From NCBI GenBank assembly GCA_032718475.1, contig JAUCBJ010001957.1, positions 32,298 through 96,297 on the forward strand: DNA of 64,000 nucleotides, in the 5' to 3' direction. Under the pieces are notes generated by a model that saw nothing but the letters and a program-made list of their open reading frames with translations, had not been told where the DNA came from and ran no database searches. Both the position numbers and the translations under genes were made by a program. This document shows, in pieces, positions 1-64,000 of the stretch. This stretch comes from Nemertoderma westbladi. Taxonomy: Eukaryota; Animalia; Xenacoelomorpha. Position 1 is the stretch's first letter. The number at the start of each line of letters is the position of its first letter.

Positions 1-65
1 GCCACCATAAGTATGTGCCAGGTTATAAATTGAGTTGAAAATATGCTTAGTCTATGTAGCTAGCA

Positions 66-2128
66 CTATGGGACGATTGTTGCCTTAGAGATGGCGCACA
101 GGTCGGTATAATCGCCGAAAGAGACATCTTTGAGGTTGAGTCCAGATATAGCTGTCCGATGGGATGCGATTTCGTTGGAAGAAAGCTGGTCAGCTGCCAA
201 TTGGCGGTAATCGATAGTAGGAACATGAATCGCGGAGATTGTTGCACTGACTGCCTGAGAGAGTGCATCAGCAACCACATTATCAGAACCATTGATATGG
301 CGAACATCGGTGGTAATCTCTGATATGTATGAGAGTTGACGAGTTTGTCGTGGTGATCTGTCGGTGGATGTAGAGAAGGCGAAAGTCAAAGGCTTGTGGT
401 CGGTTAGGATATGGAACTTCCGGCCTTCAATAAAGTGTTGGAAATGTTTGACTGAGGTGAATATCGCCAACAGTTCACGGTCGAATGTACTGTATTTTGA
501 CTCAGCAGTAGTGGTGAGTTTCCTGGAGAAAAACGCCAGGGGTAGCCATGTATCAGAAACAGAGTTTAGCTGTTCATTTTGGGCTCCGACTGCGACATCT
601 GATGCATCGGTGCCGATCCTCATCTCACTCGCAGAAATAGGATGTATGAGAAGAGTTGCAGATGCTAATGTTGCCTTAGCAGCTTCAAAGGCGGACTGAC
701 ATTCGGTGGTCCAAGTGATGTCTTTCCCCTTTCCCTTAGTGGCATCATGGAGAGCTGCGAGAGTGGTAACAATACATGGCATAAAACGGTGATAGCAGTT
801 TATCATGCCAAGGAAACGTTGTAGGGCGAGTTTTGACTTGGGGTTGGGTATTCGAGGATAGCTGCAACATTAGAGGGAAGCGGAGCGATACCAGAAGCAC
901 TAACGCTGTGGCCAAGGTATGTTAGTTCTGATACACCGAACACACATTTACCTCTGTTTACTACCATCCCATTGTCCAGGAGGAGGCTGAATACCTGCTT
1001 TAAGTGGTTGACATGTTCCTCTGAAGTGGCGCTAGCAACGAGGATGTCATCGAGATATACAAATGCAAAGGGGACACAATGAAGGATACCATCCATAAGA
1101 CGCTGAAAGGTCTGTGCTGCATTCTTAAGACCGAATGGCATTCGTAGGAACTCGAATAGCCCAAATGGTGTTATAATGGCAGTTTTTGGTATATCGCTGG
1201 CATGTACAGGTATGTGGTGAAAACCTCGCACCAAGTCGATCTTTGAGAAAATGCTCATGTTCTCGAGTCTGGCATTAAAGTCATGGATGTGGGGTAGTGG
1301 ATAACGATCATCTATGGTGACATCGTTGAGCCGGCGGAAGTCTCCACATGGGCACCAGCCACCAGCAGGTTTGGGGGCGATATGGAGGGGAGAGGACCAA
1401 GGTGAATTAGATCGGTGAATGATTCCGAGTTCCTCCATTTTGGCAAATTCTGCCTTGGCGATGGCTAACTTGTCTGTATTGAGGCATCATGCATGAGCGT
1501 GGAGAGGTGGTCCCTCCTTTGTGAGAATGTGGTGTTCCACGCCATGTTTATTGGAGGCTTCAGCAAAGAAACGAGGAATAAGGAGATCAGGGTACTCGTC
1601 TATAATCTTGTCAAAGGCACTCTCAGATGGGGCATGGATGCCGGAAATGGAGGCCTGAATAGTGGATTCCTGGGGTGGGATCGTGGAAAGCAGCTCCATG
1701 TCTAGAAGGCGGCGCCCAGCCATGTCGATCGCTAAATGGTTATCTGTGAAAAAGTCGGCACCGAGTATGGGCTGAGAAACATCAGCAAGACGAAACTCGT
1801 GGGTGAATGATCGACAACATAGGAGAAGAGGGATGATTTGTGTACCCCAAGTGCGGATGATTGTGTCATTGGCGGCTATGAGAGACTCAGTTCAAGAGTT
1901 GAACCGTTTGTCGTGGGCAGAGGCAGGGTAGACTGAGTAATCTGCACCGCAGTCGACAAAGAAGTTGCGACCAGAGCGGCGGTCACTGACCATCATTGTT
2001 TTTCTCATCGTCGTTTGATCAAGGCCAACCGCGGAGACGTCTAGCGGCCGGCCTGGGAGTTTCCCAAGGTTGAAAACTTGGGCCGGATTGGGGTGGCTGC
2101 ATTCGGTACAAGGTGACAGAGGATGCAA
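66..2128 (-). pseudogene. pol: pol (protease, RT, RNase H) of the CsRn1-like element, frameshifted
   Basis: ORF pieces 2128-1892, 1723-1487, 1438-803 and 806-66 carry consecutive PR/RT/RH motifs. Confidence 0.9.
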
Positions 2129-2826
2129 CCATCATGGTTGTATTTACGGGCATTTTCTCCAAATCTATCGTGGAAATAACAAAGTTCATTCCGGGCTTCT
2201 GCTCTTTGCTTTGAAGAAGGCAGCACTGAATGCGTAGAGTTGATGCCTGGGTGGCCGACATTATTGCCTGAAGCTTCAATAATGTTATCTGCCTCTATTG
2301 CCAGTTGGTCAAGCTCTGACGTTTTGGAGCTAGCCAGGATACGGCGCACTTTGATAGGCATTTGAGCCAGGAAAAGAGCAAGGAATATTGTCTCAGGGTT
2401 GCCATTGAGAGAACGCATGTGTCGAAGCAGTCCCGATGGTGTACGATACCCAAGACCAGATAATGACAGTAATTCATTGTCTTTGGCCGCTTGAGATTTA
2501 CCAAAGGTTTTGATAAGGGCTGTCTTCAAAGTTTCATAGCGATCATCAATTGGAGGGCTGAGGATAATCGATCTAACTTCTTTAGCAGTGGCATTGTCCA
2601 GAGCTGCAACGATGTAATTAAACTGTGTCTTGTTGACAGTATTCAGGGGTGTTCTCGTTTCAAACTGCGCCTCCACCTGAGCGAACCAAACTTCTGGTTC
2701 GGCTATCCAGAACACAGGGAGTTTGACAGAAACGGATGAAATTACTGCTGCAGGAGATGGATCAGTGACAGACGTTGTTAGGTTTTTGATGGCCTGAGCT
2801 AGTAGCTGTATGTCGTTTTGATCCAT
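2041..2826 (-). CDS. gag: gag of the CsRn1-like element
   Basis: KLPxFW...WFAQVEAQF motif and CYFHDRFG Cys/His box; first ATG after the PBS is at 2826. Confidence 0.85.
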   Translation of the reverse strand: MDQNDIQLLAQAIKNLTTSVTDPSPAAVISSVSVKLPVFWIAEPEVWFAQVEAQFETRTPLNTVNKTQFNYIVAALDNATAKEVRSIILSPPIDDRYETLKTALIKTFGKSQAAKDNELLSLSGLGYRTPSGLLRHMRSLNGNPETIFLALFLAQMPIKVRRILASSKTSELDQLAIEADNIIEASGNNVGHPGINSTHSVLPSSKQRAEARNELCYFHDRFGENARKYNHDGCILCHLVPNAATPIRPKFSTLGNSQAGR

Positions 2827-2859
2827 CGCGTGTGTTTTTGCTTTGTAAAATGAGTTCGG

Positions 2860-2873
2860 CATCTGGGTCACCA
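2860..2873 (-). promoter_or_regulatory. Primer-binding site, tRNA-Trp type
   Basis: TGGTGACCCAGATG directly after the putative LTR, close to the tRNA-Trp PBS consensus TGGTGACCCCGACG. Confidence 0.75.
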
Positions 2874-2874
2874 G

Positions 2875-3037
2875 TTTAGCGTGAGATAGTGAGATAAGTT
2901 TAGTGTATTATTATCATTTGATCATTAAAATAATAGGTAATAAAAGTATTAATACATACATATACACGTTTATCAGTACAAAGTGTAGTGATCTAGCTAG
3001 CTAAAATAATCATTGTTTATTGTTTTGCCTAGCAACA
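2875..3037 (-). repeat. Putative 5' LTR (~160 bp) of the CsRn1-like element
   Basis: Begins TGTTGC on the minus strand at 3037, abuts the PBS and is AT-rich with AATAAA; partner LTR is outside the window. Confidence 0.55.
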
Positions 3038-5311
3038 TATCCACAATCCTTAGCTGGAAAACCTAGCAGCTAACGTTCTAGTTCCAGGGTCGCCACAATA
3101 GACAGCAATCCTCCCTGCGGGACTCCCCTCTTTATCAAGGCTCTGGCTGATTGAAGACAGTATACCATTTGGCTGCGTTCACTTAGGTACGATTTAAACC
3201 ATCCAACAGTGGCTGTAGAAAATCCATTTGCTCGGAGTTTGAATAAGAGCAGATCGTGATCAACAGTGTCAAATGCTTTGCGCAGATCTATAAATACAAC
3301 GCCAGTCATTCCCCCCCCCCCCCCCCCCCCCCCCATCTATACAGCAGCTTATTTGACGTAATTATTTAGATACATCAGACAAGTTTCAACTGAAAATCCT
3401 TTTCTGAATCCGGATTGTAAATGGTCTAATATGTTGTAGAGTACCCAGGTAGCACAGGACGTCCACGAAAGAAATTGAACGTTCATATTTGGTACTTTTT
3501 TTATGCGAATCTGAACATCAATGAAATATTGTTCAAAATTGGTAAAAATTGCTGACGTTGTGAGTAATTTACCAAATTGTGACGTTCACATTAGGTAATT
3601 TAACGTCCTAACTTTAAGAAATTGAATATGTACCAAAACAAACGAATATTGAACGTTCAAATTGCGTCCAGTTATGCGTTCATTTTTTTGTACCTAAATA
3701 TGTACGTTGTTTGAACATTTATGAACGTTCAAACATAATTTACTTTAACTTGTTATGTCAATGGCATGTTCAAACTTGTTCGTGATACAATTATCTGACT
3801 ATTTATTATTTTGCAATTATTTTTTATGTTGGTTAGCCTACTCCTTGTATGGTTGGTGTGGTTCCGCTTAGTTATATCTGGACTAATGGTTCATTCTCAA
3901 TACAAAACAATTACTTTAAGTAATCGAAATATTATTGATTTATTGAAATTATTGATTATTGAAATTATTGATAACCAATACAATGCTGACGCATATTTTA
4001 AACAACAAATAACATCAAAATTAGACAAAGGTGATTCTACTGATTACTAAAGCTAATACACTAGTACCATGTCACGAAAAATTGTAATAAAATTATTAGA
4101 ATATATTAGGCCTATTGAACCAAGAAAATAACAAACAAAGAAAACCGCAAAAGTTTGTCTATTTTGATACCAACTGACCAAATACCATTACATTATGTTG
4201 AGATAAATCGGACATATGGGCGTTGGAATGTTCAAACTTCTATCATGGGTAGGGTAATTTTTTTAAACGCAAAACATTATTTTTATTTTACAAATTTATC
4301 ATATTATATAAACCTTTCTTACGTTTCAATTGCTTTTTGTATGTATTATTGCCTTATTGCATAGATACAAAATTTAAAATATCAATTATAAGGTCATAAA
4401 ATTAATTAATTTTTTTAAGATTCATCAATATGAATAATCTATTTTGGCTGGAAATAAGATAAAATACAGAAATCTAACTAATCCAATGCGAATTTGTGGA
4501 TCATCACCATAATATATCATGGATACTCTTATATCACTATCGATTAAATAATTTCATATATACTCTGATGCTTCCTTCTCTAAATGTATAGGGTATTGTA
4601 GGTGTAGGGCCGTAGGATAGGGTGTAGGGATAGGATAAGGTAGGCTACCCCCCCCCCCCCCCCCTCCCCTCTCTACACAGAACATGCACCAATAAACAGT
4701 GATTGGTTGGTCTCACGTTAAATTTTTACGTTTATTCAACCTAATATGGACCTATAACACACCAGAAATGAACGTCTAGTGAACACGTCATTTGAACATA
4801 GATTGCCTGCGGTCTCTTTTACGTTCAATTGCCCGTTCATATTACGGTACTTCTGACGGCCAACTTTGAACTATTGAACGTTTAGCATCAATAGCATCTT
4901 ATGGGAGAAATACAACGTCATATGAACATAAATCCAGAACGTCTGGACGAATACTGAACGTAAATTTACCGTAAATTTACGTATTTGTGCTACCTGGGTA
5001 GGCCTACTAAATAATGAAATATATGATCACAAAAATTGGCTGATCGAAGACTTTCGATAGAATAGGAAGGACAGATACCGGCCTGTAATTGCTCCGTTCT
5101 AACCTCACTTCTTTCTTATAAGCAGGCGTGACTTTAGCCAATTTTAAATTAGACAGATAGGTGGAGGTTGCTATCGATCGATTAATTAGATGAGTTAGCA
5201 GTTCAGCAATTTCATCAGCAATATCCCTAATAAATGATGGACTTAGTTCATCAATAATGCCTGCATTTTTATCTGTCTTTATGTTCTTCAACACTTTTAG
5301 GACAGTCGGAT
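3038..5311 (-). mobile_element. CR1/L2-group LINE reverse-transcriptase fragment, split by a MITE
   Basis: 5294-5007 encodes NYRPVSVLPILSKVF; after the MITE, ~3440-3070 encodes QSGFRKGFSVETCL...VFIDLRKAFDTVDH...GVPQG. The two parts are collinear. Confidence 0.85.
3444..4998. mobile_element. Non-autonomous CACTA/EnSpm-type DNA transposon (MITE)
   Basis: TIRs CCCAGGTAGCACA / TGTGCTACCTGGG, 2-bp TSD TA, many subterminal (G)AACGT(T) motifs; interrupts the LINE RT. Confidence 0.85.
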
Positions 5312-5317
5312 ATGCCG

Positions 5318-8062
5318 TACGTATCCACGTACTGTATGTGCGTACGTATCCACGTATCTATATTACATTGAGCGATTTCACATAAGCGTAGGCGAATACT
5401 GTTTTCTGATTGGTCCAGATGAGATATGAGAAAAATTTCATACAAAATGCTTAGGCCTAAAGTCTGTAAGTTAAGTTAGATTCGACAATGTGCCCATATA
5501 TGGGACCGTTACAGTATGCTAAAAAGCGGAAACAACTGGAAACACGTCATTTTCGTACCGTGTAGATACGATTTGGAATACTATTCCCGAAAAGGTAATG
5601 GAATGATAATCACGATCTATCGCAATACTACAACTACAGTATGTTTAAAAATAAATTGAACCTGATGGATATCTCGGAAATCACTACTTTTGACAGATAG
5701 TTATGGTCTATATAATAATTATTTTTCCATTTGCGTGCACTTTTATTTATATTTAGTTACATTCTTACATTGAAATACTATACAGCACACATCTGCCTTT
5801 TATTGTCGGCAAGTCAGAATTAAATTAAAATTAATTATTTGTAATTTCCATAATTAACAAAGTCTGATTAAGACCATTATGATTTATGTATCATTACTGT
5901 AGGCCTATTATGATTAATGACAATAATTATTAGATTAGCACAACTCACTAAAAATAAAATTCAATATCTCAATGACACACGGTCTGAAAATATGACAGAC
6001 TACAGCAAGCATACTGCCTGACAGACAAATCCGAAACCTGGAAACACCGCGGTGGTACTGTAATGATAGGCCTACAGGTACAGAGACACTGTCAGACTGT
6101 TGACTTGACAATGATCTCCTATCTTATCTGGACCAATCAGGAAACAGTATTCGCCTACGCGTATGTATAGGCGTATGTCAAATCGCTCAATGTAATGTAT
6201 AGATACGTGGATACGTACTTACATACGTGTAAAAGTTTAACCCTATGTTTTCTGGTTTTATGCTATTTTAGTTGTTAGTATTCCATTAGGAACATATATC
6301 TGCATATGATATTGGACAGTTCAGTAGGGAACATACCCTTAAATAAGCTCCAAAAGTGGGTTCTTATTTAAGGAAAATGGCTCTTATTTAGGGGTTTTTG
6401 GGCCTTTTTTGGATATTTTTTCGACATAATATGCAAGAACATATGATATTGGACAGTTCAGCAGTTGGATATAGCAGAATAGACATGATATAGACATACT
6501 GCAGTACTGCTGTATTGTAGTGCTGCAGATTTAGACCTGGCCTACCTGAGACTGGCAGACTGGAGGGAGACTTTTGCAACTGCAGCTCAGCTGTACCAGA
6601 CTGTCTGTATCATTACCGTACCGCATACCGGCAGACCGGTAAAGCGTACCCCGTACTACTGTACAGCTGTACTACAGTCAGACAGTACTGCGGGCTGGCG
6701 GGGTTCCTTCCGTTCCTGATCAGCTGATATGACAGTACAGCAGTATCATACCAGGATACTTGATACTGCTGTACTGTTGACTGGTTGACTGTGTAGGGTA
6801 GGCCTTTTACTGCTGTACTGTAATGCCGGCACAGCATTCTTAAAAATGCAGCTGCAATGCAGCATGCCTGTAAAAGCTTTTGCGGAATTAGCCGGTTATT
6901 TTCCCCGTAAAGTACTCTGTAGTTGGTTTAACAGGCATAAAATGCCGTATCCTTACTGTACTGGTGTTTTAGTGGACATAAAAAGCCATTTCTTCTGTAT
7001 GTGTACTTTAGCGGACATAATTAGCAATTCTATGTCGCAATACGCGAAATCCTCTTGAAACAGTGTAGTTACTATGACGACAGCTAACAGCTGAGCTGTA
7101 CAAGTGTAGCTTTTCCTTGTTCTCTGGTGTTTCTTTGTTCGGTCAACCAATCAGAGCGATTCTCCTGCTTTTTGTACAGAAACCTCCGAGAAATCGCGCA
7201 ATGCATTATGGGTCATTGTTTACATTTTGTCCTGAGCCCAGAAGACCGGCTTTGGAATCTCTGTGTTTTCAGTCTTTAGCCCAACATTAGTAGGCTTAAT
7301 TATAGAACGTATATCTGTTATCAAACAAACCTTACTTACTTAACAATTCATACCATACCAAATCACATATCATAACAAGTTATACCTTAACATTGTACTG
7401 CTATTTACTGTCGGTTATTCATTATATCAGTTGATGGAATATTATTATATTTGGAATACCGATAAATAATTACAAAACCCTCAATCTTCTTGATATACTG
7501 AAGGTAAGAGAGACTGGTTACATATAACGATTGCGACTTACATTAAAGTGGTTTTTGAAGTGAATCTAATCACCAATGCTATTTCATAGGCACTACATGT
7601 ATTGGTTGTTGTTCTCTTTATATGTGACTAAAATTAGTGAAGGTCGGCAGATCGGTGTGCAGCATTGTGTATGATTGTGACTGATAACAAAGCATCTCCT
7701 AAAGAATGCGCTATATACGTGAATCCATAGCCATCCCGTTGTGTCTAGTTTAAGTCATAACTCTGTTTACATATCTAGAGCGCCACGTCCTAAAGGAACT
7801 GTTAATATTTCCCGAAAGTGAATAATATTTGTCAGAGATTATATATTACGATCAGTCGAATAATACAGTAGGCCTACACCGCAATAAGGTTAGGCTTCCG
7901 AATCCAGTCTCCCGGGTATATCCAGCGGGTGAATGGTCGCGCATAGACTGGCTTCGGCTAATGTAGTGTATCAAATACTCGTCATAGGCTAAAGACGATT
8001 TATTATCTAGAAGATATCCCAATTTGGCAGGTTAAACTGCTAAAGGTCTAAAAGCGCGAACA
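5318..8062 (+). repeat. 5' LTR of the giant BEL element (~2.75 kb)
   Basis: 5886-8062 is repeated in the 3' LTR with about 10 substitutions and 3 small indels. The 5' boundary is inferred from the TSD: (TG)TACG...CGAACA imperfect terminal inverted repeat. Confidence 0.75.
5334..6226. repeat. Fold-back segment: ~100-bp inverted repeats at 5334-5430 and 6117-6226
   Basis: GTACGTATCCACGTATCTAT...ATTACATTGAGCGATTT...GCGTAGGCGAATACTGTTT..TGATTGGTCCAGAT is present in both orientations. Confidence 0.8.
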
Positions 8063-8074
8063 ATAACAGATATA
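8063..8074 (+). promoter_or_regulatory. Candidate self-priming primer-binding site
   Basis: ATAACAGATATA immediately follows the LTR end and is the exact reverse complement of TATATCTGTTAT at 7310-7321 inside the LTR; no TGG-type tRNA PBS is present. Confidence 0.65.
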
Positions 8075-8349
8075 GCTTCTGTATTGCAGTAGGCAATAAA
8101 GCTGAAGTACCGGTCAGCCGGTCAACCGGTACCTAGTAGGCCTGACTACCTAACCACCCGGACCGGTACCTACAGCAGTACAGGTACAGCAGTATTATTC
8201 GATTTGATAATTATATACCGGTAGGCCTTAATATTGAATCAGGGAGGGCCCGCCCTGGTTTTTTATTGAGATTTTACTTATTTCTGTCAGTTTTATTTAT
8301 TTGTAGGCCAATATTGAGCAGAAGGCGTGTAAGCCTGCTCAGATTGTAC

Positions 8350-8925
8350 AGATAATTTGTAGGCTGGACTGTTGTCTGACTGTTGTTAAGTCTGAAGGGA
8401 CTGTAGTGTGTGTAGAGCGTATGTCCGAAAAAGTACTAGTTAGGAAAGTAGGGGCTTCCAGTGCTGTGAGGTAAACCCCCTCGAAAGAATAAGTCGTACT
8501 ACTCGGTTAGAACGCATACTAACTAACCATTTCGGAGTCTGCATATACTGTAGTGTATTTAGGCTTGATAGTAGTCTGCCAGCGTTTGGTCTGTACTTTG
8601 TTTGTGTAGTCTGTACGGGTAGCGTAATATTTCTTATTTAGATAATTTGTAGGCTGGATTTTGCCTGGCTGTTGTTAGGTCTGAAGAGATTTCGGTGTGT
8701 GTAGAGTGTATGTCCGATAAAGTGCCAGTTGGGAACGTAGGGGCTTCCTGTGCTGTGAGGTAAACCCCCTCGAAAGAATAAGTCGTACTACTCGGTTAGA
8801 ACGCATACTAACTAACCATTTCGGAGTCTGCATATACCGTAGTTTGTTTAGGCTTGATAGTAGTCTGTCAGTATTTGGTCTGCATTTTGTTTGAGTAGTC
8901 TGTACGCGTAGCGTAATATTTATTA
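8350..8925 (+). repeat. Two ~290-bp tandem repeats in the BEL 5' leader
   Basis: AGATAATTTGTAGGCTGGA...GTGCTGTGAGGTAAACCCCCTCGAAAGAATAAGTCG...AGCGTAATATTT starts at 8350 and again at 8640. Confidence 0.9.
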
Positions 8926-10311
8926 TTCAGAGTTTATGCGATTATTCGCAACATTCATATCCCCAAGTTTATTCCTACAGTAATTGTGCTTGTTATATAT
9001 ACCGTTATAGTTAAATTAACCCCGGTACTACATCAGGGCTGCTTGGCGTAGGTAAAGACTGGTGATTTTGTGCCCCGGTCACTCCAGCAGATACCGTGGT
9101 TCTTTTAGCTGTTCAAGTATTTTTAACTACTGATTATTTGTTGTATAAGTACTTGTACCTAATTTAGGGTTTAGTGTACAGTGCTTTCCGAAGTTGATTA
9201 GTGTGTGGGCAGTATATTTGTGTTGTAAAGTGGTTAATAGGCACGTTGGTTCTGGTAGACCGCGGTAATTAACTTCTAGGTAGGAACACTCCGTGATACA
9301 TAACGTAGTACTTATAGCGATACGGCTATAAGTCGTCAGACGGTGGTATTTTCCTATCTGGACAACGCAGTATATTTACTACTACTTATTATTTTCAAAT
9401 ACATTTTCCTATCTGGACAACGCAGTATATTTACTACTACTTATTATTTTCAAATACCGTAGTACCCTGTCCGTTGTAATAACCAGATATTCTAACCCTT
9501 TGTTAGGCTGGTTTGTAGACTTCTTGTAAAATTACCCTAAAATTTCGTACTTGTAATTTTTTGTGTTTATTTAGAGATTGTAATCTCACACCGAATTGTA
9601 CGTAATTTGTAGTATTAAGTAACTTAGGTAAATTAGAATTATTTGTTTTAGTGTCCAACAAGTAGCACTTCACTGAGAGCGCACAGCTTCTGTGTAGTGA
9701 CTCCCCCCAGAAATAATAACATTTATTTTAAATATTGACAAAAACCCATTAAACGGGTATATATATTATAAATCAACTCAAACGATTTATAAATAGTAGG
9801 CCTGCCATACAACAATTAGGTCTCAATATCAGTTGGACTACTGCTCAAATAACGGTAATAAAGTAAGTAAAGTAACCAAGTAACCCCTAAAAATTCAGAA
9901 ATTCAATTATTTAAAATAATTGACATACCGGTATTCACGATAGGCTTATTATTTATTTCTATAAATTTAGGCTAAATTATATACCGGTATTCTGTAATTA
10001 ATTCTAGTCTGTAATTATACTTATATATATACATTATAAGTGTAAGCTGTATACTGGTATTCACGATAGGCCTATTATATATTTATATATATTTGTGCTG
10101 AAATTATATACCGGTATTCTGTGACAAACCTAGTCTGTAATAATACTTATATATATACTATAGGCATACCGGTATTCTAATATATTATATATATATCACG
10201 CTACACTGAGTAGCAGTATCGGTAATCAATTACTAAGCTAACAGCGATACTGAATTACTAGACTTGCTTTAACTGTAATATAGCAGTAGGCATTCAACTG
10301 TACAAACAAAC

Positions 10312-11037
10312 ATGTCTGACACAAAGCAAAACCTGTCAGACAGTCTCCTAGATACGACCATCTGTGACCCAGACAGGAGTGTGGAACGTGTGAGACCGAA
10401 GTTCAACTCACCTCCTACTGTAAGAAAGATCATTCCCCCAGTAGTAATATCAGACCCTAGCCTAGTCCAACATCGTAGGTCTATCATAGGCACTCGAGCT
10501 CAGGTCAAGCAGGACCAAGAAGCAGCGGAACAGCAAATACCCGCGAGCCGAGAACTTATTTCTCAGCGGCCCGACAGCTCCAGTAGTGCGGATACTGTAG
10601 AGCTGACACCCGAGTGCGGAGCAAAGATGGCAGATGCGGTTTATTCGGATCCCCTTCTCATCCTTCCTGCAGCCGTACTCACTAGGGTATTGATTGCGGT
10701 GGAGGAACACCAGATTGATTGGGCGAGAAGTAAGCGATCGACCAAGGATAGTTATGCGGGATATACAAGGGAAGAACTGAAGTCTATTGTCGAGTCGCAA
10801 TGGAACTTCCCCGGACCCGGACTCCCGTTTGACTTATCGGAAGCTGCCTGGGAAGACATACACAGGATGGGAGTGACAAAGGAAACCAGCGATCCAACTG
10901 TGTGGAAGAGGTCAGCAGCCGGATACGTACAGGGATTCTTCAGCTCCATGGAGCGATTAGAGGAACAATTGTTTAGACAACCACAAGGACCTCAAGAGCA
11001 GGGAGAGCTGCTACCCAAGGAGGTGAGGTCTCTATAG
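10312..11037 (+). CDS. Hypothetical 241-aa protein (ORF0) upstream of BEL gag
   Basis: ATG-initiated, stop-free, ~50% GC island in an AT-rich leader; no recognisable motif. Confidence 0.55.
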   Translation: MSDTKQNLSDSLLDTTICDPDRSVERVRPKFNSPPTVRKIIPPVVISDPSLVQHRRSIIGTRAQVKQDQEAAEQQIPASRELISQRPDSSSSADTVELTPECGAKMADAVYSDPLLILPAAVLTRVLIAVEEHQIDWARSKRSTKDSYAGYTREELKSIVESQWNFPGPGLPFDLSEAAWEDIHRMGVTKETSDPTVWKRSAAGYVQGFFSSMERLEEQLFRQPQGPQEQGELLPKEVRSL

Positions 11038-11453
11038 GGTGGCAGCAACAGGCGGCGGCGGACTCGTGAGGGTCTGGGGGCACGTTAAATCTCTCCTATA
11101 GTGCAAGGGAGTTACTGAAGGCCCTCGTGTCTAGCGAACCATGAATCAACATGGTGCCGTGGTACCGTCTAGTCGGCCTGTTGCCGTACTGCCAGTCCTG
11201 TACACAGTAGGGGTGGTGGCTTAGTGTGATCTGTGGTTTATGTGGTCTATGTGGTAGGTCTATGTTTGGTATGTATGAGTTGACCAGACTTTTTACTGTC
11301 TCCGATCGGTTGCCAAAACGTGTCTTTTCCCAGGGTAGCACTATTGGAATGGAGGTGTTACATCGGAATGGACAGGTTTCTGATGATTCTGTTGGTACTA
11401 CTATTGGAATGGAGGTGGCACCCGGAATATCGGCTGCAAGGAGGGGTTGGTGT

Positions 11454-11809
11454 TGTAATAATTTGTTGTATAGGTTATAGTCATGATCACTATAATGGTT
11501 ACAGTGAGTAGAGTATATGATTAGTATAAAGTGATTTAATAATTGGTTTGTAAACGAGTGTGTATGTAGTGAGAAGTTATCCAGCTGTGATGATTTGGAT
11601 GAGAGAATATGTATAGGAGAGGGGTGGTGAGGAAAGGGGTTTTTATGTAGATTATTGGTGTAAACGATTGGATATAGATAGAGTAAAAGATATATTATAA
11701 TTGTTTTGTGTATATTATATGTATTGTATCAATTATTGTGTATTTATATTATATTCTATCTTAAAAATAACTGAAAGCATTTTAAATATTTCGAAATAAA
11801 ACGATTACA
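11454..11809 (+). repeat. 5' LTR (356 bp) of the nested gypsy
   Basis: Direct repeat of 16180-16531. Confidence 0.95.
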
Positions 11810-11825
11810 AGCTATCACCGCAATT

Positions 11826-12596
11826 ATGTCATTAAAGTTAAATCAAATCATACGTCCGTTTAGTGGTGATGACAAAACTGTTAATTTTAACGAATGGATG
11901 AAGAAATTTCTATTAGTCGCGAAAACTCAGAAATGGGAACAGTTGGAAAATCACCTGCCATTGTTGTTGGAGGGGTCAGCATTCACGGTGTATGACCAAT
12001 TATCAGATGAAGCCAAAGGAAATATAGATAGTATCGTAAGCACGTTGACCACCGCATTTTCGTTGACACCAACACAAGCATATAAAGCTTTTACGAAACG
12101 TATGTGGTCTCCGGATGAAGCTGTTGAAGTGTACCTGTCGGACTTGAAACGGTTAATTTTGCTAACTGGAATCAAACCATCGGACATTGAGCGTATTCAA
12201 CCAATAATAAAAAGTCAATTTGTTAGCGGATTACCCAATGACCTCAGTAGTAAACTAGTTACAATGAATGCGGTTGAAAGTGAATTGATGAGTTTAGAAG
12301 AATTAGTGACGAAAGCGAGACGTATCATCGCAGATCGAAAGTGCGATGACGGTATAGGAATTATCGGTGCTGTTGGGGAACGCCGCCGTCCTTATCAGCA
12401 CCCACATAATGATGGTGATCGTAGTAACAGAGCTACAGCGTCGTTTATCTGTTACAATTGTGGGAAACCGGGACATATTTCGTCACAATGTCCCTCAGAG
12501 AGAAAAACTGTCAAATGTTACCGCTGCTCTGGTTATGGCCATATTGCGAGAAATTGCGGCACTAAGGAATCGGGAAACGCGAATGGGGGGTTGTAG
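11826..12596 (+). CDS. gag: gag with two CCHC zinc knuckles
   Basis: CYNCGKPGHISSQC and CYRCSGYGHIARNC; G-GGA-AAC slippery heptamer at 12572-12578 leads into an open -1 frame. Confidence 0.92.
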   Translation: MSLKLNQIIRPFSGDDKTVNFNEWMKKFLLVAKTQKWEQLENHLPLLLEGSAFTVYDQLSDEAKGNIDSIVSTLTTAFSLTPTQAYKAFTKRMWSPDEAVEVYLSDLKRLILLTGIKPSDIERIQPIIKSQFVSGLPNDLSSKLVTMNAVESELMSLEELVTKARRIIADRKCDDGIGIIGAVGERRRPYQHPHNDGDRSNRATASFICYNCGKPGHISSQCPSERKTVKCYRCSGYGHIARNCGTKESGNANGGL

Positions 12597-15500
12597 GGGT
12601 CGCCGCTTTAACTTCCTCCCGCGATTTGTTGCCAAGATGTTCGGCGAATATTTCATCAACAGACGGATCAGCTAAGTATATTTGTAGAGTAGGTGTTGAC
12701 TCTTATTGTTCAAAGACTATTGTATCATCAGGTTTTCTGTATGGTAAATCTGAATTTATATTTTCTAATGCCAATTGTTCAGAGACTTTTATGATGTTAA
12801 ACGGTACCAAAATTTATACTGTAGGGAAGATTTCAATTTATTTGCATAATTTACCTGGTATTGTTGGAGGGTTTTGTTTTGATGCATGGGTAGTAAACGG
12901 ATGTGATATATTTGATGTTGATGTTTTATTGGGAATCGATGCAATTGTGTGTTTGGGTGGTGTGAAGATACATTCATCTGATTGTATATCTGTTTCGTCA
13001 ATTGAATTTTTAGGATGTGGATCAAATAATTTACGTCCAAATTATTGTGGTGCACTGACATCAAATAGTGATAATGATAAAGTTAAGTCAGATAGTACAA
13101 ATTCTAGTGGAGACAATAATGAGCTAAATTCAAATACCGCAAGTTTCTTTTATCATGATAACGGTGATATCACCATCACTGAAAGTGATTTCGTAGTAAA
13201 GTTTGATAGTTTATCAAAGTTGTGGACCGTAAATTGGGTGTGGAAGAATAATAAGCCCCCAATTCATAAAGTTGGCAGTGGTATTGGTGATTACAATATA
13301 AAGTTATCAGATTCACATAACACCATGTTTGAGAATGAAATTCAAGTTTGGTTGACAAATGGGTTTATTGTAGAATATGACCCGATTGAACACGGTGAAA
13401 TTGAATGTGTGTTACCGTTAATGCCTGTGGTCCAGGAACACAAGATCACAACTCCTGTGAGACCTGTATTAGATTACTCAATGTTGAATAGTTGCTTGGT
13501 GAGTTTTCCAGGACAACAAATGGGAATATGTAATAATAAATTGCGAAACTGGCGACAGCGTTCATCAAATAGTACGATTATAGATATTAAAAAAGCATAT
13601 TTACAGATAAGAGTTGCTCCACATTTGTTGAAATATCAAGCACTTTTATACAAAGATACTATTTATATAAAATGACACGAATGGGGTTTGGATTAGAGAT
13701 TGCAAGAAAAGTTTTAGAAACTGTGATTGAGTTCATCTTTAGTGTTAGCAAATTTCCCGAAAATGCAGTAGATTTCTATGTGGATGATGTCTATTGTGAT
13801 GAGAATTTGGTATCTGCAAGTTCAGTGGAAATTGCTTTGAACAATTACGGTTTACCCACAAAACCCCCTACAAGTATCAAAGAAAATGACGTTTTGGGCT
13901 TACATGTATTCGAAGCAAATTCTGAGTTGTGTTGGAAGCGACGTAACAAAGGTGATCTTATACCAGATTTATTTAGCATGACTCGAAGAGGTCTACATTC
14001 ATGGACTGGTAAGGTAACTGGCCTATATCCCGTATGCAGTTGGTTACGATTAGCCTGCAGTTGGTTGAAACGACAATGTATAGGAGATTGGGATAGTCCA
14101 GTTGACTCATGGATATTAAAATTGGTGAAAGTTACATGGGAGAGCATATGTAATAACGATCCAGTATGTGGAGTATGGAATGTAAATACTCTTAATGGAA
14201 ATTGTGTGATGTGGTGTGATGCTAGTGACATTGCTAGAGGAGTTCTTCTAGAAGTCGATGGTAGAATAATTGAGGATGCTGCTTGGCTACGAAAGAAAAA
14301 TGAATCAAAAGCTCATATCAATGTGGTGGAATTAAATAGCGTGGTCGATGGAATCAATCTCGCAATAGAGTGGAATATTAAACGATTCACATTATGTTCA
14401 GATTCACAAATTGTGTGCAGGTGGGTTGAAGCAACTCTGAAAAATATACATCGAATTCATGTCGGGGGAATGTATATGAATTTGGTAAAACGTCGTTTAG
14501 AACTGTTGCTAGAGTTAGTACAGTTATATGGTTTAGATGTTGAGGTAAAGTGGGTGAAATCTGAACAAAACTTGTCTGATAAACTAACGAGACTACCCAG
14601 AGGTTGGAAAGAGTCTGCCACGGTAAATCAACCTGAAATCGAGACATGTAATACGGATAAGTGTTCGGGAATCGGTGCTGTAATGTACCATAACGATAAA
14701 GAACTATATTGTGGAATTAAATTAGAGCATATAAGAAGAGATCAAATTCAAGACAAAGATATAAACATAATGCTAAGTGATCCTTCACATATCTCAAAAA
14801 CAACAAACTCATACAAAAATGTTAGATCTCAGTTAATGGTGTATAGCGGAATGTTAGTTCGCAAAGTGAAAGTTCCTCCAAACGATTTATTAAATGTTCC
14901 AGTAATTCCAAGTAGTTTAGTCAACGAAGCTATTAAGAATGTCCACGATTCTTATGGTCATCCATGCAGTGAAACTACAAGAGAAATAATCAGGCGGCAA
15001 GGTTATTTCCCCAATATGATGTCGCAATGTCAGAAATTCGTTAAAAGTTGTGAAAGGTGTTCATTATCCGATCCTAAAAAACCAGACGATATTAACCCAA
15101 CAACCCAAATGGTAATACCTGATCGTCCATGGCAAGTGGTTCAGATTGATACCATGAAAATAACTGGTGATATACACTTTGTAGGGTTACTGGCTATGTT
15201 TGATGTATTAACAAAGTATGTTGAAGTAGAACTTTTGAAAGATTATACTAAAGAGACTGTTGTGTCCAAGTTGCTGAAGATATGCCGACGATGGGGTCCC
15301 CCCGAGGTGATACGTTGCGATTCTGGTACTGAGTTATGGAATTCCATGTCGAAAGCATTATATAACTCTTTTAATATTATTGTTAGACGCGGAGCAGTGA
15401 GACATCCAAGAAGTCAGGGAGCAGTAGAACGTTTTAACAGATCATTTTTAACATTGGTACGAAAAACGTTAGAACGAAGTACAGATTGGGCTGTAGAATT

Positions 15501-16122
15501 GGATCAATTGTTATATTTCTATCGTCACAGACCTACGACTACAACTGCCATGAGTCCTACAAAAGCGATGTGTGGTTGGGATTGTTGTTCTAGAAATATC
15601 GATAAGAAATCTGGGTCATCATGGTCCCAAGGTCTAAATCCTTCTTTAGTTGATACTCTGGAAGAGTGTATGTCAAAATTAGATGGAATAGACATTTCAA
15701 CACCACAAATCTTTGCCACTGGAGATTTGGTGTATTTATTACGTGAAGATAGGTCGCCTAAACACATGACACAATGGACAAAGGGATGGACAGTGACTGA
15801 TATTATAAACTCAACAACAGTACGAATATCTAATACCAATAAGGAGATCAAAGACAAATTTGTAAACATTGATATAATAAAACACGCAGTAGAAGTAAAT
15901 ATTGATGACCGTTTGGAAAAAGCAAAGATTAAAGAGGATGATAATATAATAAAATCCGATGACAGCGATGATTTCTTAGAATTTGAATGTGGAGAGTTTG
16001 ATCAAAGCGATAACAGCAACCAAAATACTGATAATGACGAAAATGAAGATGCAGTAATACCACGACGATCTACACGTGTGAGACGTCCTGTTGATCTGTA
16101 TGGAAATCCAAAACGTTATTGA
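12572..16122 (+). pseudogene. pol: pol of the nested gypsy, with one 2-bp frameshift near 13665
   Basis: PR-like VDSYCSKT; RT PVLDY...DIKKAYLQI...RMGFGL...YVDD; RH WCDASD...HINVVELNSV...SDS...SDKLTR; IN HDSYGH...CERC, QIDT, CDSG, VERFNR. Confidence 0.9.
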
Positions 16123-16179
16123 TGATGTTACTGAGGGGGATGTAATAAATATGATAGACGGGGTTCTATCAGAGGGGGA

Positions 16180-16531
16180 TGTAATAATTTGTTGTATAGG
16201 TTATAGTCATGATCACTATAATGGTTACAGTGAGTAGAGTATATGATTAGTATAAAGTGATTTAATAATTGGTTTGTAAACGAGTGTGTATGTAGTGAGA
16301 AGTTATCCAGCTGTGATGATTTGGATGAGAGAATATGTATAGGAGAGGGGTGGTGAGGAAAGGGGTTTTTATGTAGATTATTGGTGTAAACGATTGGATA
16401 TAGAGTAAAAGATATATTATAATTGTTTTGTGTATATTATATGTATTGTATCAATTATTGTGTATTTATATTATATTCTATCTTAAAAATAACTGAAAGC
16501 ATTTTAAATATTTCGAAATAAAACGATTACA
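16180..16531 (+). repeat. 3' LTR (352 bp) of the nested gypsy
   Basis: Direct repeat of 11454-11809, preceded by a PPT. Confidence 0.95.
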
Positions 16532-17484
16532 CGAGTGAATGATACTCTGGAATCTGTGGTTTGTGTGTGGACGATCAGTGGCAGTTTGCTTGAGCTTTCT
16601 GTTGCTGTGGGTACGTGGTATACGTGAGTGTATGTATGGCCACTGCGAGTGAGTATGGGAAACCTTGCCGGTTGGTTCAGTCGCCGCTGGTTATTAGTAG
16701 GACCATATCTTTACTGCGCCCCAGCATATTTTGTGCACACAAAGTTATTTTGCCCTGACGGCAAAATAAGGTACTCTCGGCTCTTTTATTAGTCGATACA
16801 ATTTTGTCCCCTCTGATTTTGTCACCGATTTGTCTTTCCCGATTATGTCCTCTGTGTGTGCATGGTATGCGTCAGATTTGTGTTTACCGTTATGTACTTG
16901 ATTTCGTGAGCATCTATTGAGTACACGTGTACAGTGACTGGTAAGTGGTGACTTGTTCTTAGCTTTAAGCTAGACAGTATTGTTTGCGGAACCGACTTCC
17001 CCTCAATACTGCCGGCGAGGCGGGTGAAAACGTGTCAAAATTCCATGTTGGGTAGCGCAAGCCCACTTGGGACAAGACCGTCGGTTTGGCTCAAGGGCGA
17101 CCTTTATGCTCGATCGCTATCGACTGGTCCACCCGCCGGTTGACTCTCTGAGTTGGCTCAATGTACAGTCAGGCCACAGTAAGTTGACAGTAGCCGACCA
17201 CCTGGCTACACCGATGAGCTGTGCCGGTGTGATCGGGGGATTGAAAATTGAACCCGGGAAGCATCGGGCTACCCTCCGGCCTGGTCTGATAAAAACGGAG
17301 TCAGACTGGCCCCAAGGGTGGTGGGACAGCGTCCGCCTCGTGGGTGCGCCTCGGAGAGGAGCCCAGAAGGACGCAAGCGTTATCAAGTTCGAGAAAGAAT
17401 TCTAAGAATCAGACTAATCCTATCGGCCTTTGAGGAGGCTTCGAAAAGAAGACAAGACACGTCGTTGCAAGTTGCCGTAAAGAC

Positions 17485-20400
17485 TTGGTTACAGTGGGTG
17501 AGTCTCCAAGTTCAAAGAACTGCCCTGTGGAAATCTCAGTTAGCTCAACCCTTGGAGAATCAACAGACACCACCTTTTCCCAAGTGGAAAGTGAAGCGAC
17601 AGCAGAGAAACCGCATAAGAGGGATGCTATTGACATCTATCTGTCAGACTATCAACGCTTTGTAGGTGACGAAGAGTTGAGGAGACGGCTGGATGGACTT
17701 AGCCCTAATAGTGAAGGAGCCAAGCTTGTGTTGGACGCAATCGATGCGGATATGAGAGCTGCGAACCAAGCTAAATTTGATGAACGCCTCCGCATCGCTA
17801 GAGTCCAAGAAGAACAAGTAAAGAAAAAACATATAGAAGACAGAAAGACAGCGGCAGTGGCAGCAGCAGTGGCAGAAGCGGAAAGAAAGGCGGCAGTGGC
17901 AGCGGCCGAAGCGGAAAGAAAGGCGGTAGTGGCAGCGGCAGAGGCAGTGGCAGAAGCAGAACGGAGGGCATCTGAAGAAACAACCCAACTAGAGTTGGAA
18001 AATCTTCAAGAGAATCAAGACTGCATAAATAAACAGTTAACAGCTAGTCAAATGCAGATGATGAGTCGATCTACTCCCAAAAGACAGGGATATACATCAT
18101 CTGAGGAAGGCGATACCACCGATCCTGAAGGCGGAGGAAATCGATCTCGCCTAAGCAGACGTAGAAGAATGTCCCACCGTCAGAAATTGCCTGATTTGCC
18201 CCCAACTGTTAGAAGGCAACTAGCTAGCACAGACTTAGTAGTACAGAACCCACAGACCAAATAATTAAAATAGAAAGACTCCCTACTATAGTAGATGAGC
18301 CTGAAATTATTAGGCCTGTTCTCGAAGCCACCCCTTTGGTGATAGAGACACCTGTACTCCCAGAACTTACCTCTAAATTCCCTCTGCACAGCACTAAGCT
18401 ACCTGTGCCCAGCAGAACAGCCCATGAGACAGTTCATGTCCTGGACTCCGAGCGAAATATTAATGATTTGTCGCCCGTTGTCCCTCGTCCGCCCGCTACA
18501 ACGTTGGCGGCTCCCGCTTCGGCGGTCGAGTGGGTGGATGAGAGACGGCGGGGGATGGATCTCCTGCTCGGGCAGATGCAGGAGACTGTTAAGCAGTTCA
18601 AGGGCACAGTAAGGGAAAGTAGGTTAGAGTTGCAAGAAGTGCAGCAAAGTATCGCGTTAGAACGCGATAAATTAGTAAATACACAAAAGGGTATACCACC
18701 ACCCCCGGTAACAATGTGTCAACCTGTTAGGTCTGAAGTATCTCATGCGCAAGGTGTGGAGCCTACACGTATCTATACTGCTAGCGAAGTAGAAACTCCT
18801 ATAGTGAACCCTATTAAGGGTAATTATAAACCTGTTGACAATGATATTCCCTATAGACCTGATCATAATCCGAGAAATTTATATACCGATAACTCGATAT
18901 TAAATAACACGATGGCCCAAGAAAGTTTTATGCGTCAAATGGCTAGAACCGAAGCCCGTCAAGCGGTAAAGGTGGGAGAGATAGTCAAGTTCAATGGAGA
19001 TGAGATGAAATGGTTACCTTTTAATGAATATTATAAAGATAACATACAGAACTCTGTGCTATCTAACGGAGAGAAACTTAGATTCCTCATCGAGTGCTTG
19101 GAAGGATCTCCCAAGTTAATGGCGTTAAAGTTTATTGGACATCCAGACGGATTAAGACAAGTTTGGGATACACTAAACATCAGGTATGGTAATAGGAATA
19201 ACATAGCTAAATATTTGTATGCAAAATTAGTAGCGCCCCGAAAGTTCATTAGCAGCGGGATAATAGAGTTTTCCGATGAGATTCAAGAGATCTGTAGACA
19301 ATTAGATTGGTTAGGTAAGTCTCATGAATATCAGAGTTCTATGGTTATTGGAGCCGTGGCTTCTACTTTACCGAAGGGTGGAGTAGGTACACGCTGGGAT
19401 AAGAAAGTGTTATATATGATGGAACAATAACGACGAGACCCTACCATGGCTGATCTCATGTCATTCTTAGATGGAGAAGTGAAATTACAGCTCCTAAGGC
19501 AGTCCAGAGAGAAGACACCGGAAAACAAGGTAAGTGAGAAACCCGTTTCTAGGAGAAAAGTAACACCAGTGTGTTATACCGACGACGGCGAAAGCCAGAC
19601 TTCTCAAGGAGAGGATAGCGGGAAAGACACTGAAAGATCTTATTATGTCAATAAAACGCCTAAAGAACAGGTAAGTAAATTCAAGTCTCGAACCAATGAC
19701 AGGAGAGAACAGGTAAGAAAAACTCCTCCTACGTCTCCTAAGAGAATTCAGGTAAGAAAGCCCGAAGAAAGAACGAGTGTGCACAATGTTATTCAAAATA
19801 AGGTAAGTAACATCAAACCGAAATGTGTGCTATGTGACGGGACCCACCGTTTGAATATGTGTGATGAATTCCTAAAGAAATCATTAATGGAGAGACGGGA
19901 AGTCATGTGGGATAAGCGGTTGTGTTATAATTGCCTCAGACAAGGACACCAAAGGCGAACCTGTTACTCCGACACAAGGTGTGCAAAGTGCGATGCGAAA
20001 CATCATATCTTGTTGCACACAGAATTCGAACGAAACAGTCCGAGTCAGGTAAGTGATTCCGAACTACATGTCCAATTCAGTGATGTGAACGACACTGACC
20101 AAAGTTCTGAGATGGAAGGATTCTATACGGATGAATTCTCCGACGAAGATGAATCCTGTTACATGATAAATACCGCAGTGTATCGAGCACTTACGTATGA
20201 AAAAGACACAGACAGCGACCTCACCCTAACTACTTCTGATCGACAACCATCTTGGAAAGCGCCAACTTCCAATGTAGGAATCCGAGAATTTCCTGTAGTA
20301 CAGTTAAGGGTCCACGGACCTAAAAGGAGTTATATAGTGAACGCCCTTCTTGACTCCGGTAGTACAGGAACATTCATCGACAAAGAACTAGCCGAAGACA

Positions 20401-23400
20401 TCTTTGCTGGACAACCCAAGTTCCGAACTAAGCTAAACATGTCAGGAATTATGCAGGTTTGGAAATCTACAGTAATTTAGCGGATTATTATGTAGGTGCA
20501 TTGTCCACCCCCCAGGATGAACTAGGAGAACATAGTATAAGGTCAGTAAAGATGGTGGCGATAAAGAACTTCGCTACCAGCCAAGTGGAACCTTATAACT
20601 GGGATGAGGACGATTTCACCCCGCAGCTTGAAATACCTAGATTCGCCACCGATTACCCTGGAGTGCAAATACTCATCGGTCAAAACGCGCATGAAGCGCT
20701 CGAGACATTGGAGAAACGGCCTGCTCAACCGCAACCACTACAAGCTTATGAGGGAAGAACTAGAGTGGGTTGGTACTTTACTGGCCCTTCCCGTAGAACT
20801 CTCATGGAAAGATTACCGAAAGATCAGGTATATCAAGTAAGAGAATGGGAAGTTGAGAGCAGTGAGTTAGACGATCCAACTGAGGGAACACCATACTCCT
20901 CAGATAATGACGATGTCCACCAACTCTTCGACGAGGAGAATACCATTGATCTCCTTAAGGTAAACGAGACTTGGCAAAACCAAGTGAACTTATGTCAGCT
21001 CCTTCGTCCATCAGAACGAGACGACTATAACGACGAACTGAATGACGTCATTGAACGTTGTAATGCCAAGACTCGGGATGAACACGCCGTACGATTCTTT
21101 ACTCAAGAGGCTGTAGAGCCCAATTCCTACGATAAGGCCCTATCGGTAGAAGAAGAAAGAGCCAAGCAGATCCAAGAGACAACTACACGTTCTCTTAAAG
21201 ATCAAGGTAGATATGAAATCGGTCTACCTTTCCGAAAGCGAGAACCAAAGTTCATAAACAACAGACCCTTGGCGGAGAAAAGAATTGCTCAACTACATCG
21301 ACGCCTTACGGCAAATTCTTCAGCTAAAGAAATGTATCAAACGCAGTTGAAGAAATTTATTAGCAAGGGATATGCGGAGCGAGTACCGGAAGAAACACCT
21401 ATAACTGAGAGAACATATTATTTAACTCACCATTACGTTCCCAAACCCGGTAAACCCCATGAGGTACGAGTAGTGTTTGACGGCTCCGCCCTCTACATGG
21501 GCCAATCCCTTAATTCCGAATTGTTACCCGGACCCAACTTACTCCAATCCTTGTTGGGAATACTCTTAAGATTAAGACAATATTCAATCGCTTTTGCCTC
21601 TGATATAGAAGGCATGTTCTTACAAGTCAAGGCGCTGGATAGGGATCGAGATAGCCTACGATTTCTGTGGTGGCCTGAAGGAGACCTCAACCAGAAACCG
21701 GTGGAGTACTGGATGACCATCCAGGCTTTTGGGATAATCTCAAGCCCTTCAAACGCCTGTTCAGTGGTGCGCACCACTGCGGATGACAATCGAGAAGCCT
21801 TCTCTAAAGAGGTGATTGACAACATCAAACGGGATATATACATGGACGACAATCTAAAGTCCCTTCCATCAGTCGAAGAAGCCATTGATGTCGCTAAAGG
21901 AACGGTAGAGTGCTTAAAAAGAGGTGGATTTCGATTAACTAAATTCACCAGCAACTCCCGTGAGTTTCTGGAGTCGATCCCGGTAGAAGATCGAGGAGCG
22001 AAAGACCTAGATCTAATCAAAGATGATCTTCCAGAAACCAAGACACTTGGTTTGAAATGGGACACAGAGAGAGATATCCTGTTTTTCCAGCTAAAACAGC
22101 GAGATAATCCAGTTCGGACTAAATGGATTTGTTTAAGTATCCTGAGCACTTATTTCGATCCATTGGGATTTATTAGCCCAGTTATATTGATTGCTCGGAG
22201 TTTAGTACAACAAATGTGGCTTGAAAACCACTCATGGGACGATCCACTTAAGGGAGAATTATTAAAGAAGTGGATGAAATGGGAAGATTCTCTACCAGCC
22301 ATTGAGAACTTTATAATTTCCCGTTCATATTTTGGTCATGTTATTCCTATCAACTCCATGTGTTTGGAGACGCCAGCGATATGGGAATAGGTATAGTAGC
22401 CTACCTAAGAGTGGAAACTCCGGATGGAATCAAAGTCGCCTTGGTTACCTCTAAGGCATTGATAAACAACAAGTTGAAAGTTCCTCAAGAGGAGTTAAAA
22501 GCGGCTCTATACGCTACAGCCATCGGCCGGAATGTAACAGAACAGATCGACTATCCACTGGAGAAAACTGTCTATTGGACCGATGCTTTACTCGTGTTGG
22601 AGTATATAACCAATGAAGTCTGTCAGTTCAGTGTCTTCGTTACCAACAGAGTAGCCATTATACTTAGTCGCACAAAGATGGATCAATGGAGACATTGCCC
22701 CGGAACGATCAATCCAGCAGACATCGCCTCCAGGGGAGCTACTCCACAAGAACTGGTAGATACTCCAGACTGGTTAGGTGGACCCGAATTCCTCTACAAA
22801 GAAGAAGAAGAATGGCCTCCTCATCTTACTACGGCAGAGATCAGACAGGCCAAGGGAGCGGAGAAAGTCAAACCTAAAACTCGGGCGAGTAAATCGAAGT
22901 TATTTAAACCTATGGTAGATCTGTCTGTACTACATACTTCCGGAGACGACGCTTTGGATCAGAGGCCCACAGCCATAAATAAGTCTGTTGTGGAAATCCG
23001 TGAGAAGGATTGGAAATCTGGAATACCAGACGTCTCGCAAGGACTCTCACCTCTCCTGCAGAGAACGATATATCACTACAGTTCCTGGAATCGGCTCTGT
23101 AAGGCCGTTACATATTTAAAAAGATGTTTTCACCATCACTACTCCGGGATGAAGACCAATAGTGATACCGCTCTGCTGACATCGGTGCAGGTCCATGTTG
23201 TTAAAGATCTTCCCAAATATAAGATATCCGACAGGTTTCTGAAGGAGAAGATCAGTTATCAGGAGCATGAAGAAACCAACAAGCAGATGCTGAGACTCCT
23301 GCAATGCTATGATGATTCCGATAAGTATTTCCTGTTGTTGAGAAATCCACAGATGCGCTTAAGGGATCGTTTCTCTAGCACAATGATAGATGGGTTGATA

Positions 23401-24714
23401 CGTGTTGGCGGAAGATTAACGAATGCTCCATTATCCTTTGACACTAAGTTTCCCATACTCATTAGAAATCTTGAAATACAAGTCAAGATGATTGTAGATG
23501 TTCACAGCAAACTTTATCATGCTGGTAGAGAACGAGTTCTTAGCGAAATTCGAACTCGCTATTATTTTTATAAACCCCGTAGAGCTCTGAACCAAGTTCT
23601 TAGGAACTGCATACCCTGTAGGAAAGCATTCAGTAGGCCTTTAACACAGCGAGAGGCAGAATTACCTAGGGAACGAGTAAGCTTCTATGAACCACCCTTT
23701 ACTAATACCGGTGTAGATTTATTTGGCCCTATTGAAGTATATCGTGCTAGGACTATAGTCAAGAGATGGTGTGTCATCTTTGTTTGTATGACTTGTAGAG
23801 CTATCCATCTCGATATGGTGAACGATTTATCTACCAACAGCTTCCTATTAAGCTTACGACGACAGATCGCTCGCTTTGGAACTAGTAACACGATAAGATC
23901 TGATAAGGGAACAAACTTCATTGGTGCCAACAATGAAATCAAAGCTTACGTCAAAGATTGGAACCAAAGACAGGTGGACGATCAGCTAAGGGTAACAGCG
24001 TCTAGCTGGACCTTTAACGCCGCCGACACCCCTTGGTGGGGAGGAAGTTGGGAGAGATTAATTAGAAGCGTGAAGACCGCATTTCACTTTATAGTGCCGT
24101 GCCGCGCGTATCTCACCGACGAACTTTTGCGGACGTTAATGGAGGAAATCGCCGCCTATCTCAACGAGAGACCGCTTATGCCAGTCTCATCGAGTCCCGA
24201 TTCCCTGGAAGCACTAACACCCGCGCACTTCCTACTGAAGAAACCTGTAGCCATGCTCCCACAATCGGAAATCACAGACGGAGACGAATACTGCCGGCAA
24301 ACTTGGCAACTCATGCAGTTGTTATCCCGTTGTTTCGCTGACCATTTCGAAAAACACTATCTGCCCACACTACAACTTCGAACGAAGTGGTTTGCGCAGC
24401 AAGAAAACGTCAGCGCTGGAGACATGGTCCTTATTGTGGATTCAGATCTTCCACGTAAGCGGTGGCAGACAGGTCGTATCATCGAGACTCACATCTCGGA
24501 TGACGGTTTGGTGCGATCGGTAGAACTCGTCGTCATGCGACGTAACTTCAAGAAACTGGGAATTGTCTTCGAGACACAGCAGCTCAATCGCCCAGTTGGT
24601 CGTTTATGTTTACTGGAAAGAGACAGAGAACTCTCCGGAAACTATGGAAGACAAGATACTCTTCCCACGACCACCTCCCTAATCCAACAAACATCTAGGG
24701 ACTCCCCAGCTTAG
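17485..24714 (+). pseudogene. BEL/Pao gag-pol polyprotein with three frameshifts and one in-frame stop
   Basis: KFNGD..KW..F...LSNGEKLRFL..CLEG (DUF1759-like), triple Cys/His box CVLC..H...CYNCL..GH...C..C...HHILLH, protease ALLDSGS, RT RVVFDGS/DIEGMFLQV/YMDD, RH FGDAS/NPADIASRG, IN TGVDLFGP/SDKGTNF/GGSWERLIRSVK and a BEL-type C-terminus (GLVRSVEL...RPVGRLCLLE). Confidence 0.95.
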
Positions 24715-26155
24715 TAGCGTATGGAGTGGGTGTGTGACCATATTATTTTATATTCTTATCATTTTATATTTATGTATGTATTATTATGTAATTTTCTTAT
24801 AATCGTTTTCTTTAATTTTATTTAGCAGAATATTATTTTAGCGATTATTTAGTAGATTAGTGCAATATATATTCGTGTTTATTATTTAATTACTTATATA
24901 TTATATATTTAGTGCGACGGCGAGAAATAATTCTTTTTCTTTTTCCTTTTCCTTACTGTCCGTATTACATTACAAATACGTAACTACAATAAGATGAAAT
25001 ATCCGTACTTATTAAAGTACAATAAAGCTCCTACTATATTCAAGTAGTATTGGTAAGTAGAGTATTAGGAATGCAAAATTCAGATCCTCGTGTCTCGGCT
25101 AAACCAAGCTCTGGGTAGACCTTGGAAACGACTTGCCTCTTCTCACTGACATTGCTTCGTGCGATATTGCTCTCATACCGTATATTAAATAATACATATA
25201 GTAGCATGATGTCCCTTTAACAGTAGCGTATAACGCAAAATAAATCTGTTAAACCCTTTGACCATCTGCAATTCTAGTCGATTAAGATATCGTGGCACCC
25301 ACTGATATACTTGAAAGACAAAATTCTAGAATCAGTGGTTAACGTCCCCAGACAAGTTCTGGAATAAACTGGTGCCTATCCTAAATATTAATTATTAATA
25401 TTTACAAAATCTGTCAAATTTTAGATCCTTTAAAATTCTGGTCTATTAAGATATCGTAGCACTTACCGATATTCTTAAAAAGACCAATTTCCTAGAATCA
25501 AGGATCCCAGTCCCCAGACATGTTCTGGAATAAAATTGTGTCTATTTAACATTAAATAATAAAATTTACGGGAATAAATTTAAATTAATATTTTAATGAA
25601 TTTAATAAATTTTCATTTTTATACAATTTATAACATTCCCAAAATTCCTTTAATTAATAGATCATGGGAGCGGAGATTCACTCTATTAAGTGTATTAGTG
25701 TGCGAGAATCTCCAATATATAGTCAATAGCCGATAAAATTCATAAAATCATGTATAGAGAGGATATTGACCATTAAAGAATTACTATTAAATAGCATCCC
25801 AGATCTGTATGCATGAGAATTACCCTAATTCTACCGCTAGCTTTCCATAATGTCACCATGGCAACAACCACGCTAGAATTAGAAGTGAGTTAAACGAACA
25901 ATAGAAAGCTTGCCCCATTGAATAGCATAGGGAATCAATAGCGCACTGCTAGTATCCAAGGATACATAATAATAAAGTGACATTCTGGAAGGCACTGACT
26001 AACGGACAAATGGCCCGAATGTGTACAGTTTGTGACAGTTGTGTTGAATTTGTGCGTTTATAGGTGAATGTTACTGCTAAAGTGTGTTTACAGTAGCGAG
26101 TCGCAATTGTGAAAGTAGCCCTACTCTGCCGAAAGAACCTGAAGTACATCTAAGC

Positions 26156-26280
26156 CTTTGGGACGGACAGTGGAGTGACTTGTGCCGGTTATCGTTGTCG
26201 TTGTGTAGCTACATCGTTGGCGAAAGCACAGCGACGACGGTACATCGGCGCTGAGGATCTTGCACTGTCCGGGGGCAAAG
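26156..26280 (+). ncRNA. Predicted rod-like RNA hairpin upstream of the accessory ORF
   Basis: Nested pairings 26156-60/26276-80, 26164-72/26263-71, 26182-89/26244-51 and 26190-205/26227-242, including G-U pairs that form only on the + strand. Confidence 0.6.
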
Positions 26281-26352
26281 AGGGGTAGGCAGCGACGCCC
26301 GCTAGCCTAAAATATAAACTCATTATAATATAGATAAACTCATATAGCAGAT

Positions 26353-29241
26353 ATGACTGAGTTGATAGAAGATGATCTTGGTATCAGGGAGCGATATACT
26401 CTACCTTTACAAGCGTTTGTCGATAGCTTGATACGCGGCGACGCTGGTCCAACTACTACGGAGAATGATGGTCGTTATATCGAACCGCCAATGTCCCCGG
26501 AGCAACTTACGCGCGAATTGGATTATAGAAAGTTCACCGCTCGCTATACGCATCGTAATGGTACGTATATGGACTTCTTAACTACTGGCCATCCTATCGA
26601 TTTACACGATACGGACGATGTAGACACCGAAAGGGAAATGGTTTTATTTAAATATCATACCCAGCGGAGTCGGAACGATAAACCGAGAATAGAACACGAG
26701 AACTCTATTCGAAACAGACTCGAAAGGGAAGACGTTGAAGAGCCGGATAAACGCAGCGACTTCAACGATTATCTGGAATTCCTGAGAGAGACATATCTCA
26801 ATATTGCCAGCCAACAAAATCTCGAAACTCGATATCCTCAAGGTATACATCATGATCCTATGATAGAACTCAAACGACTCTATTTCACTATGATGTATCT
26901 TACCGCCGATTGACCGCTACCTGTCGTCCCAGATAGCTTCGAACAGATGGAGGAATATTGTAAAACTGGAGAACGATCACCCGCATTTCCCCTGCAGGAC
27001 GTGCGTCTTTGGTATTACTGCGACGAATGCCCTAGACCCAATCAGCAAACGGAAAGACATAAACATCCGCGGAGACGTTGCGCTAAACACAGTTTTACAC
27101 GATATACTTATGGGAGTTTCGAGCGAAACCTGTTCGACGTATCACCTACGGTCGCTCGGCTCAAACGATCCTTGAATAAACCAATGATCAGAGTTCCGGA
27201 ATACTCAGTCAGACCTCCTCATTCCTCAGTTAGACCTCAGACTCTTGATCCTAATAGTATCACGGATCCTCCCGAACTGTACTCACTGTTCAAAGATCTA
27301 GTGTTACCCGAACAGTTGATCGGTGGCACTCCGGTAGTGGGCTCGCTAGATATTCGTCAACCCTACCTAGCCGGATTAGGACGCGGTCATCTAATATCGC
27401 CGTTTAACCCGTACAACCGTCCCGGCTTCACCCCGATACAACCCGTTACGGAAGTCGAAGAGAGTGTCGTACGAAACGCTTTAGACGCTATTCGGCAGAA
27501 AATCGGAAAGGGAACTTACGATTATTTGGAGAAACGTAAATTGCAGCAACAAGTCCAAGCGGTGAAAGAATTAGCTTTACCCCAGTTCGATAGAGAAATA
27601 CAAAATCTCGAGGAGGACATCGAACGTGGACGAACCTACTCTTTACAAGAGTTCCTAGATGAGTGTTTACAACAACAAGCGGAGGAAAATCAGCTCGAGG
27701 AGAGACATATAGAACTAGATGAGAGAGAAGAAGCAGCTTTAGCCCAGCCAGAAGCTCAAATCCTTATAACAGATCTCTATTCTAAAACCATTATCCATCC
27801 TTCGATGGTTCCTCATTTCGGAGACAAACTCTTCACCACGGCACAGCCTCAACCGGTTGATATCAACCTAAGATCTCGAGATCTTATCTCTGACGCTCCC
27901 ATGTTGCAACGTCCGCTCATCGAATCCGCTCGTGTCGATGGTATACTCGTTGAACCTCCGGACAATAGAGCGGATCTTGTCCGTCGCATGGTACACGATG
28001 TTAACATACGCGCTAAACCTTTACCGGACTCGTTTTATGGGATCAAAGATCACCCTTATTACGTCAATCTAACACAATATTACATGGTAAAACCGGAAGA
28101 TCCTACACATAGTCTGAGGTTTCTACCACTAATAAATCCTCTCGATCTTGTCGAACTCGAACAACTGCAGAAACATCTGGATCAGTTAGTTAAAGTAAAC
28201 TCATTTCGAAAACCATATAATGTTTCCAGAATAGAGAAAGAAACAATACCTCCGTATAATCTTGATGGATTCATCAAAACTCGATTAGTACACTGGAATC
28301 TTTACGTGTTATTCGAGGAGGAAAGAATACAACGATATGGAGATGTGGAAACATATACTACACAATACTTAAAGTATAGAGATCTACCTAATGCTAGCGA
28401 ATGCGCTACCTTGTGGCATCCAGTGGGAATGACTCTCGAAAACGCCACTAAAGAGTGGAACGAGACTCTTAACGTTATCGAGATGTATGGAGTTGTCACT
28501 TACGATAACGAAGGTAGCGTTCCGGTTGGAGAACTGGGAACTACGCGAATGATACACATACGAGGACTCGCTGGTTCTACCCACATATTTACTCGAGCGT
28601 GTTCCGATGTGATTGATTATTCTTTTGAGACTCTTACTGAGACACAAAAGAAACTCAGACATGGACAATTCGAACTCGCGCAGCGTTACGTCACCGACAC
28701 CGAGCGCAAACCGGCCATGGGTATCGATGGATCGATGTTACCCCAGCCCGTGCTCGAGATGTTGTTTAACGAAAGAATCCTTAAAATCGGCTCAGCTGTT
28801 TATGGAGATCTCCAAAACGACTTTCGGAACATGGAAAACATTCCATACCCTTTCGTTGATACTCAGCTGATTGCTCCCTGGGCAGAAGGCCGAGGTTTCT
28901 TCCGCACTATGTATGCCAATACACCCAGCGGCATTACTAAAGTACAACGAACCTCTATCGGACATCTTGCCTTTCAAGAATACGGATGGAATTTCAAGGT
29001 TGGAAATCCTACCAATTACCAACAAGTATATGGAGATCATTATTCTCGTTTATACTTTGATGGACCATTGACCGCACCTGGCGCCGTATATAGCTTTATG
29101 AGTGTTCCACTTCGTCCCTCCTTAGCTATATACACGATCTTTGAAAACGCAGCACTTGCCGGTTGGCTAGCCGTGCAGTTGTGCAGTCGTACCATGTATC
29201 ATTACTGTAGGCCTATTATGATTAATGACAATAATTATTAG
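26353..29241 (+). pseudogene. Accessory ORF (~960 codons, one in-frame TGA at 26911) with a C-terminal DEDDy/WRN-like 3'-5' exonuclease domain
   Basis: ORFs 26353-26913 and 26947-29241 share a frame. ExoI VVTYDNEG (28504/28510), ExoII LPQPVLEMLFNERILKIGSAVYGD (28807), FVDTQ and ExoIII-like PLRPSLAIYTIFE (29131/29143). The last ~15 codons come from LTR sequence. Confidence 0.75.
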
Positions 29242-30999
29242 ATTAGCACAACTCACTAAAAATAAAATTCAATATCTCAATGACACACGGTCTGAAAATA
29301 TGACAGACTACAGCAAGCATACTGCCTGACAGACAAATCCGAAACCTGGAAACACCGCGGTGGTACTGTAATGATAGGCCTACAGGTACAGAGACACTGT
29401 CAGACTGTTGACTTGACAATGATCTCCTATCTTATCTGGACCAATCAGGAAACAGTATTCGCCTACGCGTATGTATAGGCTTATGTCAAATCGCTCAATG
29501 TAATGTATAGATACGTGGATACGTACTTACATACGTGTAAAAGTTTAACCCTATGTTTTCTGGTTTTATGCTATTTTAGTTGTTAGTATTCCATTAGGAA
29601 CATATATCTGCATATGATATTGGACAGTTCAGTAGGGAACATACCCTTAAATAAGCTCCAAAAGTGGGTTCTTATTTAAGGAAAATGGCTCTTATTTAGG
29701 GGTTTTTGGGCCTTTTTTGGATATTTTTTCGACATAATATGCAAGAACATATGATATTGGACAGTTCAGCAGTTGGATATAGCAGAATAGACATGATATA
29801 GACATACTGCAGTACTGCTGTATTGTAGTGCTGCAGATTTAGACCTGGCCTACCTGAGACTGGCAGACTGGAGGGAGACTTTTGCAACTGCAGCTCAGCT
29901 GTACCAGACTGTCTGTATCATTACCGTACCGCATACCGGCAGACCGTCAAAGCGTACCCCGTACTACTGTACAGCTGTACTACAGTCAGACAGTACTGCG
30001 GGCTGGCGGGGTTCCTTCCGTTCCTGATCAGCTGATATGACAGTACAGCAGTATCATACCAGGATACTTGACACTGCTGTACTGTTGACTGGTTGACTGT
30101 GTAGGGTAGGCCTTTTACTGCTGTACTGTAATGCCGGCACAGCATTCTTAAAAATGCAGCTGCAATGCAGCATGCCTGTAAAAGCTTTTGCGGAATTAGC
30201 CGGTTATTTTCCCCGTAAAGTACTCTGTAGTTGGTTTAACAGGCATAAAATGCCGTATCCTTACTGTACTGGTGTTTTAGTGGACATAAAAAGCCATTTC
30301 TTCTGTATGTGTACTTTAGCGGACATAATTAGCAATTCTATGTCGCAATACGCGAAATCCAAGAGGAATTCAAGAGGAAACAGTGTAGTTACTATGACGA
30401 CAGCTAACAGCTGAGCTGTACATGTGTAGCTTTTCCTTGTTCTCTGGTGTTTCTTTGTTCGGTCAACCAATCAGAGCGATTCTCCTGCTTTTTGTACAGA
30501 AACCTCCGAGAAATCGCGCAATGCATTATGGGTCAATGTTTATATTTTGTCCTGAGCCCAGAAGACCGGCTTTGGAATCTCTGTGTTTTCAGTCTTTAGC
30601 CCAACATTAGTAGGCTTAATTATAGAACGTATATCTGTTATCAAACAAACCTTACTTACTTAACAATTCATACCATACCAAATCACATATCATAACAAGT
30701 CATACCTTAACATTGTACTGCTATTTACTGTCGGTTATTCATTATATCAGTTGATGGAATATTATTATATTTGGAATACCGATAAATAATTACAAAACCC
30801 TCAATCTTCTTGATATACTGAAGGTAAGAGAGACCGGTTACATATAACGATTGCGACTTACATTAAAGTGGTTTTTGAAGTGAATCTAATGCTATTTCAT
30901 AGGCACTACATGTATTGGTTGTTGTTCTCTTTATATGTGACTAAAATTAGTGAAGGTCGGCAGATCGGTGTGCAGCATTGTGCAGTATTGTGTATGATT

Positions 31000-33500
31000 C
31001 CCTGCAAACATTTTACGTTAATTACGCTAATCTAACGTTAGACTTTAGTCTGTTTTAGGTTAGAAAAATAAAGTTATAAAAATAACTTAGAACAAACGTT
31101 TTCTAACGTCTTATAATCGTTTAAAAACTACATGTCTAAAATCAACTAAACCCAAACGTTAAACTGACGTTCAATTTTAACATAGATTTTTAACGTTATT
31201 TTGAAACGTCTGACATTGGTTAAATTTAATCATGTACAAAAATGACTAAACCCAAACGTTAAACAGACGTTGAATTTTAACATCAATTTTTAACGTTATT
31301 TTGAAACGTCTGACATTGGTTAAATTTAATCATGTACAAAAATGACTAAACCCAAACGTTAAACAGACGTTGAATTTTAACATCAATTTTTAACGTTATT
31401 TTGAAACGTCAGACATTGGTTAAATTTAATCATGAACATAAATCACTAAACCCAATATTAAACAAACGTTGAAATTTAACATCGATTTTTAATGTTAATT
31501 TAAAACGTCTGACATTGGTTAAATAGAATCATTCTTGTATTAGAAAATTGTAATGTAATTTAGTCACGTTAATATTTATTGCAACAGGTCCACTGGAATA
31601 TAGTGTTGTAATTATTCAGTGTCATGCAACTATCACTCAAGTTGTACCTTGTGGTCTTACTTTTGTACCTGGGGGGGGGGGGGGGGGGGGGTGTGGTCTT
31701 ACTTTTTTTACCTGGGGGGGGGGGGGTGTCTTACTTTTGTACTAGGGGGTCTTACTTTTGTTTCAGGGTGTCTTACTTTTGTACTTGGCGGGGTCTTACT
31801 TTTGTACCTGGAGGGGTCATACTTGGACTTACTTTTGTACCTGGGGGTCTTACACTACTTTTGTACCTAAGGGGGGGGGGGGGGTGGTATTACTTTTGTA
31901 CCTGCAGGTCTTACTTTTGTTCCAGGGGAGTCTTACCTTTCTACCAGGGGGTCTTACTTTTGTACATGGGGGGGGTGGGCTTACTTTTGTACCTAGAGGG
32001 GTCATACTTTTGTACCAAGGGGGTATTACTTTTGTACCTGGAGGGGTCATACCTTTGTACCTGGGAGGTCTTACTTTTGTACCTGGGGAGGGTCTTACGT
32101 TTGTACCTGGGGGTCTTACGTTTGTACCAGGGGGTCTTACTTTTGTACCTGGGGTGGGTCTTACGTTTGTACCTGGGGGCCTTACGTTTGTACCAGGGGG
32201 TCTTACTTTTGTACCAGGGGGATTTACTTTTGTACCAGGGCGGGGAAGGGGGGGTCTTACATTTGTAGGGTCTTGGGTCTTTATTTTGTACTCCCATAAT
32301 ATAACTACTGTAACTGCAATATTAATTAGTTTACATGTTCTTCAATATATTATTGTGATGTGCAAAATTATTGAATTTATAACGATGCAATATTCAATAT
32401 TTCTTTCAATTTTGGTATTATTTTTTTATACTGTAGTTTTGTTTATTTCTCATATTTTTGTTTATTGAAGTTTATTTAGCCAATAAATAGTACAGTACGT
32501 TACGCCGATTTATATTACTGATATACTGTAAATTTAGTATTGAATTATTTTTTATTCCGGGCAAAATTTGTTAAATAAGTTCATTTTCGACTGCCAATTA
32601 TTTATATAAAAACGGCACTACGTTTATTCAGTGTGAGTGGCTAAATAATATAAACACCGTTCGTTACCATCGTTAAATGATTGGTGAGGTTTGATATACA
32701 GTGTACAGTAGTTAATACAAACAATAAATTGGTTTCATTCTACCCCCAGCGTCTGCAAAAAACGTAAGTCTAACGTTAAATGACGTCAGACTCTAAATAG
32801 TTATTAATTTCCTATAATTAAATTTTAAATTATCAATTAAATTGTTTGATAACTAATAAATTTAAATAATTTAATCAAATGATTTATCTAACGTAGAGGT
32901 CAAATAGGTATGTGATAGTATTTTATATAAATCTAAACAAATTTCTTAGCAATTGATCAAAAGTCATCATATTTCTTCTCAGAAATAATCCGATATTTAT
33001 TTTGCCTAAATGCATTGAAGGTTCCACTCCTAAGGTGTAGGTGTAGGGGCGTAGGCGTAGGCTGTGTAGGTTAGGGTTAGGTCCCCCTCAGTCCCTTGCA
33101 GGTCCACCAAGTAACTGCCGCTGTGGTCCATGAAGTAAATCTCAAATGTGAACTTTTTTATTCTTTTGAATCAAAAATAACGTATTAGTGACGTATTTTT
33201 TTAACGTATTATTGATGTATTTTTTTAACGTATTTATTTAACGTAGTAACCCCGGCCAATAATACGTTAATTTAACGTAATGGTACGTTCATAAATAACG
33301 TTCATAATATACGGCTGTTAACGTTATTTTCAGACATGAGTTAATTAGTATGATTTGAGTAAAATTTAAGTATATTTTTAACGTAGTAACCCCGGCCAAT
33401 AATACGTTAATTTAACGTAAGGGCACGTTAAAAAATAACGTTGGAATGGTAGAATATTAACGTAAATTAACGTTAAATTAACGTCAAAATGTTTGCAGGG
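31000..33500. mobile_element. Non-autonomous CACTA/EnSpm-type DNA transposon inserted in the 3' LTR
   Basis: TIRs CCCTGCAAACATTTT / AAAATGTTTGCAGGG; 2-bp TSD TT confirmed by the empty site TATGATTGTGAC in the 5' LTR; AACGT(T)-rich subterminal repeats and 120-bp tandem units at ~31140-31520. Confidence 0.92.
31640..32270. repeat. G-rich minisatellite (GGGGTCTTACTTTTGTACCTG-like, ~21-24 bp) inside the MITE
   Basis: About 25 degenerate tandem units. Confidence 0.9.
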
Positions 33501-34637
33501 TTGTGACTGATAACAAAGCATCTCCTAAAGAATGCGCTATATACGTGAATCCATAGCCATCCCGTTGTGTCTAGTTTAAGTCATAACTCTGTTTACATAT
33601 CTAGAGCGCCACGTCCTAAAGGAACTGTTAATATTTCCCGAAAGTGAATAATATTTGTCAGAGATTATATATTACGATCAGTCGAATAATACAGTAGGCC
33701 TACACCGCAATAAGGTTAGGCTTCCGAATCCAGTCTCCCGGGTATATCCAGCGGGTGAATGGTCGCGCATAGACTGGCTTCGGCTAATGTAGTGTATCAA
33801 ATACTCGTCATAGGCTAAAGACGATTTATTATCTAGAAGATATCCCAATTTGGCAGGTTAAACTGCTAAAGGTCTAAAAGCGCGAACAATGCCGATACTA
33901 GTAGCTGTACTGCATACTGTACTGTAGTAAGCCTACCTGCCTACTGTAGTAGTGCACAGACTGACAGTTCATCAGTTTTTTGAATTTTTTGGTCGATTAC
34001 CCTACCTGCCTACTGCCCTATCTGCTTATATATGCGCGGATACCCGTCTGCCCGTGCTGCGCTGCCGTCGTGCTGTCGTTGCGAACAACCTGACAACATC
34101 CAGGATCCAGTCTGACACTGACAGACTGACATTTAAACTTAGGCTGTCTGGCTGTTCGCGTTCGCGTTCGGCCTTATGACAACTTAAAGTCACTGAAAGT
34201 GCTGCACTGCTACAGACAGACAGACAGACTGACAGTCTGACAGTGCTGCAGTGACAGACCTAGCCTGCTTTTTTTTTCAAACTTTTGGCCTATCCCAGTA
34301 TCCAGCTATCAATTCAGCAGTTTACTGGTAGCAATTAGCCCTAAATAATAAAATACCGGTCAGCCGGTATATATCAGTATATGATATAACAATATATAGG
34401 CCTAATACAGTAATATATTTATATAGGGCTTTAGCAGTTTAGGGGAGGGTCTATCAGTCTATTCTATATCTGTATATTACTGTATTACCGGTACTGCAGT
34501 CAGGCAGTACCAGTACTCTGGCAGTCTGGTACTGTTATACTGTAATAATACTGTAAGTAATATCAACTTCTAAATTCCAAACATACGGTACTTTATTTCT
34601 AGACAGACAGTCATAACTAGAAGTTTAAATAATTAAT

Positions 34638-35966
34638 ATGGCTTCACGCAGTGGTGAGAAAGCCAAGAAGCAACAGGAGAAGTTCCAGGCAGTTCTTTCT
34701 GACCTTCTGAAGGAGGATGAGAATAAATACTGCTGCGATTGCGATGCCAAGGGACCGCGATGGGCCTCGTGTAATCTCGGCATATTCGTCTGCATCCGTT
34801 GCGCCGGAATCCACAGAAATTTAGGCGTTCACATCTCGCGCGTGAAGTCGGTAAATCTAGACCAGTGGACCGTCGATCAAATTCACGCGATGCAACTCTG
34901 GGGCAACTCAAAAGCGAAAGCGGTTTATGAGGGGAATCTACCATCGGACTACAGACGACCGCAAACTGATTCAGCGTTAGAATATTTCATTCGTCAGAAA
35001 TATGAAAAGAAATGTTATTGCAACAAAGAATTAATGGCTGACATTGTTAGTAAAGGTTTCGATTCTTCTAGTACTAACAGCGAGCCGTCTGGGGCAGCGA
35101 ATTTCAGTCAACAAACCCGCACAAAGAAACCAACAGACACAGTCATTCCAACCATCGCCGCTGCGAATACCAAACTAACCAAACCCGCAACGCGCCAGAA
35201 CCTTTCGACTGGAAGTAAACCGACCCGGGCCGCTAAACAGGACGAGGGGCGACAAGAGACTGTTAATAGCGTAGCTAGTAGTGTAGAGCACGATCTACTG
35301 GGGTTGGGTAGCGATTTGGACCAGCCAAACGCGAATCTTATGGATGGTACGATGGCGAACGCGCACGCCACTAATCTCACGCTGTTGGGCGGGTTGACAA
35401 TGAGTCCGACGCCGCAGCTGACGCCCCAGTCGTCGGCATTCCAGTTGCAACCCGAACCGGCCCCGTTGCAACCGAACCCAGTGGCCGCAGTTCGCGCGGA
35501 TGATAACCTGCTTCTGGGGGAACCCGACGACGCTTCCAAGAAGTCGAAGGATTCTATAATGTCGTTGTACGGCTCGACTAGTTCTCTTCCGGCTATGTCC
35601 TCGACTTCTATGTATTGCCACGCCCTCCAACCCGCTCCCGTTGCCATGCCGATGTACGGAGCCCAACCGATGATGGTGCAACCCCAGTTCCCGATGGGAG
35701 TCCCGGGTTCCCAACCGATCCGATACGGACAACCGATGGGGTCTGTCGGGTCTCATATCAATATGAACCAACCCGCGTATAATCCCGCCAACATGGTGCG
35801 TTACCCCCATCCCCCCCACCAGCAGCCAATAGGGGCCGTCCCCCCGTCCGGACAACCAATGGCAGGCAATCCCTCGGGATTTACCGGAGTCCCCTGGGTG
35901 GATCCCATTCCGGGTAGTACCTACTACAGTGGCGGACACACCCTCAGTAACACCCTGTGGAAATAA
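34638..35966 (+). CDS. SMAP1: Stromal membrane-associated protein (SMAP1/2-type ArfGAP), single-exon CDS
   Basis: ArfGAP zinc finger [48 protein letters not shown] clathrin-box-like motif, SKDSIMSLY, Met/Pro-rich tail and C-terminal [10 protein letters not shown]. Confidence 0.93.
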
Positions 35967-36544
35967 ACTTACCTAATCAGTGGATTTTATTTCATAGGTA
36001 ATTAATTAATTAACAAGGTCTTCTAAATTAAATTAGCCGTATCAATATTTAATTGGTGCCAAAAACAATAAAGCAGGATTTCATAAAGTAATTTGATTAT
36101 GCGCTTATGCGGCCATGTCAAAATACAATTTCAGATTGCAAAAATAATTAACTAATCAAAAAATAAATGTCAATTAGTAATTATAATTACATAATATCCG
36201 GATCCATTGACTAACCAGTATATTATATTTAAGAAATATTATTTGTTGAAATTTTATACAGTATAATAGTAAACTTAATATAGATAATAATTGGATTAAT
36301 TAGAAAACAACAAAAAAAGTGTCAGTGTGAAGGTTTTTTCGACTTTTATTTACTCTCTTACACCGCTGGAAGTCGTTGCGATATGGTTTAGAGGTTTGTC
36401 TACCACGCCGTTGCCGCTACAGTTTATAGTAAATTAAACAATCCGTGATTTTACGTAAGTCGTCCGGCAGCAAACAGCATAGATTTTGGCGAACCGGGAT
36501 TTTTTATGCCCATAAAATGTTTCATCGGTTTTGTACTCATTAGA

Positions 36545-37769
36545 CCGTGCTAAACAATATTTAGGAGGGTGTCGCCCCTACAACATTGAGCATTTCTCAT
36601 AAAACGTGTTGCCATGGTTACTACTACTACTAGGATCGGCATGCTGCATTGCAGCTGCATTTTTAAGAATGCTGTGCCGGCTTATCGACAAAATTGCACC
36701 GCCACAACTCCCTATCACCCATGACATTTGCTAGATCATCCGCATCTTCAAGTCCAGTGTCCTTTAAGATGCGTCTCAAGAAAGTCATGGGCGGTCCACC
36801 ATGCTTATTCACTCCATGAGGCTGCCAAAGTACAAGATTATGCACTGGCTGGTCCTCACGGCGAAAACAATGTCCTGCAAAGCGGAGGCGACTTTGTTCT
36901 AGTGTCAAGCTTGGGGGAACCAATGAGACACCTCCAATGTTATATAGTGTCTGGTTGGAGATGTGTGCATTGTACTTGACACAATGAACCCGGCGTAGCA
37001 TTCTTGTGAATGTGCCATCCAGAGATTTGGTGTCCTCGGCAGTTAGAGCCCAGCATGGACTCCCATAGAGGAGTACTGGAACTATGGCTGCTCTAAATAA
37101 TCGGACCTTAAGTTTCCGATTAATTCTCGGTGACTTCCAAATCCTGGAAAGCCTAATCAAGGCTGCCCATGCCTTTCCCTTACGTATTCGAATGCGTATT
37201 CGATGCCATAGTTACCGGGGTGTTTATCTGCAGCTGCCATGGTTTAAACCCAATGGTTACAGGATTTACCCCAAACCTGACTAAACCAATGATTGCGAAT
37301 TCGATGAGCACATTCTCAGGTCACTGTTACCCTGGTAACCGTTGCTAGGGGCAGTAATCTTCGGTTCACGCTATAGCAAACCCCATCTTATACAATATCA
37401 GTATCAACATATTCCCTCAGTATATCGCGTATTGAACTTGAATTCGGGACACAGTTATTATGACAACCGTTGATAAGGGAACTTCTCTACTGTATTCTGT
37501 CATAGAAATAGTGTGTTCATTGTACTTGTTCCCAGACACAGTTACCATGACAACCGTTGCTAGATAGACACTATGTAGATATTCATTGACAGAGTTCATT
37601 GGATTGGCTATTATCGATAGATATAATTTTGGTGTAAATGCTCTAGATATTGAGTGTTTATAATAGCGGTTGCTAGGGTCTCATTCGCTGTTGACATGGA
37701 AACACGTTTTATTCAAATTGCTCAAGGCTGAGGGAGCGACACCCTCCCTAATATCGATTAGTATGGTAT
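36545..37769. mobile_element. Degenerate TIR element (MITE) hosting the RTE insertion
   Basis: ~75-bp imperfect inverted repeats (AATATTTAGGAGGGTGTCGC...GAGCATT..ATAAAACGTGTT.CCATG) at 36545-36621 and 37690-37769. Confidence 0.55.
36622..37203 (-). mobile_element. 5'-truncated RTE-clade LINE
   Basis: RT C-terminal region (KVRLFRAAIVPVLLYGS..W...RLRFAGHCFRR...DRELWR), (TAG)n tail and candidate TSD TGCCATRGTTAC at 36610-36621 and 37204-37215. Confidence 0.88.
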
Positions 37770-38668
37770 TGTGGTTATGAAACTGATGAGATATTTTATT
37801 GGTATAATATTCCACGGTTCATCACTCTGCTGTAGGTCTAAAGGATAAAGGAATGTTTATGACACCGGCCCAACAATATAAATTAATTATTTATTTATAT
37901 AATTATGCAATGTTAAATTGCTGGTTAATTTTAACCATGTAAGTCATCCGATATTCTGATTACCGATATTTATTGATTTATTTTTATTTCATTCTATTCC
38001 ATGTGAAGTACAGCGGGGTACAGACAGTCTGGCATTGGCAAATAATTATCATTTATAAAAGAGATGCTGCAGAGTTGATTAGTGAAATTTAATATTTTAG
38101 TAAAACAGAAGGTAATTTTTTTTGTAATTTCACCTTTGTCGCACTCTTGCTTTATCCTTCTAGGATAAACTCTGCATACCCTTTATTCTCCAGTTTGTGT
38201 TATAGTCAACTCAAGTTGGAGGTCTTCTCATCTCTCATCCAGTTTATTTTGTTTAGGTATATATCCTTATTAAGGCTTTTTACTTGTTAAATTAATTTAT
38301 TAAAATAATTTTATTATAATTTAGACCAATTAATTTTACGTCGGTGATGTAAATTTCACTTAGACTACTTCTTAAACTGCTGTGCTTCACATGGTATTAG
38401 TTTAGTAGACCTTGGAGGCTTTGTAGTGAGGCCAGTAGGCTGTCAATGACGACAGTCTAAACTGGAAATGGTGGGAGTTAGTTTGCGGTATGGTTTATGG
38501 TTTCTTTTATTAATATCGTCATAATCAGATCATTTCACACATAAATATTATTTTATGAATATATTACCTTGTTATTAATTAATATTTGAGTTGTTATTAC
38601 GACTCATTATCTTTGTGATTATTATATTTAAGTTATTCCTTAACGTTGATTTTAACAAAACTCTTTTA

Positions 38669-39290
38669 GGGTCTTACATAGCGATTTTGGGGTCTTACAT
38701 AACCATTGTGGGGTCTTACATAACGATTGTGGGGTCTTACATAACTATTGTGGGGTCTTACATAACGATTGTGGGGTCTTACATAACGATTGCGGGTTCT
38801 TACATAACTATTGTGGGGTCTTACATAACAATTGTGGGGTCTTACATAACGATTGTGGGGTCTTACATAACGGTTGTGGGGTCTTACATAACGATTGTGG
38901 GTGTGGGGTCTTACATAACGATTTTGGGATCTTACATAGTGGGGTGTGGGGTCTTGCATAACGATTGTGGGTGTTGGGTCTAACATAACGATTTGGGTGT
39001 GGGGTCTTACATAACGATTTGGGTGTGGGGTCTTACATAACGATTTTGGGGTCTTAATAACGATTGTGGGTGTGGGGTCTTACATAACGATTGTGGGGTC
39101 TTACATAACGATTGTGGGTGTGGGGTCTTGCATAACGATTGTGGGGTCTTACATAGTGGGGTCTTACATAACGATTGTGGGTGTGGGGTCTTGCATAACG
39201 ATTGTGGGGTCTTACATAACGATTGTGGGTGTGGGGTCTTACATAACGATTGTGGGGTCTTCATAACGATTGTGGGGTCTTACTTAACGA
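38669..39290. repeat. 21-bp minisatellite GGGGTCTTACATAACGATTGT (with 27-bp variants)
   Basis: About 27 tandem units. Confidence 0.95.
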
Positions 39291-39469
39291 ATACGGAATC
39301 GTTCGTATTTGTAAGATAAGATTGTATTAATGTTGTATTTAATGCAACAGAAATTAAAGATTGTTATTTGTATTTTACTGGATTGGATCTACTGCGCTTA
39401 TCATTATGTCCGTTTATAACCTATGTACTATAATTGAGAATTCGTTTTCCACTACAGCAACGTCCCACC

Positions 39470-39545
39470 TTTGTGTAGTGGTTGCATTGAAATCCCATCT
39501 CTCGTAGGTCGTGTGTTCAATCCTCGCATGGGCCAGGGCACTTTT
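39470..39545 (+). mobile_element. Degenerate tRNA-derived SINE head
   Basis: A-box-like TGTGTAGTGG and B-box-like GTTCAATCC; resembles the reverse complement of 41416-41500. Confidence 0.45.
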
Positions 39546-40175
39546 CGTTTCGGGACGAATGCTTTGAAGGGGCGATATTTGTGCGTAATCCCTGGCCTAA
39601 CGGTCGAAGAAAATTTACTTTTATTATTTTTAATTTATTTTTACTTTTTTTATGATTCGGTTCAATTGTTGACAATTTTGATTCCAGTTGTATTTTTTAT
39701 ATCTAGGTACCGGCACATTTTTATTATCTTTATTTTAGTGGTCCAGGGAGATAAGCAGGAATTTTTCATAGGTGGGGGTCAATATGAAAAATAACCTCTA
39801 TAATAATATCCTTCGAATTGCAGCGAGGATATTGCCGGAAATCCCGTATCGGAAAATCAGCAATGTTAAATATCAGTTGCGGAAAACTGCCTGCTACAGT
39901 GACTGTTTTTCTAACCAAAACAACAAACGAAATTCAATAGAAAGGTTACATTTGTTTAATTTCTCCTCATAGGCAGATATTATTTGCGTCGATTTTACCT
40001 CGATTTGCGTCGAATTTGATTGCGTCGCAAAGTAGAACCCAGCCCCTCCTCTTTATCACTCCTTTGTGACCGAGCTTAGTTACTGATCAAGAATGTTGCA
40101 ACCCCCACATTTCACGAGCGAAATTGTTTTTCCTTTAAATTATAGAAATTGGTTTGAATTACCGATACTGTATAA

Positions 40176-41232
40176 CTAGAAAGCCAGCAAGCTGGCTGGA
40201 AGGAGCCCGGGGGAAAAATCCTAGCCAAGACTATTACAAAGAACTATGTCAGTCAGCAGTAAGTAAACTAAAATTGTCTAAACTGCAAGGCGTGAGGCTA
40301 GCTGACTTTGTGGCTCGCCCCACATAATACAAAATGCAACTTAGCTACCACTAACAAAAATATAATATGAAGCAAATAATTTCATTATCAAGAACGTTTA
40401 CAAGATATAAGATGCGATTACCGAATATTTATAAAAAATGCCCATGATGCACAACCAGATAAATAACAACGAATAGAGCCAAATAACAAATTTAGTTTCC
40501 TTCTATAGGTATTACCCCGTCGTCAAGCGGAATATCTCTTCCCAGTGAATTCTATGTGAATATGTAATATAGGTACTCCTTAGGCGGTAGGCCAGAGCGG
40601 GCTCCTTAAATACATGCAACTACTGTATTATAGTGTAGGTCAACTATAAAACATTTTGCAATCCACAGTGAGTATCGACTGCAATAGGACACAACACACT
40701 GCTTTGTGTAACTAAAATTCATTCTCCTGATCCACCCCCTAACATAGCAGAGTGAGTAACCTTATTGTAGATATACCCTTAGGAAGCACTGGGAGAGCAA
40801 TCAGCTTATGGGGTAATACATTAGAAACCAACAGCTTATGTGTGAGTAAACATTGCCTTTCCTTATAGCCTACTAGTAAAACTTGGCAACCAACACGTTT
40901 TTCTATGACTGTGTATAACATATTAAGCCATACTTCATCATGAACACCAGCTGTTATTTTACCATTGCTTTTAATTTCGCGACAAAACAATGTCAAAAAA
41001 CTAAATATATCGAATATAGAATCGATCTGAAATTTTGTAACGCGATTATGAACCACCAAAGCAATGTACTTGCAAAATTTCATCAAAATCGCCAGGCAGG
41101 AAGTGCCTTAACCTAGATAATTATCAGTCAGTATGTCAGTCAGTCAGTCAGTGTAATGTATCCTGAGATTTTTACAGAAAGTATCCCTGAGATTCTTACA
41201 GTAAGTATCCCGCTGTCAAGCGGGCTCCTAAT
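40176..41232 (-). mobile_element. Non-autonomous Helentron/DINE-1-like rolling-circle element
   Basis: Subterminal inverted repeats AGGAGCCCG (40201) / CGGGCTCCT (41221), hairpin GCCAGC-AA-GCTGGC next to a CTAG end, second hairpin CCCGC...GCGGG, (CAGT)n microsatellite and an AAATTTCATCAAAATCG core motif. Confidence 0.7.
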
Positions 41233-41296
41233 TAATTTTTAATAACACTCCCAAACTGAGTAAAATTTTTTTTAACAAGCAATATTCATTCTATTG

Positions 41297-41500
41297 CAGG
41301 CCCGGCGCTCAACCAACTGAGCTACCCGCCTTCATGTAGCTACCATTTAAGGATTCAAAGGCTGAGATGTGCCCTAACATTAAACCATTATTGGCGACAA
41401 AACGAAACAACCGTGGTCCCTATGCAGGGATCGAACCCACGACATCCGGAGAGATGTGAATGCAATACAACGAAATAAACCACAACGCCACGCCAAGGTT
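41297..41500 (-). mobile_element. tRNA-derived SINE remnants
   Basis: Minus strand reads TGGCGTTGTGG...GGGTTCGATCCC (A and B boxes, 41500-41416) and GGTAGCTCAGTTGGTTGAGCG (41330-41297); no complete cloverleaf. Confidence 0.55.
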
Positions 41501-41883
41501 GGACTGATGTTCGCTGCTATCTCAGTATCTGCTACATGTCTGTGTGTAACGTAAGTGAGTGGAAAGTAATGACATAGTCAATGCGTCTTGGACATGATGA
41601 CAATTTGGAAATGCCAATGGTTTTGATTGGTGTTGGGTGGGTGGGCGGGAAATTTGAATGTTATACACTTTATATTCCTTTTTTTATTGGAAGTTTGTCA
41701 TTGTCTGACTGACGGTGCAAGTTGCATTTTATATTCGTGTTTGTACTTTGTACTAATCACTAATACTGTAATAATATATTACTGGCGTACAAGAAAGCGG
41801 AACCTACCATACCACGCTACCGGTACCGTCAATCGTATCCTAAACTACCGCGAGCTCGAGGAGGATTAAACTCACCGTACGCG

Positions 41884-43899
41884 ATGCGATTAATTATCAA
41901 TTTAAGAGGCCAATTATTATGCCACAGACGAACGAGTGGCGCAATGTGGCGCTCACACCGGCAAGGTTGCTTCTTTAACCAACCAAAAAATATATCTACC
42001 GTAATAAAACAGACGTGGAGAAAATGCCATTCAAAAAATAACGTACTAATTGGAGCTGCAAAATTTCTACCAAAGGTGCTACCGGTAACTAACGATGATG
42101 TAAATACTCGCGAAACTTCGCAAAAGGGAACTCTGAAACGTCTTATTCGGTTACTGGAACCGGAAAGAACATCTATGTGCATCGGGGTTTCCTTTCTACT
42201 CATATCATCTAGCGTGTCTCTTAGCGTCCCGTTCTTTATGGGTAAAATAATAGATATAATCAATAAATCGGACTCTCATTCGCTTCTGCTAACCCAGTTA
42301 TCCAACACCGCCGCTATGCTGCTCTGTGTGTTCGCGGTTGGCGCCGTGGCCAACTTCGGCCGTCTGTATCTGATGCAACGCGCCGGCCAGCGGATCATTC
42401 GGGACCTGCGCAGTCGGTTGTTCGACGCGACGATCCGTCAAGAGATCGGATTCTTCGATAGAACGAGTACCGGGGAACTCATCAACCGGTTGTCTAGTGA
42501 CGCAGACGTCGTCGGTAAAACATTAACCGAGAACGTCTCGGACGGGCTACGATCGCTCTGTCAGTCTGTAGTCGGGGTTTCCTTAATGTTCTACGTATCG
42601 CCGCAGTTGGCTTTGACTACGTTAATTATCGTTCCTCCCGTTGCGGTTTTCTTAGTAACTGTCGCTCGGCGACTGAGAAACATAGCGAAAGACGTCCAGG
42701 ATTATTTAGCCGAAGCGAATCGAGTTTGCGAAGAGCGTTTATCGAATATTCGAACTGTCCGCGCTTTCGGTAAAGAGAACTACGAAAGCGAGGTTTACCG
42801 AAAATCCGTAAACAACGTATTTAATATTCACCAAAAGGAAATTATATTAAAATCTACATTCTACATGGTTACCGGCTTATTCGGTAATCTTTTAATGCTG
42901 GCTGTATTCTATAAGGGCGGGTTACTAATGGCCGACACCCAATTATCTGTGGGGGATTTAACCGCCTTCCTTCTTTACTCGGGTTTCGTTACTATAAGTT
43001 TCAACGGGTTGAGTTCGTTTTACTCGCATTTACAGCGCGGATTAGGCGCTAGTTCGCGCTTATTCGAGCTGCTACAGCGCCAACCTCTCATACCCACTGA
43101 TATTGGTCTCACCATCCCAGCGGAGAACCATCTAGGCGCCATTCGATTCTCTGACGTGGAATTCTCATACCCAAACCGACCAGAATTCGGAGTCCTAAAA
43201 GGAATCGATTTAACAATAAACCCGGGGAATGTTGTAGCTATAGTCGGAAAATCTGGCAGCGGAAAGTCAACTATAGGCTCGTTGTTGCTAAGATACTACG
43301 ATCCCACTAATGGGGATATTACAGTAGATGGTTACAATGTTAGAGAGTTAAACCCCAGTTGGTTGCGTGGTCATATTGGTGTGGTTAGTCAGGACCCAGT
43401 TCTGTTTGATGCGACAATCCGAGATAATATACTGTACGGGGTGGCGGATCGGGTTGAGTCGGTAGGGGAGGTTGAGGAAGCCGCTGAACTTGCGAACGCT
43501 CTGGAGTTTATACGGGAGTTCCCTGATGGTTTCGATACTGTTGTTGGTGAGAGGGGAGTTATGTTGAGCGGTGGACAGAAGCAGCGAATAGCGTTGGCGA
43601 GGGCGATTATAAAAGACCCTCGGGTGTTGATTCTGGACGAAGCCACGTCGGCGTTGGATGTAGCCAGCGAGCGATTGGTTCAGGAAGCCCTACAACGAGT
43701 TATGATTGGTCGAACTGTTATTGTGATTGCCCATAGACTCAGTACTATAAGGAACGCGGGGTGTATTGCAGTTCTACACCAGGGCCGGATTCACCAATTA
43801 GGCACATACAATGAACTTGTTTCGCTTCAAGGTGGAATGTTTTATAATTTGGTACAAAGTCAAGTTGTAACGGGTAGTTACCCTGATTGTGGACTTTAA
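41884..43899 (+). CDS. ABCB10: Mitochondrial ABC half-transporter ABCB10/Mdl1-like, single-exon CDS
   Basis: Basic presequence-like N-terminus, TMD (SLSVPFFMGKIID, ANFGRLYLM, FFDRTSTGELINRLSSD, ENVSDGLRS), Walker A GKSGSGKS, LSGGQKQR, ILDEATSALD, IAHRLST. Confidence 0.93.
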   Translation: MRLIINLRGQLLCHRRTSGAMWRSHRQGCFFNQPKNISTVIKQTWRKCHSKNNVLIGAAKFLPKVLPVTNDDVNTRETSQKGTLKRLIRLLEPERTSMCIGVSFLLISSSVSLSVPFFMGKIIDIINKSDSHSLLLTQLSNTAAMLLCVFAVGAVANFGRLYLMQRAGQRIIRDLRSRLFDATIRQEIGFFDRTSTGELINRLSSDADVVGKTLTENVSDGLRSLCQSVVGVSLMFYVSPQLALTTLIIVPPVAVFLVTVARRLRNIAKDVQDYLAEANRVCEERLSNIRTVRAFGKENYESEVYRKSVNNVFNIHQKEIILKSTFYMVTGLFGNLLMLAVFYKGGLLMADTQLSVGDLTAFLLYSGFVTISFNGLSSFYSHLQRGLGASSRLFELLQRQPLIPTDIGLTIPAENHLGAIRFSDVEFSYPNRPEFGVLKGIDLTINPGNVVAIVGKSGSGKSTIGSLLLRYYDPTNGDITVDGYNVRELNPSWLRGHIGVVSQDPVLFDATIRDNILYGVADRVESVGEVEEAAELANALEFIREFPDGFDTVVGERGVMLSGGQKQRIALARAIIKDPRVLILDEATSALDVASERLVQEALQRVMIGRTVIVIAHRLSTIRNAGCIAVLHQGRIHQLGTYNELVSLQGGMFYNLVQSQVVTGSYPDCGL

Positions 43900-44620
43900 T
43901 ATAACTGATATAAACCTTATATTAAATTATTTTTCATATGATTGATATTATACTTTATGTCGTGTAAATATTTATCATGCCTTATTGACCAAGTTACTGA
44001 ATTAAATTAATAAAATCAAATTTATTTGGATGAGACGAGAATGTTTAATTGCTCACGCCCACTCTTGCTTATATGACATATTGCTTATTCCTCACCCCCG
44101 GGTTGACTAAACTACCCCCCCCCCCCCCCGTCTCACCCATGTTTAGTCAATTAGTGAAAGTGAAATGTGGAAATGGAAGAAGTGTGAAATAGTGAAAGAA
44201 AAGAAGAAAGAAAAAAAGTGAAAGTGAAATACGATGTGAACCATTTGGTCTTTGTCGATGGCTTTATTATAAATATGTCAATGGACAACAGAATACAATT
44301 GAATTAAGTATACCGATAACAAAAATAGTAGTCTGATGCCGGGAGGGGGGGGGGGGGGTGACGCTAATGGGCGACAGTCAACGATCGCCCCTCTACATAT
44401 TCGCCCCCTATTTTATGGGTATATGGACTTGGGAGGAATAGACTCATACCATTGACCGATTTACCCCACCTTACTAGCCCACTTCGCATTTACCATTTCG
44501 GAAAAATAATATCCCGTTTCTACTTATAAACTATGTAAATTATATATATTATATTTATAAGCGTTTAATAAGTTGAATTTCACAAGACCCGGAACAAGCT
44601 GGCGGACAGAAACAACGATG

Positions 44621-44860
44621 CACAGTGGGTCAAGAGCGGCCAAAATAGGCAAAAACCGATGTGCTCAAAAACTTTTTTCAATGTCACCATTCGATTCGCA
44701 TATCTGAAAACCTCAGAAAATATACTTCATTTCAAAATTTTCATGTCTGGGAAGAAAATCTAGCTCGACAAACCCAAAATTTCAAATTTATATGAAAAAA
44801 ATGAAATTTTCATGCCAAATTAGGAAAAATTGAAAATATTTGGTAAAATGCCACTGGTCC
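44621..44860 (+). mobile_element. Lone Transib-like terminal fragment
   Basis: Starts CACAGTGG, then GCAAAAACC 21 bp later; no matching opposite end was found. Confidence 0.4.
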
Positions 44861-45255
44861 CATTTTCGGTGGGTGATGTAGGGAATTGAATCCGCTTACA
44901 TTTCCCATGGAGAGCCTATTAAAAGAGGACAGATCCTGAAAAGTTTGGATCCTGTTTCCCGTTGTATGCTTGCAACATTTATTTTAATATCCATAATATT
45001 ATACAGTAAATCAACAACATAGTGCTGTAAAGTTTTGGCGGCAAATTTAAAAGTAAGATTAATCTCATAACTCTCCAAAATGTACCGGTATCTTTACAGC
45101 TCTATGCTCTAGTCCTAGCTCCAAGCTCTGTTATCTTTAAGTACGTTTGTTAACGTAAGTTTGCAAAACCTGTTTGATATATCTGTATATGATATGTCAG
45201 TATGTATGTTAATGTCTGAATGTTGTAATCTGTTGCAATTTTAGTTAAAGACAAA

Positions 45256-46788
45256 ATGTCGCAAGGCAAGGACAGTTTCCGGTATGTAACCATAGAGAAT
45301 ATCCCCAAATATTACAATACAATACATCTCCGTAGATTCTTCAACCTAGCTATACATTCGGGATGGATTGTCTGTTTCCATTACCTCGGCCGACCTGCAT
45401 CCTACGTTACGGTGGAAACCAAACACAAAGACCGGACTAAAGTAGGGATTGCTAAGGTACGAACTGGTAATCTGAAGGAGTTTGTTTTGAAGTACAACGG
45501 AATTCAATGGTCCAACGAAAATCCTCTTAGATCGAAGATTAGAGAGTTTTGTACCGAGTTACCGTTGCCTACGGTTACATTCACGACGAGCAAACTGAAA
45601 GAATTCCCATTTAAACTGCGAAAATCTGTTGAAGTTATTCGTTTGGAAAAAATGACTATAGTTTCTAACCTAGATTGGCTGATTGAATTTAGTGACATTC
45701 CAGACATATTGAGACCTAAGGGTAATATTGGTACAACTGAGGGTCAACTTAAGAAACTTATAAGGAACTGTAAACTCCCCAGTCATCTTATAAAAAAACT
45801 TGGGTTGACGCCACATTATCGAAATGAAATTATATTCAATAGAATTCCACCGCCGGAAAGTTACGAAGATGTCGAAGAATGGGATCGCCATGAAAGTCTA
45901 CATAATGACGTCACAACGCAAGAACGAACCAAGGAGCGCACGTTCGAGGGAGATATGGAAGTGGTTTGGGAGAAGGGGGGTCCCGGTGTGGTGTTCTACA
46001 CAGACGCCCAATACTGGAGGGAGCGGGAGGGTGACTTCGACGAACAAACTGTAGACGATTGGGATGTAGATATGAGTGGGTACGAGATGGGTGATAAATC
46101 CATGGCAGGGAGCGATTTCCGCGAATTGGAACAGATACGAAGAGAGGCTGGCAGTTTAAGGAGTTCCACTGTAGATGCTGGATGTTTCCGTCCTGAGAAA
46201 CAGTCACATTTTAATCGACCTCGGAAGAAGTGGCCAGGAGAACCGAGAGAAGAACAAGTGAATGAAACAGTTTGTACATCATCATTTTATACGAAGACTA
46301 ATAATGGCAAGAAACATTGTAAATCTATGTCATCGGATTATAAATGGGGATCCTTTGGGTATTGTAGTAGAGGAATAGCGCGGAAAGTAATGGAGAAGTA
46401 CGGATGGAGGGATAGCCTGGGGTTGGGAAAACGTTTAGATGGGCGAACGTTGCCGGTGGAGGTCGTCATACAGGCCGTACCCAGATCGGGTTTGGGGTTC
46501 GTTGTATCCACGTCGAGGGTCACGAATCCGTCGTCAACCCGGTTGCGCAACGACGACGCCATTACAATTAGCACTGCGTTCGACACGAAACCTCATCCGC
46601 ACGATCTAGTCAAGGGATTGAATCGAACTGAACCGACAACAGCGCTGAAACACCGCTGTAAAATACCGCAAACGCCATTGAAACACCGCTGTGAAACACC
46701 GCAAACACCACTGAAACACCACAGTAAATCATTCCCTTACGGTGCCGGCATTCGCTTCCATAGAAGTAATCAGGTTTTATTCTCTTAG
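45256..46788 (+). CDS. GPATCH3: G-patch domain-containing protein 3, single-exon CDS
   Basis: CFHY motif, GNIGT, EEWDRHESLH...WEKGG.G.VFYTDAQYW...GDFDEQT.DDWDVDMS and G-patch GIARKVMEKYGW..SLGLG...GLGF. Confidence 0.9.
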   Translation: MSQGKDSFRYVTIENIPKYYNTIHLRRFFNLAIHSGWIVCFHYLGRPASYVTVETKHKDRTKVGIAKVRTGNLKEFVLKYNGIQWSNENPLRSKIREFCTELPLPTVTFTTSKLKEFPFKLRKSVEVIRLEKMTIVSNLDWLIEFSDIPDILRPKGNIGTTEGQLKKLIRNCKLPSHLIKKLGLTPHYRNEIIFNRIPPPESYEDVEEWDRHESLHNDVTTQERTKERTFEGDMEVVWEKGGPGVVFYTDAQYWREREGDFDEQTVDDWDVDMSGYEMGDKSMAGSDFRELEQIRREAGSLRSSTVDAGCFRPEKQSHFNRPRKKWPGEPREEQVNETVCTSSFYTKTNNGKKHCKSMSSDYKWGSFGYCSRGIARKVMEKYGWRDSLGLGKRLDGRTLPVEVVIQAVPRSGLGFVVSTSRVTNPSSTRLRNDDAITISTAFDTKPHPHDLVKGLNRTEPTTALKHRCKIPQTPLKHRCETPQTPLKHHSKSFPYGAGIRFHRSNQVLFS

Positions 46789-47611
46789 TTAAAAACGAAA
46801 TGTCCAATGTTGGATTTTATAGTTCCCTCCTATTTTTTCTGAAAAACCCTGTTCTACCTGTGGTTCTCAGTATAGTGCGAAGCTTTTGTAAAAAAAAAAA
46901 GCTACAAAATCAGCAGAAATTAAAGATTTCAAAATGTGTTCTAGGCGATAATATTCATGGTGTAATGTTATAGGTTTGTTCAGAAGTGGAAAAAATGAGA
47001 AAGCATCTCCAATTTATCTTAGATAATATTCATCGCATAATTCGCATAACTATTCTGAGTAGGCCTAGGCCTATATTATTATTAAGTATTTTGGGGTTTA
47101 CGCTACTAGTCAGACACATATATCTTCTTAGGATAGTCAAGTTTATTTTTTGTGGCTAATATAATCGTTATCGTGTATGCGGTTGCGAGTTACACAGCTT
47201 CGAAGATAGTGGGGTTGGTTGGAATGACCCAGCGTTCGGTGGAAAGTAAGGTGTCGTTGTGTCAGAGTATCCATCTCGCGTCGAAGATTACAACTTTATT
47301 GCATTCAAACCAAAACTGAATGAAAATACCTTAAACTCACATTTTTGATGGTTTTTATTTATTTTCAATAACCTATAAATAACTAAGATAAATAATATAT
47401 TATCCTCGTTATTTCATTGTCTTAAAGGTATTTTTCTAATCAATAAATCAACTGAAATCTAACCCCGTAATTTTATATTTCTTACACTACTGGTGTCTGG
47501 GATTTTTTAATTATTTATTGCTTATACTTTGATTGGACGTTGAAAGCTCCTAGCAAATCCCATCTCGGCGAATTCATATATCGTCTCAATGTTAAATGAT
47601 ATGGTTACATC

Positions 47612-47795
47612 GCGTTTCGGCAACAGTCGCGATTCGGCAAAAAGTTGCATTTTGGCAAAAAAGATGCGTTTCGGCAAAAAAAAGTCGCGATTCGGCAAAA
47701 AAACCGCAATTCGGCAAAAAAAAGTTGCGTTTCGGCAAAAAGTCGCAATTCGGCAAAAAAAGTTGCGTTTCGGCAAAAAGTTGCGTTTCGGCAAA
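47612..47795. repeat. Minisatellite with a TTCGGCAAAAA core (~19-23 bp)
   Basis: About 9 degenerate units. Confidence 0.85.
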
Positions 47796-48505
47796 AGATA
47801 AAGATAAATTCCTAGATGTTAGAACGGGGTTGAATTCAATTATTAAAATTGTAGTGGTCTTTCTTTATGCCAATTATGCAAGGTAGGTGGTACAGTACTA
47901 ATATTATTTTATTTATTTGTATGGAATTAATTTCGCACTACCAAATCGCCATGGCGACGCCATGGTTGACCTTTAAATATATTCCAAGATTCAGTTTAAA
48001 CAGATTAAGATCAAGAAACTGGGGAAGGTTTTCACTTACATACATTTTGCCCTCTACCGGCAGACTGGATCATGGAACTCATAACTGTTTATTATTATTA
48101 TTATTGACCGACCCCACAATGACACAGGATGTGTTCTATCACATATCTGAGAAGTTTCAGCTTGCGGAATGGGGCAAATATTTTTTATATTTTAATTATT
48201 TTTATTTGATTGATTAATTTAGTTTTTCGTAATTTAATTAACCTTTCTAGACAGATTACAACAATTCCAGTTCAGTTCAATTTTAAACGAAATAAAGCGA
48301 AATTTTGCAGAAAGCATGTCCAATAGATGCTCCCTATGGGGTGTCGACAGAATTTTGATTGAGTGAATTCTACGATTATGATCGGTAGTCTAGAATTAAT
48401 TTCACTGTTTAAAGGCAACCAACAGGCCCCTCGCAATCAGAACCTTGCATACACAACTAGGTCCGATAATGAACCTCATCAAAGTTTCAACAAACACGTG
48501 TGAGA

Positions 48506-51500
48506 AATAAGGACACCCAATTCTTGGATCCGTCCAATAAGGACACGCAATTCTTGGATCCGTCCAATAAGGACACCCAATTCTTGGATCCGTCCAATAA
48601 GGACACGCAATTCTTGGATCCGTCCAATAAGGACACCCAATTCTTGGATCCGTCCAATAAGGACACCCAATTCTTGGATCCGTCCAATAAGGACACCCAA
48701 TTCTTGGATCCGTCCAATAAGGACACGCAATTCTTGGATCCGTCCAATAAGGACACCCAATTCTTGGATTCGACCAATAAGGACACCCAATTCTTGGATC
48801 CGTCCAATAAGGACACCCAATTCTTGGATCCGTCCAATAAGGACACCCAATTCTTGGATCCGTCCAATAAGGACACCCAATTCTTGGATCCGTCCAATAA
48901 GGACACCCAATTCTTGGATCCGTCCAATAAGGACACCCAAATCTTGGATCCGTCCAATAAGGACACCCAATTCTTGGATCCGTCCAATAAGGACACCCAA
49001 TTCTTGGATCCGTCCAATAAGGACACCCAATTCTTGGATCCGTCCAATAAGGACACCCAATTCTTGGATCCGTCCAATAAGGACACCCAATTCTTGGATC
49101 CGTCCAATAAGGACACCCAATTCTTGGATCCGTCCAATAAGGACACCCAATTCTTGGATCCGTCCAATAAGGACACCCAATTCTTGGATCCGTCCAAGAA
49201 GGAACCTAATTTTTGGATCCGTCCAATAAGGACACCCAATTCTTGGATCGGTCCAATAAGGAACCCAATTCTTGGATCCGTCCAATAAAGACTCCCAATT
49301 CTTGGATCCGTCCAATAAGGAACCCAATTCTTGGATCCGTCCAGTAAGGAACCCAATTCTTGGATCCGTCCAATAAGGAACCAAATTCTTGGATCCGTCC
49401 AATAAAGACTCACAATTCTTGGATCCGTCCAATAAGGAACCCAATTCTTCGATCCGTCCAGTAAGGAACCCAATTCTTGGATCCGTCCAATAAAGGACAC
49501 CCAATTCTTGGATCCGACCAATAAGAAACCCAATTCTTGGATCCGTCCAATAAGGACACCCAATTCTTGGATCCGTCCAATAAGGAACCCAATTCTTGGA
49601 TCCGTCCAATAAGGAACCCAATTCTTGGATCCGTCCAATAAGGAACCCAATTCTTGGATCCGTCCAATAAGGACACCCAATTCTTGGATCCGTCCAATAA
49701 GGAACCCAATTCTTGGATCCGTCCAATAAGGAACCCAATTCTTGGATCCGTCCAATAAGGAACCCAATTCTTGGATCCGTCCAATAAGGAACCCAATTCT
49801 TGGATCCGTCCAATAAGGAACCCAATTCTTGGATCCGTCCAATAAGGAACCCAATTCTTGGATCCGTCCAATAAGGACACCCAAGTCTTGGATCCGTCCA
49901 ATAAGGACACCCAATTCTTGGATCCGTCCAATAAGGACACCCAATTCTTGGATCCGTCCAATAAGGAAACCCAATTCTTGGATCCGTCCAATAAGGACAC
50001 CCAATTCTTGGATCCGTCCAAGAAGGAACCCAATTCTTGGATCCGTCCAATAAGGACACCCAATTCTTGGATCCGTCCAATAAAGAACCCAATTCTTGGA
50101 TCCGTCCAATAAGGAACCCAATTCTTGGATCCGTCCAATAAGGAACCCAATTCTTGGATCCGACCAATAAGGAACCCAATTCTTGGATCCGTCCAATAAG
50201 GAACCCAATTCTTGGATCAGTCCAATAAGGAACCCAATTCTTGGATCCGTCCAATAAGGAACCCAATTCTTGGATCCGTCCAATAAGGACACCCAATTCT
50301 TGGATCCGTCCAATAAGGACACCCAATTCTTGGATCCGTCCAATAAGGACACACAATTCTTGGATCCGTCCAATAAGGACACCCAATTCTTGGATCCGTC
50401 CAATAAGGAACCCAATTCTTGGATCCGTCCAATAGGGACACCCAATTCTTGGATCCGTCCAATAAGGAGCCCAATTCTTGGATCCGTCCAATAAGTAACC
50501 CAATTCTTGGATTCGACCAATAAGGAACCCAATTCTTGGATCCGTCCAATAAGGAACCCAATTCTTGGATCCGTCCAATAAGGAACCCAATTCTTGGATT
50601 CGACCAATAAGGAACCCAATTCTTGGATCCGTCCAATAAGGACACCCAATTCTTGGATCCGTCCAATAAGGAACCCAATTCTTGGATCCGTCCAATAAGG
50701 AACCCAATTCTTGGATCCGTCCAATAAGGACACCCAATTCTTGGATCCGTCCAATAAGGACACCCAATTCTTGGATCCGTCCAATAAGGACACCCAATTC
50801 TTGGATCCGTCCAATAAGGAACCCAATTCTTGGATCCGTCCAATAAGGAACCCAATTCTTGGATCCGTCCAATAAGGAACCCAATTCTTGGATCCGACCA
50901 ATAAGGACACCCAATTCTTGGATCCGTCCAATAAGGACACCCAATTCTTGGATCCGTCCAATAAGGAACCCAATTCTAGGATCCGACCAATAAGGAACCC
51001 AATTCTTGGATCCGTCCAATAAGGAACCCAATTCTTGGATCCGTCCAATAAGGAACCCAATTCTAGGATCCGACCAATAAGGAACCCAATTCTTGGATCC
51101 GTCCAATAAGGAACCCAATTCTTGGATCCGTCCAATAAGGAACCCAATTCTTGGATCCGACCAATAAGGAACCCATTTCTTGGATCCGTCCAATAAGGAC
51201 AGCCAATTCTTGGATCCGTCCAATAAGGAACCCAATTCTTGGATCCGTCCAATAAGGAACCCAATTCTTGGATCCGTCCAATAAGGAACCCAATTCGTGG
51301 ATCCGTCCAATAAGGAACCCAATTCTTGGATCCGTCCAATAAGGAACCCAATTCTTGGATCCGTCCAATAAGGAACCCAATTCTTGGTTCCGTCCAATAA
51401 GGAACCCAATTCTTGGATCCGTGCAATAAGGAACCCAATTCTTGGATTCGTCCAATAAGGAACCCAATTCTTGGATCCGTCCAATAAGGAACCCAATTCT

Positions 51501-54500
51501 TGGATCCGTCCAATAAGGAACCCAATTCTTGGATCCGTCCAATAAGGACACCCAATTCTTGGATCCGACCAATAAGGAACCCAATTCTTGGATCCGTCCA
51601 ATAAGGAACCCAATCTTGGATCCGTCCAATAAGGAACCCAATTCTTTGATCCGTCCAATAAGGAACCCAATTCTTGGATCCGACCAATAAGGACACCCAA
51701 TTCTTGGATCCGACCAATAAGGAACCCAATTCTTGGATCCATCCAATAAGGAACCCAATTCTTGGATCCGACCAATAAGGACACCCAATTCTTGGATCCG
51801 ACCAATAAGGAACCCAATTCTTGGATCCGACCAATAAGGAACCCAATTCTTGGATCCGTCCAATAAGGAACCCAATTCTTGGATCCGACCAATAAGGAAA
51901 CCCAATTCTTGGATCCGACCAATAAGGAACCCAATTCTTGGATACGTCCAATAAGGAACCCAATTCTTGGATCCGTCCAATAAGGAACCCAATTCTTGGA
52001 TCCGACCAATAAGGACACCCAATTCTTGGATCCGTCCAATAAGGAACCCAATTCTTGGATCCGTCCAATAAGGAACCCAATTCTTGGATCCGTCCAATAA
52101 GGAACCCAATTCTTGGATCCGACCAATAAGGACACCCAATTCTTGGATCCGTCCAATAAGGAACCCAATTCTTGGATCCGTCCAATAAGGAACCCAATTC
52201 TTGGATCCGTCCAATAAGGAACCCAATTCTTGGATCCGTCCAATAAGGAACCCAATTCTTGGATCCGACCAATAAGGACACCCAATTCTTGGATCCGTCC
52301 AATAAGGAACCCAATTCTTGGATCCGTCCAATAAGGAACCCAATTCTTGGATCCGTCCAATAAGGAACCCAATTCTTGGATCCGTCCAATAAGGAACCCA
52401 ATTCTTGGATCCGTCCAATAAGGACACCCAATTCTTGGATCCGTCCAATAAGGACACCCAATTCTTGGATCCGTCCAATAAGGACACCCAATTCTTGGAT
52501 CCATCCAATAAGGACACCCAATTCTTGGATCCGTCCAATAAGGACACCCAATTCTTGGATCCGTCCAATAAGGACACCCAATTCTTGGATCCGTCCAATA
52601 AGGACACCCAATTCTTGGATCCGTCCAATAAGGACACCCAATTCTTGGATCCGTCCAATAAGGAACCCAATTATTGGATCCGTCCAATAAGGACACCCAA
52701 TTCTTGGATCCGTCCAATAAGGAACCCAATTCTTGGATTCGACCAATAAGGAACCCAATTCTTGGATCCGTCCAATAAGGACACCCAATTCTTGGATACG
52801 TCCAATAAAGAAACCCAATTCTTGGATCCGTCCAATAAGGACACCCAATTCTTGGATCCGTCCAATAAGGAACCCAATTCTTGGATCCGTCCAATAAGGA
52901 ACCCATTTCTTGGATCCGACCAATAAGGAACCAATTTCTTGGATCCGTCCAATAAGGACAGCCAATTCTTGGATCCGTCCAATAAGGAACCCAATTCTTG
53001 GATCCGTCCAATAAGGAACCCAATTCTTGGATCCGTCCAATAAAGCCTCCCAATTCTTGGATCCGTCCAATAAGGAACCCAATTCTTGGATCCGTCCAAT
53101 AAGGAACCCAATTCTTGGATCCGACCAATAAGGAACCCATTTCTTGGATCCGTCCAATAAGGACAGCCAATTCTTGGATCCGTCCAATAAGGAACCCAAT
53201 TCTTGGATCCGTCCAATAAGGAACCCAATTCTTGGATCCGTCCAATAAGGAACCCAATTCTTGGATCCGTCCAATAAGGAACCCAATTCTTGGATCCGTC
53301 CAATAAGGAACCCAATTCTTGGTTCCGTCCAATAAGGAACCCAATTCTTGGATCCGTGCAATAAGGAACCCAATTCTTGGATCCGTCCAATAAGGAACCC
53401 AATTCTTGGATCCGTCCAATAAGGAACCCAATTCTTGGATCCGTCCAATAAGGACAGCCAATTCTTGGATCCGTCCAATAAGGAACCCAATTCTTGGATC
53501 CGTCCAATAAGGAACCCAATTCTTGGATCCGTCCAATAAGGAACCCAATTCTTGGATCCGTGCAATAAGGAACCCAATTCTTGGATCCGTCCAATAAGGA
53601 ACCCAATTCTTGGATCCGTCCAATAAGGAACCCAATTCTTGGATCCGTCCAATAAGGAACCCAATTCTTGGATCCGTCCAATAAGGACACCCAATTCTTG
53701 GATCCGACCAATAAGGAACCCAATTCTTGGATCCGTCCAATAAGGAACCCAATCTTGGATCCGTCCAATAAGGAACCCAATTCTTTGATCCGTCCAATAA
53801 GGAACCCAATTCTTGGATCCGACCAATGAGGACACCCAATTCTTGGATCCGACCAATAAGGACACCCAATTCTTGGATCCATCCAATAAGGAACCCAATT
53901 CTTGGATCCGACCAATAAGGACACCCAATTCTTGGATCCGACCAATAAGGAACCCAATTCTTGGATCCGACCAATAAGGAACCCAATTCTTGGATCCGTC
54001 CAATAAGGAACCCAATTCTTGGATCCGACCAAAAAGGACACCCAATTCTTGGATCCGACCAATAAGGAACCCAATTCTTGGATCCGTCCAATAAGGAACC
54101 CAATTCTTTGATCCGTCCAATAAGGAACCCAATTCTTGGATCCGTCCAATAAGGAACCCAATTCTTGGATCCGACCAATAAGGACACCCAATTCTTGGAT
54201 CCGTCCAATAAGGAACCCAATTCTTGGATCCGTCCAATAAGGAACCCAATTCTTGGATCCGTCCAATAAGGAACCCAATTCTTGGATCCGACCAATAAGG
54301 AACCCAATTCTTGGATCCGTCCAATAAGGACACCCAATTCTTGGATCCGTCCAATAAAGAAACCCAATTCTTGGATCCGTCCAATAAGGACACCCAATTC
54401 TTGGATCCGTCCAATAAGGAACCCAATTCTTGGATCCGTCCAATAAGGAACCCAATTCTTGGATTCGACCAATAAGGAACCCAATTCTTGGATCCGTCCA

Positions 54501-54762
54501 ATAAGGACACCCAATTCTTGGATCCGTCCAATAAGGAACCCATTTCTTGGATCCGTCCAATAAGGAACCCAATTCTTGGATCCGACCAATAAGGAACCCA
54601 ATTCTTGGATCCGTCCAATAAGGACACCCAATTCTTGGATCCGTCCAATAAGGAACCCAATTCTAGGATCCGACCAATAAGGAACCCAATTCTTGGATCC
54701 GTCCAATAAGGACAGCCAATTCTTGGATCCGTCCAATAAGGAACCCAATTCTTGGATCCGTC
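48506..54762. repeat. 6.2-kb satellite of 29/30-bp units AATAAGGA(C)ACCCAATTCTTGGATCCGTCC
   Basis: About 210 tandem units; a homogeneous 30-mer block at 48506-49200, then mixed 29/30-mers. Confidence 0.98.
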
Positions 54763-55020
54763 CTTGAAAAGTACATATATTTAAAAGGATTAAAATCAAG
54801 GAAACGTTAAAAGGTTACCCATTTCGGACATTTCACCCTCTGGCGGCATACTAGAGCTGACCGATTAGCGTCCGCACAAAGACGTTGCCAGTGTTCCAGT
54901 AGAGTAGGCTGCATACACTACTACATAGCTCACATGTATCAGCTTGAACGGATCATTAATATCGAAATGAGAGAAGTATTCCACTATCTGACATTTCGCC
55001 TTCTAGCAGCAGACTAAAGA

Positions 55021-55432
55021 ACTACTACGATCATATGTTGCATTACAGCTGCATTATATATATATCGACAAAATTGCGCCGCTACAACTCCCTATCACCC
55101 ATGACATTTGCTAGATCATCCGCATCTTCAAGGCCAGTGTCCTTTAAGATGCGTCTCAAGAAAGTCATGGGCTGTCCACCATGCTTATTCACTCCATGAG
55201 GCTGCCAAAGTACAAGATTATGCACTGGCTGGTCCTCACGGCGAAAGCAATGTCCTGCAAATCCGAGGTGGCTTTGTTCTAGTGTCAAGCTTGGGGGAAC
55301 AAATGCGACACCTCCAATGTTATATAGCACCTGGTTGGAAATGTGTGCATTGCACTTGACACAGTGAACCCGGCGTAGCATTCTTGTGAATGTGCCATCC
55401 AGAGATTTGGTGTCCTCAACGGTAGAGCACAG
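55021..55432 (-). mobile_element. Second, more diverged 5'-truncated copy of the same RTE LINE
   Basis: EDTKSLDGTFTRMLRRVHCVK...LANVMGDREL is nearly identical to 36663-37160; (TAG)n tail. Confidence 0.88.
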
Positions 55433-56775
55433 CATTGACTGAAGAACTGTAGATGGATTAGCCACAAGACCCGCTGATAATCTAATACATCTGCCAAGTT
55501 TTAGCTGGAAAGGATTAAAAATTACGAAATGGGAGGACATTTAATATTTAGATATGTAGCCGCCAAGCGGCCGTCAGACGAACTGTGGAGGTTTATCTCT
55601 CTATGTAAACTTTGTAAACGTTTTTCAGAGATCAACTTTAAGTTATACTGTAGTTTAAATTTCACTTTTCGGTCGACATTTTATTGGAATTTTATATATG
55701 AAAATTTTTTATTTTTTTTAATTTATCTTTATTAAGTGTTTACTAGTGCTTATTTACGGCTTATAACGTGTACATATAGTAATTCGTATATTGTTTTGGT
55801 TAGATTCTTCGGGTCAGCCCTGCTGTAACCTGTGTTTTTGGTGTGAAGACCTGGTATTTTTCGCATGGGGGTAACTGCAAAGTGAAATATAACGGCAGAA
55901 AATCTGGTATTCTTCACATGGGCCGAGGTTCCTATGAAATAAGCTTTCAAAGATTAGACCGACAGGCAGACACAAGGTTGCGATAGTGGTGCTTTCGTGC
56001 TTACTTTCGTGGCTCGCTACACAATATTATCTATCACCGCTATAAAACACAACATATTGTAGGCCTATCAGGTGTTGAAATTCATTATTCGTCATAAAAT
56101 AAATTACATACAATTACATTGAAAGATGAAAACCTTTCGGTATTGTTTTTCTAATAGGCTTGCTGAATTCGCGAGAAATTCATTCGAAAATGAAAATCGA
56201 TACAAAATGCAGTGATAGGTCTACCATATGATTGGCTAACTGCCATAACAGGGATGGGGTGATGCCAATTCGAATTCGATTTAACAATTCGATGTAATTC
56301 AGATTTCCTTGAAAACCAGCAGTATTCCAAACTTAATAGTTTTCAGTTTCAATGATCAGTTATATAAAGCTGAACATATTATTATACCAATCTATTCTAA
56401 TGTACATACATTTACTGTAGTACAGTGATACAGTATAGAGTACTGTAAGTGTACGTTACAGTTTGAGTTATACAGTACTTTGTTGTGCCATTCTACGTAA
56501 CAGGTATACTGTACAGTAATAGTAGACCCTATAAGTTATAAGGCTAAATTGGAATTCAGCAAACTTTGGTAGGCTTTAAGCGAGCAAATAAAAATGTGTT
56601 GAAATTGTGCAACATTTTAAATACAGTATAAGTGGGTCTACATTAACTGAACTGCCTGACTGCCAGTTCAATCCAAACGTGATCTCTAAGTAAATTTGCT
56701 GCAAACGCGAGCGAAAATCTTTGAACCATTTTTGCATTAGCATTAATCAGTATTGTCATTCACATTTCGGAGACA

Positions 56776-57423
56776 ATGGCCAGTGTTGGATTTTTCCTGG
56801 TTCTATTTCTCAGTCCAACTTTTATCTACGTTTCTAACGCTGTTTCCTGCAAAGTTGGTATGTCCACCGTGACCCTGGAAACGAATAGCAAGAATATGGA
56901 AGTCCTTAACGTTGTATCAAACATGAATTCTCTCAGTCCCACAGATTATGAGATGACGAATTGCGATTCGTGTATAGTAGTCGATCAAATGATAGTGGGA
57001 TCTACTAAATTATTCAAAGGTAACAGAGGAGAGGAAATGGTCGTTGAATACTCCGTGTTAGACGACGAAGCTAATCATGGGGCGAAAATTATGACCAAAT
57101 CTCGTTATGAACTCTGCCACAAAGGCGAGGTGACGTGTGAGGTGTACAAAAATGTCTATAAGTGCCGGGATATTGTGAAAGTAGAGTTCATGTCACAAGG
57201 TCTTAGTGAGGATGATATTGGCAAATTTTATCTAGAATGTCAAGTTCACTGCTGTAAAGGATCATACGACGAGAGTTGCGGAGCTGTCAAGTGGGATGTT
57301 GATGTTAGAGGTGCGGATGGTAAGATTGATTGGAACAACCCAGCGTTCGATGGAGCGAAAGGGAATGTTGCTTCTTTGTATCTGAGTATCGCGCTGGCAG
57401 CCATCGCATCTTCGGTTTATTGA
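56776..57423 (+). CDS. Secreted, probably GPI-anchored Cys-rich protein (Ly6/uPAR- or quiver-like)
   Basis: Signal peptide ending VSNA, then VSC, CDSC, C...C, CQVHCC.....SCG and a hydrophobic C-terminal tail after GA; 10 Cys. Confidence 0.7.
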   Translation: MASVGFFLVLFLSPTFIYVSNAVSCKVGMSTVTLETNSKNMEVLNVVSNMNSLSPTDYEMTNCDSCIVVDQMIVGSTKLFKGNRGEEMVVEYSVLDDEANHGAKIMTKSRYELCHKGEVTCEVYKNVYKCRDIVKVEFMSQGLSEDDIGKFYLECQVHCCKGSYDESCGAVKWDVDVRGADGKIDWNNPAFDGAKGNVASLYLSIALAAIASSVY

Positions 57424-57526
57424 ATGGGGCTGTCGTATCAATAAACCTACGTATACTGTTCATAGTGTCAGTTATTTATCATACAAGAGTTTATTTGGAT
57501 TGAAATAGTTTTGTCCAAGTATTAAG

Positions 57527-58585
57527 TAAATACCAAGTATTGTTTAATGTCAGTAAGTACAATATGTTATTCGGAAAAATACCAATTATTGTTTAATGTC
57601 AGTAAGTACAATATGTTATTCGGAAAAATACCAATTATTGTTTAATGTCAGTAAGTACAATATGTTATTCGGAAAAATACCAATTATTGTTTAATGTCAG
57701 TATGTACAATATGTTATTCGGAAAAATACCAATTATTGTTTAATGTCAGTAAGTACAATATGTTATTCGGAAAAATACCAATTATTGTTTAATGTCAGTA
57801 AGTACAATATGTTATTCGGAAAAATACCAATTATTGTTTAATGTCAGTAAGTTAGTACAATATGTTATTCGGAAAAATACCAAGTATTGTTTAATGTCAG
57901 TAAGTACAATATGTTATTCGGAAAAATACCAATTATTGTTTAATGTCAGTAAGTACAATATGTTATTCGGAAAAATACCAATTATTGTTTAATGTCAGTA
58001 AGTAAAATATGTTATTAGGAAAAATACCATTATTGTTTAATGTCAGTAAGTACAATATGTTATTAGGAAAAATACCAATTATTGTTTAATGTCAGTAAGT
58101 ACAATATGTTATTCGGAAAAATACCAATTATTGTTTAATGTCAGTAAGTAAAATATGTTATTCGGAAAAATACCAATTATTGTTTAATGTCAGTAAGTAA
58201 AATATGTTATTAGGAAAAATACCAAGTATTGTTTAATGTCAGTAAGTAAAATATGTTATTAGGAAAAATACCAATTATTGTTTAATGTCAGTAAGTAAAA
58301 TATGTTATTAGGAAAAATACCAATTATTGTTTAATGTCAGTAAGTAAAATATGTTATTCGGAAAAATACCAATTATTGGTTAATGTCAGTAAGTACAATA
58401 TGTTATTCGGAAAAATACCAATTATTATTGTTTAATGTCAGTAAGTACAATATGTTATTAGGAAAAATACCAATTATTGTTTAATGTCAGTAAGTAAAAT
58501 ATGTTATTAGGAAAAATACCAATTATTGTTTAATGTCAGTAAGTACAATGTGTTATTCGGAAAAATACCAATTATTGGTTAATGT
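57527..58585. repeat. 49-bp AT-rich satellite (AAAATACCAATTATTGTTTAATGTCAGTAAGTACAATATGTTATTCGGA)
   Basis: About 21 tandem units. Confidence 0.97.
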
Positions 58586-58971
58586 TTAATGTCAATACAT
58601 TTTACTCTTATCCTTTCTAGAGTTGAAACAGACCTGCTTTTCTTAATCCAGGTGAACCAGAGCCCACCCGGAGAATTATTTTAGAAAATATAGGAGACCG
58701 GACAGAGCCAGAGACTTTGCTTATTTTTGTACTTACAATTGGATTAGACCTCTATAGCCCAAACAGGCAGGTATAAACTGATAAAGTATTTTTCTATGGT
58801 TGAATTAGAATAAATCGAACCCATTCAACCCTTATACCCAATAATGGATCGAAGTAGGCGCATGTGCTTACTTAGAAATACCTGATCTCCCTAATAAGTG
58901 TTTTATAGCGCTTATTACTATCTTATTATAACCTGTATAAATACTAATTCGTTTATTGTTTTGGTTGGGTT

Positions 58972-59445
58972 CAGCCCGTCTGTAAGCTGGGGTTTACTGA
59001 AAACATGGTATTTCATCTCATGGGAGTAAACTGCAAAGTGAAATATAGCACCGGAAATCTGGTACTCCATGGGCTCACCTCTGAAGGATTGAATATGTTC
59101 AATGGTATGAATGGTAGTCGATCTATGTTGGGATCAACTAAATTATTCAAAAATAACAGAGAGGAAATGGTCGTTGAATACTCCGTGATAGACGAAGAAG
59201 CTAAACGTGGGGCGAGACTTATGTCCAAGTTGCGTGTTAATAGCTGCCACAAAGGCGTGTGAGGTGAATTACAATATAATATTTATATTAAAAAATAAGT
59301 GCCGGGATATTGCGGATGTACAGTTCATGTCACAAGGTCTTAGTGGGGATGATATTGGCAATTCACTGCTGTAAAGGGTCATACGATGTGAGTTGCCGAG
59401 TGGGATGTGGATGTTAGAGGCGCGGATGGTAAGATTGATTGGAAC
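58972..59445 (+). pseudogene. Deleted and decayed tandem copy of the 56776-57423 gene and its upstream region
   Basis: 58972-59075 resembles 55815-55925; ~59110-59445 resembles ~56975-57335 (GSTKLFK.NR.EEMVVEYSV.D.EA...AAGATTGATTGGAAC) and is cut by an LTR. Confidence 0.85.
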
Positions 59446-62400
59446 TGTTAGGATACTAGGAATGAGGACCTAACATAATATAGCACCTTTGTACCGTGCA
59501 GCTTACTGTGTAATATGATTACAGTAGACTGTCAGAATAGAAGTACAGACTGTCGTATGTCATACATCTTGTTTCTTACACCACAGACAGACAGGCCTAC
59601 ATTGCTGTCACGTACAGACAGTGGCCTACTGAACATTGTTACCGACCACTACACGGTCGCCTAACAAATTGGCGCTGCGATAAATATAAACTCAATTATT
59701 AATTTAATTATACCTTATGTACATTTAATTATAATGCGTTGGTGTTCTTCAATACAGAAGACAGGAAGATGAAACGGCAAAGATTGAACTGTACCGTCTA
59801 ACCGGACCGGAAACCGGTAGGCCTACACTCCTACCTACCTACAGTCTACAGTACCGGTAGTACAGCTACAGTTGTACAATACAGTGCAATACTATACAGT
59901 TGACAGTCTGCAGGCTACGCTACAGTCAGCCTCAGCAAGTTACTAATAGAATTTCAGCAATACAACAATAATACAGTTAGCCAACAAATTACAATGGCTT
60001 ACAGAGGCGTTAAATACAGTAACGTTTGTGCTCCTTTTAACCCTGAGAAAGACCGGTGGGAGACATACTTGGTTATGTTCCGTACGATTCTCAGAACTAC
60101 AAACTGGGTGAAACCGGACAATACAGCAATGACAGCATTAGAAGAAGAACAAGCCAAGACAGATATATTCATTTCGAACTGCGGTTTAGCAACATTAGAT
60201 CTGCTGAATGATTTACGATATCCAACAGATATTGCAAAGGATTCAATTGATACATTGTTGGATACCATTACAACTTACTATCGCAAAGGCAAGTCCAAGG
60301 AAGCAGCAAGGAGAAAATTCAGACTGTGTACACAGCAAAAAGAGGAAAGCATTACAGATTATGCAAAAAGATTGCGTAACCTTGCCAGGGATTGTCAATT
60401 TACAGATTTGGATGGCCAATTACGAGAACAGCTGACTGCTGGTTTAATAGATAATCATGTTGCAACCGAATTGATACAAAAGCAGGAAGATACATTCCCT
60501 GAAGCGCTAAATACGGCAATTAGCTTTGAGGAAGCTCGCAACATAGCGTATGATAGAAACAAATCAGAGATTGAGATACAACGTGTTAATACAAGTCAGA
60601 GAGACCAAGGATCCTCCAATCGTGGTCGTTTTGGAAACAGCCGGGGTCGTGGAGGATACCGTGGAGGAACTAGCAGAGGTAGTTCAAGTTCATATACTTC
60701 ACAACCACGGCAGGTTAGTCAAAGTAGGCAGATTACTTGCTACCGTTGTGGAAAACAAGGCCATAAAATTACAGAATGCAGAATGCCAGAACATATCATA
60801 TGCCGATATTGCAAAGCTAAGGGACATGTTGAAACGGCATGTTTTAAAAAACGTAATGCAACCGGATCTAATCAGTTTAAGCCAAACAGTCAAAGAGGCT
60901 CAGTTGGAATGGTTGACATAGATGAAGGAGAGCACAATGACGATTTATTCATGAAACATACAGATATTTTACAGGATTTAGGCAATGAAGTTGAGATTAA
61001 TACAGTGACTTTACCCAAAGTTAATTCGATTCAATTAGATATTCTTATAAATAATAAGAAAATACAAATGGAATTCGATCCTGGCGCTAAGCATAGCATA
61101 TTACCATACAACAAATACGTTGAACAGTTCCAAGATATACAATTACATGATTGTCCTTCAAAGTTACGTGGATACTGCAAAGGAACTGCCAGGATCAAGG
61201 GAGTCATTTACGTTGTGGTTGAATTCCCAGGTACAAATGTGGCAAAGTTAGAAAATATGCCGCTAATTATTGCAGAGGAGAGTGAAACCGAAAATTCACC
61301 ATTATTTGGTCTATATTGGCTACAACATTTAGTGCACCGCGGAACTAGTATTGACGAGTTGTTACAACAGGATATTAAAATCCAAAATACTCAGTTAGAC
61401 ACGAAAGATTTACCATATCGGTTACAAACCATGTTACAAGAATTTACAGAGGTTCTAACTGGTGTGGGATGTTATAAGGGAGAACCTTTACAAATTAGGA
61501 TCAAAACATCAAACACAAATCCCAAATTCCTTCATTCAAGATCAGTCCCACATGCATACAAGGATAAAGTCATAGAACAATTAAAGATTGACATAAAAGA
61601 AGGACGTCTAGTACATACAGATGAGGGAGAAAACATTGATTGGGCTACACCATTAGTAATTATGCCTAAAAACGATGGATCCGTCAGAATCTGTGGGGAC
61701 TATAAGAGCACTGTAAATCAGTACCTCATAGAAGATTATTTCCCTTTAATGTCTCAAGAGGAAATGTCCGCCAAACTGCAGGGCAAGACAATTTTTACGA
61801 AGTTGGATATGGCACAAGCTTACAACCAATTGCCAATTGATAAAGAAAGCCAAGCGCTGCTTACATTAGCGACACCATTAGGATTGTTAAAACCTACAAG
61901 GTTGCCATATGGAATCACTCCAGCTGCAGCCAAATGTCTTAAAGTTGTTCATTGTACATTGAGCAAATACATTTCAGTATCATACATGGACGAGTTTCTA
62001 ATAGCTTCTAACAATATGGAAGAGCACTTACGGGATCTCCAGACAGTGTTTACAGCACTTAGGGAAGCTGGACTTACTATAGGAATGAAGAAATGTTCAT
62101 TTGTGAAGTCAGAAGTGGAATTCTGTGGGCATATAATTACAAGCAAAGGATTTTTGCCAGATCCAAAGAAGGTACAAGCAGTCAGGGATATGAAACCTCC
62201 ATCCACAAAGAAAGAATTACAAAGTGCATTGGGTTTTATGAATTATTTACGGAAGTATGTACACAAATACGCGGAGATATCCAACCCATTGTACAAATTA
62301 CTACAGAAAGATACACCATTTGAATGGTCAAAAGAAGCCAACAATGCATACAATAATGTGAAGGAGGCCATATCGAATTGTACACTACTGGTTCACTTTA

Positions 62401-64000
62401 ATCCATCGTTGAAAACGGAATTAATCACCGATGCGTCTGAAAAGGCTGTATCTGCCATATTGGGGCAGATTAATGAGAAAAGTGAATTCACACCAGTTGC
62501 TTTTGCATCAGCTACACTTGATACGCATCAGAGAAAATATAGCCAGCTCGACAGGGAAGCACTTGCTATAATGTTTGGTACAAGAAAATTCCAGCAATTC
62601 TTAATCGGTCATAAGTTTACAATCGTTACCGATAACAGACCACTCAAACGAATATTTGGTCCATTAAAAGCGCTTCCTGCTACGACTGTTTCAAGGTTAC
62701 AACACTGGGCTGTTGAGCTAGCAGCTCATAACTACACAGTTACAGCTATTAGTTCAGAAGAGAATATTGCTGATGCATTATCAAGACTTACACCTGCGAC
62801 CAAAGATAATATTTACAAGGATAAATCAGATATAGACATTCGAGCTATGGACTTACAACAGGAACAAAATATAGTAGACATTCCTTTAACCAAACAAGGA
62901 TTACAAGATGCTACTGAGGCTGATCCGGGATTACGTCATTTGAAACGCACAGTCGAATATGGCGAAAAGATACAAACAAATAATCCTGAGTTACGTCATT
63001 ACAAAGCTATTGAATTTGAACTTACAATCAAAGAAGGAATAATTATGCGTGGCAATCGAATTATAATACCATCCAGCTTACAGGCACATGTAATGAAGGA
63101 ACTACATTCCGCACACATCGGAGAAAGAAGAATGCTCACAAAAGCAGCAGACATCTGTTGGTGGCCTGGTATAGTAGATGATATAAAGTTATTCATCAAA
63201 GAGTGTACACCATGTCAACAATTCGCCAACAGTCCACCTCAAGAATATGTGTCATTACCAACAGCTAAGGCAGCATTTGAACGAATTCACACAGATTTAG
63301 CAGATTTCGAAGAACATACGATTTTAGGTATGGTTGATACGTATTCTGGTTGGAAAGATGCCAGAGTATTAAAGAATGCAAAGTCTTCTACAATTATAAC
63401 AGAAATGAAAAATATGTTTGCATTTACAGGAATTCCGGCGATAATATTTAGTGATAATGGACCACAGTTCATTTCAACAGAAATAGAAAGTTTCTTTACA
63501 GACAACGGTATAACTCATTGGAGTTCCGCATTCTATTCACCAACTTCAAATGGTGCTGCTGAAAGAACCGTGCAAAGTATAAAGAACTCGATGAAGAAAC
63601 AAAAGTTCAGTATCGAAAACGATACTATACAAGATAAGATCAGTAATTTCCTAATGCAGGATAGAAATTCACTGTACACACCAAGAGGAAAAACCCCGAA
63701 CGAATCAATTTTCCAATATCCTACAAAGACTCGGTTAGAACGGTTATTGGAATATCCAGTGACGAGTAACAAAAGCGACGAAACAAGTGGAAAATTCGAG
63801 ATCGGTGAAGCGGTCTGGATAAAAAACTATAGTCGACCGGGTAGGGGGCAAATAATTGTAAAGTGGCTCCCGGGACGAATAATAAAAAGGATTGGATCGC
63901 GAGTATACATGGTTAAAGTTGGTGATATTTTGGTCAAACGCAATGTTAACCAAATAAGGAGTCGATACAACCCATGGAATGACAAAGAAGGTACCACATC
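59446..64000 (+). mobile_element. Mag-like Ty3/gypsy LTR retrotransposon, continuing beyond the right edge
   Basis: LTR 59446-59666 (TGTTAGG...CCTAACA), PBS TGGCGCTGCGA at 59670 (tRNA-Ser type), single gag-pol frame. Confidence 0.92.
59994..64000 (+). CDS. gag-pol polyprotein of the Mag-like element (open to the window end, so absent from the ORF track)
   Basis: ATG at 59994; CYRCGKQGH...C and CRYC...GH...C knuckles, MEFDPGA, VRICGDYKSTVN, KLDMAQAYNQL, RLPYGI, YMDE, TDASE, YSQLDREALA, HSAHIG...CTPC, SDNGPQF, NGAAER. Confidence 0.88.
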   Translation, partial: MAYRGVKYSNVCAPFNPEKDRWETYLVMFRTILRTTNWVKPDNTAMTALEEEQAKTDIFISNCGLATLDLLNDLRYPTDIAKDSIDTLLDTITTYYRKGKSKEAARRKFRLCTQQKEESITDYAKRLRNLARDCQFTDLDGQLREQLTAGLIDNHVATELIQKQEDTFPEALNTAISFEEARNIAYDRNKSEIEIQRVNTSQRDQGSSNRGRFGNSRGRGGYRGGTSRGSSSSYTSQPRQVSQSRQITCYRCGKQGHKITECRMPEHIICRYCKAKGHVETACFKKRNATGSNQFKPNSQRGSVGMVDIDEGEHNDDLFMKHTDILQDLGNEVEINTVTLPKVNSIQLDILINNKKIQMEFDPGAKHSILPYNKYVEQFQDIQLHDCPSKLRGYCKGTARIKGVIYVVVEFPGTNVAKLENMPLIIAEESETENSPLFGLYWLQHLVHRGTSIDELLQQDIKIQNTQLDTKDLPYRLQTMLQEFTEVLTGVGCYKGEPLQIRIKTSNTNPKFLHSRSVPHAYKDKVIEQLKIDIKEGRLVHTDEGENIDWATPLVIMPKNDGSVRICGDYKSTVNQYLIEDYFPLMSQEEMSAKLQGKTIFTKLDMAQAYNQLPIDKESQALLTLATPLGLLKPTRLPYGITPAAAKCLKVVHCTLSKYISVSYMDEFLIASNNMEEHLRDLQTVFTALREAGLTIGMKKCSFVKSEVEFCGHIITSKGFLPDPKKVQAVRDMKPPSTKKELQSALGFMNYLRKYVHKYAEISNPLYKLLQKDTPFEWSKEANNAYNNVKEAISNCTLLVHFNPSLKTELITDASEKAVSAILGQINEKSEFTPVAFASATLDTHQRKYSQLDREALAIMFGTRKFQQFLIGHKFTIVTDNRPLKRIFGPLKALPATTVSRLQHWAVELAAHNYTVTAISSEENIADALSRLTPATKDNIYKDKSDIDIRAMDLQQEQNIVDIPLTKQGLQDATEADPGLRHLKRTVEYGEKIQTNNPELRHYKAIEFELTIKEGIIMRGNRIIIPSSLQAHVMKELHSAHIGERRMLTKAADICWWPGIVDDIKLFIKECTPCQQFANSPPQEYVSLPTAKAAFERIHTDLADFEEHTILGMVDTYSGWKDARVLKNAKSSTIITEMKNMFAFTGIPAIIFSDNGPQFISTEIESFFTDNGITHWSSAFYSPTSNGAAERTVQSIKNSMKKQKFSIENDTIQDKISNFLMQDRNSLYTPRGKTPNESIFQYPTKTRLERLLEYPVTSNKSDETSGKFEIGEAVWIKNYSRPGRGQIIVKWLPGRIIKRIGSRVYMVKVGDILVKRNVNQIRSRYNPWNDKEGTT

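Follow-up and report, generated by a model that had tools for sequence, protein, structure and literature searches.

Features of the locus

The window, that is, the whole stretch of 64,000 nt analysed from contig JAUCBJ010001957.1 of Nemertoderma westbladi, harbours between two long terminal repeats (LTRs) a leader, a short reading frame (ORF0), a BEL/Pao gag-pol, a non-coding spacer and a long accessory ORF (Table 1). This order had been given in a preliminary description of the locus, which proposed a BEL/Pao element of exceptional size whose gag-pol is flanked by additional ORFs and includes a divergent reverse transcriptase (RT), and in these respects it is borne out.

Table 1. Features at the locus, in positions of the window.
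Feature	Position	Strand	Remarks
ATGCCG, supposed target duplication	5312-5317	+	Chance-level match in host flank, outside the element
MITE-like inverted arms in host flank	5334-6226		Arms 5334-5431 and 6115-6226, 83% identity
Host flank upstream of 5' LTR, source of duplication	5887-6868	+	982 bp; bridged by single contigs, depth 33-39 (runs X1, X2, X3)
5' target-site duplication ATGCC	6864-6868	+	Within dispersed host repeat 6825-6868
5' LTR	6869-8062	+	1,194 bp, TGT...ACA; depth step relative to flank
Predicted self-primer	7301-7321	+	7310-7321 exact complement of the 12 bases past the LTR; 7301-7307 lengthens the duplex
Primer-binding position	8063-8083	+	Pairs with 7301-7321; no tRNA-type TGG start
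Leader	8063-10311	+	2.2 kb, high depth; tandem duplications 8349-8931, 9348-9457, 9925-10158
ORF0	10312-11037	+	241 codons, orphan; high depth
Nested gypsy-like LTR element	11454-16531	+	LTRs of 356 and 352 bp, 0 substitutions, one 4-nt indel; outside the unit
BEL/Pao gag-pol	17434-24714	+	Five frames through one stop and three frame changes
Non-coding spacer	24715-26352	+	1,638 bp
Accessory ORF	26353-29193	+	947 codons, one internal stop, 3' end cut off
Likely DEDD-type 3'-5' exonuclease domain (WRN/RNase D-like)	28450-29193	+	End of accessory ORF
Host flank copy	29195-30176	+	In place of ORF end and polypurine tract; 4 mismatches to 5887-6868
3' LTR	30177-33888	+	Interrupted by the 2.5-kb insertion
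Insertion in 3' LTR	31000-33500		2.5 kb, CCC...GGG terminal inverted repeats, 2-bp TT duplication; outside the unit
3' target-site duplication ATGCC	33889-33893	+	Followed by right half of interrupted host repeat
Uninterrupted copy of target host repeat	36620-36684	-	Empty-site control

Boundaries and insertion site

A near-identical direct repeat of about 2.18 kb is present (5886-7679 matches 29194-30992 at 98.2%, and 7675-8064 matches 33501-33890 at 100%), both copies terminate in CGAACA, at 8062 and 33888, and the hexamer ATGCCG is found at 5312-5317 and again at 33889-33894. From these features the preliminary description had derived a 6-bp target duplication, ATGCCG, and LTRs that begin at 5318 and measure about 2.7 kb, the 3' LTR lacking its first 570 bp. 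We consider this arrangement extremely improbable. The supposed LTR begins with TA rather than TG, and such a hexamer occurs in 6.9% of resampled 600-nt stretches, whereas a 5-bp ATGCC at 6864, the sole one directly before TG in 5287-6900, restores an uninterrupted host repeat: left flank, ATGCC and right flank together match the repeat at 36684-36620 of the minus strand, where ATGCC is present once. In addition, contigs that depart from the window at 6868 and continue as the uninterrupted repeat were found in two sequencing runs (n=112 in X1, n=94 in X2). Since ATGCC is single in the empty-site copy and contigs depart at 6868, the LTR spans 6869-8062 and is accompanied by a 5-bp duplication; the insertion of a BEL/Pao element in a dispersed host repeat thus gave rise to the ATGCC duplication.

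The other 982 bp of the direct repeat are a copy of host flank, so that the suspicion that the repeat might be a local duplication proved right for about 1 kb of it, and the additional 570 bp once assigned to the 5' side are explained by the MITE-like pair. Both the TG...CA LTRs of 1,194 bp and the 5-bp duplication fall within the BEL/Pao ranges (0.2-1.2 kb and 4-6 bp, respectively). The terminal inverted repeat of the 5' LTR is imperfect (7 of 12 positions match), and this LTR contains CCAAT at 7147 and ATTAAA at 7542, AATAAA being absent from it. The 3' LTR differs from it by five isolated substitutions and three indel events.

Abundance of the family

Contigs from public runs were matched to the window (44,251 for X1, 23,242 for X2 and 12,614 for X3, X1 and X2 representing the same sample). 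Their summed depth, which is not a copy number and covers the left 4.5 kb of the element (LTR, leader and ORF0), amounts to 77-232 over 5538-6101 versus 70,000-1,570,000 over 6948-11177 in X1-X3. The step from flank level to values hundreds to thousands of times higher contradicts LTRs reaching back to 5318, and depth so far above that of the flank identifies LTR, leader and ORF0 as members of a very abundant family, in agreement with their previous assignment to one mobile unit. Within the duplicated flank, short repeats lift the depth of two bins (2,400-19,000 in X1-X3; 59 and 303 in a further run, X4). The X4 value of 303 falls in the range of the element itself in that run (233-1,276).

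Coding capacity

ORF0 had no match in Pfam, PDB, PHROGs or NCBIfam and no usable match in Atlas, and an ORF of its length arose in none of 2000 resampled sequences. It may encode a small accessory protein, an assignment that is among the weakest steps of the model proposed here.

The gag-pol encodes a long N-terminal coiled-coil-like extension, DUF1759, three Cys/His knuckles, a protease, an RT with a YMDD motif, Peptidase_A17, an integrase and DUF5641; it therefore combines Gag and Pol, the PR-RT-RH-IN order and BEL/Pao-type domains. At E<=1e-20, 759 relatives were retrieved. In an RT tree built with 119 unlabelled relatives and without named reference elements (one of 120 listed matches was excluded for short coverage), the nearest neighbour stands at 46.7% and the present sequence forms the longest terminal branch of the 120. 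None of 16 candidate loci in viral contigs proved to be related to the RT. The spacer, which had been put at about 1.6 kb, displayed no convincing similarity to the LTR, the leader or the region preceding gag.

A predicted self-priming mechanism

The 18-nt tRNA primer site of the ICTV profile was not found past the LTR, the earliest TGG being located at 8256, and neither tRNA genes nor Rfam families were detected in 5000-34500. The absence of a tRNA site lowers the fit to the published BEL/Pao description, not the RT-based placement. The position where a primer would bind is instead complementary to a segment of the LTR, with a perfect core of 12/12 bases and 19/21 overall. A 12-nt match was reached in 5 of 5000 shuffles; the nested gypsy-like element, used as a control, yielded at most 5 nt. 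The predicted duplex has an energy of -20.1 kcal/mol, against -12.3 for the next-best LTR window, with pair probabilities of 0.83-1.0, and is present in both the minimum free energy and the centroid fold; the z value of the global fold, on the other hand, is only -1.5. Two of the three duplexes of the Tf1 pretzel structure are predicted, namely the central duplex and the adjacent U5 stem, the third position being taken by a local hairpin.

Based on these folding predictions, reverse transcription would be primed by the front of the element's own transcript and not by a tRNA. Transcription would start near 7301-7310, the first bases of the transcript would fold back onto 8063-8083, and RNase H would cut past ~7321 as in Tf1, with RT copying U5 from the cut; ATTAAA at 7542 would act as the polyadenylation signal.

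It is rather unlikely, though conceivable, that the LTR-leader duplex is real and serves another use: priming could be effected by the 3' copy of the segment, as an RNA end trimmed by the exonuclease, or the duplex could be a packaging or translation structure, with an unrecognised RNA as the primer. Such uses would be compatible with the distance of 150-160 nt between the promoter-like CCAAT and 7301-7310, with the lack of a TATA box 30 nt before that segment, and with the pairing, which continues upstream past a 2x2 loop. However, the duplex stops exactly at the LTR boundary, which is the end required of a primer, and the GT-rich tract downstream of ATTAAA, together with this signal, places the RNA 3' end ~250 nt further on.

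An exonuclease-like domain in the accessory ORF

The accessory ORF, previously given ~960 codons, consists of 947 codons up to the junction with the flank copy plus 15 read-on codons. Its product contains a CxxC...CxxH motif at residue 223 and a coiled-coil-like middle region, with no transmembrane segment, and none of 6,317 candidates passed as a homologue. An env identity for this ORF or for ORF0 was considered and rejected for want of a clear transmembrane segment.

Weak but converging lines of evidence make it likely that the end of this ORF encodes a DEDD 3'-5' exonuclease of the WRN/RNase D type. The best Atlas matches of the domain are WRN-like (PF01612), with a score of 0.87 that, lying below 0.9, counts as a lead only, and an RNase D model matches the domain with an E value of 0.003. 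The only match among 1.84 billion representatives, P0001, shares 31% over the exonuclease-like region. Four metagenome loci were located with the pair formed by the ORF domain and P0001, and two of the three scanned passed the PF01612 cut-off, these loci having been retrieved using the ExoII motif itself; a profile derived from them retrieves WRN exonuclease structures (E 1.7e-8). At the level of single motifs, the ExoII-like motif aligns with PF01612 proteins, the third motif, Y-x3-E, stands opposite their Y-x3-D, and a D-x-E candidate for ExoI is present in an alignment that is not significant (equalled in 1660 of 5000 shuffles).

Other results speak against the assignment or were negative. 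A domain profile match attains only 60% probability across 36 columns. Pfam searches of seven sub-regions gave nothing above the cut-off, PDB sequence searches returned noise for the domain and PHROGs no match; P0001 hit zinc knuckles only in the PDB sequence search, and its exonuclease region retrieved itself only among 907 candidates. None of 141 candidates in prokaryote genomes was a relative of the exonuclease, and two structure predictions of the region were of low confidence (pLDDT 29.4 and 32.0). The domain might trim RNA 3' ends during the cycle, either the primer overhang or silencing RNAs, as proposed for the ORF3 exonucleases of bdelloids, which is the weakest step of the model. Both this domain and the absence of a tRNA primer site had been missed in the preliminary description.

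One unit or a chimera

Once nested insertions are removed, the unit measures at least 18.4 kb, instead of the ~21 kb initially estimated, with 16,054 bp of internal sequence seen and the 3' end lost. The copy is decayed and belongs to an abundant BEL/Pao family, probably of at least 18 kb or about twice the usual size, and the whole, including gag-pol and the exonuclease ORF, likely moved as a single unit of at least 18.4 kb.

A chimeric origin appears unlikely. Under this scenario the abundant family would comprise LTR, leader and ORF0, perhaps as a non-autonomous element, and gag-pol and the exonuclease ORF would come from another element, through recombination between two gypsy-like insertions or through nesting in which its own LTRs were lost. 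The nested gypsy-like element lacks a target duplication although its two LTRs are nearly identical, so the left and right halves of the locus may indeed have been joined by recombination, and the locus has already been rearranged once, by the flank duplication. Furthermore, a purine-rich run resembling a polypurine tract and followed by TGT lies directly past the pol stop, and a motif starting with TGG, which may resemble a tRNA primer site, lies near 17125; both might be left over from an ordinary BEL element. Against a chimera, no second repeat pair bracketing gag-pol was detected: none of seven region pairs beat all 40 nulls, two of the seven being reached by only 1 of 40 nulls. All ORFs are moreover co-oriented and in canonical order between one LTR pair, and the sequences to the left and right of the nested element have a similar, G+T-rich composition (A 0.18/0.19, G+T 0.64/0.61).

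Decay of the present copy

In the reading favoured here, the present copy decayed once it had been inserted: it received the gypsy-like element as well as a DNA-transposon-like piece of 2.5 kb, which carries 100-bp and 21-bp tandem arrays, and gag-pol and the accessory ORF became broken. As the flank copy stands ahead of the 3' LTR, the end of the accessory ORF and the polypurine tract have been lost; repair or unequal exchange may have swapped the last internal bases for 982 bp of upstream flank, giving rise to the 2.18-kb repeat.

Alternatively, the 3' side, from the flank copy through the interrupted LTR to the right flank, might be the other haplotype with a solo LTR, misjoined by the assembler, or a private tandem duplication later cut to a solo LTR, a history that we regard as possible but doubtful. 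Divergence is an equal 0.4% for the flank copies (4/982) and the LTRs (5/~1,190), as this history would have it, but a real repair event would give equal numbers too. Likewise, single contigs of X2 and X3 cross 5887 unbroken at a depth of 36-39, so that those samples show no second flank context, yet rare variants get dropped from contigs. The homology at the junction, of ~1 base, also speaks against a misjoin, so short a shared junction being unusual for an assembler join. A solo LTR would alter the history of the present copy, not that of the family.

Discussion

Taken as a whole, the locus is best explained by a BEL/Pao element with LTRs of 1,194 bp that likely forms a single unit, at least 18.4 kb long, with a likely exonuclease ORF and predicted self-priming, a reading to which we assign a probability of roughly 0.6. 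BEL/Pao elements have been described as 4-10 kb long and tRNA-primed, with env as the only extra gene. If the unit holds, three departures would come together in this family: a roughly doubled length, priming by its own RNA as predicted here, and the capture of an ORF resembling an exonuclease, such as has until now been described in bdelloid retroelements. Its abundant copies would permit tests of covariation in primer pairing and of selection on the exonuclease, and hence of how large retroelement genomes persist. Surveys that limit length to ~15 kb or demand a tRNA site would overlook such elements, and the locus shows clearly how a duplicated flank can make an LTR look longer than it is. 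A bolder scenario, in which an undescribed lineage of giant, tRNA-independent BEL/Pao elements swept through the host genome with a DEDD exonuclease of their own that trims the self-primer or proofreads, and in which enlargement was linked with exonuclease capture as in nidoviruses, seems to us decidedly unlikely.

Comparison with known systems

The ICTV profile of the Belpaoviridae gives 4.2-10 kb, one to three genes, LTRs of 0.2-1.2 kb and an 18-nt host-tRNA primer site (PMC8742986), and additional file 9 of PMC3118150 gives median BEL/Pao lengths of 6.2-9.4 kb and lists maxima of 16-22.8 kb for elements not screened for nesting. The present element resembles BEL/Pao elements of bivalves, corals, echinoderms and fish in its Gag-PR-RT-RH-IN organization, in DUF1759, Peptidase_A17 and DUF5641, and in its TG...CA LTRs. 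It differs from them in size and gene content, having two extra ORFs and a length of at least 18.4 kb provided that it is one unit, in the missing tRNA primer site, in the orphan ORF ahead of gag and in the exonuclease-like ORF replacing env.

Complementarity between an LTR segment and the primer position directly past CA, next to a U5 stem, is shared with Tf1, Tf2 and Tj1, the Tf1/sushi group, Tcn1 and TAR copia, as these are described in PMC4600332, PMC6317226 and 10.1101/2022.12.06.519325. In contrast to the Tf1/sushi group, which are Ty3/gypsy chromoviruses, and to copia, the present RT is of BEL/Pao type, and no chromodomain match was found. Unlike in Tf1, the predicted R-U5 is ~750 nt long, the pretzel is predicted with two duplexes instead of three, and the mechanism is a prediction from sequence.

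An RNase D/WRN-like ORF downstream of pol and devoid of a transmembrane segment is also found in the bdelloid LTR elements Juno and Vesta and in Terminons (DEDDy ORF3), according to the account of Rodriguez et al. 2017 (PMC5408684). The same account gives an altered acidic motif, DEED, for bdelloid ORF3, and the present ORF has a D-E-D-E candidate. Unlike in those bdelloid LTR clades and Penelope-like elements, compared here by their description, the domain terminates a 947-codon ORF with ~700 residues that carry no assignment.

As portrayed in PMC6431247, Burro of planarians and Ogre of plants are likewise large, abundant and endowed with extra coding capacity, but they are gypsy-like, the internal region of Burro reaching up to 25 kb and Ogre having LTRs of 1.9-6.5 kb. 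Arkhipova and Yushenova reserve the term giant transposon, in that same source, for internal regions above 20 kb; in the present element 16 kb are seen, its 3' end having been lost.

Termini, target site and unit length

The direct repeat of about 2.18 kb reported in the preliminary description was borne out as two blocks of 98.2% (5886-7679 vs 29194-30992) and 100% identity (7675-8064 vs 33501-33890), with CGAACA as the terminus of both copies (8062 and 33888), and so was the order of the enclosed parts: ORF0 (an extra ORF upstream of gag-pol), BEL/Pao gag-pol, spacer, and the accessory ORF downstream of pol. The hexamer ATGCCG is present at 5312 and 33889, but its reading as a 6-bp target duplication did not hold, since TA follows it at 5312 and resampling finds it in 6.9% of 600-nt stretches.

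Ends and abundance were controlled with contigs of public sequencing runs and the window's own sequence. The contigs of four runs (X1-X4) were placed on 3000-11440 and come from no more than three samples, since X1 and X2 share one; the assembly itself may derive from that sample. Summed contig depth, which does not equal copy number, was 77-232 over 5538-6101 vs 70,000-1,570,000 over 6948-11177 in X1-X3, a hundreds- to thousands-fold step from flank to element. Two bins within 6102-6665 were elevated to 2,400-19,000 in these runs, from short repeats, and the flank stretches 5575-5857, 5832-6147 and 6469-6852 are each bridged by single contigs of depth 33-40. Taken alone, X4 separates the two more weakly (two raised flank bins of 59 and 303 vs 233-1,276 in the element). 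At the step, ATGCC (6864-6868) precedes TGT, while at the 3' copy ACA precedes ATGCC (33889-33893). The last 44 bases up to 6868 belong to a dispersed repeat, and 112 (X1) and 94 (X2) contigs depart from the window at 6868. An uninterrupted copy of this repeat (36684-36620, minus strand) has ATGCC only once and goes on with the letters downstream of 33893, bar two differences in the first dozen. The depth step, the ATGCC pair and the uninterrupted copy therefore establish an insertion into the dispersed repeat, with a 5-bp ATGCC target duplication and an LTR of 1,194 bp (6869-8062); the LTR of about 2.7 kb formerly proposed from 5318 included flanking sequence, as both depth and repeat evidence indicate.

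The apparent 2.18-kb repeat is the LTR plus a copied upstream flank, 982 bases of which recur directly before the 3' LTR with four mismatches. The LTRs differ by five isolated substitutions and three indel events, a divergence (~0.4%) about equal to that of the flank copies. The copy starts within the accessory ORF, which continues for 15 codons into it before a stop, and has taken the place of the polypurine tract. Three histories would fit: repair with the 5' end as template, tandem duplication followed by collapse to a solo LTR, or joining of a solo-LTR haplotype by the assembler; X2 and X3 contigs pass unbroken over 5887, so that no second flank context is seen in those samples, with the proviso that contigs drop rare variants. 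Excluding insertions and flank copy, the unit measures 2 x 1,194 + 16,054 = 18,442 bp, a lower bound that replaces the earlier figure of about 21 kb.

Features of the element and its flank
Feature	Position or length	Remark
MITE-like inverted-arm pair	5334-6226	in flank
ORF0	10312-11037	
Nested gypsy-like element	11454-16531	
BEL/Pao gag-pol	17434-24714	five frames
Spacer	1,638 bp	between gag-pol and accessory ORF
Accessory ORF	starts 26353	
2.5-kb insertion	31000-33500	CCC...GGG ends, TT duplication; splits second repeat copy

Gag-pol and unity of the element

Pfam matches in gag-pol comprise DUF1759, protease (weak), Peptidase_A17, an integrase zinc finger and DUF5641, and YMDD lies at 21839. 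At E 1e-20, 759 of 7,986 scored candidates were relatives; of the 120 listed, the named ones belong to fish, corals, bivalves, echinoderms, one brachiopod and one nemertean. The RT region is 39-47% identical to 119 of these 120. Its nearest neighbour among the 119 stands at 46.7%, vs a median of 70.4% for the others, and in a tree built from it and these 119 relatives alone it forms the longest terminal branch (0.88 vs median 0.24), inside a group of 12 leaves, two of them bivalve proteins, with support 0.95. Homology begins at ~18900, the preceding first 480 codons being an extension without assignment. A TGG-starting motif before gag (17125-17140), which we take to resemble a tRNA-type primer site, and a purine-rich run with TGT after the pol stop (24724-24737) may be what is left of a smaller ancestor's primer site and LTR start; no LTR pair to match them was found around gag-pol.

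LTR, leader and ORF0 form one unit, ORF0 being covered by run contigs as deeply as the LTR. With 241 codons, a length reached by none of 2,000 resampled sequences, ORF0 is likely a real accessory gene, and it found no homologue or domain in any collection searched. Gag-pol and the accessory ORF are putative members of this unit on the grounds of order, strand, composition and the single LTR pair. A chimera joining a gag-pol side and an LTR-leader-ORF0 side of different sources could draw on the nested gypsy-like element between them, which lacks a target duplication; it is unlikely in view of the shared order and strand, the base composition matching on both sides of that element, and the failure to detect a second LTR pair around gag-pol. 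The gypsy-like insertion is recent, its LTRs differing by one 4-nt indel alone; neither a TGG-type nor a self-complementary primer site was seen in it.

Predicted priming from the LTR transcript

Between the LTR end and 8256 no TGG start of a tRNA-type primer site was found. Positions 8063-8074 are exactly complementary to 7310-7321 within the LTR, and when the LTR was dinucleotide-shuffled 5,000 times, a match as long arose at offsets 0-3 in 5 cases. Beyond a 2x2 loop the predicted duplex also takes in 7301-7307/8077-8083, with 19 of 21 bases paired, and no other LTR window scores as well (-20.1 vs -12.3 kcal/mol). Its pair probabilities are 0.83-1.0, and a predicted U5 stem (7937-7949/8045-8059) lies beside it; the same pairing test on the nested element gave at most 5 nt. 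This is the self-priming layout of Tf1, Tj1 and the Tf1/sushi group (PMC4600332, PMC6317226, 10.1101/2022.12.06.519325), although the third duplex of the Tf1 pretzel is not predicted, and reverse transcription would be primed Tf1-like from the element's own LTR transcript. BEL/Pao elements are described as tRNA-primed (ICTV profile, PMC8742986), Achilles having a tRNA-Tyr site (PMC4580426), and the available text of PMC3601003, PMC6317226 and PMC5443660 attributes self-priming solely to Tf1/sushi, Tcn1 and TAR/Houba elements.

A candidate exonuclease domain in the accessory ORF

The accessory ORF spans 947 codons up to the junction, with one internal stop, a CxxC...CxxH motif and no transmembrane segment found; no close relative appeared in 5.8 billion proteins. 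We consider its last 250 residues a probable WRN/RNase D-type DEDD exonuclease domain (probability about 0.8). Their top Atlas matches (0.87) are of this type, a lead only, and the RNase D model reaches E 0.003, far below its cut-off. The only match among 1.84 billion representatives, P0001 from an ENA contig (E 4.6e-4, 31% over 112 residues), itself matches PF01612 only at E 0.2. Four of 264 metagenome candidates, from loci selected by the ExoII motif, were found with the pair of accessory ORF and P0001; three were scanned, two exceeding the PF01612 cut-off. A profile of these loci retrieves WRN exonuclease structures (E 1.7e-8), and its match to the pair covers 36 columns (probability 60%). 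The region itself gave no direct Pfam or PDB match, the ExoI alignment was not significant, and neither of two fold predictions was usable. P0001 (contig of 9,449 bp), an orphan with the same variant exonuclease motifs and C-terminal zinc knuckles, may belong to another retroelement.

Other features of the window

Three long host-like ORFs, all uninterrupted and lying in a 12-kb stretch (34629-35966, 41764-43899, 45229-46788), encode an ArfGAP, an ABC half-transporter and a G-patch protein, reflecting either an intron-poor genome or a retrocopy cluster. A 21-bp array in the 2.5-kb insertion and another at 38613-39300 have a 10-base core in common. The long 29/30-bp tandem array at ~48400-55000 has stop-free minus-strand frames of ~2,100 codons that probably arise from the repeat unit itself. 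A broken gypsy-type element (66-2907, minus strand; DUF7041 gag, RT, RNase H) runs off the window start.

Comparison with known elements

The ICTV profile puts BEL/Pao genomes at 4.2-10 kb and their LTRs at 0.2-1.2 kb (PMC8742986). In the largest survey (PMC3118150), median lengths are 6.2-9.4 kb and maximum lengths 16-22.8 kb, LTRs reach 2,427 bp, and 2-15 kb is taken as the range of full-length elements. By these figures the LTR is of ordinary size; the length is exceptional yet within automated maxima, which may include nested insertions. Burro and Ogre, both described as giants, are gypsy-like, as the preliminary description had it, and the 20-kb internal threshold of the review concerned (PMC6431247) exceeds the internal sequence seen in this copy. 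Titles and abstracts yielded no giant or extra-ORF BEL/Pao element, though Repbase reports and subscription papers may hold some, and the accessible parts of PMC554778, PMC6238403, PMC8220671, PMC9094657 and PMC12440569 added none.

Our literature search found no exonuclease-like ORF in a BEL/Pao element; ExoN proofreading has been linked to nidovirus genome growth (PMC7968707). In bdelloid Juno, Vesta and Terminons, DEDDy ORFs lie downstream of pol, the position that the accessory ORF takes here, with a role in 3'-end processing or silencing proposed but untested there (PMC5408684). By RT and domains the element is BEL/Pao, with priming predicted to be Tf1-like and an extra ORF resembling that of the bdelloid elements.

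What the first reader, a model, noticed from the sequence alone, without database searches (positions are those of the whole stretch)
7310..8074. Tf1-style self-priming signature in a BEL/Pao element
Seen: no TGG-type tRNA PBS follows the 5' LTR. The 12 nt starting at the first base after ...CGAACA (ATAACAGATATA, 8063-8074) are the perfect reverse complement of TATATCTGTTAT at 7310-7321, which is also kept in the 3' LTR at 30630-30641. Pairing stops exactly at the LTR boundary, and a CCAAT box lies upstream at ~7147. A rough composition-based estimate puts a chance match within the LTR near 1 in 1000. Established: S. pombe Tf1 and related Tf1/sushi chromoviruses prime minus-strand synthesis with the first ~11 nt of their own mRNA annealed to the PBS. 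From memory the Tf1 PBS also begins ATAAC; this needs verifying. BEL/Pao elements are described as tRNA-primed. Inference: transcription starts at ~7310 and the RNA primes itself, which would be an independent origin of self-priming.
Basis: partly seen in the sequence, partly recalled or inferred. Interest (0 to 1): 0.92.

Follow-up and report, generated by a model that had tools for sequence, protein, structure and literature searches.

The report
Self-primer signature in giant BEL/Pao retrotransposon
Where a host tRNA normally lands to start DNA copying, this broken BEL/Pao-type jumping gene carries 12 bases that pair perfectly with its own terminal repeat, and distant relatives keep such a pairing with different letters, so this group likely primes its own reverse transcription, which is not the described route for BEL/Pao elements.

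Summary
Observation confirmed: 8063-8074 is the exact reverse complement of 7310-7321 (chance about 1e-3). The true LTR is 6869-8062, bounded by a 5-bp duplication. The right LTR is solo-like and no PPT survives. Pol is BEL/Pao-type and broken. Independent test: none of 19 related loci with a visible LTR end has a TGG site. In 13 of 19 the post-LTR sequence pairs with its own LTR over at least 10 nt, against 6 of 380 cross pairs; 9 of the 13 pair only across a GT-AG junction. Self-priming is therefore likely (about 0.75). A start at exactly 7310 is untested: no RNA reads, no TATA at -30, and a rival Inr-like motif at 7269. The link from this LTR to pol rests on one run's loose contig ends. The scan had noted BEL/Pao self-priming before on other DNA (10 notes seen); the splice idea came from them and I tested it on my own loci. 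Eight literature searches found no report for BEL/Pao; self-priming is known in Tf1/sushi and predicted in plant TAR copia elements.

The parts
6864..6868 (+). left target-site duplication ATGCC
6869..8062 (+). left LTR, 1194 bp, TG...CA
   Evidence: TSD and termini; 6 X4 contigs have unlike letters before 6869; 3 X4 contig pieces stop at 8062
7147..7151 (+). CCAAT motif (function untested)
7269..7274 (+). Inr-like TCAGTC (motif recalled), rival start site
   Evidence: summed depth rises about tenfold from the bin that starts at 7270 in X1
7310..7321 (+). predicted self-primer, exact complement of the post-LTR site
7330..7389 (+). block that most other copies do not share, directly after the site
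   Evidence: summed depth falls from 216,410 to 788 in X1; 4 of 11 listed joints leave at 7322-7324
7504..7509 (+). splice-donor-like GTAAGA inside the LTR, downstream of the site (use untested)
8063..8074 (+). primer-binding position, no TGG, pairs with 7310-7321
8075..10311 (+). long leader with internal duplications, high copy in the laid runs
10312..11037 (+). ORF0, inferred front part of gag; no homologue found
11040..17350 (+). approximate extent of foreign inserted DNA that breaks the gag region; holds a Gypsy element (11454-16531) and a TGG site at 11152-11161
17434..24714 (+). BEL/Pao gag-pol in five separate frames (DUF1759, zinc knuckle, protease, RT, Peptidase_A17, integrase zinc finger, DUF5641); broken
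26338..29241 (+). extra ORF in two pieces; C-terminal part resembles WRN-like 3'-5' exonucleases (lead); membership in the element untested
29195..30176 (+). 99.6% copy of the left flank 5887-6868; ends in ATGCC
30177..33888 (+). right LTR copy, solo-like, split by a DNA element at 31000-33500 (15-bp inverted ends, TT duplication)
30630..30641 (+). second copy of the predicted self-primer
33889..33893 (+). right target-site duplication ATGCC

Best explanation
This is a broken copy of a high-copy BEL/Pao-type LTR retrotransposon whose primer-binding position (8063-8074) pairs exactly with a site in its own LTR (7310-7321), and the family likely primes minus-strand synthesis with that piece of its own RNA instead of a tRNA. 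Shown: the pairing, its register at the LTR edge, the absence of TGG, and the same design with other letters in related families. Inferred: the RNA starts at or a little upstream of the site (7304-7311 about 0.5, 7271 about 0.25, elsewhere about 0.25); the site folds onto the PBS; a cut after 7321, by the element's RNase H as in Tf1, frees a 3' OH; RT copies 8062 back to 7322 (about 740 nt) and jumps to the 3' R region. Plus-strand synthesis would then copy the attached primer and rewrite the PBS, which would keep the two sites matched as they drift. In this family the primer is contiguous; in many relatives it would be assembled by splicing an intron in the LTR.
For: Chance 0.00075-0.00125 for this copy. 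Of 19 related loci with a visible LTR end, 0 have TGG within 5 nt and 13 pair with their own LTR over 10-15 nt, 9 across a GT-AG junction and 4 contiguously; the 3' flank controls reach at most 7 nt; cross pairs reach 10 nt in 6 of 380, of which 3 are sister loci. L084 and L086 differ by matched changes on both sides. In 11 more loci whose LTR end was not visible, a scan found 10-11 nt junction matches with GTAAG/GTACG/GTACT donors among the top two hits in 9 (L029 and L031 are one family), supportive only. The boundary of the complement carries a signal: A two bases upstream in 15 of 17 relatives (P 5e-8) and a pyrimidine-purine step at or next to its start in 15 of 18 (9.1 expected, P 0.004). 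Folding predicts the helix with probability 0.73-0.97 for RNAs starting at 7311 or 7271. Other copies share 7270-7322 and diverge right after it. Tf1 uses an 11-nt self-primer cut by RNase H (PMC7175516, passages).
Against: No RNA, cDNA or start-site data. No TATA at -35..-24 here and in only 1 of 18 loci; Inr-like motifs are not enriched. The window does not fit the A at -2 (it has C) and its RT is a long branch, at most 45% identical to the loci used, so transfer of their result is an inference. 6 of 19 loci miss (5-8 nt; one has a cut LTR, two have unclear ends). Controls in the end-unseen scan reached 9-11 nt. If the start lies at the complement, first exons in spliced relatives would be under about 11 nt, which is hard to accept. 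No compensatory change was seen inside this family: none of the 40 shown of 129 variant rows falls in either site. The LTR-to-pol link rests on loose ends of 3 contigs of one run.
Confidence: 0.75

Rival explanations
1. The pairing is real and kept, but it is an RNA switch (packaging, dimer or translation control); copying is primed by something else, such as a host RNA fragment or a protein.
For: Only pairing is shown, not priming. A few more pairs beyond the core are predicted (7301-7307 with 8077-8083).
Against: The pairing starts 0-4 nt from the LTR end, is 10-15 nt long and perfect in 13 of 19 loci, which is where and how a primer fixes the cDNA end. The extra pairing is not above chance (window P 0.11, 17 families combined P 0.24). 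No TGG alternative at these LTR ends.
Confidence: 0.08
2. This LTR does not belong to the BEL pol. The BEL element has its own tRNA site (TGGTGCCGTG at 11152, tRNA-His-like by recall) and a purine run after pol, and it sits nested in another element that owns the LTR.
For: CA followed by TGG at 11150-11154; GGAGTGGG then TG at about 24725; ORF0 has no homologue; 9.4 kb lie between the PBS and the first recognisable gag frame; summed depth falls after about 11.1 kb.
Against: No repeat pair links 24700-26340 to anything upstream. In run X5, 3 contigs run from the end of ORF0 into letters like those at about 17.4 kb, and X4 and X5 pieces stop at 11004-11013, so the TGG site lies in foreign inserted DNA. 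The closest RT relatives have no TGG site either.
Confidence: 0.09
3. The primer comes from the 3' copy of the repeat in the RNA (cut near its 3' end or supplied by the second packaged RNA), not from the 5' end.
For: The site is in both LTRs, so it is in the RNA wherever transcription starts. In L084 and L086 an AATAAA follows the site.
Against: Here the nearest poly(A)-like signals lie 140-220 nt downstream (GATAAA 7461, ATTAAA 7542), so the site is not at the predicted 3' end. A sharp 5' limit of the complement with its own sequence signal fits a short primer.
Confidence: 0.05
4. Chance match in this copy; an unknown host RNA primes the family.
For: The scan reads very many windows, so events at 1e-3 occur. 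Host RNAs could not be searched.
Against: 13 of 19 own pairs against 6 of 380 cross pairs; every family has a different site; no tRNA gene in the window and no Rfam match of note in 5800-11500.
Confidence: 0.03

Closest known systems
Tf1/Tf2 of Schizosaccharomyces pombe, Tj1 of S. japonicus, Tf1/sushi and Tcn1 chromoviruses (Ty3/gypsy)
   Same: No tRNA site; 11-12 nt after the LTR pair with a site in the LTR; PBS begins ATAAC in Tf1 too (PMC7175516, PMC4600332, PMC11042837; passages seen).
   Different: Pol is BEL/Pao-type with no chromodomain hit; about 740 nt lie between primer and PBS; the start site is unmapped; many relatives build the complement across an intron, which none of the passages read describes for Tf1.
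TAR lineage of Ty1/copia (Houba, Osr-1)
   Same: Self-priming predicted from at least 10 nt of complementarity starting 0-5 nt after the LTR (PMC6317226, passages); this locus meets that rule.
   Different: Plant copia elements with a different pol order; shows that self-priming has already been proposed outside chromoviruses.
Belpaoviridae / Semotivirus (BEL, Pao, Tas, Suzu, Sinbad)
   Same: PR-RT-RH-IN order, DUF1759, Peptidase_A17, DUF5641, 1.2-kb LTR, 5-bp duplication; RT 38-47% identical to BEL proteins of corals, echinoderms, Ciona and a fish among the named hits in the top 35.
   Different: The ICTV profile describes an 18-nt PBS for tRNA-Arg or tRNA-Gly and 4.2-10 kb genomes (PMC8742986, whole text). 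Here there is no tRNA site, over 11 kb to the pol stop without the insertion, and perhaps an extra exonuclease-like ORF. The subclade was not assigned: no named reference was on hand.

Membership tests
BEL/Pao (Belpaoviridae) | gag-pol with PR-RT-RH-IN order and BEL-type domains | tested here: met
   DUF1759, Peptidase_A17, Integrase_H2C2, DUF5641 in order; broken into five frames
BEL/Pao (Belpaoviridae) | RT most like BEL/Pao RTs | tested here: met
   93 hits, most with PF05380; long branch in a quick tree, place unsure
BEL/Pao (Belpaoviridae) | TG...CA LTRs of 0.2-1.2 kb with target duplication | tested here: met
   1194 bp, ATGCC
BEL/Pao (Belpaoviridae) | LTR and pol belong to one element | tested here: inconclusive
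   favoured by loose ends of 3 X5 contigs; no uninterrupted copy seen
BEL/Pao (Belpaoviridae) | 18-nt PBS for host tRNA-Arg or tRNA-Gly | tested here: not met
   no TGG after the LTR here or in 19 relatives; hence filed as BEL/Pao-type by its proteins, not as a textbook semotivirus
BEL/Pao (Belpaoviridae) | PPT before the 3' LTR | tested here: inconclusive
   absent in this copy because the right LTR follows a duplicated flank; the majority cell before 6869 in 6 X4 contigs ends purine-rich at agreement 0.5
BEL/Pao (Belpaoviridae) | genome of 4.2-10 kb | tested here: not met
   6869 to 24714 less about 6.3 kb of insertion is about 11.5 kb before the 3' part
Tf1/sushi self-priming group | Ty3/gypsy chromovirus pol | tested here: not met
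   BEL domains, no chromodomain hit
Tf1/sushi self-priming group | PBS complementary to the element's own LTR | tested here: met
   12 of 12 nt at offset 0
Tf1/sushi self-priming group | primer is the first 11 nt of the mRNA | not testable with these tools
   no raw RNA reads on hand; motif tests mixed
Tf1/sushi self-priming group | RNase H cuts the RNA duplex to free the primer | not testable with these tools
   acidic residues in RNase H-like motifs read by eye in the 22306 frame (motif pattern recalled); activity unknown
Tf1/sushi self-priming group | U5-IR-like structure next to the PBS | tested here: inconclusive
   a hairpin is predicted at 8023-8044, 18 nt from the LTR end; not compared across copies

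The most novel reading that the evidence does not exclude
A wide marine lineage of BEL/Pao elements has dropped tRNA priming. It primes with its own RNA, and in most families the host spliceosome assembles the primer from a tiny first exon and the next exon, so that splicing gates reverse transcription. This divergent giant family carries the intron-less form, and may also carry its own 3'-5' exonuclease that trims the primer end.
Probability: 0.45. Interest if true: 0.88.

Novelty: new variant of a known kind. Interest (0 to 1): 0.72.

Why it matters
BEL/Pao elements are described as tRNA-primed, with replication assumed from other families and poorly studied (PMC8742986). A self-primer here would be a separate origin of a mechanism proven only in fission-yeast Tf1. 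It would explain BEL elements in which no PBS is found, free them from silencing by tRNA fragments (inference), and, where the primer spans an intron, tie retrotransposition to host splicing. The prediction is exact and can be tested on natural RNA and cDNA from the host animal.

Tried and rejected
No whole genome is held, so host tRNA, snRNA and rRNA ends and full sister copies could not be read. No RNA holder was listed; X5 is only guessed to be RNA and is contigs. Viral contigs gave no relative. The 2176-bp repeat as LTR was rejected: no TSD at 5887, low depth over 5500-6150 and 6585-6800. GTACCA before 29195 reads as TGG on the minus strand; it was set aside because it is a duplication junction inside an ORF. 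Extended pairing beyond the core was not above chance, so it says nothing about an upstream start. TATA and Inr enrichment near the complement: not significant. Rfam in 5800-11500: two weak miRNA hits far under the gathering score. ORF0: no homologues. Extra ORF: no hit, one weak hit (E 4e-4) with a sub-threshold exonuclease match; its single-sequence fold was useless (pLDDT 32). The careful tree did not finish; the quick tree leaves the window's place open (L096 left out as too short). The nested Gypsy has neither TGG nor a self-complement (at most 5 nt). Of 98 loci fetched, 19 had a visible LTR end and 11 a visible LTR start only; the other 68 were not used. I reset the LTR ends of L061 and L096 by hand after and widened the donor patterns; the same patterns were used for the controls. 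Look-ups by place and by sequence in earlier notes were blank. PMC3118150 and PMC554778 hold no mention of primer or PBS terms. Supplements were not read.

Full report
Observation. The 12 nt at 8063-8074 follow the LTR end directly and are the exact reverse complement of 7310-7321, which recurs at 30630-30641. No TGG follows the LTR. In 20,000 dinucleotide shuffles of the LTR the 12-mer appears with frequency 0.00075, or 0.00125 if offsets 0-5 are allowed. One such match would not be enough in a scan of this size, so I looked for independent tests.

Anatomy. Self-comparison shows a direct repeat 5887-8062 / 29195-33888, but its first 982 bp are flank, not LTR. ATGCC stands before TG at 6869, before 30177 and after 33888. 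Summed contig depth is low over 5500-6150 and 6585-6800 and very high from about 7.0 to 11.1 kb (depth is no copy number). Six X4 contigs carry unlike letters before 6869 and three X4 pieces stop at 8062. The LTR is therefore 6869-8062. The right copy has the duplication on both sides and follows a 99.6% copy of the left flank. It looks like a solo LTR in a tandem duplication or in a second haplotype joined in the assembly; I cannot tell which. The element's own 3' end and PPT are missing here. A 2.5-kb DNA element splits the right LTR.

Coding part. Frames from 17434 to 24714 carry DUF1759, Peptidase_A17, an integrase zinc finger and DUF5641, and the RT resembles BEL proteins of marine animals and fish. 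The copy is broken into five frames. Between the leader and these frames lie ORF0 (10312-11037) and about 6.3 kb that include a Gypsy element and a TGG site at 11152. That site is a real rival PBS. In run X5, however, three contigs leave the window at the end of ORF0 and go on with letters like those near 17.4 kb, and X4 and X5 pieces stop at 11004-11013. I infer that the stretch is foreign to the family and that this LTR belongs to the BEL pol. The evidence is thin: one run, no spanning piece, and ORF0 has no homologue.

Relatives. An RT alignment fetched 98 loci from metagenome and MAG contigs; 19 show the 3' end of an LTR and 11 only its start. None of the 19 has TGG within 5 nt of the end. 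A contiguous search at offsets 0-3 found at least 10 nt in 3 of 19. Earlier notes of this scan (unchecked) suggested primers made by splicing, so I also allowed GT-AG junctions. Then 13 of 19 paired with their own LTR over 10-15 nt: 9 across a junction and 4 contiguously. The 3' flank controls reached at most 7 nt. Cross pairs reached 10 nt in 6 of 380, three of them between sister loci (the window is one of the 20 rows). Six loci missed. L084 and L086 differ by matched changes on both sides. In the 11 end-unseen loci, 9 had a 10-11 nt junction match among their top two hits, one a 12-13 nt contiguous match and one only 8 nt, but controls there reached 9-11 nt, so this only supports. Some loci are sisters (L037/L096, L084/L086, L025/L027, L092/L060, L056/L065), so the number of independent cases is lower than the counts. 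In a quick tree spliced and contiguous forms are mixed, and the window is a long branch of unsure place.

Within the family. Other copies share 7270-7322 and then differ: depth in X1 is 255,102 and 216,410 in the two bins from 7270, then 788 and 3,769, and 4 of 11 listed joints leave at 7322-7324. Most of the LTR further downstream is shared too, so this fits constraint on the site but does not prove it. None of the 40 shown of 129 variant rows lies in either 12-mer; that is too few to count as a test.

Start site. Not shown. There is no TATA at -35..-24 here and only 1 in 18 loci; Inr-like motifs are not enriched. The 5' limit of the complement does carry a signal: A at -2 in 15 of 17 relatives (P 5e-8) and a pyrimidine-purine step in 15 of 18 loci (P 0.004). 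That fits a start or a cut at that point. The window has C at -2 and A at -3 and -4. An Inr-like TCAGTC at 7269 marks the upstream edge of the shared block and is the rival start. Extra pairing beyond the core is predicted but is not above chance.

Mechanism. Shown: pairing, register, no tRNA site, matched variation among families. Inferred from Tf1, where the first 11 bases pair with the PBS and RNase H cuts between bases 11 and 12 (PMC7175516, passages): fold-back, a cut after 7321, about 740 nt of strong-stop DNA, transfer to the 3' R region. Copying of the attached primer during plus-strand synthesis would rewrite the PBS and keep both sites matched. I put self-priming at 0.75. Rivals: the LTR is not BEL's 0.09, an RNA switch 0.08, a primer from the 3' copy 0.05, chance 0.03.

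Comparison. It works like Tf1 but is no chromovirus. By its proteins it is BEL/Pao-type, yet it fails the tRNA PBS and size given in the ICTV profile (PMC8742986, whole text). Self-priming has also been predicted for plant TAR copia elements (PMC6317226, passages), so a separate origin has precedent. Eight searches listed no report of it in BEL/Pao. The library lacks most subscription papers, the original Suzu and Levin papers and Repbase reports, which I did not see. Also seen as passages only: PMC4600332, PMC11042837, PMC13524379, PMC3118150, PMC3601003, PMC5341516, PMC8220671, PMC12451622; PMC554778 gave no hit (53). Ten earlier notes of this scan report the same idea on other genomes; they are leads, not support.

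Verdict. A real and probably functional self-primer signature in a superfamily described as tRNA-primed: a new variant of a known mechanism, interest 0.72. The exact start site and the LTR-to-pol link in this copy remain open.

Noticed in passing
window 26338-29241: Extra ORF after pol, in two pieces. Residues 500-760 of the long piece resemble WRN-like 3'-5' exonucleases (Atlas score 0.93; one weak hit). Whether it belongs to the element is untested.
   Followed up: partly
L014, L025, L034, L037, L061, L084, L086, L092, L096: The complement of the PBS exists only across a GT-AG intron of 76-451 nt inside the LTR, with 3-9 nt on the upstream side.
   Followed up: yes
17 related loci, two bases upstream of the complement: A in 15 of 17, after a C/G-rich run; meaning unknown (start site, cap-proximal stop of RT, or cut signal).
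   Followed up: partly
window 11454-16531: Nested Gypsy element with 356-bp LTRs, DUF7047, no target duplication, no TGG site and no self-complement; its primer is unexplained.
   Followed up: partly
window 11152-11161: TGGTGCCGTG after CA, tRNA-His-like by recall, in inserted DNA with no matching LTR pair found.
   Followed up: partly
window 31000-33500: Non-coding-looking DNA element with 15-bp inverted ends, TT duplication and inner tandem repeats of 100 and 21 bp.
   Followed up: no
window 34629-35966, 41764-43899, 45229-46788: Long single-frame host-like ORFs: ArfGAP, ABC transporter and G-patch proteins; intron-poor host genes or retrocopies.
   Followed up: no
window 47-2907, minus strand: A second broken Gypsy-like gag-pol, read by eye from the translations.
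   Followed up: no
L081-L098: BEL/Pao retrotransposon DNA sits in contigs of bacterial MAGs, most likely host DNA binned with them.
   Followed up: no
window 48400-58700: Long satellite arrays with units of 29-30 and 49 bp.
   Followed up: no

Follow-up and report, generated by a model that had tools for sequence, protein, structure and literature searches.

The stretch of Nemertoderma westbladi DNA analysed here (64,000 nucleotides, referred to as the window) contains a long terminal repeat (LTR) retrotransposon, all features of which lie on the forward strand. It is flanked by a 5-nt target-site duplication that is identical on the left (6864-6868) and on the right (33889-33893). Self-comparison and end mapping delimited a 5' LTR of 1194 nt (6869-8062), the 3' LTR occupies 30177-33888, and the TG...CA ends together with the short target duplication are as expected of BEL/Pao LTRs. 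The two LTRs differ by 7 substitutions over 1187 aligned nt (K2P 0.006). A gag and protease region (17434-20480; DUF1759, E 1.3e-11) carries one frame change and one in-frame stop, and pol (20432-24714) is spread over two frames that encode reverse transcriptase with YMDD at 21839, RNase H, and integrase, with Pfam matches to PF05380 (E 2.3e-15 and 8e-13) and DUF5641 (E 1.1e-19). The domain order is PR-RT-RH-IN, and PF05380, here the RNase H, is described as a marker of Bel/Pao (PMC3985635). The combination of DUF1759, PF05380, and DUF5641 therefore identifies the element as BEL/Pao; an earlier note, made from the sequence alone, had named it a BEL element, which its Pfam domains and its LTRs with a 5-bp target duplication corroborate. 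With its gag-pol reading frame shifted three times and also hit by an in-frame stop, this copy is dead and cannot work.

A 2.5-kb terminal-inverted-repeat element (31000-33500), which has internal tandem repeats and a 2-nt duplication, lies within the 3' LTR and divides it. Another LTR element occupies a nested position at 11454-16531, with LTRs of ~355 nt, gag knuckles, and the order RT-RNase H-integrase; no matching target duplication, TGG primer site, or self-complement was found for it. Between the 5' LTR and this nested element, a 241-aa ORF without a Pfam match (10312-11037) may be one more accessory gene, located ahead of gag. Elsewhere in the window, long uninterrupted host-like ORFs at 34629-35966, 41764-43899, and 45229-46788 (ArfGAP, ABC transporter, G-patch) represent either intron-poor genes or retrocopies, and long tandem arrays lie at 48400-54800, 57370-58710, and 38610-39310 (units of ~30, 49, and 21 nt).

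A candidate self-primer

Directly after the 5' LTR lies a primer-binding site (8063-8084) that does not begin with the TGG of tRNA-type sites, and no tRNA genes were found within the 64-kb window. The first 12 nt of the site are complementary to the core (7310-7321) of a candidate self-primer at 7297-7321 inside the LTR. This 12-nt complementarity was equalled in 1 of 2000 resampled LTRs and extends into a duplex of 12 bp, a 2x2 loop, and 7 bp (-21.6 kcal/mol), which was found in both the minimum-energy and the centroid folds of 7300-8120, although the z-score of the whole region was only -1.5. The self-complementary primer site that had been proposed does exist, as a 12-nt core with an extended duplex. 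The pairing of 8063-8084 reaches 7 bp beyond the core on its upstream side, and 7269 shows an initiator-like motif, so the primer may lie inside the transcript instead of forming its extreme 5' end. Just beyond the end of the primer, contigs differ in length (joints from 30642). I found no report of self-priming in BEL elements in the literature searched, which included the available part of PMC3601003 and left subscription journals and Repbase aside.

ORF3 and its missing end

A third ORF, ORF3, is situated 1.6 kb downstream of gag-pol and separate from it, between pol and the 3' LTR, so the env position previously assigned to it holds. It starts with an ATG at 26353, and its element-derived part comprises 947 codons (26353-29193), covered by contigs from all four runs and interrupted by a sole internal stop at 26911-26913, through which residue numbers are counted here. 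All exonuclease-like motifs were recovered where they had first been seen, in a single frame: VVTYDNEG (28492-28515), LPQPVLEML (28738-28764), NERILKIG (28768-28791), AVYGD (28795-28809), FVDTQ (28852-28866), and the ExoIII-region motif PLRPSLAIYTIFE (29107-29145). Sequence comparison places them in a likely WRN/EXD-like exonuclease domain at 28486-29193, with D718, E720, D819, Y927, and E931 as its candidate catalytic residues.

Further upstream, the N-terminus is acidic, and a Cys/His cluster (27019-27090; C223, C226, H236, H238, C243, H246, with CDEC at 27019-27030) is present by sequence as described before; it has no Pfam match and is a candidate metal site only. The Glu/Gln-rich coiled coil of the earlier note was retained in part: residues 386-470 (27508-27762) are 35% Glu+Gln and hold the top two heptad-score windows, and the segment is predicted to be helical or coiled-coil from this composition and a crude heptad score only. 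Nothing of transmembrane strength was found in ORF3 (best 19-residue Kyte-Doolittle mean 1.33). By hydropathy alone it has neither signal peptide nor anchor, in keeping with the claim that it is not env, while a terminal anchor is possible, the native C-terminus being missing from this copy. ORF3 is a non-env accessory gene encoded by the element.

The ORF end originally given, 29241, was wrong by 16 codons. A 983-nt duplicate of the left flank (29194-30176) occupies the place where ORF3 should end and the polypurine tract should lie; self-comparison traced it to the original left flank at 5886-6868, to which it is identical at 979 of 983 nt (4 differences), with 1 nt of homology at the junction. 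Codons 948-963 (29194-29241) are accordingly copied flank, 15 of 15 residues being identical at 5886-5930. Contigs of other copies, in all of runs X1, X3, X4, and X5, depart from the window at ~29173-29195, and contig depth over 29209-29260 was 0, 38.9, 0, and 0 in the four runs, as opposed to at least 1e5 inside the domain (X1, X3). No purine run of 10 nt was found ahead of the 3' LTR. Because of the flank duplicate from 29194, the departure of the contigs, and the missing purine run, this copy must be regarded as lacking both the polypurine tract and the native 3' end of ORF3. None of the listed contigs crosses the junction 29193/29194, and hence both a real rearrangement and a misjoin are possible. 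Positions 5886 and 29194 were also considered as LTR starts and were rejected on the grounds of no target duplication and a collapse of depth there.

Copy support and selection

Contigs were taken from runs X1, X3, X4, and X5 (4 of the 7 listed runs). Over 781 nt of the domain, 3139 (X1), 1019 (X3), 27 (X4), and 11 (X5) contigs matched at 80-100% identity, which are not independent copies, and summed contig depth does not equal copy number. No bin of low depth occurred between the end of pol and 29180; no single contig running from pol through ORF3 was found.

Among the best-supported 40 variants in the domain (81 further variants stand outside this count), 36 were synonymous compared to a neutral expectation of 23-30%, while the same 40 read in each other forward frame gave only 3 synonymous changes. 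None of the 40 affected the codons of D718, E720, D819, D836, Y927, or E931. Across the whole of ORF3, 10 of the 12 listed variants that segregate among copies were synonymous, and 7 of the 9 listed as private to this copy were nonsynonymous (stop site omitted). At the stop site itself, nearly all contig depth reads another letter in 4 of 4 runs; the internal stop is therefore private to this copy, and the suggestion that the single TGA arose as a change within it was right. The domain is clearly under strong purifying selection, and ORF3 is a real, conserved, and selected gene of a high-copy BEL/Pao family.

Identity of the C-terminal domain

WRN/EXD-type exonucleases act by two-metal 3'-5' catalysis. 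Judging from its sequence, the C-terminal domain of ORF3 probably has their fold (DEDDy-type, PF01612), and it is likely a D-E-D-E, DEDD-like variant rather than a strict DEDDy member. D718, E720, D819, and E931 would hold the two metals, and Y927 would be the 'y' residue.

Direct database searches returned little. Pfam showed no match for the domain at E up to 10, and the HMMER-type check recommended in the earlier note did not reach the cut-off of PF01612. A search of PDB sequences with ORF3 gave no match. A full scan of 1.84 billion representatives returned one homolog, the protein P0001 (E 4e-4), a singleton from ENA that is 31% identical over 112 aa (26-31% overall range) and itself scored 11.9 bits against PF01612 (cut-off 23.6). 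Word-based homolog searches found nothing for the ORF3 region (0 of 971 candidates) or for a two-sequence profile of ORF3 and P0001 (0 of 1911), and with P0001 only itself among 772. In the direct searches the two-sequence profile met nothing but RNase D, at E 2.3. Locus scans of viral contigs, prokaryote genomes, and plasmids found none. Residues 500-560 of P0001 contain tandem CCHC knuckles (HIV nucleocapsid-like matches, best E 1e-4). In a 10-row tree, ORF3 joined only P0001 (95/97) on long branches, a topology that does not reveal where ORF3 came from.

The case for the fold begins with the motifs. For ExoI, D718-x-E720 follows a hydrophobic strand and is in register with P0001, L014, L007, and L011 in an E-INS-i alignment that brings all three motifs into register; other MAFFT runs repeatedly chose a different ExoI register. 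The alternative near residues 752-764 was considered less likely, as it is without D-x-E and helical in a weak model. For ExoII, D819 comes after the LP-helix and K[IV]G and is invariant in alignments A7-A10. For ExoIII, Y927 is present and the acid is Glu (E931) instead of Asp, likewise in P0001, as the earlier note had read it in ORF3. The resulting layout, hydrophobic-D-x-E, then K[IV]G-x4-D, then L-x6-Y-x3-E, appeared in 0 of 20000 shuffles for the ORF3 protein and for P0001 each, using a pattern that was post hoc, relaxed to admit Glu, and matched by 1 of 3 reference exonucleases.

An Atlas language-model search assigned 25 of 30 matches to the PF01612 set for both ORF3 and P0001 (0.91 and 0.93), with 147 and 167 of 256 shared features (typical within a family: 170); PF01612 is annotated on 34% of the members of the matched cluster. 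The two-sequence profile also fished four fungal-type loci, of which the two that were scanned score above the PF01612 cut-off and match WRN (L002 at E 8e-7). This link was discounted as circular because the signal vanishes once the search motif is masked (95/1000, with P0001 receiving no score). Three of these loci (L002, 466-2581; L003, 3303-5267; L004, 477-2592) carry WRN-like exonuclease exons of fungal type, behind which lies a conserved unassigned ORF, and they may possibly be Dada-like transposons.

A fairer test set consisted of exonucleases fished by their own ExoIII motif, of which five were checked and all were PF01612. Of 10 loci from one of the scans, 6 either proved to be something other than exonucleases or had the motif in a different frame, L005 was partial, and L015 and L018 repeat the contig of L014. 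The ORF3 domain was equalled by 0 of 2000 shuffles against L014, 15 of 2000 against a three-sequence profile, and 4 of 2000 against a four-sequence profile; the figures for P0001 were 0 of 2000 on both profiles and 85 of 2000 against L014 alone. Five control stretches gave 6-311 of 500. Profile scores were 1-11 bits, and the pairwise scores of ExoI and ExoIII alone were not above shuffles. The hhalign probability was 7%, and L007 and L011 received no score on the ORF3 and P0001 profile. AlphaFold models were of low confidence (pLDDT 30.6 and 38.5); with the latter, Foldseek returned 0 matches at E 0.001 and VIA a best Z of 4.2, results that speak neither in favour of the fold nor against it. 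Of the idea of a third ORF with a DEDDy domain, the element-encoded non-env ORF and its motifs are established, and the fold is likely.

What the domain may act on

The reading that I favour, with a probability of roughly 0.4, is that the ORF3 exonuclease would trim 3' ends belonging to the element itself, the self-primer being the most plausible target. Element RNA from the LTR (7297-7321) would anneal to the primer site behind the 5' LTR and run on past 7321, where a flush 3' end would be needed; a cut in the unpaired tail would then allow the nuclease to shorten the tail as far as the duplex, leaving an end for reverse transcriptase to extend. The long N-terminal part could tether the enzyme to the particle. 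This role is preferred because the anatomy of the element calls for a 3' end that is flush at 7321, and also because 3'-end processing has been suggested both for the DEDDy ORFs of rotifer elements, there of element RNA (PMC5408684), and for the DEDDy domain of Dada (PMC3706591). The choice of substrate is the weakest inference of the proposal, ORF3 and the primer being linked by the shared element alone, and the link is further weakened because Tf1 makes its primer by RNase H alone (PMC4600332).

An active exonuclease might instead counter host silencing by over-trimming or destroying piRNAs or siRNAs, with the acidic N-terminal part docking on the small-RNA machinery. I consider this a tentative second reading that ranks close behind the trimming of own ends and ahead of a dead domain, another fold, and a host gene, in this order. 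The fold relatives mut-7, EXD1, and Maelstrom act in small-RNA pathways (PMC5408684), DEDDy domains have been captured repeatedly by unrelated elements (PMC5408684, PMC3706591), ORF3 is set apart from gag-pol, and the family is high-copy; but rotifer ORF3s showed no clear link to copy number (PMC5408684).

It is rather unlikely that the domain has the DEDD fold and is catalytically weak or dead, serving, as EXD1 or Maelstrom do, to bind RNA or act as a decoy. Glu in place of the ExoIII Asp, insertions of ~35 and ~25 residues relative to the reference exonucleases, and a branch length of 2.77 would all suit such a module, yet proteins as distant as ORF3 and P0001 have both retained the Tyr and four acidic residues, Asp-to-Glu is a conservative change, and the rotifer ORFs likewise vary at one position (DEED; PMC5408684).

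Less probable still, ORF3 could be a real accessory gene whose exonuclease likeness is limited to the ExoII stretch, in a domain of some other fold. The profile signal comes solely from ~50 residues around ExoII, there is no Pfam match, and both AlphaFold models are of low confidence. These points are countered by the order and spacing of three motifs in two distant proteins (albeit by the post hoc pattern), by the assignment of both to the same family in Atlas, and by a low-confidence model that, with no guide rows at these places, has strands at residues 4-13 and 26-35, as an ExoI at YDNE needs. Lastly, a host gene or one-off capture placed in this copy by rearrangement is scarcely credible, for although this copy is rearranged at 29194 and pol and ORF3 are not joined by a single contig, ORF3 has no intron, its contig cover continues from pol without a low bin, and thousands of diverged contigs cover it as against one or none over the neighbouring flank.

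Returning to the trimming of own 3' ends, its most specific version would be a self-primed BEL/Pao lineage that replaced tRNA priming and uses its own D-E-D-E exonuclease in the env slot to mature the 3' end of the primer, which I regard as unlikely as a whole. If true, it would add a dedicated primer-maturation enzyme and, together with P0001, define a subfamily of mobile-element nucleases. Earlier descriptions of exonuclease cargo in LTR elements did not demonstrate its importance, whereas this family shows purifying selection on the domain. Since this copy has kept the domain motifs intact, the domain could be assayed without repair, and whether the nuclease processes the element's own ends or counters host small RNAs is now testable.

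Comparison with known systems

DEDDy-type cargo is already known from rotifer elements and Dada; the BEL/Pao case is unreported in the literature searched, in which no report of exonuclease cargo in BEL/Pao was found (subscription journals and Repbase lay outside the search). The precedent claimed by the earlier note for rotifers and nematodes stands for rotifers, albeit in Ty3/gypsy-like and Penelope-like elements (PMC5408684), and fails for nematodes: the word 'nematode' is absent from the text of PMC5408684, and the literature searched yielded no nematode LTR exonuclease.

In bdelloid rotifers, a DEDDy ORF3 with predicted activity and the motif DEED is found in the LTR retrotransposons Juno and Vesta and in Athena/Terminon retroelements (PMC5408684). 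Set beside these by published description rather than by sequence, the BEL ORF3 is similarly non-env, located after pol, DEDDy-type, altered at one catalytic position, and of predicted function. It differs in its BEL/Pao host element, in having D-E-D-E in place of DEED, and in its length of 947 or more residues with a Glu/Gln-rich segment, the rotifer ORFs being described as lacking coiled coils. The strong purifying selection on the BEL domain also contrasts with the rotifer ORFs, for which no significant departure from neutrality is reported (PMC5408684). Dada DNA transposons of Laccaria and Ectocarpus share a transposon-borne DEDDy domain (PMC3706591), which in their case sits inside the DDE transposase and is a canonical DEDD.

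With the PF01612 enzymes WRN exonuclease, EXD2, Mut-7, and RNase D, ORF3 has in common the ExoI DxE, LP-helix-K[IV]G-xxxx-D, hydrophobic-D, and L-x6-Y-x3-acid in this order, and it departs from them in the Glu at ExoIII, the two insertions, and the missing Pfam match. As for the primer, Tf1 and Tj1 also possess a primer site that is complementary to their own LTR rather than to a tRNA (PMC4600332); these are Ty3/gypsy elements primed by the 5' end of their mRNA, whereas the pairing in the BEL element extends upstream of the 12-mer.
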